Below are positions 1 through 64,000 of a stretch of DNA of 64,000 nt, piece by piece. Position numbers and translations under genes: made by a program. A model generated the notes under the pieces. It ran no database searches, was not told the DNA's origin, and worked only from the letters and a program-made list of their open reading frames with translations. The DNA is from Squalus acanthias (taxonomy: Eukaryota), in contig CM059430.1 in assembly GCA_030390025.1 (NCBI GenBank), positions 47,306,001-47,370,000 on the forward strand, given 5' to 3'. Position 1 is the first letter of the stretch; every line of letters starts with the position of its first letter.

Positions 1-103
1 AGGTCAAAACAAAACTAACTATAGCAGGGCAGGCCCCAGAACCACAAAATAGCTCAATTGAAAGTACCAGCAAAAATATGGGAATTAAAATGTTATAAAT
101 CAC

Positions 104-1092
104 TACAACTATTTACAATCTACATTAATGACTTGGATGAAGGGATCGAGTGTAATGTAGCCAAGTTTGCAGATGATACAAAGATGGGTGGGAAAGCAAG
201 TTGTGCAGAGGACTCAAAGAATCTGCAAAGGGATATAGACAGGCTAGGTGAGTGGGCAAACATTTGGCAGATGGAGTATAATGTGGGAAAGTGCGAGGTT
301 ATCCACTTTGGCAGGAAAAATAAAAAAGCAAATTATTATTTAAATGGAGAGAGATTACAAAATGCTACAGTTCAGAGGGACCTGGGGGGTCCTTGTACAT
401 GAAACACAAAAGGTTAGCATGCAGGTACAGCAAATAATCAAAAAGGCAAATGGAATGTTGGCCTTTATTGCAAGGGGGTTGGAGTATAAAAGCAGGGAAG
501 TCCTGCTACAACTGTACAGGGTATTGGTGAGACCACACCTTGAGTACTGCGTACAGTTTTGGTCTCCTTATTTAAGGAAGGATATACTTGCATTGGAGGC
601 AGTTCAGAGACGATTCACTAGGTTAATTCCAGAGATGAGGGGGTTGACTTATGAGGAAAGGTTGAGCAGGTTGAGCCGATACTCATGGAATTTAGAAGAA
701 TGAGAGGTGATCTTATTGAAACATAAGATACCGAGGAGGCTCAACAAGGTAGATGCAGAGAGGAGGTTTCCCCTCGTGGGGAAATCTAGAACTCGGGGGC
801 ATAGTTTCAGAATAAAGGGTCGCCCTTTTAGAACTGAGATGAGGAGGAATTTCTTCTCTCAGAGGGTCGTAAATCTGTGGAATTCTCTGCTCCAGAGAGC
901 CATTGAGGCTGGGTCATTAAATACATTTACGGTGGAGATAGACAGATTTTTGCAAGATAAGGGAGGTGAAGGGTTATGGGGAGTGGGCAGGGAAGTGGCT
1001 TTGAGCCCAAGATCAGCCATGATCTTATTGAATGGCGGAGCAGGCTCGAGGGGCCAAGTGGCCTATTCCTGCTCCTATTTCTTAAGTTATGT
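104..1092 (+). mobile_element. CR1-clade LINE 3' fragment (RT C-terminus and 3' UTR), frameshifted
   Basis: ORFs 58-402, 344-703 and 707-1096 contain LFTIYINDLD, KFADDTK, VRPHLEYCVQFWSP and RRNFFSQRVVNLWNSL, with a typical CR1 3' UTR. Confidence 0.92.
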
Positions 1093-2085
1093 TTAGGCCT
1101 CAGCTGGAGTATTGTTTCCAATTCTGGGCACCACACTTTAGGAAGGATGTCAGGGTCTTAGCGAGGTTGCAGGAGATTTACCAGAATGATAAAGAAAGAC
1201 ATGCATTTATATAGCGCCTTTCACGACCACCGGACGTCTCAAAGCACTTTACAGCCAATGAAGTACTTTTGGAGTATAATCACTGTTGTAATGTGGGAAA
1301 CGTGGCAGCCAATTTGCGCACAGCAAGCTCCCACACACAGCAATGACCAGATAATCTGTTTTTGTTATGTTGATTGAGGGATAAATATTGGACAGGACAC
1401 CGGGATAACTCCCCTGCTCCTCTTCGAAATAGTGCCATGGGATCTTTTACGTCCACCTGAGAGAGCAGACGGGGCCTCGGTTTAACGTCTCACCGGAAAG
1501 ATGGCACCTCCGACAGTGCAGCACTCCCTCAGCACTGCACTGGAGTGTCAGCCTAGCTTTATGTGCTCAAGTCTCTGGAGTGGGACTTGAACCCACAACC
1601 TTCTGACTCAGAGGTGAGGGTGCTACCAACTGAGCCACAGCTGACACTACAAGGATGAGGGACTTCAGTTATGTGGACAGACTAGAGAAGCTGGGATTGT
1701 TCTCCTTCAGAGCACAGAAGGTTAAGGGGATTTTCAAAGGCAGCGTTCAAAATTATGAAAGGTTTTGATAGAGTAGATAGGGAGAAACGGTTTCCAGCGG
1801 CTGAGGAAGCAGATTTAAGATAACTGGAAGAACCAGGGGAAGATGGGATGAATTTTTTTACACTGAGTTATGATGATCTGGAATACACTGTCTGAATGGG
1901 AGGTGGAAGCAGATTCAATAGTAACTTTCAAAAGGAAGTTGGATAAATACTTGAAAGGAAACATATGCAGTGCTATGGGGAAAGAGCAGGGGAGTGGGAC
2001 GAATTGAATAACTCTTTCAAAGAGCCGGCACAGGCATGATGGACCGAACGGCCTCCTTTTGTGCTGTAAGATTCTATGATTTTCT
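1093..2085 (+). mobile_element. Older CR1-clade LINE fragment interrupted by a SINE at 1191-1647
   Basis: CR1-like sequence (CTGGAGTATTGT..TTCTGGGCACCACAC) stops at ~1190 and resumes at ~1648, running to a 3' tail ATTCTATGATT. Confidence 0.75.
1191..1647 (-). mobile_element. Full-length tRNA-derived Deu-domain SINE (SacSINE1-like)
   Basis: A box TGGCTCAGTTGG, B box GGTTCAAGTCC, Deu-type core GTAAAAGATCCCATGGCACT and an L2-like tail GGCGCTATATAAATGCA plus (CTTT)n. Confidence 0.85.
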
Positions 2086-3719
2086 ATACATTAAGAAAAT
2101 TGAATTTAGGTTTGAATGCAAATGATACAGTAGCAGTCAGCTTTAAATATTTCACAGCCAGACGTTCAAAGTATGTGCTGCTAACCATTTGGACTAAAAC
2201 TGCTTAGTACTGCAAAACCAACAGCTCATGCTTTTCCCATATATTTATGAAAGGGATTTACCGAAGTGGATTCTCCATGTGTTTCAACTGAGGAATGTTT
2301 ATCATCAGATGCGCAAAGAGAAAAGCTGCATAAAATTCCCCACATGTGGGCTGTCTTGCACACCTGCAGGAAGGCCCACCTGACGCCTACATGCAGATGT
2401 TTACTGGAGTAAAGCTTTACAGGGCTCGCACCTGTTAAACCACAGCACTTACGCCGACATCACTGGAGTGTCCCTTTGCGTAAAAACAGGTTCTACAAAT
2501 CTCTGCCTACTGCAAACTGGAATCTGAACGGACTTGAACTAATCCCTTATCAGGTATCAGAGTAAATACACAGAGAGCGCAGGCATGAAGGGGGGGGCTT
2601 GTGAAAAGTGAAGCCTTCAGCAGCTGACTGAGGAGGACTGTACCTCCAGCCTGTATGTTGCTGTACTTCGGTGATCACGGATCCCTTGTGCCACATAGCG
2701 CATGACTGTCACAGCCACAAGCAAGTTACACAACAGCCGTGTCAGATGTGATTTATCTTCTGCAGTAACTGACCACCCTCCCCATGTATACTACACATCC
2801 CGCTCTTTTGTTGCTTTTTTCCCCTCCAAGAACATTAAATTTGTTCCACTTTCACGTAACTGTTTTCAGTCGCTATAGTGTCAGAAGGGCAGCGGCAGGG
2901 AAGGAGAGTCACCAGAGGGGAACACAGCAGCGAGAGTGGGAATTGGACAGAACCCACGGCAGACACGGGAGAGGAGCATGCCAGCTGAGAGTAGGCAGAC
3001 TTGTGCAGGAAACCATGCCAACAGCAGCATTTAAGTTGTACCAGTTATAGCACACTGCAAGTAAACACATATGTGGCACAATAGAACAGTACCAGACAGT
3101 TTCTGGTTCAATCCCTGGTCAATGTGGAGTCAGATGCTGCTGGGACACGAGGGGGAAAATAAATCAAGCCAGGGTTCTTACTCCTGATCTTCTCGTGGCC
3201 CTTACCGGAAAATGCATGTATGGGGACTTCAGGCAGACAGGATCAAGCTCAGCGGCGATTCCTTCCACTGTAAAATAGCCTGCCAAAAAGGGGCCAGTAA
3301 CCTTACATCATGCTCCTCTGAGGCCCCCAAAAATAATCTGGACCACTGCTGCTCTAGGACCCCCCCCCCACAACCTCTGCGATTGTGATTACAACCGCCT
3401 CTTCCTCCCACCCCCCCCCCACAACTTGCCTTGCTGGGGGCTGGCCCAGACCAATCTTGAGGCCTGTTTGGCACCCCGCAGTTTGCCTGCAAAAACTGCA
3501 GTGGCCTCTTCGCTGCCAGAATGTGTGGTCGATCGACACACTCCGCTGGTCGGTCGCCCAAGTGTCAAAATTTGACCCCCTTGTTTATTTTTGATTTCTT
3601 GTATACTCTGGGTAATTTTTTGACTTTGTCCTCCCAGGTGGATGAGACTCCACGCCAACAGCACATATCAGACTTTCAGTCACATACTGCCCAAGATTTT
3701 CCAGCTATTTAAACTAAAT

Positions 3720-4483
3720 GGCCCTGATTTTGCTGGGATAGTAACGGCAAGGCGATCAGCACTCACCGTTATTACAGGGTAAATGGGACAGCAATTCCGG
3801 CATTCGCACATGTACAGTTAAATGCAGAAATCCAGAAGTTGCTGTCAGAGATACCCTACTCCGCCACAGGTTGCTCAGTTGCAATCCTCGCCGATAGACT
3901 CGGCACCGTAATGGCGTGAACTTGGGGTTATTACCCACTAGTTCCACACTAAAGATGGCTGAAAAAGTTAGGGCTCCTGCATTTAGGAGTAAGTGAGTTT
4001 TTAAATGGTGTAATAAGTGGCAATTACTGCTGAACAGCCTTTCTGGCCCTGAAAAATTTATTTTACAAATGTGGAGTCTCATTTCCTAAGAAAATTAATG
4101 CTGCAGATTTTTTTTTTATATATAAAAATTACTTTTTTAGTTTGTCTTTCTCTTATCTCTCTCTCTTAATCCCATGTTTACATCCCTATCTTTATTTTGC
4201 TTCCTGTACAATGATTTAAATATAATTTATATTTTTTACTTCCTGGTTTGCAGTCAGTATGTCTCAGTGAGGCTACTTCAATCTGATTGGTTGAAGAGCC
4301 TCGCTGTTGCTTGATCTGATCACAGACGTCACAGATCCCGTGTCGAGGGTGCCGCACTGGGTCAGACGCCAGATTAGTAGAAATCTCCGCTGACAAACCC
4401 CCCAAAGAGAGTGTCTCTGGGCAACTGTACACTAGATGAACAGTGAAAGCCGTTCCTTCCCCACAGAGAGGAAACTCCAGGCC
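3720..4483. mobile_element. Unclassified TIR element
   Basis: Imperfect TIR GGCCCTGATTTTGC vs GGCCTGGAGTTTCC. Architecture resembles 39352-40084. Confidence 0.45.
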
Positions 4484-5344
4484 ATAGTTGTAAAGTCAAG
4501 CACAGTATGGGCCTCAATTTCCAATATGCACTTCCAGCATATGAGTCTCCCTACCGGGAGTGCGAAGTCAAAAAATTACCCCTACTGTGTGAACCAATGT
4601 GTGTTATGACTGATGAGTATAAAAGAAAGAACTTGCATTTGTGTCATGTCTGATAACATCTCTTCAAAATATCCGAAAGCATTTCACAGTGCAATTAAAT
4701 AACTTTTATGTCTCTATATTGATAATAATTCTGTTTACCTCTGGAGTCAGCAAGTAAAGCCTGTCCCATTTGTTTGCCCTATGGGAAGTGTAGACTGTCA
4801 ATGCTTCACTGTAGCATTTCAAACAACTTTAATTAAAAGGAACCCCTGGTCTGATAAACAACACAACTGTTCTGTTAAATTGTATAGTTCCCTTCAGCTT
4901 TTTTCTCTGCAACTCTGTGGGATTTTTTTTGCCAAGGTCAGCGGATAATTGCAACTGCTGAGCAGTTTTGATTTGAGATCCTTTTCAAATACGTCCTAGG
5001 TGTGCCAACAAAAATTAGTCTCATCATTGTTTTGTCTGGAAAGATTCATCTGAACTTCCTGTCCTATCTGAAAAGAAAACTTTCCCACCCTCATGCTGAA
5101 TGAAAATCCTGTGAGCAGGCCTCAAAACTAACCGGGGTAAGCTAGGCCGAGAACATGTACCACTGGATCAGTGATTGCAGGAGTGCAATTCATCCATGGC
5201 CTGCTAAACACATTCCAACAGTGCAATTAAATAACTTTTATGTTTCTATATTGATAATGGAGTTATTACTCCAAATAATAAGATACTTGAAAACTTAGGG
5301 GTCTGTGCTTACCACGCCATGCTCCCATATACAGGAGCTTTGGA

Positions 5345-5695
5345 GCAGTACTGAGGGAGTGCTGCACTGTCAGAGGTGCCGTCTTCCGGATAAAACATCA
5401 AACTGAGGCCCCATCTGACCTCAGGTGGACGTAAAAGATCCCACGCCACTATTTCGATAAAGGGCAGGGGAGTTCTCCACAGTATCCTGGCCAATATTTA
5501 TACCTCAACCAACATCACTAAAATAGTCATTACCACATTGCTGTTTGTGGGACCTTGCTGTGCGCAAATTGGCTGTCGCGTTTCCTACTTTACAACAGTG
5601 ACTACACTTCAAAAAGTACTTCATTGGCTGTAAAACACTTTGGGTCATCCTGGGGTTGTGAAAGACACTATATAATTGCAAGTCAGGCTTTCTTT
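5345..5695 (+). mobile_element. Deu-domain SINE, 5' truncated
   Basis: Matches the 1191-1647 copy in reverse orientation. Confidence 0.85.
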
Positions 5696-7787
5696 TTCTC
5701 TGTTGGAGTTGTAGAAACTGTCAGCCAAAAACACTGGCATGGAAAAGTGAGGATAGTTTTTTCTATTATGTTGGCAGCCTCAGTGGTTTTTAAGTCACAG
5801 GTAATTATGAGCTACTGGTTCTGCTCCCCAGCAGCTTTGCTGTCTTTGGTTTCCCCACAGTAAATGTTAACTGTCGATACCATATCATTAGAAACAACTT
5901 TAATTAAAAGGAGCCCATCGTGCTGATAAACAACACAGATGTTCTGTTTAAATAAAATTGATTCTTTCGCATTCTCTCGCTGCAACTCTGTAGGATTCTC
6001 TCCCCCCCCCCCCCAAAGTCAGAAGTTAATTGCAAAAGCCCTCAGAGCTTTGAGTTTAGATGCAGGTGTGTGCTGTCCAGTCTTCACCTCAGTTGTAACA
6101 TACTGGCCGAGCAGAATCTCCTGCCTTTTATCTTCGGTACCTAGTGCCACTGGTATCACTATCAAAGCTTCTTGACACACTGAACAATATTGAGAGAGTT
6201 GCAATCTCTGGGAGAGGGAGTCCCTGGTCTTATGCCATTGGTTATACTGGATTTCACAGATTGGATCATACCCAACATTGAGTGGAATCGGACCTCTGAA
6301 ACACAGTATACTCGGACTGATTTATTCAATCGGAACTGGCGGCCTAGTCAGACTGCCCTTGGGGTCAGGTTCAAGCCAGCAGCAATTTGGATGCATTACT
6401 TGTATAACCTGGCAGAGGATTCAATAACGGCAGAGGATTCAATAACTGCAGAATCCAACTGCCGCATTTCCTCTCTCTGCCACCTGCTGCAACCGCCTGC
6501 TTCCATCAGCTGCGTCCCTCCCACATCACCCCCCCACCCCCAGCCACTCCTTCAATTTATACCGCTCTCCCAAGCCCCGATTATGGCCCAGAAGCCAGTA
6601 AAACTGGAGCCGAATCTGCCACCTGGAACCAAAGCCTGTTCGTAAGCCAAGTTGTGACATCGTGGTGTCACCTGGCTTTAACCATGAAAATCGGTTTTGC
6701 AGTAGTGCAAGGAATGAGATGCGGGTTTTTAAAATCAAACTTGGACAGTGCCATTACTGATTCAGAGGGGCACAGTGGCCAGATGGAGGTACGGTGAGGT
6801 CACAACTGAGCTATCCACAGTGGAGGGCTCAGGTGATTCAGGCACAGTGCCGGTGTATTAGCAGGTCAACCACATATTATTCCGGTGTTTGTGCCAATCT
6901 ACCACTACACAGGAGATGTGGAGAACAATAGTCACGGAACCTCGAGAGGATACAATTACTCATTACAAAAACTCAATAAGCTGCTGCTATCTGCATTCAT
7001 TTTGTGTGTTGAGTCAGGAGGAAACCAAGACAATTGCTGACAAAGAAAACAAAAAAAATCTGAAAAACATCAATCAGAGCAGCTTCTGATGAAACAGTTG
7101 GTAATTTCTCCGCTCAAAAATTCTGCTAACGTGCGAGATGAAAATGTTACCCATCAGCAGAGGCCCTTTTATATTGTGTGCAAGAATGGCTGCTGTCGCA
7201 TTGAGACATCGGTGATCAGTCCTGCGTGCTGACAATTTATCATTTTCATTAACCTGCCTGTTAAAAGTGTCTCCCACTTCCTGATCAGGGGCTCGTTGTT
7301 TCCAGGCCATTAGTTGGGTGGGGTATGTTTTACTTCATTCATACCATGAAACACTGAGCTCCGTGCATCTGTTCCACTCACTTTGAGCCTCCCAGCTCCC
7401 CCAGCCACCGCACCCGCCCCTCCAACACGTTTCCATTACCCATTAATTAAGAACCAGCATTCATCATGGATTTATTACACTGAAGTGCAGCCCTGGATTT
7501 TGTTACCATCGCATCTGACTGAAACCTGCATGGGGCAACCGCTTAAGAAGCACAGAATAATGGTGTTTTATTTAGAGTTTCCAACCCTCCCGGATTGTCC
7601 AGGAGTCTCCCGGAATTTAGGATTGATCTCCCGGGCACAGAAAGTTATTGAAAATTCCAATATTTTCTGCATCTGATTATTGAAGGAGCACAGGGAATCT
7701 CTCACCTCCACATTAGTTTTCTTGCTACAGTATAAACAAATGATGCAGGGCTGTACCAGAGGCTCATTTGGTACAGCTATGTGTCCC

Positions 7788-8000
7788 TAAACTCTGGAAT
7801 TCCCTCCCTAAACCCGTCTGCCTCTTTCCTCCTTTAAGACTCTGCTTAAAACCTTCCTCTTTGACCTAGCATTTGGTCAGCTGTCAAAATGTCTCCTTCT
7901 TTGGCTCAGTGTCAATATTTTGGTCGGATAACACTCCTGTGAAGCGCCTTGGGAATTTTTACAACACTAAAGGCGCAATATAAATGCAAGTTTTTGTGGT
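7788..8000 (+). mobile_element. L2-clade LINE 3' end
   Basis: CTCTGGAATTCCCTCCCTAAACC...CTCCTGTGAAGCGCCTTGGGA...ATAAATGCAAGTT, matching the end of the 60840-61665 copy. Confidence 0.75.
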
Positions 8001-8004
8001 TATC

Positions 8005-8210
8005 TTAGCCATGTAGACCAGAAGGTCCAGAGTCTAATTCCTGGTCGGCACGGAGTTAATTGATCTCAGCTGGTGTGGCCGTAAGGAAGCTACTATTGGC
8101 CTCACCGCCCTGGGCTAGGGAGGGGCAAAAGCTGCCACAGCGCCTGCTCCTAGCGATTGTCCAGTGACCCCTGCTGGAAGATGTACAAGTGTGGTTGTTG
8201 GGTGAAAACC
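8005..8210 (+). mobile_element. Second SINE-like family (tRNA-type head; possibly UCON3-like)
   Basis: AGACCAGAAGGTCC...GATCTCAGC...CCTGGGCTAGGGAGGG...CCAGTGACCCCTGCTGGAA. Related diverged pieces at ~3073-3284, 34490-34700, 46530-46722, 49760-49960 (-) and 63800-63985. Family name is from memory and unverified. Confidence 0.6.
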
Positions 8211-8754
8211 ATATCAAAGAAAACAGTTTTGAAAAACCCAGAGTGGATACATTTTTAAAACATTTCCACACGAAGAAAAATAAAGGCCTGAAGACTTCCA
8301 GTACAACCAGGCGAAGATTCGAAGGTCAAACTCACTCCCACTGACAAACAATTGCAGCTTAATTTACTGTTTGCTCTTCGGTTTCCCTGATCCCACCCCC
8401 CCCCACCCCCCTCTCATCTTTGTGTATCTATATGGAGGAAATTCTTCAGATTACTGCTGTAGTTCGAATGTTGCCATTCCCCTCTCCATTGTCCTTCTAT
8501 CTAACACTGAAAAGCACGGCTGCTCCCACCTATCACTGAGACCTGACCTTAGCAAAGAAAATGTATTCATTGGCAGGCAAGATGTTCAGTGCATTTATCA
8601 AAAACATAAATAACAGACAGAGATGAGTAAATAAAATGAGGTTTCTTACTCCCTGGAGCTTGTCCTATATTTTCATTTTCCCCACAATTAATAACCGATA
8701 CTGCTTCAAATGCACAGAATAATAGCTTTTACGCTTAAAGGAAAAGATCACCCC

Positions 8755-8965
8755 CTGGAACTCTCTTCCCCCCAAAATGCTGTTGAGGCCAAGTCAATTG
8801 AAAATTTCGAAACTGAAATTGATAAGATTTCTGTTCGGTAAGGATACTTAGGGATATGGAATTAAGGCAGGTAAATGGAGTCAAGATACAGATCAGCCAT
8901 GATCTCACTGAATGGCGAAACAGGCTCGAGGGGCTGAACGGCCTACTCCGGTTCCTAAGTCCATA
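8755..8965 (+). mobile_element. CR1 3' end
   Basis: GATCAGCCATGATCTCACTGAATGGCG..CAGGCTCGAGGGGCTGAA, as at 1010-1080. Confidence 0.8.
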
Positions 8966-9431
8966 CCTCTCCTTGAGATAAAGGCCATGGGTAAGGAACT
9001 CAATCAAGCCCAGGAGGGGCTGTGGTCCTGTTGCTCAGTGGTGGTTTTTGTAAAGGCCATCCCGTCCTATCCCAGCCAGCGCCACATTTCAGCACTATTT
9101 TTTTTTAATATCCTGTCACTTGACTTCTAGTCCAAAGCAGTACTATTTAAAAGTTGGCCCACTTCCAGATTATAAAATAAATACCACAAAAGGGACAATA
9201 ATTCTGCTCTCTTCCACTATTAAAAGACTGCACATTAGGCAGAAGTCACAGATCAGAACAATAACAGGGGGCAATCAGGCCGCGACTGTTCAAAAACAAA
9301 GACAGTTATCTCCTGTTCAGAATAACCGACTAAAGGAAAAATGTCAACATGCGGTTGCCGAGGTGTAGCGACTGCAAGAAGCTGGCAACATCACCATCAA
9401 ACGATTGATCAGTCAATACAGGTGGTCTTAA

Positions 9432-9770
9432 GTGTCAGCTTGACTTAGTGCTAGCACTCCTGCTTCTATGTCAGAAGGTCATGGGTTCAAGCGCTATTCC
9501 AGGATCCCATGGATCTATGCAAGGAATAGCGGGCAAGTTCTGCTGGTGTCCTGACCAACATTTATCCCTCAGCCATCACCGTCAAAACAGATTAACTGGT
9601 CATTTATCTCATTGCGGTTTGTGGGGCCTTGCTGTGCGCAAATTGGCTGCCGGCGTTCCCTAAATTACAACAGTGACTGCACTTCAGAACCAATTCATTG
9701 GCAATGAAGCACTTTGGGATGTCCCCAAGACATGAAAGCTGCTATATAAATGCAAGCTCGTTCATTCTTT
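9432..9770 (+). mobile_element. Deu-domain SINE, internally deleted
   Basis: tRNA-like head GTGTCAGC...GGGTTCAAG joined to the 3' half of the family. Confidence 0.75.
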
Positions 9771-9990
9771 TGTCTTTCCACATCTAGTCACTTTCAATTC
9801 TGTGGAATAAAATTTCTGAAGGAGATCTGCTACTGACCAGCCCCCATACTACAAACACCCTTAGCTGACTATCGCTCACAATGACAGGGGCAACTCCAGG
9901 ACTGTCAGGAACAATGTAACGCTGCACCGGAAATAGCAGTGGGAACCCATGACATTCCCTATTTAGTCCCCAGTGAGAACTAAACTTTCC

Positions 9991-10166
9991 AGTGTTGCCA
10001 GCATTTTTAATTTTGTTAACGATTTATTGATTTCGCTCTACTTTGTGCGATTCACAGGGATTGGATGGGGAGAAAAAAAAATGATTTCTCCCTCTGGTCA
10101 TCGTGAGTCCAGTCCATTAAAACGATAGCGGAAAATCAATAAATTATCACAAGCGTTGGCAACACT
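9991..10166. mobile_element. hAT-type MITE
   Basis: Perfect 10-bp TIR AGTGTTGCCA / TGGCAACACT. 8-bp flanks AACTTTCC / AACTTTCG. Confidence 0.65.
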
Positions 10167-11364
10167 AACTTTCGGAAAACACAAATCCTTTAGTCAAACA
10201 GCCATTTAGTGTTAAAGGCTCATCCCAAACAGTTTGCGAATAAGTGAACTCCCTGCCACCCCGGTCGCTGTGCGCAGCCTGTAACCTCTAATTAACGATG
10301 AAATGTTTTATCCATCTTAGTGGCTGTACAGAGTAGGGAAGAATATTTGCTCAGACATTCTTCAGATTCATTTTCAAATAATAATAATCCCCGATAGGTT
10401 GAAAAGCCCCGTTAAATGTCCACTGCTATTATTGCAAAAGGAGGTGGGGGGTGGCGAGGGAAGAGAGGACGGAGGGGAGGAGGTGGAAAGATATTTTATT
10501 TTTACAGCTTGTAACATATTAATGAAAAGGAAGCAGAAAGAAAGCAAGCAGAGGGAGATCAGTGCCTTTTATGCCCTTGTGCAGTATTGGAAGAGAAATA
10601 TTTCTAATTAGGACAGAAAAGGAAACCGGAGGCGGGTGTCCATAACCTGAACTCTCAAGTTTTATTTGGGGACAGCGTTTGACGCAGAGAGAGTACGTGA
10701 GCCGATTAAACATTCCACCTCCATTTGTACATTAGTTGCAATTAGAATGAATCTTTTTAAGTCCGAGTGTCTGCATGCGGTTACAGTAACGTCTAATACT
10801 ATTGCATATATGTTTGGAATTCCAAGCTGCGGAGTAGCAGATCACAGTTGTTGCAGCTGCCCCAGTGACTGACAGCTGAGGCCGGGTGGGAGACATACCA
10901 TTAGCACAAAGAGCTTCCTTCCCCTGCCCAGATCATTCTCTCTCTGTGCTGATAGCCTCGATCATTTGGTTTTACAATTCTTCATAGTAGCCAGATCGAG
11001 AGTACCACTGGAAAAGGCCTGGGGTGAAGGGGGAAGAGGGGGGGGTGTTAAAAATGGGGCTAAACATTCAAATAAAAACTCTTCAAAAAAAAATCATCCC
11101 TTTAATAACCCTTTCCTGCCTCTCAACACAGGATAAAAATGACAATGATAAAAATAACTGCTGTACAAAATTTAAACCCTGGAAACTTATTTATTTAGCA
11201 GATTTCAGCAGAGATGTGCTGCTTAACAAGACTGAGGCAGTTAACTCTCTGATCAGAATGGGCATCATGTTTAGTGTCCAACCATTGTTCAGTCTTGATT
11301 TGATGGGATAAATCCTTATACGTAAAATCTCCATTAATCGGAGCCCAGTGCTCATACAGATTAT

Positions 11365-11476
11365 ACGATAGCAAAATTCTGACGAAAGGTCATCGACCTG
11401 AAACGTTAACTCTCTTTCTCTCTCCACGGATGCTGCCTGGCCTGCTGAGTTTTTCCAGCGTTTTCTGTTGTTATTT
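11365..11476 (+). mobile_element. Short Penelope-like hammerhead element, copy A
   Basis: Family body GATGCTGCCTGGCCTGCTGAGTTTTTCCAGC. 14-bp TSD CTCATACAGATTAT at 11351-11364 and 11477-11490. Confidence 0.75.
11377..11411 (+). ncRNA. Hammerhead core with truncated stem I
   Basis: CUGACGA-A-AGGUC(AUC)GACCU-GAAACGUU^AACU. The 5' strand of stem I is reduced to 2 bp by the element junction. Confidence 0.55.
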
Positions 11477-13599
11477 CTCATACAGATTATGATGGGGACA
11501 CAAAGCAATACAGCACTTAAGAGGGAATCTCTCGGTAACCATTTATAAACAGGAATCTTTCAATTTGGACAGAAAACACTCCTGCAACTAATATGGAATC
11601 TCTCACCACTGTAGATGGAGGAAAAAAAGAACCATTTAGGCACAAGGATCAGAGAGATGCAGTAGACAGGAATCCTGGAATAGCAACAATTGAACACGAT
11701 TATAAATTCCACTGTCTGTGCAAAACTGGAAAGGGGGCGGCTGGAGGCGATTCTTTACACACCATACACGGAAAACCAAAAGTATCCCAAGTGAGAGAGA
11801 ATCCTATGTCCGTGGTACATGTGGGTTTAACAATGTTAAGAGTTTCAGCGATGCACACCAACTGACTTGACCAATATGGTGACCTTCTAGGGTAACGTCC
11901 TCGCTCTCCATTCCTCCCCCTCCCCCACCACAATGTCTGGTCCGAGACAGTGTATTCTTGATGTGTGCCGCACTATCAGCAGCGATAATCAAATCAGTGT
12001 TTTTATTTTTTTTAAATGGACAGACTCGCAGAATGCAATCTCCAAAAACACCAGTAAAAATCCCAGAATATCATGTACGAAAAATGGAATGCAGATTATT
12101 CAATCACAACCCTGGTTAATCTGATCCAGCTCCACTCTGCTAGTTACCATCAGTCCTGCAGTTTCTAAAGGTTTGGACTGCACCAAACTGAAGTCACCAG
12201 CTAGTTGCAGCTTCATTCAATGGTTATTTGTTCCTTTACTGGACCATATAGGTTCCCTCAAACTCGTTCTAAATCACTTGATTAAAGATCATTTCATTTG
12301 TATCTAATGATTGCCTCTTTGCTTTTGTGCTTGTATAATTTTGCAAATCTAAAATACAAATGTCTGTTAAACAAATGGCATGCTGTTGTAACTTATAGAC
12401 CAATAATTACTATTAGTTCAGCGTGCTTTTAATTTTTGCTTCTTCCTCTGGGTCTCTATTCCTCTTCCATTTGCTGCTAGACAAAGTTCCCAGCTCCCAG
12501 AGCTTTAGCAGCTGCTCTGATGCCAGCCACCAGGAGGCATGTATCAGCATTGCTGAGCGACGCACCCTTTGATTTTACGCCCCCCTCCGTTACTCCAGTA
12601 CTCCATGGGTTCCACACATTCCAATACATCATGCATTTTACATGAATCCAATCGGTATACAGTAAAACACTGACTCGTGCCTATCTGGTTATTTCCGTAC
12701 AATGTTTGAAGAAAGTCTACTCCAGTCCAGTTGTGTTTTCTAAATGACTGAAAATTACAGTATAGTATACAGAGCACTACAAGAACCAACCTGGAGTTTT
12801 CCTAGGGTGGATTAATGTCTTGCATTTACATGCTATTAAAGGGCTTCATCTGTCAACCTCTCCTCAGCTGTTCACTGCAATATGCAGAGATACTAAATAC
12901 TTGGGAACTACAGCTTATGAGGAGGATACACAGTTCCTGAATAAATATTCATGGTTTATAGATGGAACTTCGTGTTCAAAGAAAACGTTTCAATTTGTAA
13001 TAAGAACAAATTTTAGCCCATGTGCCCAGAATACCGTAGGAGCTCAAAGTGGGAGCAAGTAACCTCTGCACAGTAACCACCTTTTACAAGGGAAGCGATT
13101 GCATGGTTTTACCTCTATTTAAGAGTGAGAACGCAGAAGGCTGTAAACAGTGAACTAAGAAATTTAGCATTTTAATGGCGTGTTCAGCATATTCAATTAC
13201 ATTAACTGGTTTCCATTTTGCATTGAAAATCTTGCCCATTTAGGACTGGATGCTGATTTCCTCAATTGGTGGAAAGGCAGTGCGAGGAATCTGCAGCAAA
13301 ACTATTTTTTTTTAATAAAAGGTGTCCCCTCATGACATACAAATAAAATACATTCATTAAGGAAATGAAGGCAAAATTTTTAAATTCAAACCAGAGCACC
13401 CTTTAAATTAAACTTCCACTTCATACGAACCGAAGGCAAGGTGGTTAAAGGCCAACAATGGGATTCCTGAACGTGCACGGCTTATTTGCGGATGTGCTCT
13501 TTAGCTGGTGATGCGTGCAGTGAGGCAAAGGATGATGCCCTGATTGGCATTCGAGAGTGACCTCCCCAGAGAAAGGTCATCTGAAATTGGTCAGTTCTG

Positions 13600-14180
13600 G
13601 AGACCATTCAACCTCTGGAGGCAATGCAGAGAAGAGGCAATAGGATGTTCCCCAGTCTTCAAGGTCTGTTATAAGCAAAGACTGGAGAATGTTGGGCTCT
13701 TCAGCCTTGAAAGGGGACATTGAGAGATGACTTTATTGAGGTATACAAGATTGTAAACAGTATAGGAAAGGTAAATCAAGAAAATTAACTTTAAATTAAA
13801 CCAGTAAAAAAGGTAAATTTAGGACTGAGAGCAGGAAGTATTCCTTCACACAAAGAGACCAACATATGGAGTAGGCTCCCAGCTAGAGCAGTAGAGACAA
13901 AAACCCTGGAATCATTTAAGGACCAATTGGATGTTGCAACTGAGGGGACTTAATCATAGAATCCTAGAATAGTACAGCATAGAAGGAGGCCAGTCGATCC
14001 ATCAAGTCTGCGCCGGTTCTTTTGAAGAGCAATCCAGTTAGTCCCACTCCCCTGCTCTTTCCCCATATGCCTGCAATTTTTTCTCCTTCAAGTATTTATC
14101 CAATTCCCTTTTGAAGGCTACTATTGAATCTGTATCCACCACCCTATCAGGCAGTGCATTCCAAATCCTAACCAGTTCAT
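13600..14180. mobile_element. Two CR1 fragments (+ degenerate 13600-13950; - 3' end 13953-14180)
   Basis: Degenerate RT-tail motifs followed by a reversed ATCATAGAAT...GAAGGAGGCCA 3' end. Confidence 0.6.
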
Positions 14181-14799
14181 TCTGGAAGGATTAACTATGA
14201 TGAGCCACTGAATAGCCTTCCTCATACATAATTATCCGATGCCTTTGTGAAACACCGGACAGGAGATAGCCAACAGGGTGACTGCTCTCTGCAATATCCA
14301 GAGGAAATGGAAGGAAGCAGAGGCATAGCAGTTAGGGACAGCAGTTAGGGACAAGGTTACCTGGACAGCCACTGGCAGTGTCAGCCCATTAGTGGAGGTT
14401 GGCTGTCTCCTTGCTGACCTGGAGCCTGTGGGTACAGTTCCCATTGTGTATTGCCAGATTGGTGTTCCACCACCTACAAATATGGTTTCTGGCCCTGGTA
14501 CCAGCTGCACTCTCTGTCATGCCTTTGATTTTTGGCTGAAAACCTGGACCTGGAGGTGTTGGAATGCAAACCCCATAACTTACAGAAAAATGGTTGTTCA
14601 AACAAGATGCCTGTGTACCTTGAAGAGTTTCCTCTCCCATCTGTGATAATGCAGCTGGTCTGTAAATGTCTACTTTCACTGGGCAGAGATGCTGAGGCTA
14701 ATTGTGGCATCCAAACCATCACCCCGGGTGAGATCAGCTAACTGGGGATTAAAGTTGGGATCGCCCTGTCCTGTACGTACGCACACTGTCACGATATCA

Positions 14800-15205
14800 A
14801 GCTCATTGCTGCTGCTCTCACCTCGGAGTCAGAAGGTTGTGGGTTCAAGCCCCACACCAAGAATGAACATGTTATCTAGGCTAACACTTCAGTGCAGTAC
14901 TGCTTTGTCTTTCAGATGAGATGTTAAACGGAGGCCCAGTCTGCCCTCCCAGGTGGATGTAATAGATCCCACAGCACTATTTGAAGAGGAGCAGGGAAGT
15001 TCTCGCAGTGTCCTGGCCAATATTTATCCCTCAACCAAAAACAGATTAACTGTCATTCATCTCAAGGCTGTGTGGGACCTTGCTGTGCGTAAATTGGTTA
15101 CCACATTTGCCTAGAGCGACTACACTTCTGAAGCAATTCATTGGTTGTGAAGCGCTTTGAGGCATCCGGAGGATGTGAAAGGCGCTATATAAAGTCCTTT
15201 CTTTA
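14800..15205 (+). mobile_element. Deu-domain SINE
   Basis: B box GGTTCAAGCCC, GATCCCACAGCACTATTTGAAG core, GGCGCTATATAAA tail. Confidence 0.8.
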
Positions 15206-17305
15206 TTACATTGAGAAAGTCCGTCACATTTTTCCCCAACACACCTTGCTGTAATTAACTTGACAGATGATCTTTCACATGTAGATACAAGCACATCTTG
15301 AGCATATTTGCAATTATTTAACAAACTAAATAAATATTTACTGTCCTAAGCTTCATTAACATGTAAATGGTGCTCAGAAGAAAGGTTTCAGAAGGTTGGT
15401 TGCATGAAAAGGAATTCTTGCGTAATGCCAATTACTTATGTAATTTAGGCATCAACCTTAAAGAAGAGTTTGCGGGGAAAAATAAATGACTACCCTGTCA
15501 AATCAGCAGTAGGGCCTTTATTAGAATTGCCCACTTTAACATCAGTCTCATTTTCTGCACTGCTTTTGCTGAAGGTGGGCGTGAGTCAGTGCTAAGCGTA
15601 CAGAGTCAAAGTAATATGAGTCACGCTTCAACAATTCCAGAGTAACTGATTCATTCACATCAACGGAGGCAATGCAACAGTCAGACAACATTCCCCCAAA
15701 CCTTCCCAACATTTCGAAGGCGGCAAACCTTACAACATTCTGGTTTTCCGGCCTAAATGCCTCGGAGCCGAGCAACTAACTGATCATCTGGGAATTCAAT
15801 CAGCTCCGGACTTTCAAAGTCATTCCCAGTTCCACTAGTGAGCAGCAGCAGATTCCTTAGGAGATGGTATCACAGTTAATTTCACATCAGTTCAGGGTGT
15901 GCCTTTCTTTCCCCGTCTCCTGACATGCACAGTAAAACCCCCATTGTTTAGTGCTCTCTGCTGTGTGTCAATGACCCCATTAGAACCCAACTAAACTACA
16001 TTTTGGGGAACAGTGTTGCAATGCTATTTTCACAACACTGCTCCAAACAATGCAGGGCAGCCCATATCATCCAGAGCTTGCTCGACTCATCCCAACACGC
16101 TCACCTCCAAAAAGGGAGTCCCGCAATCATGTAAAATTAACCAGCCACAGTGCATCTCCATATTGATTTCGTAAAGACATACACTCGGGCTCGGGCTACA
16201 GAACAAACATTTAGTAGCTTGAAAGGATCCAATATATAAAAAAGGAGTCTCTATCTAACCATTTGACCTTTGAAACTATTTAGTGGGCCTGAATGTGCAT
16301 ATATTAAAAAAGTTGTTGAGGCCCAAATTGCATATACATGCATTACAGTTTTGCATATTCCACTCTATGTTCCCTGCTGCATTGTCAGGATTGTGGGTGT
16401 GGAGAGGGGGGGAGGAGAGGGAGAAGGAAGGTTATGCAACTGCCATCTGTAGCCAAAAACATCTGGAAGCTGGTAGTACAGTCAGCTAGTGGATTCTTGA
16501 CAGGGCTGATCTCTTGTCCTGCTCAGCCAAAGAGGTCTGCAGCCTCATCGTAGTGATGAATCGGCACAATCCTGGTAATCTCGCAGGTTGGGCAGTCGGT
16601 GGCCTCACTAGCAGTGCCACGTGCGATTCTTGGCACTGTACCCGGGAAGATGATATCCACCTTGAGGCAGCGGTGCGTCTGTCCGATCCATGGAACCCGA
16701 TTACAAATTGGTTTCAGATTCCCAAATACTTGAGCTATGGGCCTGATTATCGAATTAAATCAGACTGCCATCTCTAATGTGTAATCGCTGTGTGCAACGA
16801 TATACACATGTAAATACTGGAAGCGCCAGCAATAGAAAAGCATACACAAGGATTCTCCCCTATTAGGAGCTGCTTGTAGATGATAACGGTTTGAAAATTG
16901 TGTGCCTCTCCCCACTGCTTTCTTCACAGCAAGAGACAAATGTTGTTTACTGCACATGGTTAATTAGGAGAAGTAGCAACATTACTAGAAGTGACCAAGT
17001 ACACACTTACCTTTTAACAGGCCAACAACAGTTACTCTTTACGTTCCAGCTCCTACACCACAGTTATCCTCACAAGCGTTACCAATGCGTCACCAAAGGT
17101 CAAAGCGCTCAGCACATGGCCGACTGCATGCAGCACACACTGTGGGGCATTCAGCTGATGCCAGGGTGACCAGGCTGAATGAAGGCAGTGCTCCAGCGAG
17201 CTTCAAACCACAGGCAGGAGAGAGAACCTGCAGATAGTCCCAAGAACCGGAAATGGCACCAGTGCATCAGCAGCGGCCAAATGGCAACACCAGCTCGTGT
17301 GTGTA

Positions 17306-17743
17306 GCAGTCTCCCACCGACACAATGCAGCGCAGTCTCCCACCGACACAATGCAGCGCCGTCTCCCACCAACACAATGCAGCGCCGTCTCCCACCGACA
17401 CAATGCAGCGCAGTCTCCCACCGACACAATGCAGCGCAGTGTCCCACCGACACAATGCAGCGCAGTCTCCCACCGACACAATGCAGCGCCGTCTCCCACC
17501 GACACAATGCAGCGCCGTCTCCCACCAACACAATGCAGCGCCGTCTCCCACCGACACAATGCAGCGCAGTCTCCCACCGACACAATGCAGCGCAGTGTCC
17601 CACCGACACAATGCAGCGCAGTCTCCCACCGACACAATGCAGCGCCGTCTCCCACCGACACAATGCAGCGCCGTCTCCCACCAACACAATGCAGCGCCGT
17701 CTCCCACCGACACAATGCAGCGCAGTCTCCCACCGACACAATG
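17306..17743. repeat. 26-bp minisatellite, ~17 copies
   Basis: Unit GTCTCCCACCGACACAATGCAGCGC(A/C). Units start at 17309 and recur every 26 bp to 17725. Confidence 0.97.
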
Positions 17744-17959
17744 TTGAAAGGGTTGGAGTTTTACAACTGTCGGCACCGGAGTGCAGATTCAAAATGGAGG
17801 CATCGAGCAGCAACTGTATTTTAATCTTTGTAGCGAGAGTGAGGCCACTTTCATCACAACCGAGGTGGACATTTAAAAATTGAAAAAGCAGCGCATCACT
17901 AATCTAAAGCAATTACAAAGATTTGCAGGTGCAACAACGTGATGGAGCACCTGTCTTTC

Positions 17960-18345
17960 CCATTCCCTGATGTTCAGTGAATAAACACACTGTACGGTGA
18001 GCCAGAGAGACCACAAAGGCCCCAGGTTTGAACCCTGGCCTGCACTGAGTAAGTTGTTCTGAGTCAGGACAGAAGTGCAGTCCTGCAACAGTTGAGCTAT
18101 GGAGCGGGTGGGAGTGCGGTAAATCAGTCAGTGAATACTGGCTGCACATGTTCGCGCGCAGACGTTGGGCGAGGACAGGATCAGGTCAGCTGTGATGATC
18201 TGCAGAGTCATACAGCCCACCAGCTAGACTCACATGAATGAACACGTGGGTGAGACACCAGAGGGTCACTGGTGCCTGAGGAAATGCACCCACCATGAAT
18301 CAGCACCTCCAAGAAAGGAGGGCAAGGGAAGGAAATTCAGGAAGG
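17960..18345 (+). mobile_element. Second SINE-like family copy
   Basis: CCCAGGTTTGAACCCTGG B-box-like motif and GAGGACAGGATCAGG..CTGTGATG body. A reverse copy lies at ~18675-18955. Confidence 0.55.
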
Positions 18346-20379
18346 GGCTTTTACTTTTAATTATTAGCTTAAAGAGAGCTAATTCACCACATAAAGCCAC
18401 TACAGTACTAACAACTGGCTAACTGAACAGTGGCCCGAGGAGTCCAGCTCACTGCACGAATTAGGAATTTCCTTACAAAATCAGAAATATTTTTTTTTAA
18501 ATAAACAAAGCAGCTTTAGAATATCAAACAGAGAGGCCGCAGTGTGAGCTTTGCACAGGTCTTTACAAGATACATTTCCGTTGCACATTTAAAGCTCAAA
18601 TGAAAGCTGCACTTGACAACTCGTCAGCCACGGGTTCACATTCCGCTCGCCATCTGTAACACTTTCTTTTTATCATTCCCCCCCTTCTCTCCTGAAGTCA
18701 CTGAGCCCATCACTAGGACACAGTTGTGCACCTGGTGGTCACCTTCCACTACCTTGCCCAAGTGTGTGTGTCAGTGAGTGCCAGCAGACTACCAGTCCTC
18801 AGCCAGCACCTAGTAAGAGTCCATCAGGCAGGGCAACCCTGGCTCTTTTTCTTTTCCTTCCCTCCAACTGCAGCACCCCTACTGGTGCTTTAGCTGAAAT
18901 CAGCTAACTCAGCACAGAGCAGCTGATGAACAGAGGACCTTCCTGCTTTGTATGCTGGAGAGACAGAGAATTGACTTCGGAGCCATTGGGACAGCATCTT
19001 TATAGCTTCCAAGCCTAGATTTTTCAATTGGCGTTAACCCATTTAAAATCAACAGGTTAATGCCTGTGCCAAAATAACACTGTCTTTCACGAACTTCTGC
19101 GATTTTAAAATGGTACAATTCTCACCACTCCCATAAATCCCCAATTGCTTTTTCTTCCTAACCACTTTCCCCCTCAAAATTAACCAGGTTCCCCTAACTC
19201 TTACCCCATTTTTGTGACTCAGCAGGATGATTTCATGTCTTATTCTGGGGGGGGTGGGGGGGGGCGGTTTCAGTACCACCTGTGCAGCCACCGCCCGGCA
19301 TGAGAGCTGCTCTCGGGTTACGCCTGCCTGTTCTAAATGCTGTGAACATCTGGGGAGTATAAAGTTCTGAGAGAGGTGTGTCAGGATTGCCTACTGTTTC
19401 ACACACCAGGGCTCCAAACCCTCGGGCCATTGCAGAAGAGGCTCAGAAGTTATTTTACTCCTCGTTATGTAAAGGCCTCAGTAATGTGAAATACAATTTA
19501 TCTTCCAAAATGTAGCAATCTATTATAAAAGTGCCGACTGCATTACTGAAAGGCTGGTTGCTGTCTACTCCTCACTATCAAATTAGTAAGTAAGTTAATT
19601 TATGAGTCACATTTCAATTTCTGTATTAAATGCACATTCTTTCAAGGTCTAAATCAGCCATAGCTCTTGGCTACATGATAGATTCATCTTCTATATGCAC
19701 AGCTTGATGGAAGGCAGAGATATTTTGCTTGAATGAATGAAGCCTGTAAGTGCTTGTATATGTTAGTTAGGAGCCAGAGACCTACCTCATACCGATGACC
19801 ACTTCTGCAGCAGTGTTAGAATCAGTGAGGCATAAAGCCACAATGTATAGACATTATAACACAAACATTAGCAACTGCATCATTCTGGTGTCCGTGGCTC
19901 CACGGGTACATTCTGGGACAGAATATCTTTGAGCACAAAGGTTTGAGCCGGAGATGTGATAACCTAATTAAATCTAGATGTGCCCTAGATTAAATCTCCT
20001 GTGTAAACAGGATAAAGAACAGTTAAAAGAGTGGCCCTTCAGTCAGCATAGTGATTTCGGTTGGGGTCAGCTTCCCATTAATCATCGTCCGATAGGAAGG
20101 AATGGTTTTGTAAAAATTCATCAAGAAATCATTCTCACTTGGACAAATATACTAGAAGGATTTAGAAATTCGTGAGTATTTTTAATCAGGCCTCATTGTT
20201 TCCAGCGACATTTTGAACATGAGTTTTACACAGGTGCTGGAGCTGCAAGACAGCAGAGGTCAGTTAGAGCCAGAGTGTCCTGAAAGTGCTTCGTTCCCCT
20301 TTTTCAGTGCATTACCAGTCTACATTGCAGCAACAGGTTTCTGAACTCCATTCTCAGGAACTATAAAAAAAACTGGAGG

Positions 20380-21150
20380 CCAGGGAACTACACGAGGAAG
20401 AAAGGAATAGAAGGATATGCTGATCGGGTGAGATGAAGTAAGGTGGGAGGAGGCTCGTGTGGAGCAAAAACATCGGCATGGACCAGTTGGGCCGAATGGT
20501 CGGTTTCGATGCTTGATGCAATTCTATGTAATTTCCCCCTGTGCAAGGATACCTTGGAGTCATATTTGACCCCGAGATGAGCTTCCGACCACATGTCCTC
20601 GCCATCACCAAGACCGCCTATTTCCATCTCTGGAACATCACCCAACTCCGCCCCTGCCTCTGCTCATCTGCTGCTGATACCCTCATCCATGCCTTTGTTA
20701 CCTCTAGACTTGACTATTCCAATGCACTCCTGGCCTCCCACATTCTACCCTACGTAAACCTGAGGTCATCCAAAACTCAGCTGCCCGTGTCCTAACTCGC
20801 ACCAAGTCCCGTTCACCCATCACCCCGTGCTCACTCCTACATTGGCTCTTGGTTAAGCAGCGCAAAAATCTATCAATCTCAGTTTTGAAATTTTCAATTG
20901 ACCCCCAGCCTCAACAGCTGTTTGAGGGAGTAAGTTCCAGATTTCCCTTTGTGTGAAGAAGTGCTTTCTGACATCACCCCTGAATGGTCTAGCTCTAATT
21001 TTAAGGCTATGCCCCCTTATTCCGGACTACTCAACTAGACAAAATAGTTTCTCTCCAGCTACCCAGTCAACTCCTTTTGATCATCTTAAACACCTTAATC
21101 AGATCACCAGTTAATCTTCTATATTCAGGGGAATACAAGCCTAGTCTATG
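20380..21150. mobile_element. Composite: CR1 3' end (+, to ~20530), L2 fragment (+, 20545-20860), CR1 fragment (-, 20865-21150)
   Basis: ORF 20541-20795 has the L2 motifs LGVIFDPEMSF and LIHAFVTSRLDYSNALL. Flanking pieces match other CR1 copies. Confidence 0.75.
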
Positions 21151-21484
21151 AAACGGCACAGTTAAAGCCTTTAATCGATTTTACTTATTGCGGATAGTAT
21201 TGGCCAGGTGTCAGTAGGATAATGGCACCAAGTTGAATCTGCTGCAAGAACTCTCATACCAGTTACAGAATTTGGTCAACAAATTGCAAGGACCTTTTGT
21301 AAAAACATTACTCAACAATATTCCGAAGGGGATTATCACACCTGTGAAGGTGTTGGGGAACTTTTTATCTGCCCCTTTGCAAAGATTGCTTCGTGCTTCT
21401 TTTGTGATGCAAGTACATCATTCACATCAGTAACATGTTATGCCACACAGGAAGATAGCAAAACCACACTGGGCTCTTCTAGGT

Positions 21485-21728
21485 CAGTGATGGCCAAACT
21501 GTGGCCTGTGGGCCAACATGCAAGACCTGGCAATCTACTAATACAACAAGGCACGGCCGGCAATGCTGGAGCGATGAAAATCAGGGATGGGCAAGAGGCC
21601 AGAATTGGAATAGCGCAGAGATCTCGGAAGGTTGTACAGCTGGAAAATAATCTTATTTACCCTTTCATTTATTATTTCTTGATTTGTGCTGCTTGAATTT
21701 CAGAGGCCTGGAGGTTTGGAAGGGGCTG
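21485..21728. mobile_element. Possible old hAT (Charlie-like) MITE
   Basis: CAGTGATGGCCAAAC start, GTTTGGAAGGGGCTG end, flanks TTCTAGGT / TTCTTAGA. Confidence 0.4.
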
Positions 21729-23839
21729 TTCTTAGAGCTGTTGCCTCACCAGTGGCAAAATCTTAAAACAACAGACACTAAAACTTGCTAGCAACTGGAG
21801 ATATATGAAAATTAGTGGGAATGTGACCATCAACTCTATATGTCTCCCACCCTCCACATGGAGACTCCATGATATGCAGCCCACAAAAACAAAAGATTCA
21901 GACACCCCTGTTCCAAACTTTTCCTCTTTGTTTTTTTTATTCCCCTGCCAAAAAAACAAACATCACCCCTTTAACAAAATCAACAGAACAAGAAGGATGC
22001 CAATACAGGATCTGAAAGGAGTATCAAAGTTGAGCTGATCCTCGGCTCTTGCCCAATTGAGCGTGGGTGTGACTTGTGAAATTGGTACACCTCTGCCTTG
22101 AGCGATGAAGTTTTGTCAGCCAGACTCAGCGTGATGTGCGTCTTTAGGGTGTAAGCACTTTAAACATGCTGCTCATCACAACACCATGTTGCCAGATGCC
22201 TTCGCTGATTAAAAGGTGCGGAAGGGACAACTGTGCAGAATAAATTAGCTCCTTCACGAAACCCCCTACAGTTTAAATCTTACATTACCATTAACAGCAA
22301 GGGAGGCCTCTTGCCAGGCCTTTCCTTAGGTCACGAGTACACAATAATATAAAAAATGTTAACTTTATGCAATCCCAGATCATAAAAGCTTTCAGATCAT
22401 TATCAAACCTGCAGCTTCAAAAGCCAACCTCCATCAAGACAATTAACACTTGAAGGGGAAATGAAAGCTTTAATCAGCTGGGCTGAATAGATATTTAAAT
22501 TTAACCTATTCACCCAGAGGGCTGGCAACATCCCTCTTTAACGGCTAATGGAAGGGAGCTCTGTAATAAATCCGTGTCAAGACAAAGCAATGGAAATTGG
22601 ACAAAACTACTTAAAAAATAACATTTAAAATATCAATGTAAAATACAAACATCCTTAAACATGCTTGTGATAGATTACAAATGAAGATGTCTGATGTGAC
22701 TATTGCTCTGCAATTGGGATACTCCAACTTCAATTTGTGATTTAGTTTTCTTTAGTGTGTACTGTATTTGAACAACACTTTCCAAAACTCAAGCGGTACT
22801 CCGCTGAAACCGGACCCACTTTAACCCAATAAATTAGCAAAGCTCGTAATATAAATGAACATTTGACTGCCTTGTACAAAGGCGCACAGCCACCGAGATA
22901 TCAACATCCCCTGTTCTGTTTGCATTGCAGCTGCCCCACGTTTCAGACACCGTGTCTGCATTTGCGGATTAAAATCAATAGAGTTCCCCAATTTTCCCCT
23001 GCTGCTACTCCAGGAATCCAAAGTCCGCAGCACGTGGAGTGCAAGAATCCCTGATGTACAAAAACTACTGCCAACAGCATGCCGGAAAGTTTGAATTCCC
23101 CGGAGCAACAGGTAGGCGGGTGGGGGAAAATCAGAGAACAGCACCAGTGTGAACTGAGGGTGGAGAGGGGCAGGAATATAAATCCGAAAACAGTGGCAGT
23201 ATGAATTAGGAGGGGGAAATTGGAGAGCAGTGCCAGTGTGAATGGGGGGGGGGGGGGGGGGGAAGAGAGAAAGAGTGCCAGGCTAAACTGGTGGTAGGAA
23301 AAACAGTCAGTGTGAACTGATGTGAGAGGGGGTGCGTGGGTGAATGCCTATACGTGACTGACAACCGTACATACGATTTAACACAATCAGGTTTAGTAAC
23401 CGATAAATAGCCACAATAGCCCAAAGATTCTCCACAAGAAATTAGGGGAAATCTCCACAATTTTTGCCACACCCTCAATAATGTAATGTTGGGGAAGACT
23501 GCAAAATAAATTGAGACAAGCCAGTGCCCCGCTGTACTTTTGATGTAACTACGTGTCATAGGCCTAAATATTTGGCTGCTTTTGTGTTATCAGTTTTTTT
23601 ACGGTTGTCAGGTTTATTTTTTTAAGATGATTGCCAGTTTTTGCTAGTTTTCTTAATTGTTTCAGTAGCACAGCATGAGAATCTGTCATATAAATGTATT
23701 CAATTGATGGCTCTCCCCACCGTTAGGCCTGTGGCCCACAAGGCCCATCTGTTTGGAACGGAATCTGCCATTAAGCCTTCCCACATGAAGTCACGATGCA
23801 ACATACCCTTTGAAAAAAAAAATCACACGTTGGCCAGCT

Positions 23840-24210
23840 CTAGAATCAGAGCACAGAAGGAGGCCATTCAGCCCATCGTGCCGTGTCAGCACTTTGAGAG
23901 AGCTATCCAATTAGTCCCACTCGCCTGCTCTTTCCCCTTAGCACTGCAAATGTGTCCTTTTCAAGTATACATTCAACTCCCTTTTAAAAGTTACTATTGA
24001 ATCTACTTCCACCGCCCTTTCAGGCAGTGCATTCCAGATCACAACTCACTGCATAAAAACCATTTCTCCTCATCTCCCCCCTGGTTCTTTTGCCAATTAC
24101 CTTAAATCTGTGTCCTCTGGCTAACGGCCCTCCTGCCACTGGAAACAGTTTCTCCTTATTTACTATCAAAACCCTTCATGATTTTGAACACCTCTATTAA
24201 ATCTCCTTAG
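23840..24210 (-). mobile_element. CR1 3' fragment
   Basis: Reverse match to 1740-2080. Confidence 0.75.
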
Positions 24211-25383
24211 AAGAGTAATTCAGTATGAAAACTAAACTCAGTGTTTGAATGTGTGTTGGTAACATAACTTGAATGTACAGTTCACGGGTATTTTAAAAAC
24301 CCAACTTTCCTCAGTTACATTAAATACAGGAACAAAAAGCAGAAATAGCCTGACCTGCCTTGACCTCAAAAAGTAATGAGTAGCATATTATCGTCACAGC
24401 ATTGCATTTCCCCATCTGTTTGTGACGCATCATTAAATGAACCATATTACCAATTATTTTCCATTAAGGCTGAGTGCTAGCTCACCAGCTGGTTACTGGC
24501 TGTGACCCTTCTGGTTCTGACTAGGCTCCGTGCACTTTTTTCCCAGCACTTTCCTCTTATGTGAAAATTAGGATTAGAGACTTGAAAGACCCTTTTTAAA
24601 ATTTGTCTAAAATCTGAGTCCGCTCGCTTTGACGAAGCCTCAGTTGGCATTTTCCTGCTACTATCTCTTCTAGCTGCAAGTTTTAGCTGACTTTACAGAG
24701 AGTCTGAAGCCTTACCCCATACAGTACTGTGTTTCTACATCCATGCCCCATTTGCACAATACATGTGTCTGTGTACGCAGAGAACATCTGATTTACCATT
24801 GACAATCCACAAGATCAGTTTACTCTCAAAGATGGAGTATCATCACCGGGGGTCCCTTTTACAATTCAAACAATTAAAAGGAATTATGATTAATCTCAAC
24901 ATCCTTCCATTTCATTTCTATTTCTGTTTTGGTTTCTGAATGTTAAGTGCTGATGAGATCATCGAGGGCGGCTGGCTAGTTTAGAGTTACTGGAGCCCAA
25001 AAGTGAGTGGGAGATGAATTCACTTCAGTAGAGACAGTCATTAACCCAGGAGTGCTTCAGCAGTCTTGACATTGCAACTGAGTGTGTTTTATGCAGCGAG
25101 TTGTGATCTGGAATGCACTCATCTCCTGTCTGAATCGGGAAGTCCTCCCAGCCATTTTTCCCCAAACGATGCCATGGAGACTCATAAGAATTTAAGAACA
25201 CAAGAATTTAAAAACAGGAAAAGGCCATTAGGTCCAAGCAAGCCTTTCTCCCCATATCCTTCAATCCCTTCTCTCCAGAAACGCATCCAATTGTCTCGAA
25301 CTCATTTATACTGCCTACTTCAAATGACCTTTCATGATAACTTATTGCACAACTCCAGCTCTCCTTGACTTCCCTTCATAAAA

Positions 25384-25725
25384 GTGTCAGCCGTGTCTCA
25401 GTGGGTAGCACTCTTGCCTCAGAGTCAAAAGGTCATGGGTTCAAGTCCCACTCCAGAGACCAGAGCACATAATCTAGGCGGGCACTCCAGTGCAGTACTG
25501 AGGTGACATCTTTCACATGGGACGTTAAACTGAGGGCCCGTCTGCCCTATTAGGTGTATGTAAAAGATCCCACGACACTCTCGAAGAAAAATAGGGGAGC
25601 TCTTCCGGTGTCCTGACTAACATTTACCTGCTGCGTTTCCTACATTACAACAGTGACTACACTTCAAAAGTACTTCATTGGCTGTAAAGCGCTTTGAGAG
25701 TCCCGAGGTCGTGAAGGGCACTTTT
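25384..25725 (+). mobile_element. Deu-domain SINE
   Basis: Head GTGTCAGCCGTGTCTCAGTGGGTAGC, B box, core and tail. Confidence 0.8.
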
Positions 25726-25729
25726 AAAA

Positions 25730-26122
25730 AGAAAGAAGGAACTGCATTTATAAAGAGATACTTGTATATATGTAGTGCTTATGTCTTCTCAGAAATGTCC
25801 AAAAGCACTTCACAAACAAAGACTTATTTTGAAGTATGCTAACTGTTCTGGAGGCAAATGTGTCTATCCCACAAACAGCAATGAGGTAGTTTAATGGTGT
25901 TAGCAGAGTAAGGAATGTTTGCCAGGGTACTGACAGAATTCCCTGCTTTTTTGTTCCAAATGGTTCCAATGGACTTTTAATATTCATCTGAACCACTGGA
26001 ACAGGTCATATAAAAGGTCAGCACCTGACAATGCAGCACTCCCTTCACTACTTAATCGAAGTGGGTCTTTAATCCACAACCTCCTGCCTCAAAGTCAAGA
26101 GTGCTACCAGTTGAGCCAAGCT
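25730..26122 (-). mobile_element. Older, diverged Deu-domain SINE, tail-to-tail with the previous copy
   Basis: Degenerate reverse match ending in GTGCTACCAGTTGAGCCAAGCT. Confidence 0.65.
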
Positions 26123-27547
26123 ATACGGCATATTCCTAAGCTTCCAGTTTTAAAACTTGTGGTGCTTGACTATCTCACCTTCACCAGCAAATTATTTGGA
26201 TCAATTTGTCCATCCCTTTCATAATCTTAAAAACTCCAACTAGATCACTTCAAAACATCATCTTTTCGAAAGAAAACAAACCTTTTCTTCCTTACTTTAA
26301 TTCCTGTTACCAGGAATCATTTTCACTAGTTTCTGCATCCTCTCAAAAACAATAAAACCCTGCTCATGATTAAATGGCCAGAACTACTGTGGTTTGGCCA
26401 AAGTCATTGAAACCAGAGGGGGTCATTTTAATCTAAGCTGCCCAACAGGAGCGGGCAGTGTTCAGGTTGGACGCTCGTTTTAACCCTGCCCGATTTTACG
26501 CTCCATTGACTTCAATGGAGTTTGACCCAAACCGGTCCCATTCCCATCAGCCAGGTTAAATTCAAATTAAACCCAAAGTACCTTAATTGCCTTTTCTAAA
26601 ACTCTAGCTAAGAACTGTGTTGACACTTTTAAAGATGAATTAATTTATGTGAACAAAAAGAAAAAAAGACCTAAAGGACCTTAATTATATATATTTTTTT
26701 TACAAATGAGTTGTTTTTAAATGGGTTACTAGTTATGGTGGTGACTCTCTTTAACATGCTCCACAGTTAGAGAGACCACTCTAAGAACCCACTTAATGGC
26801 TGCTGTTTCTGTGATTGGCTAATTGAGCTAGATTTTCCCCTCCATTTTACTGCAGTTGCCTGTGGTAAGTTTGATGTGAAGGCACCCAATACTATGGAAT
26901 GATTAAAATTAATAATAATTACTTATTATTGGCTTATCTACTGACTTTACTTGTACACAGCTGTGTTGTTCATTGAATGAAGGTGGTGTCACCATGTCAT
27001 GTGCCTGAAGTAACATTTCTTTCATTTCATCGTAATGGATTCTACTATAGGAGTCAGTTTGCAGCTTTCTTTCTCCTTGGTGTACTTTAGGTGGCATTGT
27101 TTATGAAAGGAAACTCTAATATTAGGATCATATAACTGCATTCCCCCCCGCTGTGTGTTCCTGTCAATCCAGAGTCTGGCCCTAACTCCATGTAGCACAG
27201 GGTACCAGGTAGAGAAAGACAGGAACAACTGTCTTAAATTTGTAGAGTTTGAACAATGTAATTTCTAATCTGAAGCCTCCATGTTTTGAATGTACTATTT
27301 TAACTACAGGTGATCTTACCATCAGCTACCATCTTGGACAGTGTCATTACGATTAATAATCATTGAAAGACCATTCTGAGCCGTTACCACATCTCTACCC
27401 TCTCGAACAGGATGACAATGACTGATAAATGTGGGCATTCTCTTCCTATTTTCCGACAAATATTAATGGCAGACAAACTGTAGACACCATTTTTTTTTAA
27501 TAAAAGATGTGCCCCACTGGGTGGATCAGTTTATGTAATTCACTTAC

Positions 27548-28312
27548 TTTTCCTACTGGTTTTGTTCCTTCCCAATTCCTCTTTTCCAGGGAAGGAGGTA
27601 CCTGGTAGATGTCCTGCGATGGATTCATGGATGGAGGTATTTGGTAGATGTCCTGGGCTGGATTCATGGATGGAGGTACCTGATAGATATCCTGTCCAGA
27701 CCCCATAGATGGGGGTACCTGATAGATATCCTGAGGCGGACTCTTCGATGGTACCTGGTAGATGTCCTGGGATTGGTTCATCGACGGAGGCACCTGGTAA
27801 ATCTCCTGGGTTGGGTTCACGGACTGGGTCAACTGGCATTGAGATGTTGTCTTCTGATACAAGGTCTGTTGTTGCTGTTTTGTTGGAGTAACTGGGTACT
27901 TGTTTGACTGGTTCTGTAATGCAGGAGGAACCTGATACAAACTCTGCTGTACTTTGTTGGAGGAGGGCATCATATAGACATTGTCTCCCTGGGGTAGGTA
28001 TGCAGGGTGCATAGCTGTATACTGTGAGGATTGGGATGGCATTTGGTATACATTCTGTTGCTGGTAAGGCTGTGGTGATTGCGGGGTCTGTTGTGCTTGG
28101 CTGGAATTTGGCTGTTTTTTCTCATACATTCCCACTAGGATCTTTAAGCGGTTGCCAGGCACGATACCTTGTCGTCCATGTAATGAGCAGAGCCACCATC
28201 CATCTAAACCTCCTGTGTTACGTTCCAAAACTGTCATGATATCCCCTTTGCGAAATGTGAGTTCATCTGGTGATTCAGCCACATTGTCGTACAAGGCTTT
28301 TGCCAGTACATT
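27548..28312 (-). CDS. BCAR1: BCAR1/p130Cas internal coding exon: SH3 domain, Gln/Pro-rich linker and YQxP part of the substrate domain (255 codons, phase 0-0)
   Basis: Translation NVLAKALYDNVAESPDELTFRKGDIMTVLE...GWWLCSLHGRQGIVPGNRLKILVGMY...WEGTKPVGK matches the p130Cas SH3 and the end of the equivalent human exon (WEGTKPPAK). Acceptor ttatttttatttgtttcag (AG at 28314-28313) and donor GTAAGT at 27547-27542. Confidence 0.96.
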
Positions 28313-29429
28313 CTGAAACAAATAAAAATAAGCATCTTAGGTGTAACTCAGTTTTCCAAATCTGTACATAAAGAACACATTGAATATGCCTGAATCTGAC
28401 ATTGCCATGAGCTATTTTGCACAAAATGTTCATTGCAGTAAAGACTTTTCTAGACCAGATTTCAAATCAAATACTTGCATGAAGAAACTTGCAAAATACT
28501 TGGTTTAATGTGTTAGCTCGTTAACTTCCAATGTGCCCAGAGTGGCGGATGATTGACTGTCAATATTTGTTGAGAAATCATGAGCACATTCTTTATAATC
28601 ACATTTATCATTTCACTGCAAATTGCGAACGGACAAAATCTTCTCCCAAAGTTTAATAAATCACACTCCCTGCTGTATTACTCACTAACATTTAAACAAT
28701 TCTATTTAGAGCTCCCCAAATGCTTAGCTAATTTATCAAAAAAACACACGTGGGTCACAAGTACACAATGGGACCGAATTAACAGGGAGATTTACCAAAG
28801 GGACCTGGGAGTAACAGTAAGATATTTCACTTTCAGTGTCCAGAACAATAAAAATACATACACACTGGACTAAAGCTTTTCAATGTACTCAGACCACATT
28901 ATGCTACTGTGTTCAGTCTGGGACACCATGTCACAAAAGATATATGCACATGCATTGGAAAGGATACAGAGATGAACAATAAGACTGATCCCAAGTGTAA
29001 AAGTGAGGATTACAAAAGCTCAAGCTGTTTCAAAAGGAGGCAGTGAAGGGGTATATAAAATATTGAATGGCATGGAAAAGATAACAACAACTTGTATTTA
29101 TATAGTGTCTTTAACGTAGAAAGAACGTTCAAAAGAGTCAGGAAAGTCGGATCAGAGGGCATAAATGGAAATTAGAGAGAAGTATTTTTTTTTTTTAAAA
29201 ACAGCAGGAAGAGCAAAGGGAGTTAAATGTTTGAAATAATCCCCCAGGGTGGCAGTAGAGGTCAAAAACATTGGGTTCTTCAAAATAAAGTTGGACACCG
29301 TGCTGGGAGAGTTAAGGTACGAGAAGAAAGAGTTAAAAGGCCAATGCCGTTTTCTCAACACTTTTTTTTTTATTTATGTGAAGAAGTGCCACACAATCCC
29401 AAGGTGCTCCATTCCAGAGAGAGAGGATA

Positions 29430-29790
29430 CAGGAAACTCTCTTTTAACCGGCACCCAAATAACCGTAAATCTCTCTTAACCGGCAAAATTCTTGAGTAGG
29501 TAACTGGGGTTTTCCTTCATCTCTCCTTTAAAAATAACTTTTAAAAAAACCGAGGCGTTTGCCTTGTATCGGAGCGTGTAGATTGGGAGGGGAATGTGCA
29601 GCCCGGGTAGGCAGCGGACACGACAGATGGTCAGCTGGCGGTCCCCGGGGAGACGGAGCTCCGAATGCAGGCGCATGTCAGTGTGTACGGGGCTCTCGTA
29701 CGTTGGGAGATATAACTCTCCGTTATCCGGACTTTTTGATTAACCGGCACCACACCGGTCCAGTCGGTGCCGGTTAATAAAGAGTTTCCT
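29430..29790. mobile_element. Tc1/mariner-superfamily (pogo/Tigger-like) MITE
   Basis: TIRs CAGGAAACTCTCTTTTAACCGGCAC / GTGCCGGTTAATAAGAGTTTCCTA, TA on both flanks, internal TTAACCGGCA repeats. Confidence 0.8.
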
Positions 29791-30674
29791 ATATTCAGGA
29801 TTATCTATCTTGGCTTGCTTCAATCATACTATCAGTGTCTTGGTTTTGGGATACCAGTGATGACCACTTTGGAGAGACTTTCGTACATCTGGCCTCCCTG
29901 ATCTGGGGAGGGTGTGTTAGGAGGGACCTGCCTGGAGAGAAAAACAAACAGAGCACCCAACTATCATGTTGCTTCCTGTAGCAAACATTCATCTTCTGCC
30001 TTCAGAGAAAGCCAGCTGTCAATGTCTGATGATAAAATTCATGAAATACAGCACACAGCAGAAATGTACAGATGACAGCAGAACTCGCTGTGATTTATCA
30101 CATTATCTCATAACTTTCCTAATTTCCTTTATCTATTAATACAACAAGGTTTCCTTTGAACACTAATCAATCTCAGTTTTGTCACAGCTCTTCTCCCTTT
30201 ATTGACCATCCATCTTCTAATTCAGTGGATACCGATTGGCAGGAAATGTTCAGGTCTAGTAGTAGGGCAACCTAATGTCCTTCCTTCAAAATTAGCCCTT
30301 TAGCCCTAAAGGTCCAATGATAAATTGGATTTTCCACATACCTGAATGCTTCTATAACATATTTTTAAATTTGAGGAAATATTACCTGTTGCCCTATGGA
30401 ACGAGCAGACCTAGCGATAAGAACTTGGGCCTTCTTACAAAGGCCATACTCCCGAAGAACTATTTTCAACCCTCTGTTTGTGCACACGCACTTATCACGT
30501 TCCATTAAATCAGTGGGGCGTTTGAATGCAATAGCCCTGTAGGAATTTTTCAGCACCAATGATCAGAGATACTCTATATATAGTTGCTTTTTGGAGAGTT
30601 GTTCACACAACTGAGCTATGTAAATACACCGCACAAGTGGATGAAGAACAAAATACATGTAGATCAAACATGGT

Positions 30675-30822
30675 AGGGCAGATTTTCCTTCTCATTGTGC
30701 CTGGGGAACATGGAAGGTCTGCACTGGGGGGGCACCCAGACTCTACACAGCCTGGACCAGGAAATGTCAACGTTCTGATCCGGGGCGGGTGCAGCACACC
30801 TCCAGAGGGGAAAATCAGCCCT
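30675..30822. mobile_element. Unclassified MITE
   Basis: TIR AGGGCAGATTTTCC vs AGGGCTGATTTTCC (13/14). Confidence 0.65.
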
Positions 30823-30994
30823 CATGCATTCTATTCATAACAGCTGTGTTGTCCGATAATTATTGAAAGAAATGTTAAAATTGAATATTTAAAAGTTATT
30901 TACCAGGTCACTGGCTTCAATGGGTCAAGTTGGGCGGTGAGGCCGGGGAAGAGGAGTGTGCGAGGCATACTATCAGTATAAACTAGTCCCCACT

Positions 30995-31024
30995 GGGGGA
31001 GGGGGGGGGGGGGGGGGGGGGGGG
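30995..31024 (+). repeat. Poly-G tract (G5-A-G24); another G19 at 23244-23262
   Basis: Directly visible. Confidence 0.9.
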
Positions 31025-31954
31025 AAGAGTCATGCTGTGCAATATTAGTAACAAAAGCATTAACAGTCATATCAAATTCTTCGGTCTACTAATTTAAGAA
31101 AGCGTTGAGTTACTATCTTGGTTAAAATAGCAGATTAATGAATTTCAAACAGTTAACACATTTGGTACTATATGACAGCACAAGTCCAACATGAAAATAT
31201 TACTGTGCCTGGCAAGGAGGTATGCATAGTTTTATCACAGATCTATCAGTAATCAACAGGTTAATGCACAAGACTATACCATACCAATTTCTAAATTTCT
31301 GGCCCTGACACAAAAATTCCCCGTTGAAAGGAATAGTTTCAGTGAAAATTGTCTTGCGTCAAGGAGTAAGGGTTCTATTTACACCAATAACTCTCGGACA
31401 ATGGAAGGCTGGCAATGAGCAGCAGGCAATCATTCAAATGAGGTCATAAACCAGGAGGACAAAGTGGGAGCAGTATTCCAGGAGTGAATTAGTGCCATGG
31501 AACTCGCCTCAAATATTTGTTAGTCTGTCTATACTATGGTGCGTGCTCGGACAAAAAAGAACCTTTGTTTCTGACATCTCTTCCTGTGAATATTCAGAGA
31601 GCAGCCGAGGTGGATCTGCTGGTAATATAGGTCACTGCGATGTAGGGTCTAGTACTACTGTAATAAGAGGGTTTTCATCTCCTCAGACCTAGGTTACCAG
31701 GAAATAAAGGATCGCCCTAATCAAATAAAAAGGGTATTACAGAAAACTGAATGATAATGCTTATATTTGCATCATGCTCATCATGATAAAACTTCCCGAA
31801 GTGCTTCACACAAATAATTACTTTTGAAGCGCAGTGCCTTGGGATATTTTTCTACATTGAAAAGATACTACATTAATGCAAGTTACTGTTGTTGTTGTTG
31901 TTGAGGCGGCAGCCATTTGGGATGTCCTGAGGTCGTGAAAGGCGCTTTATAAAT

Positions 31955-32278
31955 GCAAACAGCAATGAGATGAATGACCTGTTAATCTCTCTCTTCTTGG
32001 TGGTACTGAATGCAGGACCCACCTTGGCAACGACACCAGGGAAACTTCCTACTTTTCTTCCAATAGTGTCATGGGATGCTCATCATCGACCCACTTATCA
32101 ACCCAAGCCACCAGAACAGGTAGAGGGGTCCTTGGTTTAATGTCTCATCCAAAGGATGGCCCCTTGGACAATGCAGCACTATAACATATGCAGCATTAGC
32201 CTAGATTATGGTAATGGGCTCAAATTCATATTCTTTTGCTCCAGAGGTAAGAGTGTTAACAACTGAACCTAGCTGACA
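31955..32278 (-). mobile_element. Diverged Deu-domain SINE
   Basis: Reverse match AAACAGCAATGAGATGAATGACC...CTGAACCTAGCTGACA. Further tail fragments lie at 31750-31960. Confidence 0.6.
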
Positions 32279-32623
32279 ATGACCGGTGGTCTTCTAATGC
32301 AGAGTGTGCTAGGGCGGTGTGATTTGGTATCAAGCCATACAGATTAAGAAAGTCCCTGCTCTGTGTGAAGTGGATCTGCACTGAAGGCACTACAATTGAC
32401 CCAGGCTCAGGAGGGACGAATAAAATCAATCAGGAATCCCACTCCTCATCTACATCCAGTGACCTCTACTAATAACGTGCACAAGTGAACCTCAGTTGAG
32501 GACAGGATTGTAAATCCAGCTGCGATGCTTTACACAGTAAAATAACCTGATCACACATCTTGGGCAATGTACTGTTAAGGGTGCAGATGCATGTGGAACT
32601 ATAAGCCATTATGAGTCAGCACA

Positions 32624-32742
32624 AATAACAACAGAAAACGCTGGAAAAACTCAGCAGGCCAGGCAGCATCCGTAGAGAGAGAAAGAGAGTTGACGTTTCA
32701 GGTCGATGACCTTTCATCAGAACTGGGAAGAGCTGGAAATCA
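32624..32742 (-). mobile_element. Short Penelope-like hammerhead element, copy B
   Basis: Nearly identical to copy A in reverse orientation. 13-bp TSD ATGAGTCAGCACA at 32611-32623 and 32743-32755. Confidence 0.8.
32688..32724 (-). ncRNA. Minimal type I hammerhead ribozyme motif (GUC cleavage triplet)
   Basis: Minus strand AGUU-CUGAUGA-A-AGGUC(AUC)GACCU-GAAAC-GUC^AACU: complete core, 5-bp stem II, 4-bp stem I, palindromic ACGU stem III. Confidence 0.75.
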
Positions 32743-33714
32743 ATGAGTCAGCACACCTTTGGGACAAGAGTAAAATTGGGGGAAAAAACTGATTGATGTG
32801 CTCCCTAAGCGGTTCTGCATTCCAGAAAAGAAAGGATTAACTGTTGAAGGCGTGGGGTATTAAGGCCTGTACAAGTCTAGGACTTCAAAAATACTTCAGT
32901 CTCTGAAATATACCTCAGCTTCCAATCAGATCTTTCACTTTGTGCAATAGTTTTCCATCCAGATGGAATCGGTGCTTTTCTATACATGGGTTCAAGTCTG
33001 GCTTTGTCCTGAACAAAAGCAAAGTGACTTCCTGCCATAATTATTTGCTACTTGGTCCACCCACACGGGTGGTGGAGAGGCTGAGTAAACCATTGACCAA
33101 CAAAACTCCCATTGCCACGCCCGCTGGATTTGGCAGTATGCGACTTTTAACCCTCCCCAGAAACAGGAAGTGCTTATTACATGACTCATGGGTATTTCAG
33201 CTTCAAGCATCCGGCAACCCACTGCATAATTGCCCAATGTTGGCACCAGCTTAAAAACTGGGAACACAGAGATAGAAAATCCTTTCTTTAGGAATTTTTT
33301 CCAATATGTATTTTGCCATATTTTAGATTCAACCTATTTTCTAGTTAGTGAGAAAATGTTTCATCTTTTCCGCTCAGTAAGTTTATCTGACCCACAGCTA
33401 AGCTTCCAGCAGCATGTCTTCCTCCATCACAATGTCCATTCACTTCCTCCTCCAACATCACCCACCTCTACCCCTACCTCAGTCCATCTGCTGCTGAAAC
33501 CCTCATCCCATGTCACTGTTCACATCCAGACTTGACTATATCAATGTCCAAGTTCAAGTGATTTTTAACAAGCTTAAAAGACAAGCAGAATTCAGTCACT
33601 TTCAAAGAGTTTCAGTTATGGGTCTTTCACACATAAAAATACTTGCATAACAGTAGAGTTCCCTCAATATAACTCAAGATACAAGCCTTTGCACTACATC
33701 CATGATTCAAGTCA

Positions 33715-33955
33715 AGACATGGCACTATTTGAAGATCATCAAGGGAATTCTCCTAGTTTCCTGACCAACATTTATCCCCCAACCACCATCACCAGAACAA
33801 ATTATCTGGTCATTTACCTAATTGTTATTTGTGGGACCTTGCTTACACAAATTAGCTGTTGCATTTCCCTACATTACAAGTGAGTATTTCATTGGCTATG
33901 AAGCGCTTTGGGACATCCTAGGATGTGAAAGGCGCTACATAAATGCAAGTGTTTT
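33715..33955 (+). mobile_element. Deu-domain SINE 3' half
   Basis: CATGGCACTATTTGAAG...GGCGCTACATAAATGCAAGT. Confidence 0.75.
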
Positions 33956-34699
33956 TATTTAATTATTTCCATGTATTTGACGCTTTATTCTCATCAGGTT
34001 CAATAACAACCTTAATAGGGGTTTTTTTTTCCCCCAAGATACCACATTAGCAAATCATATTTAATGCAGATGATTCTTGGGAAACATTCAGTTTTCAAAG
34101 GTTTAGTTACTATGGTGAGTCCACATACACTTTGCAAACGCAGTGTGAATTTTGCTGCAGTTATTATATCTGACCTAATGATGATGTCACAGACTTTGCT
34201 TCATAGCTGCACTGAGGCTTGGGTGATTTTCCACATCATCCGCATACCGACAGCATGTTGAAAGGAGTTGCGCCATTTTTCCAGGAAGGTTTCCAGACAG
34301 GCGCAGGCCTGGATTTGCCAGAGACGGCTTACACCATCCGGTAAGCTGCCATGACAACAGCACAGTAAACATCAGCAGCTCTGGCTTTTCCCAAGCACTG
34401 GGGGTGGGTGGGGGAAAGAGAGGGGGAGGAGGGCATTTCCTGCATTTTGTAAATTGCAAGATAAAAGTACAAATTGAAAAGGATTCTGTTCCCTGATGGC
34501 TCAGCAGGTTAAGGACAGCACCCGGTCCAGTACTGAGCCAGTCCGATCACTAAGAGTGTAGGTTTGATCACTGGTTTGCACTGAGTTAGCCGATCCTTTG
34601 AGAGAGGGCAGCAGTGATACTACACTTTGCCTCCTTTGGATGTTTCCAACTCCAATTCACTCTCAGTTGACCCCTGCTAGAAACTGGAGGGGGGGCGGT

Positions 34700-35106
34700 G
34701 GGAGAGGATTTTCCTCTAGGTGTGCGGGCGGGGCGCCCAGCAGTGCACACAAGACGTGCCTGAAAGGAGATAGCTGCCGGTGTTCTCCTTCCTCCAGGCT
34801 ATTTCCATAACCCAGGGATACCCCAGGCACAGGCTCACCCCACGACCCCCTAAACACCGGGGAGCAAATCGGAGCACAGAATGAGGTGGGAGGCTGGGAA
34901 CACCCCCTCCCGCCTCAGTTCAAGAGGCACGGTGAGTCTGTGCGTACCACAGGCACAGGGCACTTGCGCAGGTTGCAGACGCCCCAGGAAATCCTGGGAC
35001 AGTGCTGGGCAGAGACTGAATGCCACAGTTCTCAGCCGGTTTTGTTGGTTCCCTGCGGCTGGGGAATGCAGACGATTCAGGCACAGTAAAGAGGAAAATC
35101 TACCCT
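34700..35106. mobile_element. Unclassified MITE-like element
   Basis: GATTTTCCTCT at 34707 and AGAGGAAAATCTACCCT at the right end, with a GC-rich interior. Confidence 0.5.
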
Positions 35107-35439
35107 TGTGTGTCTGTAGACATCAGGCAAGGACATGACTGGGCTCAGTAGCAGGAGCCCCATGGTCCAGTTACCAGTGGGCACTCAACTTCTAGGCTCA
35201 CGTGCAGAGGAGAGGAAAAATTAGATAAAATACATTCGATTTCGTTTGGTAGATTAGAAGTGCTAACAAAAAAAAAACCTTCTTTCTCACCCCCCACATG
35301 TACACGCACGCACACACACGCGCATTTACACACCTGCACACCCCAACAAAGTAATAACATTACAGAAGCGGGATTAGGACAATCCAGGTTGGACCCAGCC
35401 AACCTCTTCAAAAAATAAAATCTTAAACCCATGTTCACA

Positions 35440-37340
35440 TTCTTCTCCAACACCCAGGTTAGGATGAAGTGTAGTTTCCTCCAGCTGAATGTTGGGAAGA
35501 TTGAAACCATCATTTTCAACCCTCAGCACAAACTCCGTACCCACAAACACCACCCCAGCTACCGTCATGGGCGGAACCAAACTGTTTGCAGCCTTGGAGA
35601 CCTATTCGACCCCCCCGAGCTGATTTTCCGACCCCATATTTTCTTCATCACAAAGACCGTCTTCTTCCACCTGCATAACATCACCTACCACCGCCCCTAC
35701 CCGAGCTCATCTACTGAAACCCTCATCCATGCTGCTGTAGCTTCTTCTCATTTCTACAGGCTCCCAGTAGCCGTCCTTCATGATCATGTGTGCGTCTGAC
35801 AGTGAGCGTTGGTCGGCTATTTGATTGCAAAGGCATCACAACTTGATCCTGGCCTCACCTGGCCTCCACAGATTGTTTGCTAGTGGTAAACAATCAGTAG
35901 CAGGAAGCGCGGCTGGGTTTTCGGTCTCCTCCCCTGCCCAGGGATGCCATTGTGCCATTCCTACTGCGGGCACGACGGAGGTCAGCTTAGCACTGCGCAA
36001 ACCGAAGGGTGAAACCAAATATCTTCCAACCAGCAACAGAGTTAGAGTATGGTTGGGGGTGGGGGGCCGGGGAGATAAATAGTGTCTAGCTGACAGGACT
36101 GCCAAAGGGGAGGTTGGCATATTTAGTGTGACAGGCTGGCCCCCTCCCAACCAATCTGCAGCACTGAGCATCAACTAATTCATGTGCCATGGCCTTACTC
36201 CAGCTCAGTTTAAACACTCTGCCCTTATGTCACTTACCACTAATACTAATACAGGCCTGAAATCTCAGTAAAATGAAGAGGTGAACACAGTTAATGGTGT
36301 TGTTGCGGGAGACATCTCATCATTGTTGAACTATTGCATTAGGATCATCAATAGCTAATTTGACTTGGTTACCCTGCAGCATGTTTCCCAGGGTTGTTAT
36401 TGTAATACTAGCAGTGTTTACCCTACCATAACATTTTCTTCTCTTTTTTTTTTTCCATTCAACTGATCGGAATGTCTGGACACTGTAATTGTATAGTCTG
36501 TCCTAACTCGCTTTCCCAAACTTCTGCCGAGCTTTGCCATAAGTGTCAGCAGGAGCCACTGATGAAATGAGATCATATTCTTCTCGGGTCACTGGCATTC
36601 TGCTAAAGGATTTACACAGAAAGAATACACACACTTTCTCTCTTTCCAGTTCCGCAGTTTTCGTAGGACGAAGCTCCACACAACAATAATGCCAGCTGCT
36701 TGCACTACCTTTGTACAGTTAAGTAAATAAAGACTCTGTCAGCTCTCCTGAAGCTTGAGTGGGTAAAAGCAACGTATAATGTGGCACTGAGCCAAAAACC
36801 AAGCAGGAAGATATCAAATTTCAACCTTTGGTCTGTGCAATGTTAAGTTGATCACAGTCGTGCCAGCAGTAGAGATGGCACAATCAGCTTGGCATCCCTG
36901 GGCGGGGGAGGGAAGGAGACAGAAAACCTAGCCGAGCTTCCTGCTACTGATTGTTTGCCAGTAACAATCTGTGTGTAGTCAGGATCAGGAAAAGTTGTGT
37001 TATCCTCACAGTCCAATAGCCCACCAACACTCGCTACCCAACTCACACATGAAAAATGGCGACTGGGAGCCTGTGGAAATAAGCAGCAGCAGCAGCATGG
37101 AGGAGGGTTTCAGCAGATGAGCTGAAGTAGGGGCAGAGATGGCCGATGTCACACAGGTGGAAGTAGGCGGTCTTTCTGAGAGTCCGGTTCAGCTCAAGAT
37201 AGTGGCTGCTGGGGGGGATGAAACCGGTGGAGAGGGTGCAGAGTTTGTGCTGTGGGTTGAAAATATGGTTTTTATCTTCCCAACATTTAGCTGGAAGAAA
37301 TGTCATTTCATCCAAAACTGGGTGTTCGAGAAACAGTCTG
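35440..37340. repeat. Diverged inverted duplication (arms ~35440-36030 and ~36800-37340) of an L2 fragment joined to a SINE piece
   Basis: Both arms share IFNPQHKL, SS.ETL.HAA, RLPVA and GKQSVAGS in translation, on opposite strands. Confidence 0.75.
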
Positions 37341-39351
37341 ATAACAGAGGCAGTGAAGGGTTCAAAAGAGGCTGTACTCTAGTGTGAGTTACTGGTTTCC
37401 AGTTGGGATGGGAGGACTAAGGAGAAGAAAACTGGTGCGCAGGACAGGGAGAGAACTCAACAAGTTCAGAATCTGATCCAAATCATCTGAAGTAAACATG
37501 CTTTCCTGCACTTCCACTGTCCCCTCTCCAGACTGAAGTTGTGCACAGGATAGAGTTGAATGGCCACACAGGACGTACCCACTGCTTTGCCTTCCAGCAG
37601 GAAAGGCTAGAAGAATTGTATTAAACTATTTACACCAGTCAGATGCAAATGCCATTGATTCAAAGCTGGCCTAAAACCAACATTCAGGAGGTGAGAATGG
37701 TTTAATATGAAACATGAGCAGAGTATAACTGTAACTCTGACCATTTACACCAGCAACTGCATTCCTTTCAGCAAGTAAACCAACTCTGCCCTGAATTCAT
37801 GACTGACATTGAAAGCAAGACAGACTCTCAACAAATGGTCAGGCAGTCCAAAATGTCCACACACTGCCCCATATGGAGTAGAATGGATAGGGATTCTGCA
37901 AGCTTGCTCTGTCTGTAAAAATAAAATGATCCCAAACAATCCCAATCTCGGAAAATAAACCAAAACCCACTAACTCAACATGCTGACATATTTACTTAGT
38001 CATTCTGTGCTGGACTGTCAAAGCAGACGGAGAGAGACCGTGATGCTGGAGTTTGGGAGGGTGCGTGCTTTTTAAAAAAAACATTAGAACAAATTCCTGA
38101 CTTTCCTCCATCAGGATTAACCCCCACCGCAAAAGTTTTCCTCCTCACCCCCTCCTTCACCTTTTCATCTTCCCACCCTGACTTTCGTGTCATAAATGTT
38201 GACAAGTATATGCATCATAATATGGGTGCTGATGCTTTCACAAAGTGAGTCAGACTGCTGAGCTATAGCATATTCCTGTGCACAAAATAACAGACAGGGT
38301 TTTAAAGCAAAGCCAAACAAGTTTTTTTCTGGCTCTGAGTCAGGCTGAACCATAACTAAAAGGCTCTATACAAGACGACGCTTGTCTGGTTTTGTACTGT
38401 CCATCTCCAAGGAATCTCACAAACAGATAAGGAACTAAAGCATTAGGTGCAGCTGAACTCCAGGTGCTTTTAATTTAGATACTTCTACAGTTCAGGTTGC
38501 AGGAGACTAACATCCATGGCCTGGCTTCCCACATTTACATCACTAAACCAGTTTCCTTACGCCAATGGCAGAATCGCAGGCCCCCCCAAAAAAGTGTCTG
38601 TTTTAGCAAAGCAAACATGGGCAGCCGGTGCACAGATGTCGGCCTCTCATAACCCAAACTTCAGAAGCACCAAATGGAAAAGGATCTTTACATTTCAAAA
38701 CTTGAGTGGAGTTGGCGACCACCACTGGTCAACTTTCTTCAAAAATAAATTCTCATTAACAGTAATATCTTTACTTACTGTAAACTGCTGACTTGAGGAG
38801 TAAAGGTGGCTGCTTTAATACTAGTATTAATGGGGTGTTTGCGTTGCCAGTTCCCAAAGTGTAGACCTCGCCAGTGGACAACCCAATGTAAACCTGGCAG
38901 ATTTGCTAAAGCAGGCGCCTAAAAAAAGCCAGTAGAAAATGGGTCTTCTTCACTGCTGGCTTTAGTACTCCAACAGATGTACACTGGGATGGCTGGTGGC
39001 TGGTTGAGGCCCGCTCTTTTGAGAAGCAATGCACAAACATCTCATTAACACCGGTAGAAAAAGTGGAATAATGTAAAGATGCTCTCGTGAAGGATGCTCC
39101 AACAAGTGACTCAAACAAGGTATATAGCGGAGATCTCAGAAACACTAACTCCAGAATACAACAAGAGTTGAACTTTCATAGACTGTACTAGCACATTGCC
39201 TTATGGCCTGTCCATGTAACCTAGAGGTACAAAGCATTGTTTCAAGCCACAGGATAATCCTAGCGAGTTTCTTTGTTTCATGCACCAGAATTTTGTTGGG
39301 GGCCCCGCATGAAAAACAGAAGACCAAATCCACCATGAACAGAAAAATATA

Positions 39352-40084
39352 GGCCCAAAAATTAGACCTAATACGGGAGATTACGCACTGTGTACTCTCG
39401 CGTATTAGGTCCCGAAGTGCCGGTTTCCTGCATGCACGGGAAACCGGCACTTCGGGTATTGCGAAGGGGGCGGTTCCTAAGTGAACCGCGTGCGCGCTAC
39501 AGGTTGTGCGCACGCAGCGCACTTAGGTTTTTTTTCAGGTTTGAACGCGCAGGTAAGTGTTGAAGATTTTACACGTAAAGAAAGCAGGCGTAAGACCCCC
39601 TTTTAACAAGGTAAGTAGTTAATTAATTATTTTAAAATTTTTTCAACAGGTTTATCTTTTTTTAGAGACTTTAAAGAAAGGTAAGTTTATTTTTATAACT
39701 TTTAAAAAGAATTTAAATTTTTGTTTAAAGTGGTTAATTTATTTAACTATAGTTATTTTATTAATGTGATGGTTTTTTTTAAATTTAATTGAGGTTTAGC
39801 TGTTCTTTTGGGGGCAAGTTGTATTCATAGCTTTGACAGCTCTTGCTGTCAAAACTATGAATGAAAGATGGTGTGCTGCCATTGGCTCTAACTGGCCCAC
39901 GTGATCCCAGAGGTAGCATCGAACTAACTGCGCCTCTGGGACATGCACACACTGCGCGCCGGCACCAGGGAGAGGCCCAGGAACTGAAGTTCGTGTGGGC
40001 CAAAACCATAAAGGTAGGCGCGGAGTGCGATATCGCGGGGGATCCTTACCCCCGCGGCAACCATCGAACTCCAATTTCTGGGCC
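39352..40084. mobile_element. Unclassified TIR element with internal hairpins
   Basis: TIR GGCCCAAAAATTAG vs GGCCCAGAAATTGG (12/14). CpG-rich ends and an AT-rich middle. Confidence 0.7.
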
Positions 40085-40120
40085 ATAATTTTGCTTTGAA
40101 AAATGAAGGTTTGGAGACTG

Positions 40121-40302
40121 AAACAACAACAGAAAATGCTGGTAACACTCAACCGGTCAGGCAGCATCGTGGAGAGAGAAACAAAGTTAAATTTAACTCT
40201 GTTTCTCTCTCCACGATGCTGCCTGACCGGCTGAGTGTTTCCAGCATTTTCTGTTGTTGTTGTTTCAAATTTCCAGCATTCGCAGTATTTTGCTATTGTA
40301 TT
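40121..40302. mobile_element. Short Penelope-like element, copy C (palindromic, two inverted arms plus tail)
   Basis: Inverted arms of ~70 bp centred on 40191/40192. 15-bp TSD AAGGTTTGGAGACTG at 40106-40120 and 40303-40317. Confidence 0.8.
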
Positions 40303-40707
40303 AAGGTTTGGAGACTGCCCTCCACCCGCCCAAAATAAAACGACTTTGGCTGTGAGCCATTCTTATTCCACTACTCATCATGGAGTGTTTTGTTTCCCGG
40401 TGGCAGGGATGTGGCCACCTAAAAATAAATAAAATCCCATTGCTGGTGATTCAGGTGCTGTGTTAATGCTGCCTCTGACCCTACTTGACTGGGTACCACA
40501 AATTAAATATACACAGCTAATCACAGGGTCAGACTGTTGGAAAAAAGTATGCAGTAACAAAACATGTTTGTGAAGAGTAAGCAGGGAACACTTTACAAAT
40601 TCACTTCTACCATTCACCCCCCCCCGCTCCCCCACTCGAGTGAGCAAATAGGGAGTTCAGGTGCCGTTTCCACCCTTCCCCCCACGATTTTCCATCCATT
40701 AAAGTAG

Positions 40708-41092
40708 AGTGGCAGCACTCTCGCTTCCAAGTCAAAAAATTGTGGGTTTAAGCCCCACTCCAGAGACTTGAGCACATAATCTAGGCAGACACTCCAGTGC
40801 AGTACAGAGGGAGCGCTGCACTGTTGGGAGGTGTCGTCAAACCGAGGTCCCTTCTGCCCTCGCTCAGGTTGTCATAAAAGATCCCATGACACTATTTCGA
40901 AGAAGAGCAGGGGAGTTCTCCCCAGTGTCCTGGCCAATATTTATCCCTCAACCAGCATCATTAAAACAGATTATCTGGTCATTATCTCATTGCTGTTTGA
41001 GAGAGCTTGCTGTGCGCAAAATTAGCGGCCGCGTTTCCTACTTTACAACAGTGACTACACTTCAAAAATACTTAATTGGCTGTAAAGCGCTT
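40708..41092 (+). mobile_element. Deu-domain SINE
   Basis: Head remnant, AAAAGATCCCATGACACTATTTCGAAGAAGAGCAGGGGAG core, truncated at GTAAAGCGCTTT. Confidence 0.85.
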
Positions 41093-41365
41093 TCTCTGGA
41101 GGTTCCATCGATGCCACGCTGAATTTATAAGCGCAGAAATTCAGGGCCATTGCGGTTTCAGCAACACCTGCAAGTTCAAGTTCTGGAACAGCAGCACTGC
41201 CGAGAGTTCACAACCACTCAGTCTGTGTTCAGCTGACTTTACCAACTAGAGACTCAGCAACACTGATCCAGAGTCAATTTGGAGCTGTTTTAGATTTGTT
41301 TGGTCCCCTTAATTTGAAAAAGTGGGGCTACGACTACAAGTCTGCTGGCAAGATTTAGTGGTGTG

Positions 41366-42047
41366 AATAGAAACATAGAAGATAGGAGCAGGAGATTCGG
41401 CTCCTCGAGCCTGCTCTGCCATTCAATGAGATCATGGCTGATCATCCAAATTCAGTACCCTGCCCCTGCCTTCTCCCCATATCCCTTGATCCCTTTAGCT
41501 TTAAGAAATATATCTAACTCCTTCTTGAATATATTTAATGAATTGGCCTCAACTGCCTTCTGTGGTAGAGAATTCCACAGGTTCACCACTCTCTGGGTGA
41601 AGAAATTCCTCCTCATCTCAGTCCTAAATGGCTTACCCCTTATCCTTAGACTGTGACCCCTGGTTCTGGACTCCCTCGCCATCGGGAACATCCTTCCTGC
41701 ATCTAGTCCTGTTAGAATTTTATAAGTTTCAATGAGATCCCCTCTCATTCTTCTAAACTCCAGCGAGTATAAGCCCAATCGACCCAATCTCTCCTCATAC
41801 GTCATTCCTGCCATCCCAGGTATCAGCCTGGTGAATCTTCGCTGCACTCCCTCCATGGCAAGAACATCCTTCCTCAGATAAGGCGACCAAAACTGCACAC
41901 AATACTCATGCTGTGGTCTCACCAAGGCCCTGTACAACTGCAGCAAGACATCCTTGTTCCTGTACTCGAACCCTTTTGCTACGAAGGCCAACATACCATT
42001 TGCCTTCTTAACCGCCTGCTGCACCTGCATGCTTACCTTCAGCGACT
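41366..42047 (-). mobile_element. CR1-clade LINE 3' fragment, relatively young
   Basis: Uninterrupted 192-aa ORF (EYCVQFWSPYLRKD, RRMRGDLIETYKI, RRNFFTQRVVNLWNSLP) plus 3' UTR. Confidence 0.92.
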
Positions 42048-42330
42048 GCCAGACACCAGTCTCCCCACATCCAAATTAAAATAAGGCCAATATAAAAACA
42101 GCTTTAAAATGGTCCTCATGTAACTTCCCTGGGGCTGAACTGATTGTCTGAATTGAAGCCCTTCACCTCCAGGATGAACCCTCAATTTACATGAAGCGAG
42201 TTTTTTGCCTTGTGGCCACTCAAAGGAACTAGCAAAGCTTGCCTGCTGAGGGTAATCCAGTTCAAAATCCAGTCATTTGAGGATGGGATTCAAAGTCTTG
42301 AGATGGGAGTCCAGTGCTCCGCAGCTAAAA

Positions 42331-42745
42331 TCACTGAGCCAGGATACCCCGAACCCTGGTGACCACCGAGCCAGGATACCCCGAACCCCGGTGACCACCG
42401 AGCCAGGATACCCTGAACCCCGGCGATCACCGAGCCAGGATACCCCGAACCCCGGTGATCACCGAGCCAGGATACCCCGAACCCCGGTGATCACCGAGCC
42501 AGGATACCCCGAACCCCGGCGACCACCGAGCCAGGATACCCCAAACCCCGGCAACCACCGAGCCAGGATACCCCGAACCCCGGTGATCACTGAGCCAGGA
42601 TACCCCGAACCCCGGCGATCACCGAGCCAGGATACCCTGAACCCCGGTGATCACCGAGCCAGGATACCCTGAACCCCGGTGATCACCGAGCCAGGATACC
42701 CCGAACCCCGGTGATCACCGAGCCAGGATACCCCGAACCCCGGTG
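42331..42745. repeat. 32-bp minisatellite, 13 copies
   Basis: Unit TCACCGAGCCAGGATACCCCGAACCCCGGTGA. Confidence 0.97.
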
Positions 42746-43854
42746 GTTTCTCCTTCTCAAGAGTGAAATCTTTCTGTTTCAAGCACAATGTGCTAAACGT
42801 CAATGCCCGACCTGTCACAACCGTTTCATGAGCAACACACACACCTAAACTCTACTGTCAGAGATAACCCTCTGCATGTGGAGATCTGGCTACATTCAAC
42901 TCTTTCCTCCTACCAAAGTGATAGATTTAAGTCCTTATGAGGCATACTACCATCAAACCAGTTCTGAATCATCCCGATCCACACCACTGATTTACTGAAA
43001 GGAATCTGGACACAGCAACACATTCCAACCCTTCTACTCAGGAGCATTCAGTAACAGTCTGACATTTCACAACCGCATGCCTGTATGAGCTGCTCACTAC
43101 ACAGCTTTCAAACAAAAGCACTTTTGCCACAATGCTTGAAGCTCCATTGCCCTCTTCCCAATAATCCATCCACCCATTTTCACATCAGTCTCATTCATTT
43201 CAAATTAACCAATCTACGAGTTTCTCCTCCACAGACAGATAGGAAACAGAAATCAAAGTGCACTGACTGTGTCGGGAAATAATCATTTTTAAATTGAAGC
43301 AAAACGTGGGGTGGTGGGGAAGGAGGAGGAAAGGTGGGCCAGTATCTGAATGTTCAGAGATAGATTCCAAACCAGAAAACGCAGGAGTTTGATTAGAAAC
43401 ATTAGGCGTGGGGAAGAGAAAAACAAGATAGTCTTTGAGAAGCAATGCTGACACAGATTCAAACAGGAGGCAATATCTTTCATGTGGCATGTATGTCAAG
43501 GGATAAATGCCAAGAGATACAAAGTACCTTTCAATAAGGAACGGAGATTACCCATCTGTTGGTTTAAAATATGTGCAATATATAATTTGTAGCTCCCACA
43601 GATAGGTCGTCTGCTTAAGGAAAATGTCAGAGTATGAACCCAACAGAGGAATGAGTACAAGTTCACATTTTACCGACCACACGGATGCTATCTATGTATC
43701 GGTACAATGTAAGCTAATGAAGTACTGGAATTGCAGAAATTCACATCATTCATCAGAAAACAATGCTCACCTTGTAAGCTTTTCTTTTTGGGAGGTACTG
43801 CCCTTTACATTGGAAAGATTTATAAATAAAGCGGTGTTTCCAATGGCATATCCT

Positions 43855-44500
43855 CTCCATCACCTGCATAACATCGCCCACCTCCATCCCTGCCTCAGCC
43901 CATCTGCTGCTGAAACCCGCAGCCTTTGTCACCACCAGACTTGATTATTCCAATGCTCTCCTGGCCAGTCTCCCATCTTCCACCCTCTGCAAACTGCAGC
44001 TCATCCAAAACTCTGCTGTCCGTATCCTGACTCGCAGCATTTCCCACTCGCCAATTACCCGTCTTGCTGGCCTACATTGGCTTACGGTCCACCAATTCCT
44101 CAATATAAAATTCTCATCCCCGTGTTTAAACCCCTTCATGATCTCGCCCTTCCCTACCTCTGTAACCTCTTCCAGCTGTACAACCCCCGCCCAACCGCCC
44201 CCCCCCCACCCACCCCATCGAACTTTGCATTCTTCTGCTAATGACCTCTTGCAGATCCCTTCATCCCACCTCTGGAGGATATGGCTTCAGCTGTCTAGGC
44301 CCCACACTCTGGTATTTCCTCCCTGAACCCCTCAACCTCCATCTCCTACTTAAAACCCACCTCTTCAACCAAGCTTTTGGTCGCCTCTCCGAATACCTTC
44401 TTATTTATCTCGGTGTCCATTTTTGTCTCGATTACACCCCTGTGAAGCACCTTTTGTACAGTAAAGGTGCTGTATAAACGCAAGTTGCTGTTATTATTAC
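43855..44500 (+). mobile_element. L2-clade LINE 3' fragment
   Basis: Diverged match to 61015-61665. Confidence 0.75.
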
Positions 44501-45934
44501 TGCTAGCCAAGATGCGATCACAAAAAACCTTGAATTCATGCATGACTGCTGCTCTGTGCTTCCATTTTTATGGACACTTTTTCATTAAATAAAATAAACC
44601 CACCTTCCTCCCAATAATTCAAATAAATATAAAAAGCCAGAGGATAGACATTTTTAATGAAGTCTGTTAAAAAATACATGCAGCAGGCACTAAAACGAGA
44701 ACACCACCATCAGGGTTACCATGAGGTGCTGCTCAAAAAATATGAAAGCAATTTGGTTCCCCAATTCCCCTGTCCCTTTTGTTATGACTAGCCTGGTACC
44801 AGAGACGGTAGTAATCACAGTTGCACAGAAACAAGCAACAAAAAATAGCTTCTTTGAGATTTCTGGTATGTTGAGATTTTGGGTAATGATATATAGACTA
44901 TCCCATTCCTGGGAGCCATTCAATCTTTGCTCTATTTACAACCCCATAATTCCTTGAGACAAGCCAAAGCACAGACTTGTTTCACATTCCCATATATACA
45001 CACAAAAACATTTACATATTGACTAAGACTGGGGCTATTCTGCCTCAAGAGTGGAGATAAGATTTTCTCACTAATGCACCAAAAAGAGAAAACAAACTAA
45101 TAAAGCACAATATGTGGATCTAGGGCATTAGCACCTCAGATAGCAACTCACTTCAGCCCAAGTTTCCTGAATTAGGTTAGGGAATTGCGGATGGTTCTGG
45201 AATCTATCCGCAGTTAAAAACAAGCAGTTACTCCTGACTACAGCGAACATAAAAATCTGTCCCAGCTTGTACCTGGTGGTAGTGGGCGTGTTGGATTTTG
45301 CAACTTGCTATCTAGAAACAAGGTAGGGTTTGGCATCAAACACATATTGCTATCAGCCCGAGGATAATCTTAAGTATACAAAACCACAGGCTGCTGTGCA
45401 TCTCATTTGAAACTTTAAACTGCTCAAATGTTGCTGCTCTCGAGTCATTCCAATACAACTTGAGGGAAAAGCGAATATTCTAAAAAGGAGGTCACCTGAT
45501 GTCAATAGTATAGCGACACACACATTTATCACCAAGGATCGTGGCTCATTTTGTTAGTTGATGAATACCAATAACTAAAGGCACTTTTTACACTACAGGA
45601 GTGCAGTCAACTACAGACACACAGGTCTCCCTCCATTGGCTACACTCCAAAGTGTAAACAAACCCAGGTTGCAGGAACAGTGTGTGGGTCTATGATTCTG
45701 CCATTGTGATAAGGAACCTAGTTATAGCAATGTAGACTGGTCCCGCATGTTTGTCTCACTGAAACTATCAAAATGGAGCCCTGTGCACCTATGGGGGCTT
45801 GTTGCCAAGTCCGAACACGGGAGAGCGACATATAGACACAGCTCTTCCAAAACCGAATGCATGGTAAAAATGCCTTTAGACACTTGCTGAGGCATTTGGC
45901 TCCATCAGAGATGTGGAGTTCATCTGCTTTTATT

Positions 45935-46410
45935 GGAACATAGGAAAAGGAGTAGACCATTTCGCCCTCAAGCCTGTCCCTCCCTTCAATTAGATCTATA
46001 CCTCAACTCCATTTACCCGCCTGTGCTCCATATCCCTTGATACCCTTACCCAACAAAAATCTGTCGATCTTAGTCTTGAAAATTTCAATTATCCCAGCAT
46101 CCACAACCATTTGGGGGGGGGGGGAAGAGAATTCCACATTTCCACTACCCTTTGTATGATGGAAGTGCTTCCTGATTTCACTCCTGAATGGCCTAGCTCT
46201 AATTTTAAGACGGTGCCCCCTTGTTCTGGATTTCTCCACCAGAGGAAATAGTTTCTTTGTATCTACTCTACTGAATTCCTTTATCATTTCAAATACCTCG
46301 ATTAGATCACCCTTCAACTTTCTAAACTCAAGGTAATGCAAGTCATGGTTATGCAAGCTGTCCTAACCTGTTAAGCCCCTGATATGGTTCTGCTTAATCT
46401 GCGCTTTATT
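45935..46410 (-). mobile_element. CR1 3' fragment
   Basis: ORF 46003-46356: LEFRKLKGDLIEVF...SRTRGHRLKIRARPFRSEIRK. Confidence 0.8.
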
Positions 46411-46734
46411 ATAATGTGCCACTTGCTGCCAGTGGCGCACTATCAATAGAAAAGTGCCTCAAGACTTGCTAGCTAAACCCTAGCTTTGTATTCATTCCAA
46501 AAAAGTAAAGCTACATTCATATATACGGACTCTCCTCAATAGCTCAATGAGTTTATCCAGGGAGTTGCTGTACCATACATAATCAGGAAGGCCCAGGTTC
46601 AATTCCCAGTAAATGTTGATTTCACTTATCCAAGCCAGGATGACATGTAGGACTCCTGCCACTAGCCTTCAACGCCCCTGGGTTTAGGGAGAGGAAACTC
46701 AGCCAGGGTTTCTCTTCCTCATCAATATTTTTCG

Positions 46735-46910
46735 TGGCCAATATTTATCCCTCAACCAACATGGCTAAAACAGATTATCTGGTCAGTATCTCATTGCTGT
46801 TTGTGGGAGCTTGCTGTGTGCAAATTTGCTGCCGCATTTTCTACATGACTACACTTCAAAAGTACTTCATTGGCTGTAAAGCACTTTATGGTGTCCTGAG
46901 GTCGTCAAAG
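46735..46910 (+). mobile_element. Deu-domain SINE 3' part; its tail resumes at ~47311
   Basis: GGCCAATATTTATCCCTCAACC...TGAGGTCGT, with GCTATATAAATG after the nested element. Confidence 0.75.
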
Positions 46911-46911
46911 G

Positions 46912-47310
46912 TTTTTTTCATTCATTCACGGGATCTGGGCATCGCTGGCAAGGCCGACATTTATTGCCCATCCCTAATTGCCCTTGAGAAGGTGGTGGTG
47001 AGCCGCCTTCTTGAACCACATAGGGCAGTTAAGAGTCAACCACATTGCTGTGGGTCTGGAGTCACATATAGGCCAGACCAGGTAAGGAAGGCACATTTCC
47101 TTCCCTAAAAAGGGCATTAGTGAACCAGATGGGTTTTTTTTTTTTAATGACAATCCGGTAGTTTCATGGTCACCATTACTGATACTAGTTTTTAATTCTT
47201 TTTTATTTAATTTGAATTTAAATTCCCCAGCTGCCTGTGGTGGGATTTGAACTCACATCTCTGGATCATTAATCCAGGCCTCTGGATTACTCGTGCAGTA
47301 ACATAACATA
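46912..47310 (-). mobile_element. Different tRNA-type SINE nested in the Deu-SINE tail
   Basis: Minus-strand B box GAGTTCAAATCCC (~47243-47255) and an A-rich (TGAA)n end at 46912-46928. Confidence 0.6.
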
Positions 47311-48606
47311 GATGCTATATAAATGAAAGTTTTTTTTTCCATCATTATCTTAGCTCCTACGGGTAGTGAGCATTAGGTGAGGGCAGGTTTGTACTTGGCT
47401 ATGGCTAACCCACAGTTGAATAGGCCACCAACACTCACTGGCAAAGTGCGCATAATAGCTATTTGGACAAGATAATAGAAGACAACTGACAACAATGTCA
47501 GGAACCTCAACAAGGAATTAACGTGTTTGGGGTGGCGAAAGATTAGTTTTAAGTTGCATTTGCTGTATAATCTAAGATGCACGCAAGCCTGATTAAAATA
47601 CTTGACATTGTTTTACTAAATGTTCTTTATGCAGGAAAGCGGTTTCATTAAATTTACATTTCTGGTCACTTGTACATTAGGAGTTGTAAAGAGGTACGTG
47701 TAGCACACACACAGAGGCTTAAATTACACCCATTCTAGTCAGCACCTTGACTGTAGTCTGACACCTGCCTTTTGTGATTCGTCAGCTGGGGATGAGCTGC
47801 GATTTCACACCCTCCAGGCATAAAACTCACACCACCGTCACACCGACACACACGCCAGCTCCCACAACCTTCCCCTGCGGTTATAGGTGACTACCTTCAC
47901 ACAGATCTGCCAAGGTTTCTGGAACCCTTCTTCCCCCCCCCCCCAAAAAAAAACTTACCAAAACGGTTCTTTATAATTTGCATGAGATCCCAACCAAAGG
48001 AGCAGTACATGCCTGTGGGGGCCGTGCACTCCACTGTCAAGTCATACGAGTCTCTGTTAAACCTACTCGTTACAATAAACTTTGTAGCAAAACAGATACA
48101 CTTGAAAATGTATTGCCTCTGCTTTTCAAGAACTAAGTATGTAAAATGACCCCCACCTTTTCAACATTTAGCTACTTTCCTCAACAGACTGCTTTACCGG
48201 TGAATGCTGACTGTTCTCTTTGAATGTCACCAGCACAAGGACACTTTTTATCAGTACGGAGAGATCGAAGTTGACCTTTTTTATTGACATGTTGCAGAGC
48301 AAGAACAGGACACAAACTTTTGTAAATCGGACCCCGAGTTTTCAAAACAGAAAGCCCCCAGAGGTAGAAGCAGACCCTGGTTATGCTCAAATCACTCCGT
48401 TTGACTGTAATTTTTTTTCCAAAAAAAAAAGAGCGAGAACCACAGCAGGAGGATAAATAGCCTCTGCAATCTCTACAGTGAGGACCTTCCTTCAGACAAC
48501 GGCACAGCCCAGCAACATAAGAGAAAAGGGTTACAATCCTAACCCTGCCAGACACTACAGCAGCATTCACGAAGCACTGGGGGTCACATATACGGTACAC
48601 ACTTAC

Positions 48607-48621
48607 CAAGTAGTTCATCAT
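48607..48621 (-). CDS. BCAR1: BCAR1 first coding exon segment (M)MNYL
   Basis: Minus strand reads ATG ATG AAC TAC TTG|GTAAGT, a phase-0 consensus donor. Splicing to 28312 gives MNYLNVLAKAL, matching human MNHLNVLAKAL. Implied intron is about 20.3 kb. Confidence 0.85.
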
Positions 48622-48699
48622 TGATTTTTTTTTGTCCCGTGATGTGAAAATCACTCCAGGTCCCCAGCCCCTGAAAATAAAACTCCTTTACTGCTCTCC

Positions 48700-48960
48700 T
48701 GTAGCGTTTTTTTATAAAGTTTAATACATCATCCAGTAGTGTGACCTCACTTGTGTGGTATGAGATACTGGGAGCTGCCTTGCAAGCACACTGACTGGGA
48801 GGGAATGCTCGTTAGGTAATCTTATACTTTCCACAGGATTCAGACAGACTCCCAAGGTCCCTGGCTGCAATACGATTGGTCACAGTCAGCCTTTTCATGT
48901 AAATGAGCTTCCACTTAAAACACTATTGTCAGAGGGCTCTGCCACTGGATGGCGCTGTGC
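48700..48960 (-). promoter_or_regulatory. Candidate promoter region of the MNYL exon
   Basis: Repeat-free stretch with minus-strand TATAAAA (48716-48710), CCAAT (48879-48875), TEAD-type GGAATG (~48802) and CTCF-like GCCACTGGATGGCGC (48941-48955). Motif inspection only. Confidence 0.4.
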
Positions 48961-51356
48961 AGAACAAACACACTGCACAAAGGAAAAAAGGAGTGCGCTC
49001 TTTAAGGAGACAGTGTCCCCTGTTTTATGACCTACAAATAGGATTTGAGGAGGCTGTGGTATAAAATTTGAAGAGACTGCATCCTATTTTTATTTTACTT
49101 GCCCCAGCCCTCCCAAGTGACCATTCTTCATATGTGTGCCGTGACAGTGCCAGAAAGCTATTCCACCATAAGGGCAACACAGCTGAGCATAATCTTCCCT
49201 TCACCCAATATTCACATTTTCTAACAAAGGTCACTGGACAATGGACAGAAGCAGGAACCCTGACTGTATTTTTTTTAAACCCTCCCTATCCTAGGGACAC
49301 TAGTTAACTTTCCTGGTCTGCATAGCTTGAGCTCACCATTTAGGTTCACACATGAAATATGGCTGCTGGGGTGAGGGACTGAAGGATGAGCAGTGCTTGG
49401 TGGTAGCACCTTTACGCACTGGGAAGTCAGGAGAGTCAGGAAGTCAGAACCCCTCCCTTCCTTTTCAGATCTCTATCTTCGATCACTGCCATGACTCTAT
49501 TACCCAGTTCCTGAGATAGTTGCACCTTTTCTTTTGCCAATCTTCTTCCTCTCCTCCCCTGAAGGTATTGAAGTGCTGGATTGCAGTTCCACAAACACTG
49601 GTCATCCTTCAGTATCTCACCCAAGAATCATAGAAACATACAACACGGAAAGAGGCCATTCGACCCATCGTTCCTGTGCCGGAAGCAGCTATTTTTCATG
49701 TGCAGGCCTAAATTGTGAGCATCAGCAAGCTGTTCGACTTGGGGAGGGGGGGGAGGAAGAGGAAGGGGTTCCACCGCTTGAACCCCTTTCCTCACCTGTC
49801 ACACGTACACTTCCAGCAAGCGTCACTGGAAAGTGATCAGGACAGAGTAATCTGGCTCATTTTGCCCTTCCCAGCCCAGGAGCACTTAAGTATCAACTGT
49901 GGCATCCCTTACTTCCACCCCAGCCGAGACCCACTAACTCAGCATAGACCAGGCATCGATAATACATCTGAATATGGGTTTATCACAAAAATAAGCATTT
50001 ATAATCACAGTGTCAATCCACCACCTGTGAGTAATCCAATTTTAAATTACTGAAAAAGACTTTAAAAAATATACAGAACCATTCGCTAGATATATTGGGG
50101 TACTGTAGTCAGATCTTTAGTAAATAAAAAAAATACATTCAAAAGCTTTTAAAACATGCCTATAATGTCTTTGCGGCAAAAGAACCAGCTTAATTTTTAG
50201 AGCCTCCTCGAAGGCCCGCAAACGAGTGCAACTGCCGGAAACTCGCCATGGTGATTAATTGATCCTTGGGGCGTGGCCAGTTTTGTGGACGGGGACAGCT
50301 TCTAGCACGATGGTTTTTAAACTAGCGCAATAGATCGCGGAAACTCAATTTGCGCTGAATGCAATTTGCGCTGGTTATGCCAATTTCGGGCGAGTGGCAC
50401 CGAAAAAAAAGCAGCGGAAACTCTACCCCGCTGTTTCTACTTTCACTCTGACAGCTGGGAGTGCCTTCCCTCCAATACTGTTCCATAACTCTCTTCCCAT
50501 GAGAGTGAGAGGAAGAACAGGCATATTTATGAGCCAGTTTGGGCAGGAAAGAAATATGGGGTGCACTGGGTAGAAGTCCATTGTTTATAAAATCTCATAT
50601 TTAGAATCAAAATGCCTTAAAGTATGGAAATCCTGAGGTATGGGAATATTTAAATAGTTTGATTGGGACTGACCATGCATTTAATTTTATTGCCGATTTG
50701 GAGCTAATCTGAACCCTCCTGTAATCTCATATAAATGGTAGGAACTGTCCCGGACCACAGCAGAAACAGTACCAATCAAAAATGCATCATGACAGCTCAG
50801 ATGGCCCCGTTCTGTCACAATTTTGTGTGATGCAGAGAAGGTGAACTGACAGTCTTCTGAATACCTCGAGCTGTGTGTCAGAATGCTGATAAGACCAAGT
50901 CACCAGGCTTCAGCAGCTTGCAGTCAGGTTTCGTTCTCCAGTCCGATACTCTATTGCTCCAGCTAATATTTAAAAATGCACTGACAGATGCACTGGACTA
51001 GAACTTGGAAACAATGGTGACCGTTGGTGACACGCTGTGAACTGCCTCATAAACTGTACAGTTTAAGGTGAAATGCACACTAAATAAGCACTGTTTGCAA
51101 ATATTTGTATTGGCATTTCTACTACTGTATAACCGCCTCACTTTCTTGCTGTAAAATTTTACTTGAGTCTTTTCTGCCATTTTTATTGATTGCAGTTAGT
51201 CCCTGGGAATTTAATTGTATGGATTTTTTTTTTTAAAGCACAAGCTCTACTTGTCCTACATAGGAACCAAATAGCAAGAAGTAGCAGGATGGGCTCTACC
51301 TGCCACCCTTTAGTGAAAAGGTATCATCTTGACCAACGTCTAGATCATCGTCTGCC

Positions 51357-51625
51357 ATGGATGTAAAAGATCCCATAGCACTATTTCGTAGAAGAGCAGT
51401 GGGGATCTCCCTGGTGTCCTGGACAATATTCATCCCTCAACCAATACCACTAAAACAGGTTATCTGGTCATTATCACATTGCTATTTGTGGGACCTTGCT
51501 GTGCGCACATTGGCTGCAGCGTTTTCTACATTACAACAGTGACTACACTTCAAAAGTACTTCATTGGCTGTAAAGCGCTTTGCGACATCCTGAGGTCGAA
51601 GAGGCGCCAAACAAAAGCAAGTATT
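51357..51625 (+). mobile_element. Deu-domain SINE 3' part
   Basis: GGATGTAAAAGATCCCATAGCACTATTTCG core through to the tail. Confidence 0.8.
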
Positions 51626-54548
51626 TCTGTTTTTTTCTTTGTAGAGATATATGGGCAGTAGAGCTAGCATCTCCAGCCATCTGGAACTGTGGCACTAATG
51701 GAATATCACAAGCATTGGCTCTGGAAATTCCCATCTGCTCTTTTCCCATTATTTCCCCATACAACAGTAGACTGCACTACTGATCTACGAATGTATAAAA
51801 TTTTTATCCCACTTAATTTACGGTATATACCTAATGGAAAGAGAAGGAGCCCAGCCACAAAACAAAATTAATCCCTCCCCCCGCTACATAAATTGAGCAC
51901 TCAAATCAAGTTAGACATTACTCAATAAAATGGGGACAGGCCATAGGCTCCAGCAGTACCCCAGGGAACTTTATAACCAAGTTCAGTTACAATCAAGGTG
52001 ACAAATCTCATGAAGTCTTGTATTGTTTTATATAGTGGATTTCGAAAATACATCAGAAACATAATGACACAATAATGCATTTCAGACAGGGCAAGATCAT
52101 TGGTCCATCCAACCTGCTCATCCAATTATATGCTCTCTCTCATAAAATAGGTCTATAATATCATTTATCAAATTTAATGATCATGGATTATTTCAGATGC
52201 CAGGAACTTATCTATTTTGTTTTTGAAATGCCTTAGCATTTCTTGTTTGACCACATGTACTCAGTTTGTTCCACACGTTGATCACCCTTCTGCTAAAGAA
52301 ATTCTATCGGAACTGCTTATTTCCATTAATTTCCTTGTCTTGAATCGATGCTGTGGTTCAGGAGTTCTGTATACAGCAGAAAAATATACCTGTTTACAAC
52401 TTACCAAACTCCTTCTTCATTTTATAAACTATTACCAAGAGAGGAAAGTCCCAGGGTTCAAGATCACTCTTCACAGCTCACTCCTCTAAATTCTGGTATC
52501 AATCTCGTTAGCCTCTACTTAACCCTGTCCAATTACATAGTATACCTTTTTAAATAGAGCAGCCAAAACTGGACGCCATACTCCAGATATGGTGTTTAAT
52601 TTCAAAATTACCACGTTTAGTAGAAATATTACACCCCTTTCTAAAATGTAAACCGTGGGAGAGTCAAAGAGTTAAGGGTGATACTTAACGGCTTCATAGC
52701 TTGAACTATTAACAAGATGATAGTGATGGACTACCAGGTCCTAGAAATTTTGCAGGGCTACCACTGGCCTCCCCGTAACTTCTGCGGGAGGGTTGTTTAT
52801 CTAGGGTTTCCAAAGTTACAGCGGGAGACCAGTGGTAGCCCCCATGGAATCTCTGGCTCCCTGGTCCGCTGAGGTCTCTTCAATGACAGTGGCTTCAGAG
52901 AGCCCTAATGATGCACTGCCAGTATACAGCAGCTGCCGCATGATTAATCTCTTCCCAAGTAGTACTATTGAAAGGTTCTGTTTGCAAGTCATTAATTCCA
53001 GATGGCAATGTCCTTTTAAATGCATCTTGAGGCTTTCTGCAGTTACTATGGACACCTGACTGTGCTCAGTGATTGCTGCGGCAGAATTTACGTAGAGCTG
53101 GTTAATAAAAAGTAATCCAAATTGTTCAATCTGTATAATTATAATCACCAGTTCCATACTTCACTTTAGTAAAGCCAAGCAAGCCCATGGAATGCACTGT
53201 TCATTTACTTAATCTTCCAACCAGATATTCAACTCAGGATGAACTTGGTTGAAGAGCTATCATTGTACTTAGCCAACAATGTATGGCATCCATTAATTCA
53301 GTTGTGGGGAGTTGTAAATGCTTTCCCCAGGGTGTCTTAACAGGAGATGTCCCTCTCAGTGGGTTACCCTGGGAAAATGCAGCATTTTAAACATAGACTC
53401 TTCTTCCTTGGTTACATTTAGATTTCCTCTTAACATTAACAAGAAAACTATAAGAGAACAGGTCACTCAGTTTATTGTTATGGTGATTACATTTGAAACC
53501 AGCAGCTTTAGCATATTGCATGCAGTGCCTAAAGCAACACTACAATCTAAAAATAAAAGTACTTTTTTAAATGAAGCTCAAGGTCTACAGTTTTACTTAG
53601 CCAGAAGTAATGGCTGTACATTAAGTTGCCATCGTGCAGGATTTTATTATTTCCCCTGTGGTGTATAAGCTTTATAGAAGTTTCATCAACATAATAGCAG
53701 TTTTCTTTATTAATTTAGATTTTTTCCCCATACTTTTACTGTTGCACACCCTCCTCAGCAAACACAAAATGAAATTCTTTATCCAACTATGTTGTCAGCT
53801 GGTGTGGTGTGGTGGGTGCTGTCTCTCGGCATGCCTTCAAGAGGGAGCTGGACTGGTTTTTGACTGGGGCAGAGATCGCATCAACTAGAAGGTAAGTGCC
53901 TTTATTGGTAAAACTTGGTCCATGTGATCTCCTGGACTGGTTTTGATCGCTTAAGGGGGTTGGAGAGGAATATTCCAGGGTATTATTTCCTTTATAGGTC
54001 CAGGGTTTTTCTCTGTGTTTTCACCTCTCCTAGGAGATTACATGGATGGGGTAGGCGCGGGGGTAAAGAGTGTTTAGGCATAATGTTTCAGCCATCATGA
54101 GGTGTGGCCAGGCTTGATGGCGCAGCTGATCTTTGCCTGCCCGTCACTTTTGTATGTTCATATGAAAGAGACATTTTTCCTTAGTTTTTAATTTCATCCC
54201 CCTTTACTCCTTTTCACGAGTAGCCAGGCGATCTGTGTCGAGACCTCTCCCACTTGAACTCATTCTCTTGGCTTCTTCCTAACCGGGGGACTCTCTCCTC
54301 CTTCAGCTGGCTGACATTTAGCACTCGCTGCCCATTCAGCCGAGAGGGGCAGGAGGGAGACGAGCCTGCGGCCCACCATTTCGTGCCGTGGGCCTAATGC
54401 GTCAGTGGGCCAACACCCTGCCACCAGTAGCTTTACTTTAGTTTTTTTTAAACAGGCTTCGCTTCCTTTAGGGAGTTCTTTTCTCATGTTTCGTTTTGCC
54501 AGCCTGGTTTGTAGAATCGGCAGAGTTAGTAGATAACCTTTCCCTATC

Positions 54549-54812
54549 CAGGGCTGCTAACTCTGGTTGGACATATTCCTGGAGGTTACATCACATGACC
54601 TCCAACCGCCCCACCCAATGAAACAGACATTTTTCCTCATCTCCAATATTTTTACAACTAAAAAACAAAAGAGTTCAAAGAAAATGAAAAAAAACCACAA
54701 TTTTTTTTAATGCTCCTATGATCTTTCCCTTGCGTTGCTCACAGCAGTGTCCATCCGATTAACTTTTAATTCCTGGTGACTCCAGGACAATCATGGAGGG
54801 TTGGCAACGCTA
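54549..54812. mobile_element. hAT-type MITE
   Basis: Termini CAGGGCTGCTAAC / GTTGGCAACGCTA. 8-bp TSD TCCCTATC / TCCCCATC. A related end fragment lies at ~7573-7640. Confidence 0.7.
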
Positions 54813-56569
54813 TCCCCATCACCTTCTTGGTATGTTTTGTTTGGACCCCACAGCACTTAGTGCAAATTTACCAAGACCCACTGGGAAAGAAGTAAAGTTA
54901 ATGGGTAACAGCAGGCAGCAGTAACATGTACAGCGAGTTGTGTGTTGCTTAAAATAAGAGATAAATGTGCTCACTTTCCCAACACATTACTGCCACACTG
55001 TAACGTGAATTTGTTTCCAGTGTTTCGGTACAAATCAGCTGCCAGATCAGAAATAAAAGCCTTTCTCTCAGACCTCACATACTCCCCTTTCCTCTGCCCA
55101 TTCGGAAACAAGCTTATGTGAACATTTCAGGAATGTGCTACTTTCCCAAAGAAATGCATCTCATCCCAATAATGGAGGGAATGGCATTTCCTCTCTGGGG
55201 CTAAGGCTCTCTGGGGTTACCTTTGCTATTTGGTAATGAGCTCACAAGCACAACATACAATTAAATTAAAGACATGCAGGTCCTCCCACAACCCCTCCTC
55301 TGACTTCATCGCTGCTTTCAGATTTTGTGAGGCTTGGGAAGACGTTTTGGAGAATTGGGAGAATTATATTACAGGGTAGGAATTTTGCAGGTCACTTGTA
55401 TTACACTGGAACCCTCGGAGTACTGAATGACCCTCACCCCACCTTCCAAATCCTCAACTTTTCCATCAGAAAAAAAATCTATCAAAATGATTTAATATAT
55501 CGATTGTGTGCTAATTATGAAATACAATTACAGAAAGTTAAATGGTAATACATTACTTTCTAGGTTATCTACATAATGCAAAACTATGCATCATGTACAA
55601 CACGGGTTTTACTTTTCATATGCTATCATATGAGATAAAAATATTTTAAAGGTGCTCCTATCTGCCTAATTAGCATACACCAGTACCATATGCAGGAGAA
55701 TGCCCGCTTGTAACTGTACTGACAGATCTGTGGAACCTTATATTCAGAGTACCAGGGTTCAAATGCCAGCCTGGACTGTTATATGGTGAGTGACTGCCTT
55801 GGCCAAATTCAGCTGGTTCTCAGCTAGGGAACAACAGCAAGGGGAATTTGAGCCCCCCACAATGGGCGGGAGAGGGGCAGGGGGGTTAAAAATTTAAAAA
55901 TGGGAAATCCGACCCCAAACCGTTTTAACGGAGGGGTTTTATGGGTGGGGGGAGGGTGGATGACTAACCTACTCTCCAGAGGCGGGCCCGTCATTTAACT
56001 TTTTTAATGAGCCTGCGTGCCTCAGATTTTAGGACAGTTTTAAATTTAATGCCTGTGGGCTGGGTTCCCCAGGGCTCGGGAAACTTGGCCCTGAAGGGAG
56101 GCGAGAACGGTCGGGTCCAGCAGGTAACTGCCTTTCCAGCACTGCTTGTGGGCCAGGAGGAGCAGGAGTGCTTCCCCCCGGCCCCCTAAGCTAACATGCT
56201 TCCCTCTTGCGATCGTATCCCACCCCCCCAATCTACTGACAGTCCACGATCCCCCGTCTGCCCACCCGCGACCTACTGACGGTTGCCGATATCCTCCCCG
56301 GCCCTCCACGATGTCCCCCCCGACACATGATCTCTCCCTCCTCACCGCTCCCTGGCTGCAGCCTGGTGCCGCAGGCCTTCCCACCTGACAGCCAGCCAAG
56401 CCTCTCAATTTAGCTGGCTGCCGGCCAGGTAACGGAGTCAAAAAATTTAAACCCACTTTTCCCGGCTGTTACACCTCCCCTTCTGCTGCATCCCCCACAC
56501 GCCGTGTTACGGAGAGCAAAGAAAATGTCCCCCTGGAAAATCCAGAGCTTTGTACCGGGGTTCCCCGAT

Positions 56570-56890
56570 AGCCCAGAAAGTTCATCCAGTGAGCCAAACA
56601 GGCCAGGGAGGTCCAAGATTTGATTTCTGATCGGTGTTGTGTTAGTTGATTTCAGCCAGGGTGGTAGCCTCAGGAGAAAATCAGTCTGGACTCCTGCTTC
56701 TGATTTCCACCCAGCTATCCTTATTGGAAGTGTGTGCGTGCACTGGATTAGGAAAGGATCAGATTCAGTTGTGATGCCTCCTAGAATTGACTAGCCGACC
56801 AGCATTCACACATGAATAATGGGCTACCCATACCCATAGAATCATAGCCCGGCAACAAGTCAACAGCTTCAGGAGGTAAGAGTGGGAAGC
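56570..56890 (+). mobile_element. Second SINE-like family copy
   Basis: GAGCCAAACAGGCCAGGGAGGTCC...GTTAGTTGATTTCAGCCAGGGTGG...GCTTCAGGAG. Confidence 0.55.
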
Positions 56891-57434
56891 AGTGATAATA
56901 ATGACCACATAAGATTACAAGGCCCATTCCATCTATTCCACCCAACATCGCCCACCAGAGAATATTACATCCTCCGCATGAGCGCAGACTGCTCCTAATT
57001 CTTAGGTTCTTATTATGTTCTCATCACAAGGAGTTGAAAGGATTTTTTAAAATATCTGTAATGTAGAAACTGATTATGTATCTTGCTCTTGTACTAGTTT
57101 GGGAATCTGGTCGGACTGATTTAGAATGGTGGTATAATGGTCAGGATGTCTGATCTCCAGCAATCCAGGAGAAGGGGGGAGGGGGCGGTGTATGTGATCC
57201 TGATAATTTGACGTGGAGAATATGATCATTTGTGGCAGGAAGGGGTTAAAATCTCTGATTCCAAGCAACTTTTGGTGGGTATGCATCTACGGAGAGAGAA
57301 CTTGTCCATTGCCCGATTTCCCTTCCCCTTACCCACACAAACACACTCACTTGACAGTATTGTTTCATGTAATTGCCAGCCGTTACTGGGTAGTGAGTTA
57401 GATGTACTGTAAAGCACACTAATATTACTCTGTC

Positions 57435-57570
57435 GATAGCAAAATACTGCGGATGCTGGAAAATTGAAACAACAACAGAAAACGCTGGAAAAACTCAGCA
57501 GGCCAGGCAACATCCGTGGAGAGAGAAACAGAGTTAACGTTTCAGGTCGAAACCCTTCGTCAGAACTGAG
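57435..57570 (-). mobile_element. Short Penelope-like hammerhead element, copy D (with tail)
   Basis: Same body as copies A-C, with the ~32-nt tail (TTTCCAGCATCCGCAGTATTTTGCTATC) and an intact hammerhead. A purine-rich stretch follows on the + strand. Confidence 0.75.
57532..57567 (-). ncRNA. Minimal type I hammerhead ribozyme motif (GUU triplet)
   Basis: Minus strand AGUU-CUGACGA-A-GGGU(UUCG)ACCU-GAAAC-GUU^AACU. Confidence 0.72.
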
Positions 57571-58602
57571 AAAAAAAAGCAGGAAATGAAACAGATAAAA
57601 AAGCAAGGGGGAGGAATAAAAGATCAAACACGAGAAGGGAAACTGAAAGCAATGAAGATGAACAAGGTTGAAGAGCCACAATACACTATTAAAGATTTGT
57701 GTTCATTTGTAAAATTAGCCCGCAGAAGAAACAATACCATGAATGCAGAAGTTCACATCCCACTGCATCATTTCCATGTAAACCACATACAAGTCCGAGG
57801 ACAGTCAAGGACAAGTCAAGAGATAACGTAACCCTTTAATATGTCACTCTGCTACGCTGTCTATCTCATTATCTCTAAATTCAGCACAATTGAAATTCAG
57901 CCCCATGTGGTTCTTCCAAGAGAAAAAGGAAGCTGAGGGAGGTAGTTCCATTTAAATGGAGCTATTTGCTCCTGGGCTTTTTACTCTCTCACAAATGTCA
58001 ATGTCTTTGTCATTATGTGCAAGGCCATTAAGCATCAGTGGGAGAGGATACCAAACCCAGCAGCCTGCATTTTTACAACAATGGAACTAACGACACAGTC
58101 CTGCCACTTTTGACTGGAAATTCTTCAAACGCAATCAGATCAATCGCATCCAATTGAAATGTAACCTGAAGTAATCTGCCTGAGCACTGGGACTGTACTG
58201 GGAAAAGCCAAATCCCAACGTTATCAGTTTTTGGGTGAGATTTGGGCATCAGTTACAGGTTCATGGCCTTTACTGAATCTGACTACTGGCGATATTCTGG
58301 AACAAAGAGCAGCTGTTGGTTCATAACATGTTGTCCGATGTCTGCAAAGGTCTGATTTGAGCACGTGTGCAAAGTCAGGTGCTGACGAGACCAATGTCCT
58401 TGTGCAAAACCAGTGAAGAATTAGTCTTCCAATGCAAAAGTAATAACTTGCATCATATTGCTTTAGTTTCTATTTTACTGGCGGACTTTTGTCAGTTACT
58501 GGTCCTGCTGTTTATTGATCCCACTTCTTCCTTCCGAGCGCATGTTATGGTGCGCTGGAATAGAAGACCTTACAACTACCACCCTGACTTCAACCATTAC
58601 TT

Positions 58603-58692
58603 AGGTCATCGACCTGAAACGTTAACTCTGTTTCTCTCTCTACAGATGCTGCCTGACCTGCTGAGTATTTCCAGCATTTTCTGTTTTTATTA
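58603..58692 (+). mobile_element. Short Penelope-like element, copy E (5' truncated within the ribozyme)
   Basis: AGGTCATCGACCTGAAACGTTAACTCTG...CCAGCATTTTCTGTTTTTATT. Lacks CTGANGA. Confidence 0.7.
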
Positions 58693-59099
58693 CTTTTATT
58701 CTGTTTGGAGACTGCCAGCCACTTTCCAAGATTCTAAGAAGGGATCCAGATGAAAAAAAGCAAAGGAAAATGAAGCGGAAATTTGTTAAAATTCCACTAT
58801 TTTGTAAGCCATTGCACAATAAATGCAATAACATCTTCACGCTGACCACAGAGGTTGAGAGTTTAAAGTTTTTGTCGCAACTTCCCACAAACCCTCCCCA
58901 TCCGTCTCATCAATACACAAAACTTTTTAACAAGCAGCAGCTCTTTGTGAATAAGGAGACAGCCCAGGGCAACACAAAATGGAACACATCCATCAACGAG
59001 TCACAGGTAAAAGTGAAGAACACAACAATAATTAGTATGCCTGCATCATTTACATCAACAGTGCAAGATTGATTCTATTCACCGGAAATAGAGAGAGAG

Positions 59100-59220
59100 A
59101 AAAAACCCGGCAAACGCTGGAAACCTGACACAAAAAGAGAAAATGCTGGAAGCATTCAGCAGGTCAGTTAGTATCGGTAAGGAAAAATAAAGTTTCCGAT
59201 ATAACCCTTCATCAAAACTG
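59100..59220 (-). mobile_element. Degenerate copy F of the same family
   Basis: GAAAATGCTGGAAGCATTCAGCAGGTCAG body and a decayed TTGATGAAGGGTT...GAAAC core. Confidence 0.5.
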
Positions 59221-59294
59221 AAAGCTGAAAGATAGGCAAGCATTTTAGTAGGGTTGGAATAATAGGAGTAGAAAACCACACTGAAAGAAGTTCT

Positions 59295-59740
59295 ACCTAT
59301 CAGGAAAGGATGAACAGGCTGGGTCTCTTTTCTCTTGGAAAAAGTCTGAGGGGTGACCTAATAGAGGTCTTTAAAATTATGAAAGGTTTTGATAGAGTGG
59401 ATACAGAGAGAGTGTTTCCACTTGCAGGGAAGAGCAAAATTAGAGCCCATCAATGTAAGATAGTCACCAAGAAATCAAATAGGGAATTCAGAAGGAACTT
59501 CTTTACCCAGAGAGTGTCGAGAATGTGGAACTCGCTACCACAGGGAGTGGTTGAAGCGAATAGTATAGATGCATTTAAGGGGAAGCTAGATAAGTATATG
59601 AGGGAGAAGGAAGTAGAGGGTTATGCTGATAGAGTTAGATGAGGAAGGATGGGAGGAGGCTCGAGTGGAGCATAAACGCCAGCATGGACTGGTTGGGCCA
59701 AATGGCCTGTTTCTGTATATTCTATGTAATTCTATGTAAA
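59295..59740 (+). mobile_element. CR1 3' fragment
   Basis: ORF 59310-59642: LRGDLIEVFKIMKG...RRNFFTQRV..MWNSLP, with a (TTCTATGTAA)2 tail. Confidence 0.88.
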
Positions 59741-60839
59741 TAAGGGGAGGTCTGAAATGAAGTCAGAAAATGCTGGAAAATGACAGTAAAGTCAACCTTA
59801 ACCGTACATGCCAACCTCAAAAGCGAGCAAAAGCTGATAAACAGATTCAAAAAAGCTGACGCAGCCCACAGAAAGTTGACGACTCAAGTATGCCCCTAAT
59901 TATAAACCTTTGACTTGAGAAAACAAGTAGTTAAGCAGGCTTTTTACCTTAAGCAGTAAGTATAGCCCACATTCCTTCACTTACATTGGAGGGAGAAATA
60001 AGAAAACTGAAGGTGAAATGCAAACTTGGTGCCTCAATTTTAATGGTCAATTTCCGGAGAGTGTGGGCGGGGGGTAAAAGAGCCCAGGGTAAAACTCCCC
60101 TGAAAAAGCTTTAGTGTTTACATAAAAAATGGTGCATTCTGATTAATTTTAGGTACTTTTATATTCAAAATTGATAGACTTTTAAGCTGGAAAATAAAGG
60201 GAAAGGGCAAAATGGCATTTGGATTCTCAACAGACCAACCAAACTATCACTTCTGGTCACTCCATTTCCCCAAAAGTTACCCTCCCATTTCGAACCTCTC
60301 CCATCTCACTCTTTCCTCTTCCGACTCTTCCAGTTCACACTGACACGTTTTTGTCTTCCCTCAAATCAACCTGGCATTTTTCTTCCAAACCCTTCCTGCC
60401 CCAAGTTCATGCCGGCACTCTTTTTCTTCTTCAACAACCTTCATTCAATTTGGCATTCCCCCTCCCCCCTTTTTCATGTTGGCACATGTTTCCTCATCCC
60501 CCCCCCCCCCAAGCACTGGTTCCAGCTTCCTCTGCCCCTCCACAGCATGGCTCTTCTCTTCTTCCACATACCTCCCCCAAAATGTCGCCCTTAGCTTCTG
60601 CCCCTCTTCCCTCCCAAAGCACTGCTACTGGCTTCAACCCTCTTCTCTTTACCCCTTCCTTTCCCCTTCTTTTCACTGCCCTCCACTTTAACCCCATTCC
60701 TCTACTTCACCCTTCAACGCCAGTCTTATCCAAGCCCCGCTATGACTGGCAGTAATTGCAGTCACTGTGTCCGGGAGCTCCGGCTCTTGCAGGACTTCCT
60801 GCCCACAGTATGCGGTGACCTGAATCACTTCCAGTAACA

Positions 60840-61665
60840 TTAAATATTGGGAAGACCGAAGCCATTGTTTTCGGTCCCCGCCACAAACTCCGTTCCCTAG
60901 CCACTGAATCCATCCCTCTCCCTGAACCACACTGTTTGCAACCTTGGTGTCATATTTGAGCCTGAAATGAGCTTCCAACCACATATCCGCGGCATAACTA
61001 AGACCACCTATTTCCACCTCCGTAACATAGCCCGTCTCCGCCCTTGCCTCAGCTCATCCACTGCTGAAACCCTCATCCATGCCTTTGTTACCTCTAGACT
61101 TGACAATTCCAATGCACTCCTGGCTGGCCTCCCACGTTCTACACTACGTAAACTTGAGATCATCTAAAACTCGGCTGTCCGTGTCCTAACTCGCACCAAC
61201 TCCTGTTCACCCATCACCCCTGTGCTCGCTGACCTACATTGGCTCCTGGTTAAGCAACGCCTCTATTTCAAAATTCTTATCCTTGTTTTCAAATCCCTCC
61301 ATGGCCTCGCCCCTCCCTATCTCTGTAATCTCCTCCAGCCCCACAACCCCCCGAGATATCTGCACTCCTCTAATTCTGCCCTCTTGAGCATCCCTGATTA
61401 TAATCGCTCAACCATCGGTGGTCGTGCCTTCTGTTGCCTAGGCCCTAAGCTCTGGAATTCCCTCCCTAAACCTCTCCGCCTCTTTCCTCCTTTAAGATGC
61501 TCCTTAAAACCTACCTCTTTGACCAAGCTTTTGGTCATCTGCCCGAATTTCGTCTTATGTGGCTTGGTGTTTTAAATTTTTTGTCTTAAAACACTCCTGT
61601 GAAGCGCCTTGGGACATTTTCCTACGTTAAAGGCGCCATATAAATACAAGTTGTTGTTGTTGTAA
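60840..61665 (+). mobile_element. L2-clade LINE 3' fragment
   Basis: ORFs with YFHLRNIARLRP, LIHAFVTSRLD, LADLHWL, GLAPPYL and GPKLWNSLP, plus a (TTG)n tail. Confidence 0.9.
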
Positions 61666-63079
61666 CAGGAGGGTTCAATGGGGAGTAGCGTTGAGGGGAG
61701 AGATGCCCAGTCCACCGATAGTTGTCCACCAATTGCGGAGCAGATATGCTGCCTGGGCCCCCGAAACACTGACCGTCTGTGTGAAATGTGGATAGTTGGC
61801 ATGTATGCTTAACAGGCACTGAATCAGCAGACTGCTGCACACCCACAGGGTATGGCTGCAGGGAGCCTGATTTTCTTTGTGGGCTCAGCCTGATTGTGCT
61901 GATGCATCACATGCAAAACCTGTGTAATTAAAGTGAAGCCTGCAATCCTGCAGGCTTTCCTCCCGACACATTTTTAATATGGCCTGCCCGAAATATTTCT
62001 TCAAGCTGAAACTAGTCGAATTCACAACTCCAGCCCTTGAACAAACAGCAGTTTCACTTGCCAGAGTCGTCATTGTGCACACTTGTGAAAACAAGGTCGC
62101 AGTTTCACAAAATATGAATTAGTCTCGCACCTAGGGTATAATTTCTAAAAGAGTAAAATTCAATACAAGTTATTAAAGCCAAACTGTTTGCTTCTCATGA
62201 TTGAATCATAGAATAGTACAGCACAGAAGGCGGCCATTCGGCCCGTCAAGTCTGTACCAGCTCTTTCGAAGAACAATCTAGTTAGTTCCACTCCCCTGCT
62301 CTTTCCCCATATCCCTGCAATTTTTTCCTCCCTGAGCGCACAATAAATGAAGAGAAATTAATTCCATTTCGATCTTTAGGTCACAAGGATGATTTTCGAA
62401 GTCTGGGCTCCAACGGGCAGCCTTGCCTGTTCGCAGTACATAGCGGAAACCTGGGCCCATGAATGTCCAGCCATTGTGGAAAGCACACGGCTGAATTCCC
62501 GACACGTGCTGCCAGCTGGTGAGGGTCCCCATCGTCAGCCGGGACTCATCGGCTTCATAAATTCCGCCAGTTCCTGCTGGCAAATCCATACAAGGGCATG
62601 TCGATAACTTCTCAGGCCTATAGCTGGATTTCAATCAGGCAGTAGCCCGTTCACACTGCCTGACAGCAACTTCAGAGAGCTCCACACATGCAAAGTACAA
62701 TGGCACTGGCAAGCACTTTTTCAACCATGATTGACACCCACCACACTGGAATATACTCCATGCCTTCAGGAGAGGGGAGAAAAACGGCCACAAAAATCCT
62801 CTGCATTTTCACTGGAGAGCATGGTGCTCTCCTGCTTTTTCTTTTCCCTGGTAAACAATGGCCAATCTGATCGTTTCCTTCAAATGTCTCCTACCTTTTA
62901 GATTTAAAAAAAAAAGCTTTTTCTTGCTAATTTTCTCTCCTTCGACGTTTCATCAGGAAAAATGGGAAGAATGAACAGGAGGATATATATACTCTTCACA
63001 ACTGATGCTGTCCTCAATCACCTTTGCCCTCCCCCCAGGAAGAGGTACTGATATTCTAGATTAAGAAATGAAGTGAGAA

Positions 63080-63800
63080 TGAATTGTCTTTTATTGCCAG
63101 TTATAAAAATATTGCACATTGGATGAAAAAATGTGTGACATGTGGATACAATGAATGAATTAGCCAAAAGTATCTTGGAAAGGGACTGAGTGCAAGGATC
63201 GATTCATCGCTTTCAACTCTCTATAGGGTAAGCAAAGCAAATAGAATGCTGGAACATATTGCCAGAACAGTAGAATACAGGTCTACAGAGGTTATGTTAA
63301 AGCTTTACGATCCACTAGTTATATCAGACTTGGAGTATTGTGTTCATTTCTAGTCACCAGGCCACAAAATGGGCATACATGCACTGGGAGGATGCGGAGA
63401 GCGAAGAACCACAGGAATTGTCCCAAGTGTAAATGAGAGAAGATGAGAGAAACTCAAGCTGTGTACTCGAGACAGAAGATTAAAGGGTGACCTCACGGAG
63501 GTATACTAAATATTAAATGATATGGACATTTAAAAAAGTAAATATTGCAAGTAAGCTAAAAAGGACTATAGGACTTAAATTGAAATGAAGAAAAGTAAAT
63601 GTAAAACAGATATTACAAAGAATGTCTTTGCTCAAAGGGTGATCAACTTTTGAATAACAGACTAAATATTTGCCTTCAATGGTAATGATATAGAAGCTAT
63701 GCGCCCGGTACAATGAAGATGAAAATTTACCTCAATAAGCCAAACAATGTGGGAGAGATATAGACATTAAGGATTTTCTAAATGTGTTTGATGGATGAGT
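63080..63800 (+). mobile_element. Highly degenerate CR1 fragment
   Basis: TTGGAGTATTGTGTTCATTTCTAGTCACC and TTAAAGGGTGACCTCACGGAGGT remnants. Similar decayed pieces at ~28790-29370 (+) and ~52070-52600 (-). Confidence 0.55.
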
Positions 63801-64000
63801 GTAACATTGGGTGAGGACAGGACTAGGCTCAGCAGTCATAGTTCCCTCAGTCAAACAGTCCATCATCAGTCACTGTCTTGGCTCACATGTGAAGAGATGT
63901 TGGAGGGCTGCTGGTACATCTGGAACTGAACACCACTATGGATCATTTCTTTCAGGAAAGGAAAGGTAAGGGGAGAAATAAAAATGGGTTGGACAAGTAG

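Follow-up and report, generated by a model that had tools for sequence, protein, structure and literature searches.

Short hammerhead-bearing repeats in and near BCAR1 of Squalus acanthias resemble truncated Penelope-like insertions

Introduction

A tail, an inverted pseudo-LTR (pLTR) and target-site duplications (TSDs) have been described for Penelope-like elements, or PLEs (PMC3846280, PMC8557442), and in the rotifer Adineta the TSDs are 8–10 bp long (PMC3846280). A pLTR by itself is able to mobilise DNA in trans (PMC3846280). An Anolis PLE uses unprocessed RNA, and in the Anolis Poseidon element PAc the two ends that bound the tail are two reverse-transcription start sites (PMC11167929). 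The minimal hammerhead ribozymes of PLEs are mostly single motifs that, in the words of PMC4209133, are ‘probably related to truncated PLEs’. PLEs have expanded in shark introns (10.1101/443036).

Here we analyse a 64-kb stretch of the Squalus acanthias genome (the window), for which the original prediction described a family of tiny hammerhead-bearing, Penelope-like elements scattered through BCAR1, and proposed that they are a non-autonomous ribozyme-SINE or retrozyme-like family. We find that the pattern is real and mostly ordinary, and that its likely class, Penelope-like, is already known.

Results

All six of the related elements predicted at 90–180 bp are present in the window, with lengths of 89–182 bp, in or just upstream of BCAR1. 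A profile built from them recovered seven arms at the six loci with E-values from 7e-23 to 5e-43; this search is partly circular because the same loci built the profile. The next-best match in the window had an E-value of 0.058, and the best in a reversed-window control reached only 8.9. All four runs examined contain the family in very high abundance; summed depth was not taken as copy number. The host gene is marked by an SH3-containing exon (27545–28312, minus strand), 98% identical to a sawshark BCAR1, and by a short first coding exon of the MMNYL form with a GT donor (48607–48621, minus strand). Copies 1–3 are indeed within BCAR1, whereas copies 4–6 lie upstream of the first exon found.

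Copy 1 is bounded by a 14-bp TSD (11351–11364 and 11477–11490; all TSDs are given on the plus strand). Its predicted start at 11365 is correct for the element, but the original prediction overlooked that the 5′ side consists of an inverted 12-nt arm (11365–11376, minus strand) corresponding to the tip of the tail: 11 of 12 letters agree with the tail end of copy 4, and an 11-mer of this arm occurs only at 11365–11376 and 57434. The main arm (11377–11476, plus strand) contains the hammerhead core (11379–11407), with a predicted cut at 11407/11408, and the body, and has no tail. Copy 2 (32624–32742, minus strand) is 97% like copy 1 and lies sense to BCAR1. It has a 20-nt upstream tract, a complete minimal hammerhead (32688–32724, with a GUC cut triplet) and a body without a tail, and its 13-bp TSD stands at 32611–32623 on the 3′ side of the element and at 32743–32755 on the 5′ side. 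Copy 3, between the halves of a 15-bp TSD (40106–40120 and 40303–40317), joins an inverted arm (40121–40191, minus strand), which is body only, starts about 2 nt ahead of the predicted cut and lacks the tail, to a direct arm of body and tail (40192–40302, plus strand). The two arms are identical at 67 of 70 letters and meet in a perfect 14-bp palindrome (40185–40198).

Copy 4 (57433–57581, minus strand) comprises a pyrimidine tract, a complete minimal hammerhead (57532–57567) whose stem II is closed by a G.U pair and capped by a UUCG loop, the body and the full tail; its 5′ boundary is uncertain. Copy 5 (58603–58691, plus strand) starts at stem II, and so lacks CUGAUGA, and has a body and no tail. 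Copy 6 (59100–59230, minus strand) is old (67–73% identical); it retains the tail, and its core has decayed to UUGAUGA with deletions.

Three loci carry a complete minimal type I hammerhead motif, for which cleavage is putative. The full minimal-hammerhead descriptor, a check that had been proposed for this DNA, matched three times in the window, always within the family (3/6 loci), and never in 100 dinucleotide shuffles. The loose pattern CTGANGA..GAAAC alone was not significant, with four matches in the window and four reached by 7 of 100 shuffles. The other proposed check, with Rfam hammerhead models, gave no match in the whole window nor at copies 2 and 4. The core from CUGANGA to GAAACGUH was found in three copies as predicted, but the AGUU that should pair with AACU precedes it only in copies 2 and 4; stem I is accordingly 4 bp in these two copies and only 2 bp in copy 1. 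Stem II is present in the MFE fold and stays paired while differing between copies, as had been claimed, but its changes are one-sided (A-U to G.U, C-G to U.G), and none of nine stem pairs changed on both sides among only five sequences. No variant falls in 11377–11403 among the variants listed from the four-run comparison. The hammerheads lack stem III and have an extra base after A9 and a palindromic 15.2-16.2 pair, two features that PMC4209133 lists for the minimal hammerheads of PLEs. In place of G10.1-C11.1 there is A-U in copies 1, 2 and 5 and G.U in copy 4. The cut site lies inside a GTTAAC palindrome.

The 3′ ends of the copies are of two fixed kinds, with or without a tail of about 32 nt. 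Four arms in the window terminate at one shared body end, while the direct arm of copy 3 and copies 4 and 6 have the tail, which bears out the prediction of a common stop point and an occasional tail; the long arms are thus three tailed and four tail-less, to which the 12-nt tail tip of copy 1 is added. Both forms occur in all four runs, with ends at 11474–11477. By contrast, the 5′ ends in the window vary (-22, -2, +8 and +27 from C3). Many copies seem to begin not at the cut site but a little before the hammerhead, within about 20 nt of it. Upstream of the core, the cross-species consensus weakens and is faint by about -17 to -19 (agreement 0.41–0.43). Ends pile up at 11377 (849–912 per run), a pile that is partly the edge of the reference. 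Copy 2, which starts at -22, matches this consensus at 13 of 19 letters, and its first 10 nt are those of the tail start. No 5′ end at the cut site was present among the 24 listed of 703 loose-end rows, and loose ends at 11415–11419 were seen in 59–126 contigs in three runs. The contig data favour junctions near the reference, and therefore long copies are under-counted.

Inverted truncated arms are found at the 5′ side of copies 1 and 3, and in both the arrangement is head-to-head with the tail on one arm only. In related species, nine joints link opposite strands, at variable junctions, and three run head-to-tail, each seen in one contig; none of the six loci in the window is even partly tandem.

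The TSDs of 13–15 bp predicted for three copies were confirmed at copies 1–3: only 2 of 400 random pseudo-elements had a TSD of at least 13 bp. A 7-bp candidate at copy 5 was not significant (16/400 by chance), and no TSD was found at copies 4 and 6. All three related species searched (organisms B, C and D) have an empty site for copy 1 with a single copy of the duplication; the junctions skip 126 letters, and 14, 11 and 14 letters fit both sides. Copy 1 is therefore a proven insertion, and the claim that the family is mobile is supported.

No reverse transcriptase (RT) or GIY-YIG match was obtained in 104 frames near the copies, although truncated copies would lack the ORF anyway, and no ORF is attached at any of the six loci. 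Protein searches with the module peptide, which are weak tests, revealed no PLE ORF. The first gave no match; the second gave five, namely three unrelated repeat proteins and two short spurious ORFs of the same repeat; the single match of the third was a horn-shark RNF14 isoform and not a partner. DNA pattern scans of viral and prokaryote contigs found nothing. In metagenomes, one scan was empty and another returned 10 loci, all chance 21-mer matches. Since no tRNA-like Pol III head was detected (ARAGORN, 0 genes; no Rfam tRNA match at the loci), the family, as judged from its sequence, does not match tRNA-derived SINEs. Several other candidate features were rejected. Rfam miRNA matches at copy 3 fell below the gathering score and are explained by the palindrome. 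A splice acceptor ahead of the ATG of the body was discarded because most copies read CGG, not CAG. A branch point in the upstream consensus was also rejected, since copy 2 reads CCAGC at that position and the consensus is biased by AT-rich flanks. The variation of N7 speaks against an ORF start at the AUG of the core, and the open frame across body and tail is too short to count.

Discussion

We propose that these repeats are probably short insertions of one hammerhead module with an optional tail, most plausibly the pLTR end of a PLE, copied by the RT and GIY-YIG endonuclease of that element. The Penelope-type reading and the minimal hammerhead of the original prediction are supported, the anatomy being as in PMC3846280, PMC8557442 and PMC11167929. 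By analogy with the biochemistry of the Anolis PLE (PMC11167929), the endonuclease would nick both target strands, and the RT would initiate internally on the RNA, at either of two positions separated by about 32 nt, so that copies come out without or with the tail. Synthesis may then halt early, often just upstream of the hammerhead. If both nicked strands primed, one per site, the product would be two arms joined head-to-head, only one of them tailed, as in copies 1 and 3. Most solo copies would likely be made from uncleaved RNA. The hammerhead is likely a passenger in solo copies, because without stem III it would need a partner copy, and probably the PLE protein, to cut.

Several observations weigh against this explanation. 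No RT or GIY-YIG partner was found, G10.1-C11.1 is replaced, two-sided covariation is absent from the five sequences, and the TSDs are longer than those of rotifer PLEs. The upstream fade would be expected from a discrete short unit no less than from truncation. For copy 3 in particular, an uncleaved template is at odds with the start of both arms at the predicted cut site.

The view of the original prediction, minus rolling circle, would be that short masters of about 120–150 nt, SINE-like and derived from a pLTR, form a dedicated non-autonomous family mobilised in trans by a PLE protein. The apparent start of many copies within about 20 nt of the core, where the consensus fades, the fit of copy 2 to that consensus, the lack of attached ORFs and the ability of pLTRs to act in trans (PMC3846280) would all agree with this. 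We nevertheless consider it unlikely, if a serious contender, as the 5′ ends in the window spread over -22 to +27, there is no tRNA head, and the contig data under-count long copies. Somewhat more doubtful is the idea that each short copy is a run-off product complete in itself and did not arise by random truncation. The PLE enzyme would prime at start sites inside the upstream pLTR of the transcript and run off the 5′ end of the RNA some 20 nt ahead of the hammerhead, so that a SINE-like family would be mass-produced in cis from an ordinary autonomous mRNA. The inverted copies would be built by an enzyme dimer that primes on both target strands, one at each start site, and copy 3 would record a template cut by the ribozyme in vivo.

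A general role for cleavage in setting the template 5′ end, with copies starting at the cut site, is very unlikely. In copy 3 the two arms each start no more than 2 nt from the predicted cut, and the loose ends at 11415–11419 may include such copies. However, this concerns one of six loci, the GTTAAC palindrome could guide a fold-back junction without cleavage, and no 5′ pile occurs at 11407/11408 among the loose ends listed. In addition, two misfolded monomers (2 x -9.6 kcal/mol) are predicted to be more stable than the active dimer (-11.1 kcal/mol), and unprocessed RNA serves the Anolis PLE (PMC11167929). Equally hard to sustain is a non-LTR retrozyme, in which monomers from self-cleaving tandem arrays are circularised and reverse transcribed. 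The head-to-tail joints in relatives, the hammerhead tandem repeats of one chondrichthyan genome (bioRxiv 10.64898/2026.07.22.740005) and the opening 10 nt of copy 2, which equal the tail start as could happen with a circular template, point in that direction. Against it, no locus in the window is tandem, the units are mostly below the 150–450 bp of retrozymes, whose hammerheads are canonical (PMC7229834), Rfam hammerhead models do not match, copies end at the fixed body and tail ends and not at the cut site, and the template of copy 1, so similar to copy 2, included the whole tail. The ribozyme-SINE or retrozyme claim is not supported, given the lack of tandem copies in the window, the variable 5′ ends and the resemblance to a truncated PLE pLTR end. 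Least credible of all is an unrelated short repeat (a MITE or a LINE 3′ end) that looks like a hammerhead by chance: the missing Rfam match and covariation and the palindromic copy 3 would suit it, but the descriptor found nothing in shuffled sequence, four of six loci have no terminal inverted repeats, and the variable-length TSDs, tail and inversions fit PLEs.

The repeats matter mainly for annotation, because the family is very abundant in sharks and was active in the recent past. Insertions confined to one lineage make good phylogenetic markers where the empty sites are clean. The wealth of tiny copies framed by TSDs also offers a natural record for probing PLE mechanism: the point at which the RT stops, the possible pairing of the two start sites on opposite strands, and any cleavage of the template by the hammerhead in vivo.

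Compared with known systems, the repeats are most like 5′-truncated, endonuclease-positive PLE insertions (PMC3846280, PMC8557442, PMC8969392) in their optional tail at one end, TSDs, variable 5′ ends, head-to-head inverted truncated arm with a palindromic junction, and hammerhead inside the terminal module. They differ in having no ORF attached or found, in measuring only 89–182 bp, and in TSDs of 13–15 bp against the 8–10 bp of Adineta. Like the metazoan PLE minimal type I hammerheads described in PMC4209133, whose main text gives no shark example, theirs have a CUGANGA and GAAA/UH core with the extra base after A9, a short stem I, no stem III and a palindromic ACGU for dimer pairing, and are mostly single dispersed motifs; unlike those described there, they have A-U or G.U, not G-C, at 10.1-11.1, and a stem II of 4–5 bp. 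As in PAc (PMC11167929), the hammerhead is followed about 70–100 nt later by two alternative ends bounding a tail, whereas no protein or ORF start was recovered for the shark family. Like the shark repeats, metazoan non-LTR retrozymes (PMC7229834; bioRxiv 10.64898/2026.07.22.740005) are small, non-coding, equipped with a type I hammerhead and related to PLE pLTRs. In contrast to retrozymes, the shark copies are smaller and not tandem, their hammerhead is minimal and not canonical, and their ends do not fall at the cut site.

The six copies and evidence of insertion

Six related elements had been noted, and all six loci were present in the window, starting at 11365, 32624, 40121, 57435, 58603 and 59100 (copies 1 to 6). 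In an alignment along the ribozyme strand, identity was 84-97% for the five loci that are better preserved and 67-73% for copy 6. A profile search of the window recovered seven arms at these six loci, with no other match below E 0.05; the reversed-window control gave E 8.9. The noted target-site duplications (TSDs) of 13-15 bp were also found, as copies 1, 2 and 3 are flanked by 14, 13 and 15 bp, respectively, and a TSD of at least 13 bp arose by chance in 2 of 400 random windows. No TSD was found at copies 4 and 6, and the 7-bp candidate at copy 5 is at chance level. The flank of copy 5 (58703-58716) matches the TSD/flank of copy 3 (40306-40319) over 14 bp with an E-value of 0.13, which is likely due to chance.

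For comparison across species, contigs from 4 of 24 listed sequencing runs (organisms A-D) were aligned to 11130-11729. One contig each from organisms B, C and D runs directly from 11350 to 11477 and leaves out 126 bases; the letters that fit either side number 14, 14 and 11, respectively. These joins are the empty site of copy 1 carrying a single TSD copy, and thus the insertion is proven. In organism A, the right junction of copy 1 was present without differences and the left flank was uncovered. At 11230, at a distance of 120 bp from copy 1, 18 additional bases are present in three related species, which points to a small deletion in this lineage. Between 24,381 and 43,354 contig records, which are no measure of copy number, aligned per run. 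Because their depth is concentrated on the element, the family is abundant in all four organisms. It also extends to another shark lineage, since an annotated RNF14 isoform of the horn shark has an N-terminus (residues 2-35) that corresponds to a tailed copy (24 of 34 residues identical in a protein search). This start from a repeat peptide is either an exonisation or a gene-model artefact.

The hammerhead motif

Positions follow the established hammerhead numbering and NUH rule. Our descriptor combined the core, stem II, a palindromic 15.2-16.2 pair and UH. As first noted, it matched three copies (1, 2 and 4), with no match in 100 shuffles of the window; the loose core pattern on its own was not significant. 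The CUGANGA box is missing from copy 5 and the core from copy 3, and copy 6 has decayed. The proposed stem I pairing before the core stood for copies 2 and 4 (4 bp), but amounts to just 2 bp in copy 1. Stem II does differ between copies and stay paired, but the changes are one-sided; no two-sided change was found in the nine pairs among five sequences. Two other species have the copy 4 form as well (72 and 86 contigs), and thus it represents a subfamily rather than a private mutation. In contigs of the four runs, position 17 changes from U to C in up to about 8% of depth, and position 16.1 is absent from the variable positions listed.

The usual G10.1-C11.1 pair is absent, and an Rfam search of the window and of copies 2 and 4 returned no hammerhead match. 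Predicted folds contain stem II, with the core mispaired to the ACGU segment. Under an energy model that ignores core contacts, two misfolded monomers are predicted to be more stable than the active dimer. This would fit the low, dimer- or protein-dependent activity of hammerheads in Penelope-like elements (PLEs), as described in the available text of PMC4209133, PMC11167929 and PMC6765202.

Ends of the copies

Relative to core position C3, the 5' ends lie at -22 in copy 2, -2 in copy 1, +8 in copy 5 and +27 in copy 3. In the four runs, loose 5' ends accumulate at 11377 (849-912 per run), which is the start of the main arm of copy 1 and also the reference edge. None fell at the predicted cut site (11407/11408) among the 24 of 703 loose-end rows listed. 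Letters before 11377 agree at 0.41-0.43 over 30 positions, equivalent to about 3-5 positions of common sequence on average under the assumptions made. A common upstream consensus can be followed as far as about -17 to -19; copy 2 agrees with it at 13 of 19 letters and extends no further. The pattern suggests a start no more than about 20 nt upstream of the core for many copies, but it is a hint only, because long copies are under-counted when contigs break in young repeats. Copy 3 is a counter-example: both its arms begin at the predicted cut, although this is a single locus whose cut site is itself palindromic. In the portion of PMC2377424 available, the Drosophila Penelope transcript starts in the pseudo-LTR (pLTR), a short distance ahead of an intron that reaches the hammerhead at its 3' end; for this reason, run-off from an upstream pLTR would be plausible in the shark.

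There are two 3' end points, separated by about 32 nt: the body end and the tail end. As originally noted, four copies share one end point, the body end (copies 1, 2 and 5 and the inverted arm of copy 3), and the tail is present in only some, being reached in the direct arm of copy 3, copies 4 and 6, and the 12-nt inverted tip of copy 1. Both inverted insertions combine one tail-ended with one body-ended arm. The copy 3 arms likely came from one template, because they differ at only 3 of 70 positions and have common changes absent in other copies. Tailed and tail-less ends were both seen in the four runs, as were nine opposite-strand joints (in six of them, one arm ends at 11377-11379) and three head-to-tail joints, each in one contig.

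As many as three occurrences of the motif TTT(C)CAGC were seen per module (32732-32741, 32640-32647, 57455-57491, 59110-59230), lying immediately upstream of the hammerhead, some 15 nt before the end of the body and some 20 nt before that of the tail. The motif could serve for recognition ahead of each start site, or be a remnant of an old duplication. Copy 2 opens with 10 nt that are identical to the start of the tail.

Genomic setting

The SH3-domain exon of BCAR1 lies at 27545-28312 (minus strand); its best protein matches are elasmobranch BCAR1, with 98% identity to that of sawshark, and the window contains no other large BCAR1 exon. At 48607-48621 (minus) there is a short alternative first coding exon (MMNYL) that carries a GT donor. 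About 400 bp downstream of it, ~48170-48270 (minus) resembles the N-terminus of horn-shark isoform X4 and then reaches a stop. The copies had been described as scattered through BCAR1. This holds for copies 2 and 3, which lie in the intron separating the two exons, and by inference for copy 1, downstream of the SH3 exon, as the window shows no later exon. Copies 4-6, however, lie upstream of the first coding exon found; they are intronic only for an isoform with a further-upstream first exon, and none such was found in the window. In BCAR1 pre-mRNA, copy 3 is predicted to form a 70-bp hairpin (40122-40261, 96% paired), and copies 4 and 5 form an inverted pair of 83 bp, 1058 nt apart (57468-57550 with 58609-58691). 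Both may be substrates for double-stranded RNA editing.

Other repeats include minisatellites with periods of about 52 bp (17306-17743) and 32 bp (42330-42745), detected by self-alignment offsets. Another dispersed SINE-like family of 200-400 bp has at least nine copies (1188-1628, 5345-5698, 9503-9756, 14815-15207, 25383-25722, 33718-33968, 40710-41093, 46732-46911 and 51358-51640). At 47232-47296 there is a weak tRNA match (27.9 bits). Pieces of a LINE reverse-transcriptase C-terminus, probably CR1-like, occur at 25-1096, 41377-42075, 45940-46362 and 59229-59640, and one adjoins copy 6.

Comparison with known elements

The module's peptide yielded no PLE ORF in three protein searches, none of 104 frames lying up to about 3 kb upstream of the copies contained an RT or GIY-YIG domain, and the viral, prokaryote and metagenome DNA collections scanned held no relatives of the module. 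Thus, the tie to an autonomous PLE rests on anatomy. The part of the literature searched contained no earlier description of this shark family. The accessible text of bioRxiv 10.64898/2026.07.22.740005 reports hammerhead tandem repeats in one chondrichthyan, and that of 10.1101/443036 and PMC8455134 an expansion of PLEs in whale-shark introns. These repeats are real and ordinary in kind.

The suggestion of a retrozyme-like family was not borne out: non-LTR retrozymes, as portrayed in the available part of PMC7229834, have tandem units and a canonical hammerhead, whereas the six copies in the window have neither. Unlike tRNA-derived SINEs, which carry a tRNA head, the copies showed no tRNA-like head when one was sought. 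Judged by its anatomy, the shark module appears to behave like a truncated PLE end. In the available text of PMC11167929, the two tail boundaries of an Anolis element serve as start sites for reverse transcription, cleavage and extension take place on both DNA strands, and the main template is uncleaved RNA. The PLE signatures described in the accessible parts of PMC3846280, PMC8557442 and PMC8969392 are an optional tail of 30-40 nt, an inverted 5'-truncated copy, a palindromic junction and a TSD, and the shark copies show the same signatures.
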